This document shows, piece after piece, positions 1 through 14,472 of a stretch of 14,472 nucleotides of DNA (positions are counted from its first letter, which is position 1; every line of letters begins with the position of its first letter). The notes beneath the pieces are model-generated. The model had not been told where the DNA came from. It saw only the letters and a list, made by a program, of their open reading frames with translations, and ran no database searches. This DNA is from an uncultured Deinococcales bacterium (GTDB taxonomy: Bacteria > Deinococcota > Deinococci > Deinococcales > JAAFIG01). The translations under genes were made by a program, and so were the position numbers. Location of the stretch: contig CAXTTL010000123.1 in assembly GCA_964247135.1 (NCBI GenBank), positions 1-14,472 on the forward strand. The letters are read 5' to 3'.

Positions 1-1
1 C

Positions 2-1156
2 AGTTTTGCGCTGGTGGTGCGCATCGTCTTGGGTTTTCTGGGCACGCTCGATACCGACCTTGAGGTTGCCGCCAAGAGTGTGGGCGCGAGTGCTTGGCAG
101 GTGTTTTTTTTCATTGCTCTGCCAATTGCCAAACCCGCGATTTTGGCAGCCTCGGCGCTGGTGTTTCTGTACTGTTTTGCCTCGTTCGGCGTGCCGCTTT
201 TATTGGGCGCGGGACAGTTCAACACGCTCGAGGTGGAGGTCTGGCAGTCGGTCAGCAATCAACTCAGACTCTCTGAAGCCAGCAGCTTGGCGTTGCTGCA
301 ATTGCTGGTGACTTTTGCCGCCAGCCTGTTGTACACCAGGGCGCAATCGGACGCTCGACTTTCGCTCGAGTTTGGTGCAAAACGCCCCATTGCCATAGGA
401 TTGGCTCGAGTGACCTTGGTTGTCTGCGTCGTCTTTACGCTGATTTTGACACTCTCACCGATATTGGCGTTGTTGCGTCAAGCATTGTTTGATTCGGGTG
501 GTTTGACCTTTGGTTTTTTTCTGAGTGCCTTGCGCATCGGCGATGGCTTGAGCGATGTTCCGATTCTCTTGGCGCTCGAGAATGCGGTTTTGTTCGTGAC
601 GCTGACCTTGCTGCTGGCGGTTCCAGTCGGTTTGTTGTACGCGGTTGCGACCCAATTCACAGGCTCGAGAATCCTCGATGCGCTGTCATTGTTGCCGCTC
701 ATGACCAGCGCGACCTTGCTCGGCGTGGCGTTCATTGTGGCGTACCCAAACCTGAGTGCGAACCTTGGCTTGCTGATTGCGGCGTACACGATTGGCGCGT
801 ATCCGTTCATTGTACGCAGTGTCTTACCCGCGCTTCGGGCTTTGCCACCCGAGATTCTCGAGGCGGCACGGGTCAGTGGGGCGACCGAATTTCAAGTGTT
901 TTGGTTTGTGACCTTGCCGCTCCTTCGCCCTGCCTTAAGCACAGGGATTGCCTTTGCCTTTGCCAGCGTGATCGGCGAGTTCAGTGCAACCCTGGTGCTT
1001 TCACGACCCGAATGGGCGACGCTGACCACGGTCATTTATGCCAAACTTGGGCGACCAGGGCAACTGGGGGACGCCAGTGCCGTTGCTGTCATGCTGTTGT
1101 TGCTGACCACTGGCGGGTTTTTATTGCTTGACCGCACCAGGGGACGAATGGGTTAG
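2..1156 (+). CDS. ABC transporter permease, FbpB/ThiP (Fe3+/thiamine) family, 5'-truncated by window edge
   Basis: Frame is open from position 2 (SFALVVRIVLGF...). Highly hydrophobic, with two EAA loops (DLEVAAKSVGAS and EILEAARVSGAT) typical of fused double-permease FbpB/ThiP proteins. Stop TAG at 1154-1156. Substrate cannot be fixed from sequence. Confidence 0.85.
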   Translation, partial: SFALVVRIVLGFLGTLDTDLEVAAKSVGASAWQVFFFIALPIAKPAILAASALVFLYCFASFGVPLLLGAGQFNTLEVEVWQSVSNQLRLSEASSLALLQLLVTFAASLLYTRAQSDARLSLEFGAKRPIAIGLARVTLVVCVVFTLILTLSPILALLRQALFDSGGLTFGFFLSALRIGDGLSDVPILLALENAVLFVTLTLLLAVPVGLLYAVATQFTGSRILDALSLLPLMTSATLLGVAFIVAYPNLSANLGLLIAAYTIGAYPFIVRSVLPALRALPPEILEAARVSGATEFQVFWFVTLPLLRPALSTGIAFAFASVIGEFSATLVLSRPEWATLTTVIYAKLGRPGQLGDASAVAVMLLLLTTGGFLLLDRTRGRMG

Positions 1157-3057
1157 AGCCTGGCTTGATCGGTTCCAGCTCGAGCGGCGTTTGTGCCCAT
1201 TGGCAAAAACAGCTTGAAAGTGGTTCCCATCCCAACTTGGGTTTGGATTTCCAGTTCGCCGCCAAAATGCCCGCGCACGATGTCTCGAATGATGCTTAAA
1301 CCCAGTCCCGTGCCTTTGCCGACTGGTTTGGTGGTAAAAAGCGGTTCAAAAATCTTGGGCAAAATCGCATCGGCAATACCAATACCGTTGTCGGTGACGC
1401 TGAAAACCAATTCGGTTTGCTCGAGTTGAATTCGGGTGCCAAAGCTGACCTCAACCCGCGCATTTTCTTTGCCTTCGCTGGCATGAATGGCGTTAATCAC
1501 CAGGTTTGAAACCACTTGTGTAAAACGCCCTGGTTCGCCGCGCAACAGCGTACCCACCGTTCCAGGGTTTAAACAGACCAGAACCTTGGCGCTCCGCGCT
1601 TGATGCTCGAGCATCGAAAGGGTGTCCTGCGCGACATTGACGGGGTCAAACAATGTGGCTTCGTTGCTCGAGAAGCGGGTTTGGTTGCGCATTTTGCGCA
1701 CGAATTCGCCCAGACGGTCCAGGGTCATGGCGGTGTCTTGCAAACTTTTTTGCAGCTCGGTCGCAATCTCAGAATGGTCTTCATCGGTCACACCAGGGTT
1801 GCCAATGCTCTGGGCGTATTCGTCCGCCAACGAACGCGCTTGGTGCAAGTAATTGAGGCTAGCGGCGAGCGGCGTGTTGACCTCGTGGGCGAGACCGGCG
1901 GTGAGCTGCCCAATGCTGGCAAGTTTTTCACTCGAGATCAAGCGTTCACGGCTGTCCTCGAGTTCGGTGGTGCGTGCCTGAATGCGTTCCTCGAGTTGGT
2001 TGTTCATGGTTAAAAGTTGCGCGTTCAGGCTGCGATTTTCGCGCAAGATCAGGATTTGACGAACCAACACCAAAGCGGTGATGATTGCGGCTGAAACGAC
2101 GCCGACAAGATCGCCTATTTCCGAAGCCAAATGGGATCGGATTAACGGAATGTAAATCAAGACCGCCGCCAAGTACGGGGCATAAGTGCTCAACCAGCTT
2201 AATGATGCCAGGCTTTGGCGGGTCAGCAGGCTCGAGGGTTGAGGGCTAAAACTGAGGTATGCGCCGAGGCAAAAAATGCTCAGACAGAGGATAAAACCGC
2301 TATCGACCAAATTGCCTGGTTGGTAGAATCCCAAACTCAATTGGGCACCAATCGCGGCGTCAAGCAGCACCAAAGACGCTATGCCCAAACTTGCCAGAAT
2401 GATCAAGCGCTGGATTTGAATGGTGCTGCGCATGGTCACAACAATGGCAACACACAGCACCACAATATCGATTGGCGTGCCATTAAAAGGAACCCTGGGC
2501 AAGTTGGTGTTGGTACTGGCAAAAGCCGTTGTGCCTGGGATCAGCAATTGACCAGCGTTTGCCACAATTTTGTCCAGAAAAGAAGTCCAGAACAAAATCC
2601 CAACCGTCAAAACCAGCAAAGACACGTCGAGACTCAAACGCACCACCTCGAGTCGGCTGGTTTTGCGCAGTGGCACTCGAAGCAAACCGATGATCAACAG
2701 AACGCTTGTGCCTGCGTACATCAGATCAATCGGGTTGACTTGGGGGCGATAGCCAAACTCGAAAAAGACCCGCAAAAAATCTGCCAAAACGTGTAGCCCT
2801 GCCCCCCAAACAAAAGGTTGCATGATGAATCGTAAGGTTGGATTTTGAAGGCGGTAGGCTTGAACAAAAAAAAGCATTGCCACGATTTCAACTGGCAGGT
2901 TAAAGATCACCGCTCGAGCTTGCTGCCAAGTTGTTCCGCCGATGTTCAAACCGAGTGCCAAAAAATACCCAAGACCCAGGGCGCACACCAGTACAAACAT
3001 CAATCTCAAAGCCCCAAAACGAGGGTCGGGTCTTGCCTGAGCCACTTCGGGAATCAT
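1153..3057 (-). CDS. Membrane-bound sensor histidine kinase (multi-TM N-terminus, HisKA, intact HATPase_c)
   Basis: About 8-9 hydrophobic segments, coiled coil, H-box LAHEVNTPL, N-box QVVSNLVINAIHA, G1 DNGIGI, F-box IFEPLFTTK, G2 GKGTGLGL. ATG overlaps the upstream gene's TGA (ATGA, 3054-3057). Confidence 0.92.
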   Translation of the reverse strand: MIPEVAQARPDPRFGALRLMFVLVCALGLGYFLALGLNIGGTTWQQARAVIFNLPVEIVAMLFFVQAYRLQNPTLRFIMQPFVWGAGLHVLADFLRVFFEFGYRPQVNPIDLMYAGTSVLLIIGLLRVPLRKTSRLEVVRLSLDVSLLVLTVGILFWTSFLDKIVANAGQLLIPGTTAFASTNTNLPRVPFNGTPIDIVVLCVAIVVTMRSTIQIQRLIILASLGIASLVLLDAAIGAQLSLGFYQPGNLVDSGFILCLSIFCLGAYLSFSPQPSSLLTRQSLASLSWLSTYAPYLAAVLIYIPLIRSHLASEIGDLVGVVSAAIITALVLVRQILILRENRSLNAQLLTMNNQLEERIQARTTELEDSRERLISSEKLASIGQLTAGLAHEVNTPLAASLNYLHQARSLADEYAQSIGNPGVTDEDHSEIATELQKSLQDTAMTLDRLGEFVRKMRNQTRFSSNEATLFDPVNVAQDTLSMLEHQARSAKVLVCLNPGTVGTLLRGEPGRFTQVVSNLVINAIHASEGKENARVEVSFGTRIQLEQTELVFSVTDNGIGIADAILPKIFEPLFTTKPVGKGTGLGLSIIRDIVRGHFGGELEIQTQVGMGTTFKLFLPMGTNAARAGTDQARL

Positions 3058-4946
3058 GTGGTTTCCACCGAATCCACTTTTGGGATCGAAATATCAAAGC
3101 GCGCGCCAAGTCCAAATTGACTGCTGACCCGAATATCACCCGAGAAATGACCTTTGACAATATCGTGCACCACCGATAAGCCGAGACCATCGCCGTGATC
3201 GCTCAGCTTGGAAAACGTTGGTTCAAAAATACCCGTTACAATATCTTGATCCAAGGGCAGACCATTGTGCTCAACGCTTAAATGCGCGGTTTTAAGTGTT
3301 GAACTTAAGGCAATGCGCACCCAAGAAGTTGTCGCCGTTGACTCGACCGAGCAGGCTTGAATCCCAGAAAACACGAGTTCATTTAAAATCTGCCCCAAAC
3401 GCAACGGATCGCCGTGAATCAGTACGGCTTCGTCTGGCAAACTGATACTCAGCTTGACCTGATGCTCAATTGCTTGGTACTCGAGATGGACAAAACCGTC
3501 TTGCAGGGTTTGTCTGGCATCGAAATCAAAACTGTCTTTGCTGGACATTCTGCTTTGTTCGCGGACGCGTCTGATGAACCGACCCAGGCGTTCCAAACTG
3601 CTTTCAATTCTTTGATGGGTTGCCTCGAGTTCGCTGGCGATTTCAAGGTGGTCGTCTTTGGTGACATTGGGGGCAAGGATCGAGTTTTTGTATTCGCGCA
3701 CCAATGTCCTGGCATGGGAAAGGTCGTACAAACTGGCTGCCAGGGGCGTGTTGACCTCGTGAGCCACGCTTGCTGTGACCCTCCCTAAACTGGCAAGTTT
3801 TTCACTTGCCACCAACTGGGCTTGGCTTTCTTGCAGCAGCAAGGTTTTGGCGTTTAACTCTTCAGTGCGCTCTTGAACGCGCTCTTCGAGGTTGCTCGAG
3901 AGTGCTTGCAGGCTTTGGTTGAGGTTGGCATTTTCGGTTAACTCGACGATTTGGCGAATCAAAGCCAAAACAACCACGACGAAGGTGCCGAACAGGACAC
4001 CATTTTCGTTGAGTGCGTGCTCTGATGTCATGAGGGCAGAAATGGCAAAGACCAAAAGGATAGACAGTTGACTGACAATCGGAAACGTTTGCCACTGTGA
4101 CCAGAAGCGCTTTGTTTTGACGCGTTTGACCAAAATCAAATCAGGCTCAACAGGTTGAAGACTTAAAACGGCAGCGATGCAAAAAAGTATTGCACAAAGC
4201 ATATTCAGCAAATCGGATGGGTTTCCCGTTTGATAGGAATTGGTCGCCTCTTGAATGTTGAACAAAACATCGTACAAACCCAGACCAGCCAATCCCAGAG
4301 CCAGACAGGTAAATTGGGCTTGAGTTAAACGTCCACGTCCGTTAAACATCAATAAACTCAAAACCGTCAATTGTAAAACATCCATGATTGGATAGACCAG
4401 GCTTAAACCCAGTGCCAAATACTGCTGACCGTACTCGAGCACGGTATCAGCCAGGTAGACACGCCAGGCGACGACGATCAGCGTCATCATGACGATGGCA
4501 ACCTCGAGCGCAAATTTTGTGCCTTGGAGTCGGGTTTTGATTCGCTCACGCGGAATAAACAAAAATGCGCTAACAACACAAATCGGTTGCAGGACATAAA
4601 AAATGTCGGCAACCGACGGAAAGGGGTCAATTTTTAAGACAAGCTCGAGGTACGCCCAAAGGCAATCGGCGAGCGCCAATGAAAGCAGCGCCATAGCCAA
4701 CCAAAACCACATTTTTTTCATGGAATCGCGGTGTTGTTTTGACACCAGATACATGATCCAAGCGGCAATAAAACTTGGTGGGATATTGAACAAATCGCCG
4801 CGCAGGGTTTCAAACGTTTGTCCACCAATTTGAAACAACAAAATTATTGCCTCTAAAATGCCAAAAAAGAACAAGACACCCAACCACACCAGCAATTGTT
4901 TTTGAGGCGCTCGAGGATGGTTCGGGATTGTGGTTGTGCTGCTCAA
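3054..4946 (-). CDS. Membrane-bound histidine kinase paralog with degenerate ATP-binding domain (putative pseudokinase)
   Basis: Same architecture as the neighbour; H-box VAHEVNTPL is intact, but N-box reads QILNELVFSGIQA and G1 reads EHNGLPL. ORF is open to TTG at 5009. TTG at 4946 is preferred (AAGG 8 nt upstream, N-terminus length matches the paralog), but the start is uncertain. Confidence 0.85.
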   Translation of the reverse strand: MSSTTTIPNHPRAPQKQLLVWLGVLFFFGILEAIILLFQIGGQTFETLRGDLFNIPPSFIAAWIMYLVSKQHRDSMKKMWFWLAMALLSLALADCLWAYLELVLKIDPFPSVADIFYVLQPICVVSAFLFIPRERIKTRLQGTKFALEVAIVMMTLIVVAWRVYLADTVLEYGQQYLALGLSLVYPIMDVLQLTVLSLLMFNGRGRLTQAQFTCLALGLAGLGLYDVLFNIQEATNSYQTGNPSDLLNMLCAILFCIAAVLSLQPVEPDLILVKRVKTKRFWSQWQTFPIVSQLSILLVFAISALMTSEHALNENGVLFGTFVVVVLALIRQIVELTENANLNQSLQALSSNLEERVQERTEELNAKTLLLQESQAQLVASEKLASLGRVTASVAHEVNTPLAASLYDLSHARTLVREYKNSILAPNVTKDDHLEIASELEATHQRIESSLERLGRFIRRVREQSRMSSKDSFDFDARQTLQDGFVHLEYQAIEHQVKLSISLPDEAVLIHGDPLRLGQILNELVFSGIQACSVESTATTSWVRIALSSTLKTAHLSVEHNGLPLDQDIVTGIFEPTFSKLSDHGDGLGLSVVHDIVKGHFSGDIRVSSQFGLGARFDISIPKVDSVETT

Positions 4947-5012
4947 AAGAAAACCTTTGAAATCTTGGATTTGTGATGGCTGAAGTTTTAAAGTGAAGTC
5001 TTTGGTCAAACG

Positions 5013-5045
5013 ATTTTACGTGCCCGCAAGCCTTTTAAAAGTCCA
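5013..5045 (-). promoter_or_regulatory. Putative promoter element upstream of the kinase pair (TGGAC-N4-AAAAG-N12-GTAAAAT)
   Basis: The minus strand has a -10-like TAAAAT at 5013-5018, AAAAG at 5032-5036 and TGGAC at 5041-5045. The same blocks with the same spacing recur at 7816-7848. Confidence 0.5.
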
Positions 5046-5151
5046 AACTTGGCAAAGCGGGCGTGCCCATCAGACCCGAGCCAGAAACACTCGAGCCGCC
5101 AACGATGATTGAGTCAATGGTTGAGTTCGGCAGGGTTTATTTGAGCGCGGG

Positions 5152-6648
5152 TTATTTCAGCAAAGTCTCGAGTTCAATCGTTGCGCCCATGACAGCGCGA
5201 TTATTCCCTTGGTTTTTGGCTTGGTACATGGCGTTATCGGCGTTTTCGATCATGGCGTTGCGGACAAGCTCGAGGTCTTGGTTGCCCAGGTTGCCAGCAT
5301 CGCTTTGACCCGTTTTGCCAGCATCGCTTTGACCCGTTTTGCCAGCATCGCTTTGACCCGTTTTGAGGGTGCACAGACCAATGCTGACGCTGATGGTTTG
5401 TTTTGAATTTTTGTCGCTGTGCCCAACACTGACGGCATTGATGGCTTGACACAAACGTTCGGCAATGACCATGGCGCCGTTTTGGTCGGTCAGTGGCAAA
5501 ACCAGACTAAATTCGTCGCCGCCGTAACGTCCAGCGATGTCGGTCGAACGCAGGGATTCTCGGATGACCCGCCCGACCTTCATCAAAAGATGATCGCCAG
5601 AGAGGTGACCTAGATTGTTGTTAATTTCCTTAAAACCGTCCAGATCAAGCATCAATAAACTGGTGTTGTGCCCATGCCTGGCGGCAAGTTTGAGCGTTTC
5701 ACCAAAGCGATCCATCCAATGAAGCCGTGACATCAAACGGGTTAAACCATCGACGGTTGCCAAATCGTAGAGCCTTACGTTTTCAATCGCGATAGCCGCC
5801 TGCGCCGCGAACAACTCGAGCAGTTCAAAGTCAGTTTCAGGCTCGAGTTGCTGTTCGATAAAGACCACACCGACAATATGGTCTTTGAAGCCAAGCGGTA
5901 CAGCCAAGCTTTGATCGCGTTGGGTGACGCCAGAATCGAGCGCAAATTTGACCAGATCGCGCTCAATCACAGACAAACCTGACCAAGTTTGACGCTCAAA
6001 ACGTCCAGTGCCCACCCGAAGCTCGAGTTGCTCGTTGTTGATGGTGGCAACAAAACCATCGTTGGTCTCCAATTGCTTTTGGGAACCGTCTGAAATCGCA
6101 ATAAACGCCCCAGACAAACCCAGCAAGCCCTGTACTTGCAAGAGCACGCCGCGCATCAAATCCTCGAGCGGTTGAACTTTATGCAGCTCCGGCGTGACCC
6201 GCAAAATATAACGCAGACCGTCCCGAGAGGTGCGTAAAGCCCGAGCGTGCCTGTAGGCTTTGAGGGCGGAATCGACCCAGACCAGCAGTTTTTCTGGACC
6301 TTCGGATTTGTCGTGATAGCCTTGAATCTCGAGATCGCGTAACATTTGCCTGGCTGGACGTTCGGAAGAATAACCAGTTTGCAAGACGATTTGCAGATTG
6401 CGGTCAAACTTGCGAACCTCGCGCACAACCTCTTCGCCGTTCATGTCTGGCATAAAATAATCCAAAAGCATCAAATGAATTTCGTGCTCATGGCTTAAAC
6501 GCAGCGCCTCGATGCCTCCAGAGGCGGTCAGCACGGAATGCCCCTCGAGTTGTAACAGTTGAGCCAACGTCACCAGGATGGTGTTGTCATCATCGACCAC
6601 CAAGATGGTGTGACCTGTTTGCGAGTTTTGAGATCGAAGCCGCGCCAC
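5152..6648 (-). CDS. Response-regulator diguanylate cyclase (REC + DUF3369/GAF-like + GGDEF)
   Basis: REC: ILVVDD...LLDYFMPD...LQTG...HDK. Middle region RDGLRYIL...RGVLLQV...FAAQAAIAIEN resembles DUF3369/GAF. DGLT, LDLDGFK and RSTDIAGRYGGDEF (intact A-site at about 5509-5523 plus RxxD I-site). GTG at 6648 has AGAGGAG 5 nt upstream and aligns with the start of the adjacent HD-GYP protein, so it is preferred over 6747. Confidence 0.92.
   Translation of the reverse strand: MARLRSQNSQTGHTILVVDDDNTILVTLAQLLQLEGHSVLTASGGIEALRLSHEHEIHLMLLDYFMPDMNGEEVVREVRKFDRNLQIVLQTGYSSERPARQMLRDLEIQGYHDKSEGPEKLLVWVDSALKAYRHARALRTSRDGLRYILRVTPELHKVQPLEDLMRGVLLQVQGLLGLSGAFIAISDGSQKQLETNDGFVATINNEQLELRVGTGRFERQTWSGLSVIERDLVKFALDSGVTQRDQSLAVPLGFKDHIVGVVFIEQQLEPETDFELLELFAAQAAIAIENVRLYDLATVDGLTRLMSRLHWMDRFGETLKLAARHGHNTSLLMLDLDGFKEINNNLGHLSGDHLLMKVGRVIRESLRSTDIAGRYGGDEFSLVLPLTDQNGAMVIAERLCQAINAVSVGHSDKNSKQTISVSIGLCTLKTGQSDAGKTGQSDAGKTGQSDAGNLGNQDLELVRNAMIENADNAMYQAKNQGNNRAVMGATIELETLLK
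5291..5365. repeat. Perfect in-frame 24-bp tandem repeat x3 inside the GGDEF domain (encodes KTGQSDAG x3)
   Basis: TTGCCAGCATCGCTTTGACCCGTT at 5291, 5315 and 5339, plus partial TTG at 5363-5365; no spacers. Confidence 0.95.
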
Positions 6649-6804
6649 ACCAACTCCTCTAAAACCGTAACTCTTGAAAAATCCCGACTTTTCAAAACCC
6701 AGCATCGCAACAATTGCCAAGTTCAATGTTGGTTCACTGAAACCCAAAAAACCTAAAAGGATGACTGACCTGGATCAATTATCACACGAATGACACGCCA
6801 GATG

Positions 6805-7806
6805 CTACTTGCCGACCAATTCCAAAGGCTTTTCGCTCGAATTTGACTCCAGGGTTTCAATAAACGCATCGACCACACTTGGGTCAAAATGCCTTCCCGA
6901 ATCCATGCGAAGCTGCGCCAAAGCCTCCTCGTGCGTCCAAGCCCGCTTGTAAGGTCGAATCGACACCAAGGCATCGTAAACGTCACAAATGGCAAAAACC
7001 CGAGCCTCGAGCGGGATGTCTTCGCCCTTTAGACCCTCGGGGTAACCCGTACCGTCGTAGCGTTCGTGGTGATAAAGAATCACATTGAGCGCCCCTTGCG
7101 CCAAACCAGGAATCTGTGACGCCAGATGAAAACCACGTTCGACATGGGTTTTCATGATGCTCCACTCCTCAGGATTGAGCTTGCCTGGTTTTAACAAAAT
7201 GCCGTCAGAAACCCCCAGTTTACCCAAGTCGTGCAGGTACGCGCCTTGGCGCAACGCCTCGAGTTGCAAATGGTTCAAACCAAACGCCTCACCGAGTGCC
7301 GTGGCGTAGCGAACAACATGCTGGGTGTGCCCTGCGGTTTCCAAATCGCGCATCTCGAGCGCCAAACCGAGCGCCAGAAAGCTGCCCTCCAAGGTTTTTT
7401 GGGTATGCGCTTGACGGTAGGATTTCAGTGCCGCATCGACCCAGAGCATCAGCTTTTCGGCACCCTCAGATTTATCGTGATAGCCCTGAATCTCGAGTTC
7501 GCGCAGCATTTCACGGGCGGGAATCAGACTTTGACCGGTTTGCAAAATCACCTGGGTGTCGCTGTTAAATTCACGCAATTTTTTGACCGTTTCGCCGCCC
7601 GTTAAACCAGGCATGTTGAAATCGAGCACCATCACATGAACCGCACTGTGTTGGCAAACCTCGAGCGCCGAGCGACCATTGTCGGCAATCAACACCACAT
7701 GACCTTCACGTTCAAACAAATAACGTAAACTCTCGAGCACCAGTGGATTGTCATCGACGACCAGAATGGTATGACCTGAAGAGGAGTGTGTGGAAAGTCT
7801 CGGCAC
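6805..7806 (-). CDS. Response-regulator HD-GYP c-di-GMP phosphodiesterase (RpfG-like, REC + HD-GYP)
   Basis: REC: ILVVDD...VLDFNMPG...LQTG...HDK. HD-GYP motifs RDLETAGH, LHDLGK, KPGKL, HHERYDGTGYP, DVYDAL, RPYK, HFDP. GTG start. Confidence 0.93.
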   Translation of the reverse strand: MPRLSTHSSSGHTILVVDDNPLVLESLRYLFEREGHVVLIADNGRSALEVCQHSAVHVMVLDFNMPGLTGGETVKKLREFNSDTQVILQTGQSLIPAREMLRELEIQGYHDKSEGAEKLMLWVDAALKSYRQAHTQKTLEGSFLALGLALEMRDLETAGHTQHVVRYATALGEAFGLNHLQLEALRQGAYLHDLGKLGVSDGILLKPGKLNPEEWSIMKTHVERGFHLASQIPGLAQGALNVILYHHERYDGTGYPEGLKGEDIPLEARVFAICDVYDALVSIRPYKRAWTHEEALAQLRMDSGRHFDPSVVDAFIETLESNSSEKPLELVGK

Positions 7807-7815
7807 AATGAGGAA

Positions 7816-7848
7816 ATTTTACACGGCTCGATTGCTTTTCGGCGTCCA
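7816..7848 (-). promoter_or_regulatory. Putative promoter element upstream of the HD-GYP gene (TGGAC-N4-AAAAG-N12-GTAAAAT)
   Basis: The -10-like TAAAAT ends 9 nt before the GTG start with no clear Shine-Dalgarno (near-leaderless). Second copy of the motif at 5013-5045. Confidence 0.5.
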
Positions 7849-7891
7849 TTTCTCACACAGCTCAAACTCGAGTCTTCCCAAGATTCAAATC

Positions 7892-7933
7892 ATTACCGTG
7901 AGGGCAATCCGATGAATTTGCCCTCACGGTGAT
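7892..7933 (-). terminator. Stem-loop downstream of rimO, probable terminator or mRNA stabiliser
   Basis: 13-bp perfect inverted repeat ACCGTGAGGGCAA (7895-7907) / TTGCCCTCACGGT (7918-7930), 10-nt loop, about 30 nt past the rimO stop. The U-tract is weak. Confidence 0.6.
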
Positions 7934-7959
7934 TCTGCGACTCGAGATTGTTTGTCAAC

Positions 7960-9381
7960 TCAATGCGAATGAATTGAACTGTTTATCAGCATCACATTCG
8001 GTTTCCACTCGAGCAAACCCGTCGCCTGGGCGTAAAGGTCGTACTCGTCGGCGTCCTCGACCATCACTTTGATGATGTCGCCAATTTTGATCTGACCCGC
8101 AAACTCGCCAGCCGCAATGTAGACGCTGCCGTCGATCCCTGGCGCATCACCTTTGCTGCGTCCAATCAATTTTGAGCCAGCAATGGTATCGTCCTCGTCG
8201 TCGTTGTATTCGTCAATAATCACTTCAATCTCGAGTCCAATTTTGGCTTGGTTTTTTTGAAGACTGATCTCTTGTTGCAACGCCATCAAACGCTCGAGCC
8301 GTTCCTGTTTGATCTCTTCTGGCACGTGATCTTTGAGCATATTGGAATCTGCGCCCTCAACCTCGCTGTAGGTGAACGCGCCAACGCGGTCGAGTCGGGC
8401 TTCGGTCAAAAAGTCGAGCAATATTTGGAAATCGGCTTCGGTTTCGCCCGGGAAACCGACAATGAACGTGCTGCGCAAAACGATTTCTGGGCAAATTTCG
8501 CGCCAGCGTTTAATCGTCTCGAGCTGCTTGCCCGCGCCAGGGCGCCGCATGGCACGCAAGATGCTGGGGCTGGCATGTTGCAACGGCACGTCCAAATACG
8601 GCAAGATTTTGCCCGCCGCCATCAGCTTCACGACGTTCTCGACGTGCGGATATGGGTAAACGTAATGCAGTCGCACCCAGGCGCCCATCTCGCCAAGTTT
8701 GGCGGTCAAATCCAGCAGATGCGCCGCGACTTGCTGCCCTTGAAATTCCGATTCGCGGTGACGAATGTCCACGCCATACGCGCTAGAGTCTTGCGCGATG
8801 ACCAGCAATTCTTTGGTGCCGCTGGCGACCAAACGGTAGGCTTCGTACAACAAGTCCCCAGCATCTCGAGATTCTTGCAAACCGCGCAGTTTGGGAATAA
8901 TGCAAAAGCTGCACGTGTGGTTGCAACCCTCGGCAATCTTCAGGTACGAAAAATGCTTGGGCGTTAACTTCACGCCCGTGCTCGAGAATGGGATCAAACT
9001 GGTGAACGGATTCTCGTCCGGTGGTATCAACCCGTGCAGTGCCGTCATAACGCCGCCGACATCGCCAGGTCCGGTTACGCTCGAGACGCTCGGGTGGCGC
9101 TGCATGATGGTCTCAGGGCGCTCGCCGAGGCAACCCGTGACAATCACCTTGCCGGTGTGCTCCAGCGCCTCACCGATGCTCGAGAGGCTCTCCTCGATGG
9201 CGGGTGTGATAAAACCGCAGGTGTTGACGATCACGACCTCGGCATCCTCGTAACTGGGCGCGATCTCGTAACCCTCGGCACGAATTTGCGTCAATATGCG
9301 TTCGGAATCGACCAGGGCTTTGGGGCAACCCAAAGAGACAAAACCAACTTTTCGGGTTTGGACAATATTTACAGCACTCAC
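7960..9381 (-). CDS. rimO: Ribosomal protein S12 methylthiotransferase RimO
   Basis: UPF0004 domain [20 protein letters not shown]...NTCGFI...TGCLG; radical [30 protein letters not shown]-terminal TRAM (DAPGIDG...YDL). GTG at 9381 has GGAGG 5 nt upstream. Confidence 0.96.
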
Positions 9382-9453
9382 AACAACCTCCAAAAGCCAG
9401 TCATCATACTCGAGTCACCAGGACTTGAATAGTGACGCCAGATTTCGGAATCT

Positions 9454-10557
9454 TTAGGGCAGCGTGATCGTGGCGGCTTCGGCAGAACCGATGGCGGCTT
9501 TGGTCACACCATTGATTGTCGAACTGATCTGATCGGGTTGCCCAGCCCGTACCGTAATCGGACCCGTATAGGCTTGGCTCGAGCCTTGCTTGGGAATACC
9601 TTCATAAAGCACTTTGCCCGCTTTGTCCTTGATGCGCACCCAGCTTGTGCCTTTAAAGGTTAAATTGATCGTGCCTGGTTTGGCTGCCGTGGCTGTTACG
9701 GGCGGGAGAAGTTTTTGCAGTGAAACCGACAACTTGTGATTGCTTAAAAACGACATGGTTTTGACGTAAGGCTGATAGCCTTTCAGTTCGACCCGCAACT
9801 CTCGAGCGGTACTCGAGGTGACTGGCGTGTTGGTGATCGGGGTTACACCCATGTTGTTACGATCCACCAAGACTGTTGCGCCTTTGGGGGTGCTTTGCAA
9901 TGAAAGCATGACGGTTTGGGTGCCAAGCGTTGTACCAGGATTTTGATTCACAATCACACCGTTCGAGTTTGCATTTGAAACCGCTCCGCGCGGCGTGCCG
10001 CGCAGTGCCGTCCACGCCACCCAAGCGATGGCGCCGAGCACCACCAAACCTGCCAGCACAATTGGAATCAAAGGAAGGCTATTGCTCGGTGCACGCGATG
10101 TACTCATGGTGATTGGACGGTTTGAACCCAGCGCCGAGGTGCCATTGCTGGCGGCAACACTTTTGTTGACCCCAGACGCGGCAAGCCCAGAAACCGGAAT
10201 TGGGCTGAGCTTAGAGGGCGTGTTGATGCGGGTGGCACGTTGCACACTGGGGGCTGGCGCGGGTGCCGCGCCCGAAACGCGGTCGTAGACCTGGACAAAC
10301 GGGGCGGCGTCCAAACCCACCAACTTGGCATAACTTTGAATGTAGCTGCGGGTAAAAATGCCCTCCGGCAATTGATGAAATTCGCCCGCCTCGAGCAAAG
10401 TCAATAAGCTGGTGCGGAGTTTGAGTTTATCGGCGATCATCTCGAGCGACAAGCCTTTGGCTTCCCTGGCTTCACGCAGGGTCGAACCAAAATTGGTTTG
10501 GTCAATTGTTAAACGCCCGGTAAGGCTGCTGGCGGTACTTTTGGTTTCTTCACTCAT
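9454..10557 (-). CDS. rodZ: RodZ-like protein (HTH + TM + PEGA-like + DUF4115-like)
   Basis: N-terminal FGSTLREAREAKGLSLE...LEAGEFHQLPEGIFTRSYIQSYAKLVGLD (RodZ HTH), low-complexity linker, single TM, C-terminal SWVRIKDKAGKVLYEG...VRAG (DUF4115). Adjacent to rimO, a common arrangement. ATG at 10557 has GGAG 6 nt upstream. Confidence 0.8.
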   Translation of the reverse strand: MSEETKSTASSLTGRLTIDQTNFGSTLREAREAKGLSLEMIADKLKLRTSLLTLLEAGEFHQLPEGIFTRSYIQSYAKLVGLDAAPFVQVYDRVSGAAPAPAPSVQRATRINTPSKLSPIPVSGLAASGVNKSVAASNGTSALGSNRPITMSTSRAPSNSLPLIPIVLAGLVVLGAIAWVAWTALRGTPRGAVSNANSNGVIVNQNPGTTLGTQTVMLSLQSTPKGATVLVDRNNMGVTPITNTPVTSSTARELRVELKGYQPYVKTMSFLSNHKLSVSLQKLLPPVTATAAKPGTINLTFKGTSWVRIKDKAGKVLYEGIPKQGSSQAYTGPITVRAGQPDQISSTINGVTKAAIGSAEAATITLP

Positions 10558-10759
10558 CGGGTGCTCCGGTAATTCTTGTGGTTGTTTGACGCGGCTCAAA
10601 AAACTCGAGTGCATTCCAGTGTACCGCGCCTTGGGTGAGGAACACCAAATTGATCCGAGAATTAGAAAATACAGCGCTTTTTTGCCGAACGCACATGAAA
10701 AAAGCCAAATTGGCATTAAGATGAGGCTCGAGTGATGAAGACCATGATCGGCTTGAGGG

Positions 10760-10808
10760 AAACTGAAGTCAGGTCATCTTAAAAAACTGAAGTCAGGTCA
10801 TCTTAAAA
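10760..10808. repeat. Perfect 24-bp tandem duplication in the divergent intergenic region
   Basis: AAACTGAAGTCAGGTCATCTTAAA at 10760-10783 and 10784-10807, directly upstream of the RBS-like AAGGGGTGAG of the 10820 gene. Confidence 0.93.
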
Positions 10809-10819
10809 GGGGTGAGTTT

Positions 10820-12241
10820 TTGAAACAAATTTTCAGAGCGTTTGCGACGTTGATCGTTGCGGGGGTTGGTCTTGCCAGCGCCCAAGATGTGCGTTCGCTC
10901 GGCATGGGCGGGGTGTTGTTGCCCGGACCTGGATTGGCGGCGTTTAACCCAGCCTACGCAACCTATCCCGCCAATCAATGGGGGCGCGGTGGGGGGTTTG
11001 CCCTGCCGGTGGGATTGATCAATTTTTTTATTCGCTCTCAGATGAATATTTTAAACTTTGCCACCAACCGCGCATCTTACGTCAACGACCCTCAAAACAA
11101 CCCGTTTGACCTGCTGCCAATTTTTGATCAAGCCACCAACCTCAACAGCTTTATCCTCAACCCGCCCGCCAGCCCAAAAGAACTGGTGATCGACATCAGC
11201 GCCCAAAACGGCGTGCGATTTTTTGATGGCGAGGGCAACCAACTGCAATTCTCGAGTGGCGCGGGCGTGGCGATAGCGGGCAGCTCGAGCAGCCGTCCGT
11301 TGGGCGTCAACCCACTCTTTCGCCTGCCGATTGACATTGGACCCGTGCAAGTTGGTATTGGTATTTTTGCGAATGTTAATTTCCCCAGTCTGGCACTCAA
11401 CCAAGAATTCCTGAACAAACTCGCCACAAACACGCTCGAGCCAGGTAAAACCTATACTTTTGCCACGGTTTCGCTTCAAGAATCCGCCGGAGTGGCACTC
11501 GATTTGGCGTTCGCCACCAATTTTTCGCTGCCAACCACGACCTTGTACGTCGGCGCTCGAGGCACAGGTTTTTACGGACTGGGTTATGTTTCAGGGGCGG
11601 TCAACGCAAAAGTGACCACCAAACCGGACGGCAGCCCAGACACCAGCACGCTCGGCAAATACGACGGCGAAGTCTTCATCTCGAGTCCGTTTTATCATCC
11701 TGGCGACAGCGGTTTTGGCGCCGATCTCGACCTTGGGGTCGCCGCCGATTTTAGCGGCGCCCAACTCGGATCACCCGAACTCGAGCGTCTGAGCGTTGGG
11801 GCGGGGGTGTTGGGCGGTTTGACCTTCAGTTCTTGGACTGGTCAGACGTTTAAGGTTTCCAACACCGATTCGACCCCATTTGCGGCGGGCAAAGGCGTTG
11901 CGACAACAGTTGACAGTGGTCTTACCACCGATCCGCTTTTTACCATCAACGGTGCCGGATTGTTTAACGTCGGCGTTCCAGGTTTGAAGGTTTTGGCGGC
12001 GGCGGATTTGCAATTTGGACGCAGCGCCTTCTCGATTCACCTCGGCGCCGAAGCGCAATTTGGCGTGCTGGTCGGACGGGCAGGCATCGGGTACAACAAT
12101 GGTTTGACCTTTGGTTTGGGCGGCGGTGTGGATTTCGGCAGAGGGCTTGGACTCGACTTTGCCCTGACCAGCCACACGGCAATCTTTACCAACGGTTACA
12201 CGGCGTTCGGCATTGCCCTCGCAGTCAAGTTGGGGTTTTAA
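10820..12241 (+). CDS. Exported protein, probable outer-membrane beta-barrel (FadL/TraF/PorV-like N-terminal motif)
   Basis: Signal peptide MKQIFRAFATLIVAGVGLASA-Q; DVRSLGMGG...AFNPA N-terminal motif; Gly/aromatic-rich alternating strands; C-terminal FGIALAVKLGF ending in Phe (beta-signal-like). TTG start. Confidence 0.7.
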   Translation: MKQIFRAFATLIVAGVGLASAQDVRSLGMGGVLLPGPGLAAFNPAYATYPANQWGRGGGFALPVGLINFFIRSQMNILNFATNRASYVNDPQNNPFDLLPIFDQATNLNSFILNPPASPKELVIDISAQNGVRFFDGEGNQLQFSSGAGVAIAGSSSSRPLGVNPLFRLPIDIGPVQVGIGIFANVNFPSLALNQEFLNKLATNTLEPGKTYTFATVSLQESAGVALDLAFATNFSLPTTTLYVGARGTGFYGLGYVSGAVNAKVTTKPDGSPDTSTLGKYDGEVFISSPFYHPGDSGFGADLDLGVAADFSGAQLGSPELERLSVGAGVLGGLTFSSWTGQTFKVSNTDSTPFAAGKGVATTVDSGLTTDPLFTINGAGLFNVGVPGLKVLAAADLQFGRSAFSIHLGAEAQFGVLVGRAGIGYNNGLTFGLGGGVDFGRGLGLDFALTSHTAIFTNGYTAFGIALAVKLGF

Positions 12242-12242
12242 G

Positions 12243-12857
12243 ATGAAAAATTATAGCTCTCGGGTTTTACTGGGTTTGGTCGCGCTCGCGCTCTCAGGTT
12301 GCGCCAATTACACCCTGATTACCCTCAAAGTCGATGTTGCCTCCTTGGTTGGCGAGGCAGCCTTGAAGACCACCCTGCAATTTAGCAGCCCAACAATTGT
12401 GGTGAACGAAACCGTGCCCAACAAACCCGAAGGTCAGTTGATTGACAATTTCCCGAAATTGGATGTGCTCAACAGCGCCAAACTCGATATTTTGGTGTTG
12501 ACCGGTGACGGTTCGGGCAATGGCGCCAAAATTTCGGGCAGCGTCCGTGTTTACGTCGCGCCAACCACTGAGACCAATATTTACCAGGACTCCAAGTATT
12601 TGATCAGCAACACCACCGCCGCCACCGCCACCTCGAGCATCCAAATCAATTTTGAACTCGCACCGGCAGGCGCAAACCCAACGCCAGAACAACAAATTCG
12701 GGCAGACGCTTTAAAAGCCATTCAATCGGGTAAATTTCGGGTCGGCGTCAAAATTCAGGGCAACTTCGAGAGCGCCCAAACCAAGCTCGAGATTGCTTTA
12801 AAAACCTTTAAAATTAACATCAGCGGTTATCCGATTAAACTTGTGCCAGCCCAGTAA
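12243..12857 (+). CDS. Lipoprotein of unknown function
   Basis: ATG 1 nt after the upstream TAA. MKNYSSRVLLGLVALALSG-C is a type II signal with lipobox LSGC; mature part is beta-rich. Confidence 0.8.
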   Translation: MKNYSSRVLLGLVALALSGCANYTLITLKVDVASLVGEAALKTTLQFSSPTIVVNETVPNKPEGQLIDNFPKLDVLNSAKLDILVLTGDGSGNGAKISGSVRVYVAPTTETNIYQDSKYLISNTTAATATSSIQINFELAPAGANPTPEQQIRADALKAIQSGKFRVGVKIQGNFESAQTKLEIALKTFKINISGYPIKLVPAQ

Positions 12858-12923
12858 TGTCTTGTTTTGGTTCATCAGTAATCCAGCCCAGAATTTAAAC
12901 TCGAGAAAACAGGAGAATCCTTC

Positions 12924-13235
12924 ATGATGAAAACGGCACTGTTTATTCGACATCAAGCGCAACCCAATAAACGGGATGAAGTTCAACGAATCTGGGAGAA
13001 GCATGTCAAACCTCGAGTTCAGGAAAATGCTGCTCACGAGGCGTATTTTTATTGTTTTGATGACAATGATGCGGATGGTATTTGTGTATTTCAGCTTTAT
13101 ACCGATCAACAATCGGCACAGCAGTTTACGACAGGCGATTGGTATGACCTATACTTGAACGAAGTGATGCATGTGGTCAAAGCACCCCCACAAATCTCGA
13201 CCACCACGCTCGTCTGGGGTAAAGGATTTTCATAA
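12924..13235 (+). CDS. ABM (antibiotic biosynthesis monooxygenase / putative quinol monooxygenase) family protein
   Basis: 103 aa with the dimeric alpha-beta barrel pattern IRHQAQPNKRDEV...YFYCFD...VFQLYTD...WY; AGGAG at 12911-12915. Confidence 0.75.
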   Translation: MMKTALFIRHQAQPNKRDEVQRIWEKHVKPRVQENAAHEAYFYCFDDNDADGICVFQLYTDQQSAQQFTTGDWYDLYLNEVMHVVKAPPQISTTTLVWGKGFS

Positions 13236-13442
13236 CGCATAAACGCAGCATGTCAGCAACACCAATGATCCCAATCAAAACAGTCATGTCAATTGATAAT
13301 TAAGTTTTGATAAAGTGTTTTCTAAGATTTATGAACAAACCTTGACGGTATTTCGTCATCTCGAGTCTTAATTTCTGTCAAACTACAAAGGGTTCAATCT
13401 GTGGGTTTATTCGACATCCCCAGTTTTCTCAGGAGTTTAACC

Positions 13443-13901
13443 ATGAAACTAAGCCTTACTCGAGCATTGACGATGGTTGCATTGACCATCACAGGACTGA
13501 TTTTCAGTGCTGGACTTGCCAAAAACACCTATCGTCTGGCAGCGATTGCGCAGTACAAACTCTCACCAGACACCGACGATGGCACTCGCTTGACGCAGTG
13601 TACCTACTGCCATGTCAACAGCAGCGGCAACAAACCCTGGAATCCGTTCGGCATTAACTTGCAAAGCACCTTCAGAAACGAAACCGACACCAGCCTATCG
13701 AATACGGTACGCATTAAAGATGCCCTTTACAAAGTCCTGGTGAAAAAACTCGATTCCGACAACGATGGTTATTACGACGCGCTCGAGGTATTTGCCAAAA
13801 CCTTACCTGGCAATGACGCCTCAAAACCCACCATTGAATTGGCAAAACTCGAGGCTCAATTTAAAGACGCTGGCGGTTTTGCGCAGTACAAAGCGCCGTA
13901 A
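13443..13901 (+). CDS. Secreted monoheme c-type cytochrome-like protein with DxDxDG Ca-binding-like motif
   Basis: AGGAG at 13431-13435 before ATG 13443; signal peptide ending SAGLA; CTYCH at 13599-13613; NPFG; DSDNDGY...E...T.PG at about 13752-13810. Confidence 0.75.
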   Translation: MKLSLTRALTMVALTITGLIFSAGLAKNTYRLAAIAQYKLSPDTDDGTRLTQCTYCHVNSSGNKPWNPFGINLQSTFRNETDTSLSNTVRIKDALYKVLVKKLDSDNDGYYDALEVFAKTLPGNDASKPTIELAKLEAQFKDAGGFAQYKAP

Positions 13902-13922
13902 AACGAAACTTGATTGCAACTC

Positions 13923-13957
13923 AAGGCTCGAGATTGATGCTCGAGCCTTATTTTTTT
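13923..13957 (+). terminator. Rho-independent terminator of the cytochrome c-like gene
   Basis: AAGGCTCGAG (13923-13932) / CTCGAGCCTT (13940-13949) stem, 7-nt loop, followed by ATTTTTTT. Confidence 0.85.
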
Positions 13958-13971
13958 GCTTAGGGCATCAA

Positions 13972-14008
13972 CAAAATCACCTCGAGCACCATGCTCGAGG
14001 TGATTTTG
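13972..14008 (-). terminator. Rho-independent (possibly bidirectional) terminator of the SodC/CHRD-like gene
   Basis: 17-bp perfect inverted repeat CAAAATCACCTCGAGCA / TGCTCGAGGTGATTTTG, 3-nt loop, 15 nt past the TAA; reads ...GTGATTTTGTT on the minus strand. Confidence 0.8.
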
Positions 14009-14023
14009 GGTTTCAGTCTAATG

Positions 14024-14449
14024 TTAGCGCACGTTGCCGCAGGCAATTCCGCCGCCCACGCCAGCGTCGGAGGCTTTCTGGTGAATGTTGATGTACGCGG
14101 CGGCAGGAATTTTGGCGGTTTCAACCATTTTCTCGATGCTGCCATTGCCGCTGGCGTCGGCGGTCACATCGGGCAAACCGATGACCACAGGACCTTGGTT
14201 GGCGCAAGAACCAACGTGAATGTGCATGGCGTGTTTGCTGTTTGCTTCCATGCCTGAAAGCTTGACGACCACTTTGGCGGTGCCGTCGGTCATCGTGACC
14301 ACGCTGGCAGTGCCAGTGACAGTGCTGGGTGCAGCGTTTGCCAGAGCACCCGTGCTCGAGATTTTAACGTCGTAGCTGGGTCCAGTGTTGGCTGGGGCAC
14401 ATGAGGCGAAGGCGAGCGCACCGAAAGCTGTTAATAGGGCGTATTTCAT
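14024..14449 (-). CDS. Cu/Zn superoxide dismutase-like / CHRD-like lipoprotein
   Basis: AGGAGG at 14455-14460; lipobox-like FASC; HAMHIHVGSC, GPVVIGL, YINIH and C-terminal IACGNV. Lacks the SodC Zn loop, so no sodC symbol is given. Confidence 0.75.
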   Translation of the reverse strand: MKYALLTAFGALAFASCAPANTGPSYDVKISSTGALANAAPSTVTGTASVVTMTDGTAKVVVKLSGMEANSKHAMHIHVGSCANQGPVVIGLPDVTADASGNGSIEKMVETAKIPAAAYINIHQKASDAGVGGGIACGNVR

Positions 14450-14472
14450 AATTTCCTCCTGAAACTTTTACT

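Follow-up and report, generated by a model that had tools for sequence, protein, structure and literature searches.

CTCGAG is a HIP1-like highly iterated palindrome in a family of uncultured Deinococcales

The hexamer CTCGAG is a genuine element of the HIP1 type, in a phylum new for such words. It is almost certainly a highly iterated palindrome of the HIP kind, i.e. a DNA-level signal that saturates the genome, is held between species, is still arising and occurs throughout a family. The original prediction had given it the HIP1-like label from the window, which is the whole stretch of 14,472 nucleotides analysed here, and the properties behind this label were all borne out: the word is hyper-abundant, occurs in every frame as well as in non-coding DNA, has the hexamer as its unit, is spread through genome and lineage, and belongs to a host that is not a cyanobacterium but a member of the Deinococcales. 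The function of HIP-type elements is debated, with methylation-directed repair, chromosome organisation or transformation under discussion, and the HIP1 puzzle is 30 years old. Hyper-abundant palindromes have so far been studied almost only in cyanobacteria, where HIP1 (GCGATCGC) and alternate HIPs are described (Elhai 2015, PMC4390886; Xu et al. 2018, PMC5861425), and CTCGAG is an independent case with another word in another phylum.

The window contains exactly 75 copies, one per 193 nt, whereas 200 dinucleotide-preserving shuffles gave an expectation of 2.14 and a maximum of 7, and none of the 200 reached 75. The predicted count of about 75 was thus correct, and the enrichment is stronger than the claimed 20-fold (about 4 expected copies). 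In the 5.09-Mb source genome (G000, 84% complete), CTCGAG is the commonest hexamer with 33,925 copies, and the observed count divided by the expected one (O/E) is 24.8 by composition (zero order) and 35 by a dinucleotide model. The density is 6.7 per kb, or about 1 per 150 bases. The enrichment extends beyond the window: all 386 contigs carry the word, at 2.6-11.3 per kb, and only one of 2,358 two-kb segments is devoid of it. Most other palindromes are avoided in this genome. The HIP1 core CGATCG is nearly missing (O/E 0.03), so that HIP1 proper or a CGATCG derivative was rejected.

As predicted, the unit is the hexamer with variable flanks: G at -1 or C at +1 is found at only 38-39% of sites, the flanks are near-random beyond ±1, and the commonest 10-mer context accounts for only 478 of 33,909 sites (1.4%). 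A predicted depletion of one-mismatch neighbours is absent (O/E 0.08-1.74). After control for 4-5-mer frequencies, the enrichment shrinks to an O/E of 1.24, but this control is uninformative because the pentamers occur almost solely as parts of CTCGAG: the probability of G after CTCGA is 0.876, and 62% of all genomic TCGA sit within CTCGAG.

Gene calls made independently for the window gave 11 genes, each with at least one site as predicted, and 7 gaps totalling 1,180 nt. Of the 75 copies, 63 lie in coding sequences (CDS), in frames 0, 1 and 2 with 39, 8 and 16 copies, and the three examples that had been given for these frames read as claimed (Table 1). The 12 predicted copies outside CDS were recovered, though in 6 of the 7 gaps rather than in 7 of 8 gaps in about 1.25 kb.

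Table 1. CTCGAG-related features of the window (gains and losses refer to the source genome)
Feature	Position	Strand	Basis or detail
Array of 75 dispersed CTCGAG, 11/11 genes and 6/7 gaps	227..14360	.	positions, shuffles, frames
Frame-0 example	227..232	+	CTC GAG = Leu-Glu (reads Leu-Glu-Val)
Frame-1 example	405..410	+	GCT CGA GTG = Ala-Arg-Val
Frame-2 example	664..669	+	GGC TCG AGA = Gly-Ser-Arg
Further private gains	2913, 3624, 3895, 4910		
Further losses	2859, 8332, 8783, 10148		
Intergenic CTCGAG	5090..5095	.	gap 5010-5151
Loss in source genome only	6836..6841	.	CTCGAA here, CTCGAG in three relatives
Two intergenic CTCGAG (7867, 7941)	7867..7946	.	gap 7807-7959
Private gain by parsimony	8865..8870	.	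CGCGGG in all three relatives
Private gain, about 3 substitutions needed	9812..9817	.	relatives TTTGAC, TTTGAT, CTTGAC
Other intergenic copies	9409, 10727, 12900, 13360		
Terminator-like hairpin after gene 13401-13901	13923..13957	+	read directly from sequence
Second hairpin, adjoins convergent gene 14024-14449(-)	13973..14007	.	read directly from sequence

That the sites belong to a longer repeat family (REP, MITE, CRISPR-like), or are an artefact of assembly or binning, can be dismissed as a practically negligible explanation, since the near-random flanks and the recurrence across independent genomes (9 independently deposited relatives and 18 further family genomes, one of them a single-contig 5.09-Mb genome) refute it and the sites lie in frame within conserved genes, although k-mer-composition binning of metagenome-assembled genomes could drop motif-poor contigs and thereby exaggerate the uniformity.

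Could the word merely follow from the usage of codons, dicodons or amino acids, i.e. from a preferred CTC-GAG pair and abundant Leu-Glu? Frame 0 does hold 63% of the CDS sites of the genome, but for the source genome this very improbable explanation is refuted by frame, codon-usage and non-coding conservation data. The CDS contain 26,704 sites, whereas 3,730 are expected from a synonymous-codon shuffle (about 7×), with an O/E of 5.7 in frame 0, 14.8 in frame 1 and 11.5 in frame 2, and the intergenic gaps hold 2,316 copies in 258 kb (O/E 43 over composition), so the predicted excess in all frames and in non-coding DNA survives the codon-shuffled model. Leu-Glu is written as CTCGAG in 16,761 of 21,589 cases (77.6%), as opposed to about 5% from context-free codon usage, and outside the motif CTC, with 15%, is a minor codon for Leu, and GAG, with 33%, is the minor one for Glu. 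In frames 1 and 2, 42% and 49% of the opportunities are taken. The Leu-Glu dipeptide has an O/E of 2.37, whereas Glu-Leu is not enriched (1.01). The by-product explanation largely holds for the high-GC sister family f4, where the excess is only about 2× over codon usage and lies nearly all in frame 0 (39/0/1, 32/0/2 and 16/0/2 sites in frames 0/1/2).

The force acting on CTCGAG is strong enough to shift protein sequences towards Leu-Glu. About 12,500 Leu-Glu dipeptides exceed the prediction from amino-acid frequencies, and the same aligned positions hold 874 Leu-Glu in the source genome versus 303 in a motif-free relative (2.9×). The dipeptide excess is lower in the most conserved proteins (1.79), and the codon-level saturation is uniform (0.76-0.84). 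This strength, together with about 6,660 copies per Mb and 78% of Leu-Glu written in one way, is unusual, and it is a warning for annotation and evolutionary analyses, as a DNA word, and not protein function, governs the synonymous sites here as well as some of the amino-acid replacements. Binning based on k-mers will treat native and foreign DNA very differently in such genomes.

CTCGAG is kept in place and is still being re-created in evolution. Between the source genome and G005, a relative with 86% nucleotide identity, 84%, 66% and 76% of the coding sites are conserved in frames 0, 1 and 2, compared with 46% of all hexamers, and non-coding sites are conserved at 193 of 253 positions (76%, control 46%), so that the proposed comparison across orthologs found sites kept far above controls in both kinds of DNA. 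Where the amino acid is conserved, codons are kept better inside than outside the motif, with 92% vs 55.5% for CTC, 96% vs 74.5% for GAG, 82% vs 57% for CGA and 91.5% vs 71% for TCG. Over 54 kb, parsimony assigns 16 private gains and 12 private losses to the source genome; these are small counts in which gains roughly equal losses. The loss of CTCGAG amounts to 10.4% vs 23.3% expected. Several gains took 3-4 substitutions, and such gains could alternatively reflect allele replacement from unsampled relatives. Motif-poor stretches carry flexible-genome genes, and apparently acquired DNA lacks CTCGAG.

The word is common to the whole family of uncultured Deinococcales to which the source genome belongs (f1), being enriched in 19 of 19 genomes, with a similar density of 4-8 per kb in genomes of 46-62% GC. 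Weaker or extended forms occur in many related genera, in line with the predicted lineage-wide spread: 22 of 96 genomes of the sister family f2, from many genera, are strongly enriched, and sister families show weaker or variant forms of the signal. One of the carrier genera uses the octamer GCTCGAGC (G-CTCGAG-C), which dominates in genome G027 (133 of 159 sites, O/E 47), and in G030 the flanks are S..S. Family f3 includes 95 non-enriched genomes. Within the order Deinococcales, the word is thus carried strongly by some lineages, weakly by others and as an octamer variant by one, and still others avoid it; these are natural contrasts for a phylogenetic profiling of the responsible gene.

How close is the likeness to HIP1? 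When judged by the tests of Xu et al. (2018, PMC5861425) for HIP1, namely conservation in every frame and better retention of codons inside the motif, CTCGAG passes. Both are short GC-rich palindromes whose numbers exceed expectation tens of times, which are found in non-coding DNA and in all frames, and which are conserved between genomes beyond codon conservation; in both, one-off deviations are skewed to the outer positions and there are lineage-specific variants or extensions, with the GC+4-mer+GC build of the G027 octamer matching the GC+GATC+GC of HIP1. The differences concern word and phylum, the hexamer as opposed to an octamer, the density of about 6,660 per Mb versus 300-2,700 per Mb in the case of HIP1 (Elhai 2015, PMC4390886), and the clear inflation of one dipeptide. 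Moreover, the profiled candidates yielded no conserved cognate methyltransferase for CTCGAG, and no dominant periodicity was detected.

What maintains such a word? Among the four causes listed in the original prediction, i.e. methylation-directed repair, DNA uptake, recombination and chromosome organisation, the data reject the canonical Dcm/Vsr route only. Our analysis tentatively favours a recombination- or uptake-linked drive over methylation-coupled repair. CTCGAG would be the recognition word of a putative symmetric (dimeric) DNA-binding factor that acts in DNA uptake and/or homologous recombination; the cell would preferentially take up, recombine or keep DNA or alleles bearing the word, and the outcome would be a molecular drive (biased conversion) to CTCGAG wherever selection on the gene product permits. 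As such a drive would work per site, its strength would be undiminished when the number of sites rises, and it would account for the near-saturation of synonymous opportunities, for slower loss and faster gain, for the amino-acid spill-over and for recently acquired DNA without sites. The pairing of copies in the hairpin stems of terminators would be a secondary use.

The known uptake sequences USS (Pasteurellaceae) and DUS (Neisseriaceae) lack symmetry, are 9-12 nt long and occur about once per kb, and their inverted pairs serve as terminator stems. CTCGAG is likewise a genome-wide iterated word that approximately doubles the encoded peptides, has a weaker effect in well conserved proteins, is missing from apparently acquired DNA and forms terminator-like stems as inverted pairs, and competence genes are present (ComEC in 30 of 31 relatives). 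For uptake sequences, a doubling of the encoded peptides and their location at poorly conserved positions have been described (Findlay & Redfield 2009, PMC2817400), and recent work ties HIP1 to transformation (PMC13756078). However, CTCGAG differs from known uptake sequences in being a 6-mer palindrome with 6.7 copies per kb, and competence genes do not separate carriers from non-carriers because ComEC is just as frequent without the motif (3 of 3 in f3, 2 of 2 in g9). In addition, the palindromic hexamer and the octamer of G027 suit a methyltransferase, and positional conservation is equally predicted by direct selection, as Xu et al. argued for HIP1 (PMC5861425). A more far-reaching version of the drive, which we regard as rather doubtful, is that CTCGAG serves as a sequence-encoded “self” tag, read by a methyltransferase-independent putative recognition system that is tied to uptake or recombination, common to much of the order and lost in some branches. 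If true, no uptake-sequence-like drive would have been seen before outside Proteobacteria, nor one with a palindromic, hexameric word, about 1% of the dipeptide positions of the proteome would have been rewritten by it, and it would offer an independent system for solving the HIP1 puzzle.

A possible alternative, though not the one we favour, is a methylation-coupled maintenance as proposed for HIP1. Here an orphan methyltransferase would mark CTCGAG or its TCGA core, and methyl-directed mismatch or short-patch repair would favour the methylated word and so protect and create sites. Palindromic hexamers are what type II methyltransferases classically recognise, this one is the target of XhoI/PaeR7I, and the source genome encodes many methyltransferases. 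Orphan enzymes for CTCGAG exist, as in Nocardia, although the motif there is concentrated at the origin instead of saturating the genome (Blow et al. 2016, PMC4752239). The one-off variants are biased to the outer positions (9,573 at positions 1/6, 8,267 at 2/5 and 4,572 at 3/4), as Elhai reports for HIP1, and the mild G(-1)/C(+1) preference of the source genome and the octamer of G027 fit the G+site+C pattern that the same article describes for methylation-directed repair and that HIP1 shares as G+CGATCG+C (PMC4390886). Following Elhai (2015), genomes rich in a HIP word would be expected to encode a methyltransferase specific for it or for its core.

For CTCGAG, however, family-wide orthologs are lacking for all four candidate methyltransferases that were profiled: among 18 family genomes, the C5 enzyme C14 has them in 3, C36 in 2, the Dam-like C320 in 6 and C207 in 4. 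TaqI-like enzymes were found in 6 of the 18 family genomes and neither in G000 nor in G011, the complete family genome, in which no PF01555 enzyme was found either. There was no C5 methyltransferase match in G008 or G015, and no methyltransferase ortholog common to f1 and G027 was found. The window has neither a restriction nor a methylation gene, as predicted. Of the proposed orphan CTCGAG/TCGA methyltransferase, it can thus be said that methyltransferases abound in the genome but that none of the candidates profiled is conserved, in searches that covered selected families in a genome that is 84% complete, with specificity not readable from sequence and with different enzymes possibly sharing the same target.

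Restriction targets are normally avoided in genomes, whereas CTCGAG is hyper-abundant, and the XhoI endonuclease family PF04555 has matches in 0 of 19 family genomes (with no control match, so the sensitivity is unproven, although G021 did match); a type II restriction target of the XhoI family was rejected. In E. coli, an excess of CCWGG results from very-short-patch repair by Dcm/Vsr, and this repair bias enriching a methyltransferase site is a conceptual model for a drive to a palindrome. The effect on CTCGAG is far larger than that in E. coli, and the canonical Dcm/Vsr route was rejected, as Vsr is found in 0 of 19 f1 and 0 of 22 strongly enriched f2 genomes and C5 enzymes are not universal. 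Vsr occurs in 15 of 95 non-enriched f3 genomes and in 27 of 301 genomes overall, mostly non-carriers.

Direct per-site selection for a chromosome-level function without any drive, e.g. for the binding of a putative abundant nucleoid or condensation protein or for the control of replication or segregation, appears unlikely. Positional conservation in coding and non-coding DNA would agree with it, as in the argument used for HIP1 (Xu et al. 2018, PMC5861425), and so would the similar density across family genomes of different GC content. Pairs less than about 25 nt apart are scarce (235-490 per bin vs a plateau of about 700), which suggests diminishing returns of neighbouring sites. With about 34,000 sites, however, the fitness value of each would be tiny, yet synonymous drift is overridden at about 78% of Leu-Glu and amino acids are changed. 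In addition, only the 3-nt coding period stands out and no dominant long-range periodicity was found on contigs that are short and test long periods poorly, unlike the quasi-periodic spacing of HIP1 along the genome (PMC5861425).

Among inverted CTCGAG pairs, 85 terminator-like hairpins were counted. The first of the two in the window has a 10-bp stem (AAGGCTCGAG/CTCGAGCCTT) built on the copies at 13927 and 13940, with a 7-nt loop and a subsequent T-run, and the second has a 14-bp stem on the copies at 13981 and 13994; its loop likewise measures 7 nt, and A/T runs lie within the stem ends. One of the 12 non-CDS copies, at 13012, falls in a probable small ORF (12924-13235).

The hexamer CTCGAG occurs exactly 75 times in the window, against a mean of 2.14 and a maximum of 7 in dinucleotide-preserving shuffles. 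The original prediction described it as a highly iterated palindrome similar to the cyanobacterial HIP1 (core CGATCG), and the enrichment is not restricted to the window but genome-wide and family-wide. In the draft genome whose contig C123 is the window (G000; 5.09 Mb in 386 contigs, 52.65% GC, 84% complete, 1.8% contamination), CTCGAG is the commonest hexamer of all, with 33,925 sites or one per 150 bp, which corresponds to an observed/expected ratio (O/E) of 24.8 relative to base composition and of 35 relative to a dinucleotide model. The density ranges from 2.6 to 11.3 sites/kb over all contigs, and only one of 2,358 two-kb windows is devoid of the word. Within the window, our gene calls agree with the predicted occurrence in every gene (11 of 11), in the reading frames assigned to the sites at 227, 405 and 664, and outside genes (12 sites in 1,180 nt of gaps). 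The hexamer is also the unit, as had been proposed: the sequence around it is close to random (38-39% G at -1 and C at +1, with the top 10-mer context accounting for 1.4% of sites), which rules out a longer repeat element as its source. CTCGA is followed by G 87.6% of the time. The hexamer also accounts for 62% of all TCGA, and the remainder is about as frequent as composition predicts. A Markov control on 4-5-mers (maximal, i.e. fourth order; O/E 1.24) is uninformative and does not refute the enrichment, because it is the hexamer that makes the pentamers abundant. A depletion of one-mismatch neighbours was not seen (O/E 0.08-1.74, with transition neighbours at 1.2-1.7), which is neither for nor against a drive, because the outflow from 34,000 sites feeds the neighbouring words. 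There is a deficit of pairs less than about 25 nt apart (235-490 in each 3-nt bin, compared with about 700 at the plateau), and no long-range period of the spacing stands out.

The enrichment in G000 is not a coding by-product. Our home-made ORF and codon-score method called 3,944 genes on 79% of the genome, missing genes below 100 codons and genes cut at contig ends, and the coding sequences contain 26,704 sites, split 16,761/3,849/6,094 over frames 0/1/2. A synonymous shuffle within genes, which keeps the protein and the codon usage of the gene, predicts 3,730 sites (O/E 7.2 overall and 5.7, 14.8 and 11.5 for frames 0, 1 and 2), and whole-codon permutation predicts 1,557. Between called genes, 1,982 gaps with lengths of 20-400 nt and a total of 258 kb (46.4% GC) hold 2,316 sites, i.e. 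8.96/kb versus 6.62/kb in coding sequence, or 43 times the expectation. Leu-Glu is written CTCGAG in 16,761 of 21,589 cases (77.6%), while about 5% would be expected, because outside the motif context only 15.4% of Leu is encoded by CTC and 32.6% of Glu by GAG. Where the protein permits the word in frame 1 or 2, it is present in 42% and 49% of cases, respectively.

The sites are also conserved across orthologs, as had been asked of a maintained signal. In 239 ortholog pairs of G000 and its same-genus relative G005 (81,092 aligned codons, 86.3% nucleotide identity), CTCGAG is kept at 823 of 975 sites in frame 0 (84%), 135 of 206 in frame 1 (66%) and 273 of 361 in frame 2 (76%), compared with 46% for all hexamers in the same frames. 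Counted only where the amino acid is conserved, codons are retained more often inside the motif than elsewhere (CTC 92.0% versus 55.5%, GAG 95.8% versus 74.5%, CGA 81.8% versus 57.3%, TCG 91.5% versus 71.3%), and among 1,081 Leu-Glu conserved in both genomes, 823 have CTCGAG in both, 77 in G000 only, 51 in G005 only and 130 in neither. In aligned DNA outside gene calls, 193 of 253 sites (76%) are kept versus 45.6% of all hexamers; the other palindromic hexamers are kept at 76 of 199 sites. CTCGAG thus passes the site- and codon-conservation tests from which Xu et al. (2018, PMC5861425) argue that HIP1 is under selection.

Turnover was followed in the window and two further 20-kb segments, where at least three of five same-genus relatives aligned. 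There, 103 sites are common to all aligned genomes and 98 to G000 and some relatives, 16 are private to G000 (gains by parsimony), 12 are absent only from G000 (losses), and 26 are private to one relative. G000 has lost 12 of 115 sites common to all aligned relatives (10.4%), against 23.3% expected from the lineage-specific rate of 4.32% per base at equally conserved positions. Several gains took three or four substitutions, e.g. from TTCCAA in four relatives or TAGAAG-like words in five, and some may be imported alleles; an ancestral TTCGAG became CTCGAG in two of six cases, versus a T>C background of 2.8%. The counts of 16 gains and 12 losses are small; still, the picture is one of equilibrium under a directional force and not of a decaying relic.

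CTCGAG has reshaped the proteins of G000. Leu-Glu is the most over-represented dipeptide of its proteome (O/E 2.37), whereas the reverse dipeptide Glu-Leu is at 1.01, and Ser-Ser, which frame 2 favours, reaches 1.63. For comparison we used G020, a genome of family f3 in the same order, with 167 ortholog pairs, 51,654 aligned dipeptide positions and 52.7% amino-acid identity. G020 has only 4 CTCGAG in 400 kb at 66.5% GC (O/E 0.0), and therefore one branch of the order strongly avoids the word that another saturates. At aligned positions, Leu-Glu occurs 874 times in G000 versus 303 times in G020 (O/E 2.32 versus 0.91) and Ser-Ser 262 versus 107 times; the commonest counterparts of a G000 Leu-Glu in G020 are Leu-Glu (160), Leu-Asp (64), Leu-Ala (62), Leu-Arg (31) and Val-Glu (28). 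The codon-level saturation is equal in weakly and strongly conserved proteins (0.76-0.84), and the Leu-Glu excess is lower in the most conserved class (1.79 versus about 2.4). DNA uptake sequences have the same kind of protein-level effect, with encoded tripeptides about doubled, mainly at poorly conserved positions, according to Findlay & Redfield (2009, PMC2817400).

How far does this system extend? Relatives were found with the window's MiaB-like protein, and of the best 80 loci that were kept, the nine closest (eight Deinococcales bacterium, one Deinococcota bacterium) all carry CTCGAG at 4.8-8.1 sites/kb (O/E 18-31, 47.7-58.1% GC), with 0-2 sites in 21 kb at four Sericytochromatia loci and O/E values of 0-3.4 at the remaining 67. 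In a survey of 301 genomes of the order, the octamer GCTCGAGC (CTCGAG flanked by G and C) was counted against its reversed control; absolute densities are the safer measure, because the control word contains GAGCTC, which G000's family avoids. The octamer reaches at least 310 per Mb in all 19 genomes of G000's own GTDB family, with 838-4,448 copies in each of the other 18 (five genera), and CTCGAG is the top hexamer in all eight family genomes sampled (O/E 12-32). In family f2, 22 of 96 genomes, from twelve genera, reach 700 or more copies and a ratio to the control of 10 or higher; five further genomes lie at 5-10 times and the other genera near 1, so that the suspected spread beyond this genome is borne out. 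In family f5, the ratio to the control is about 3-8 in genus g13 (26 genomes) and 6-28 in g22, and genus g9 is depleted in all 32 genomes (2-56 copies versus 14-210 for the control) and seems to avoid TCGA. None of 95 f3 genomes is enriched. The flanks vary with the lineage: in the f2 genome G027 the unit is the octamer (133 of 159 sites, octamer O/E 47), and in the f5 genome G030, S..S flanks are found at 300 of 367 sites, with Leu-Glu written CTCGAG in 50% versus 12.8% expected. For the high-GC family f4, codon bias explains most of the excess, which is almost confined to frame 0 and only about twice codon usage. In G021, CTCGAG is the top hexamer by O/E (7.5), and nearly all sites are frame-0 Leu-Glu; this genome has the only XhoI-family endonuclease found among 31 relatives. 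G022 carries a TaqI-sized methyltransferase, and every one of the 20 TCGA in a 20-kb sample of this genome is part of a CTCGAG. Viral contigs with tight CTCGAG triplets (at least 80 loci) are not informative on phages of this lineage, the 25 densest being high-GC and GGCC-rich and none resembling G000's family; two freshwater metagenome runs contained only 5-7% of the sampled words, and only as contigs, which makes them unsuited to studies of polymorphism or modification.

CTCGAG is thus a member of the HIP class from a new phylum. It is shorter than HIP1 and more densely spaced, leaves a clear footprint on the proteome, varies in its flanks between lineages, and has no methyltransferase recognisable as its cognate. 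We found no report of its hyper-abundance in the literature, including that on Thermus, Deinococcus and Meiothermus, where, among the papers listed, CTCGAG appears only in an enzyme-cloning study; genomes or methylomes of relevance may be found in the supplementary tables of Elhai 2015, Xu 2018 and Blow 2016. The portions of the HIP1 literature at hand (Elhai 2015, PMC4390886; Xu et al. 2018, PMC5861425; PMC13756078) do not mention Thermus, Deinococcus or their phylum.

What mechanism could maintain the word? The target of the force is the DNA word as such, in tens of thousands of places, and the force has four properties: slower loss, faster gain, equal synonymous saturation in all genes, and an overflow into amino-acid replacements that proteins tolerate. 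A per-site drive toward CTCGAG, i.e. biased conversion linked to recombination or to the uptake of DNA carrying the word, would account for these properties more readily than would selection on 34,000 individual sites, and is the reading that we tentatively favour. ComEC is found in 30 of 31 genomes, in carriers and non-carriers alike.

It is possible, if rather doubtful, that a methylation-coupled repair bias maintains CTCGAG. Its best support is the G+CTCGAG+C octamer of G027, whose architecture parallels that of HIP1 (G+CGATCG+C) in the model of Elhai (PMC4390886), but no candidate methyltransferase is conserved. G000 carries many restriction-modification genes and was searched for the C5, N4/N6, N6_Mtase, Eco57I, D12, TaqI_C, XhoI and Vsr families. 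Profiles of four candidate methyltransferases covered 31 genomes, and a search for two families covered five well-assembled carriers. The orphan CTCGAG methyltransferase that had been sought did not emerge among the candidates, as orthologs of the four occur in only 2-6 of 18 family genomes, and none is common to G000's family and G027. TaqI-like methyltransferases occur in 6 of 18 family genomes, with none in G000 or the complete genome G011, which also has no PF01555 enzyme; G008 and G015 gave no C5 match, and no XhoI-family nuclease was found in the 19 family genomes. The canonical Dcm/Vsr route is rejected, as Vsr was found in none of the 19 family genomes and none of the 22 enriched f2 genomes (15 of 95 f3 genomes are positive). 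A methylation-coupled mechanism is thus unsupported within a search that had families such as MT-A70 and EcoRI-type enzymes outside its scope and for enzymes whose specificity is not readable from sequence. Direct selection for a chromosome-level function ranks third and is unlikely. Biased conversion, repair bias and such selection are not mutually exclusive; HIP1 improves transformation in a way that depends on methylation, as reported in PMC13756078.

Most other palindromes are almost purged from G000, with most of the 64 palindromic hexamers below an O/E of 0.2. GAGCTC has no copy in 5.09 Mb, and no two CTCGAG are 6 nt apart, because this spacing would create it. GGCC has 380 sites (O/E 0.02), GGGCCC has one, GRGCYC words are nearly absent, and CGTACG, GGATCC, CCGCGG, CAGCTG and GCATGC are at or below 0.01. 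Several methyltransferases of the search pair with Eco29kI or MvaI/BcnI nucleases, and words purged from the genome are matched by two complete type II systems: one has a C5 methyltransferase beside an Eco29kI-family nuclease (CCGCGG type), the other an N4/N6 methyltransferase beside an MvaI/BcnI-family nuclease. G000 also has two MmeI-like enzymes (contigs C21 and C192) and, on the motif-poor contig C112, a 1,499-aa Eco57I/N6_Mtase protein.

Coordinates of individual features in the window, in other contigs of G000 and in related genomes
Feature	Location	Strand	Remark
MiaB-like methylthiotransferase	window 7960-9393	-	
ORF without Pfam family	window 10820-12241		
ORF without Pfam family	window 12213-12857		
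ORF without Pfam family	window 12924-13235		
ORF without Pfam family	window 13401-13901		
Segment with short matches on other contigs	window 13599-13881		
Hairpin on CTCGAG pair 13 nt apart	window 13923-13949		convergent gap; followed by T-run
Hairpin on CTCGAG pair 13 nt apart	window 13973-14007		convergent gap
Predicted tRNA gene with CTCGAG	C14:11589-11740		
Predicted tRNA gene with CTCGAG	C157:3282-3938		
Complete type II system	C178:2930-4752		
Complete type II system	C189:4077-5632		
Relative of the C36 N4/N6 methyltransferase	G019:C4:1796117-1797046		54% identity; one in-frame TGA
XhoI-family endonuclease	G021:C1:75199-75756		locus L149

Only 11 stretches of G000, 34.5 kb in total, have at most 4 CTCGAG per 3 kb, in a binned metagenome genome from which k-mer binning may have dropped motif-poor islands. 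Typical flexible-genome content is seen in two of these and in the two longest gaps devoid of sites, namely TPR, AAA and STAND-type NTPases, a patatin-like protein, an O-antigen ligase and proteins without family; the two low-density stretches have 34-41% GC, and rRNA genes are rejected, as the four stretches have no Rfam match. The tRNA genes contain 10 sites in 5.1 kb versus 34 at genome density (0.3-fold), in 8 of 66 predicted genes; this is several-fold more than the roughly 1.5 that we estimated from tRNA base composition.

Non-coding CTCGAG pairs spaced 3-12 nt number 356 in G000, of which 113 extend the stem and 85 have an adjacent T or A run; such hairpin stems are a secondary use of the word. 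Beyond its own family, the MiaB-like protein has its nearest matches in MAGs of Sericytochromatia and Blackallbacteria (67-68% identity), followed by Gammaproteobacteria (about 60%), with no other Deinococcales among the best 80 loci, a pattern that may come from gene transfer or from hit selection. Short matches at 70-80% to the segment 13599-13881 recur on many further contigs of same-genus relatives and point to a repeated domain or a small gene family.
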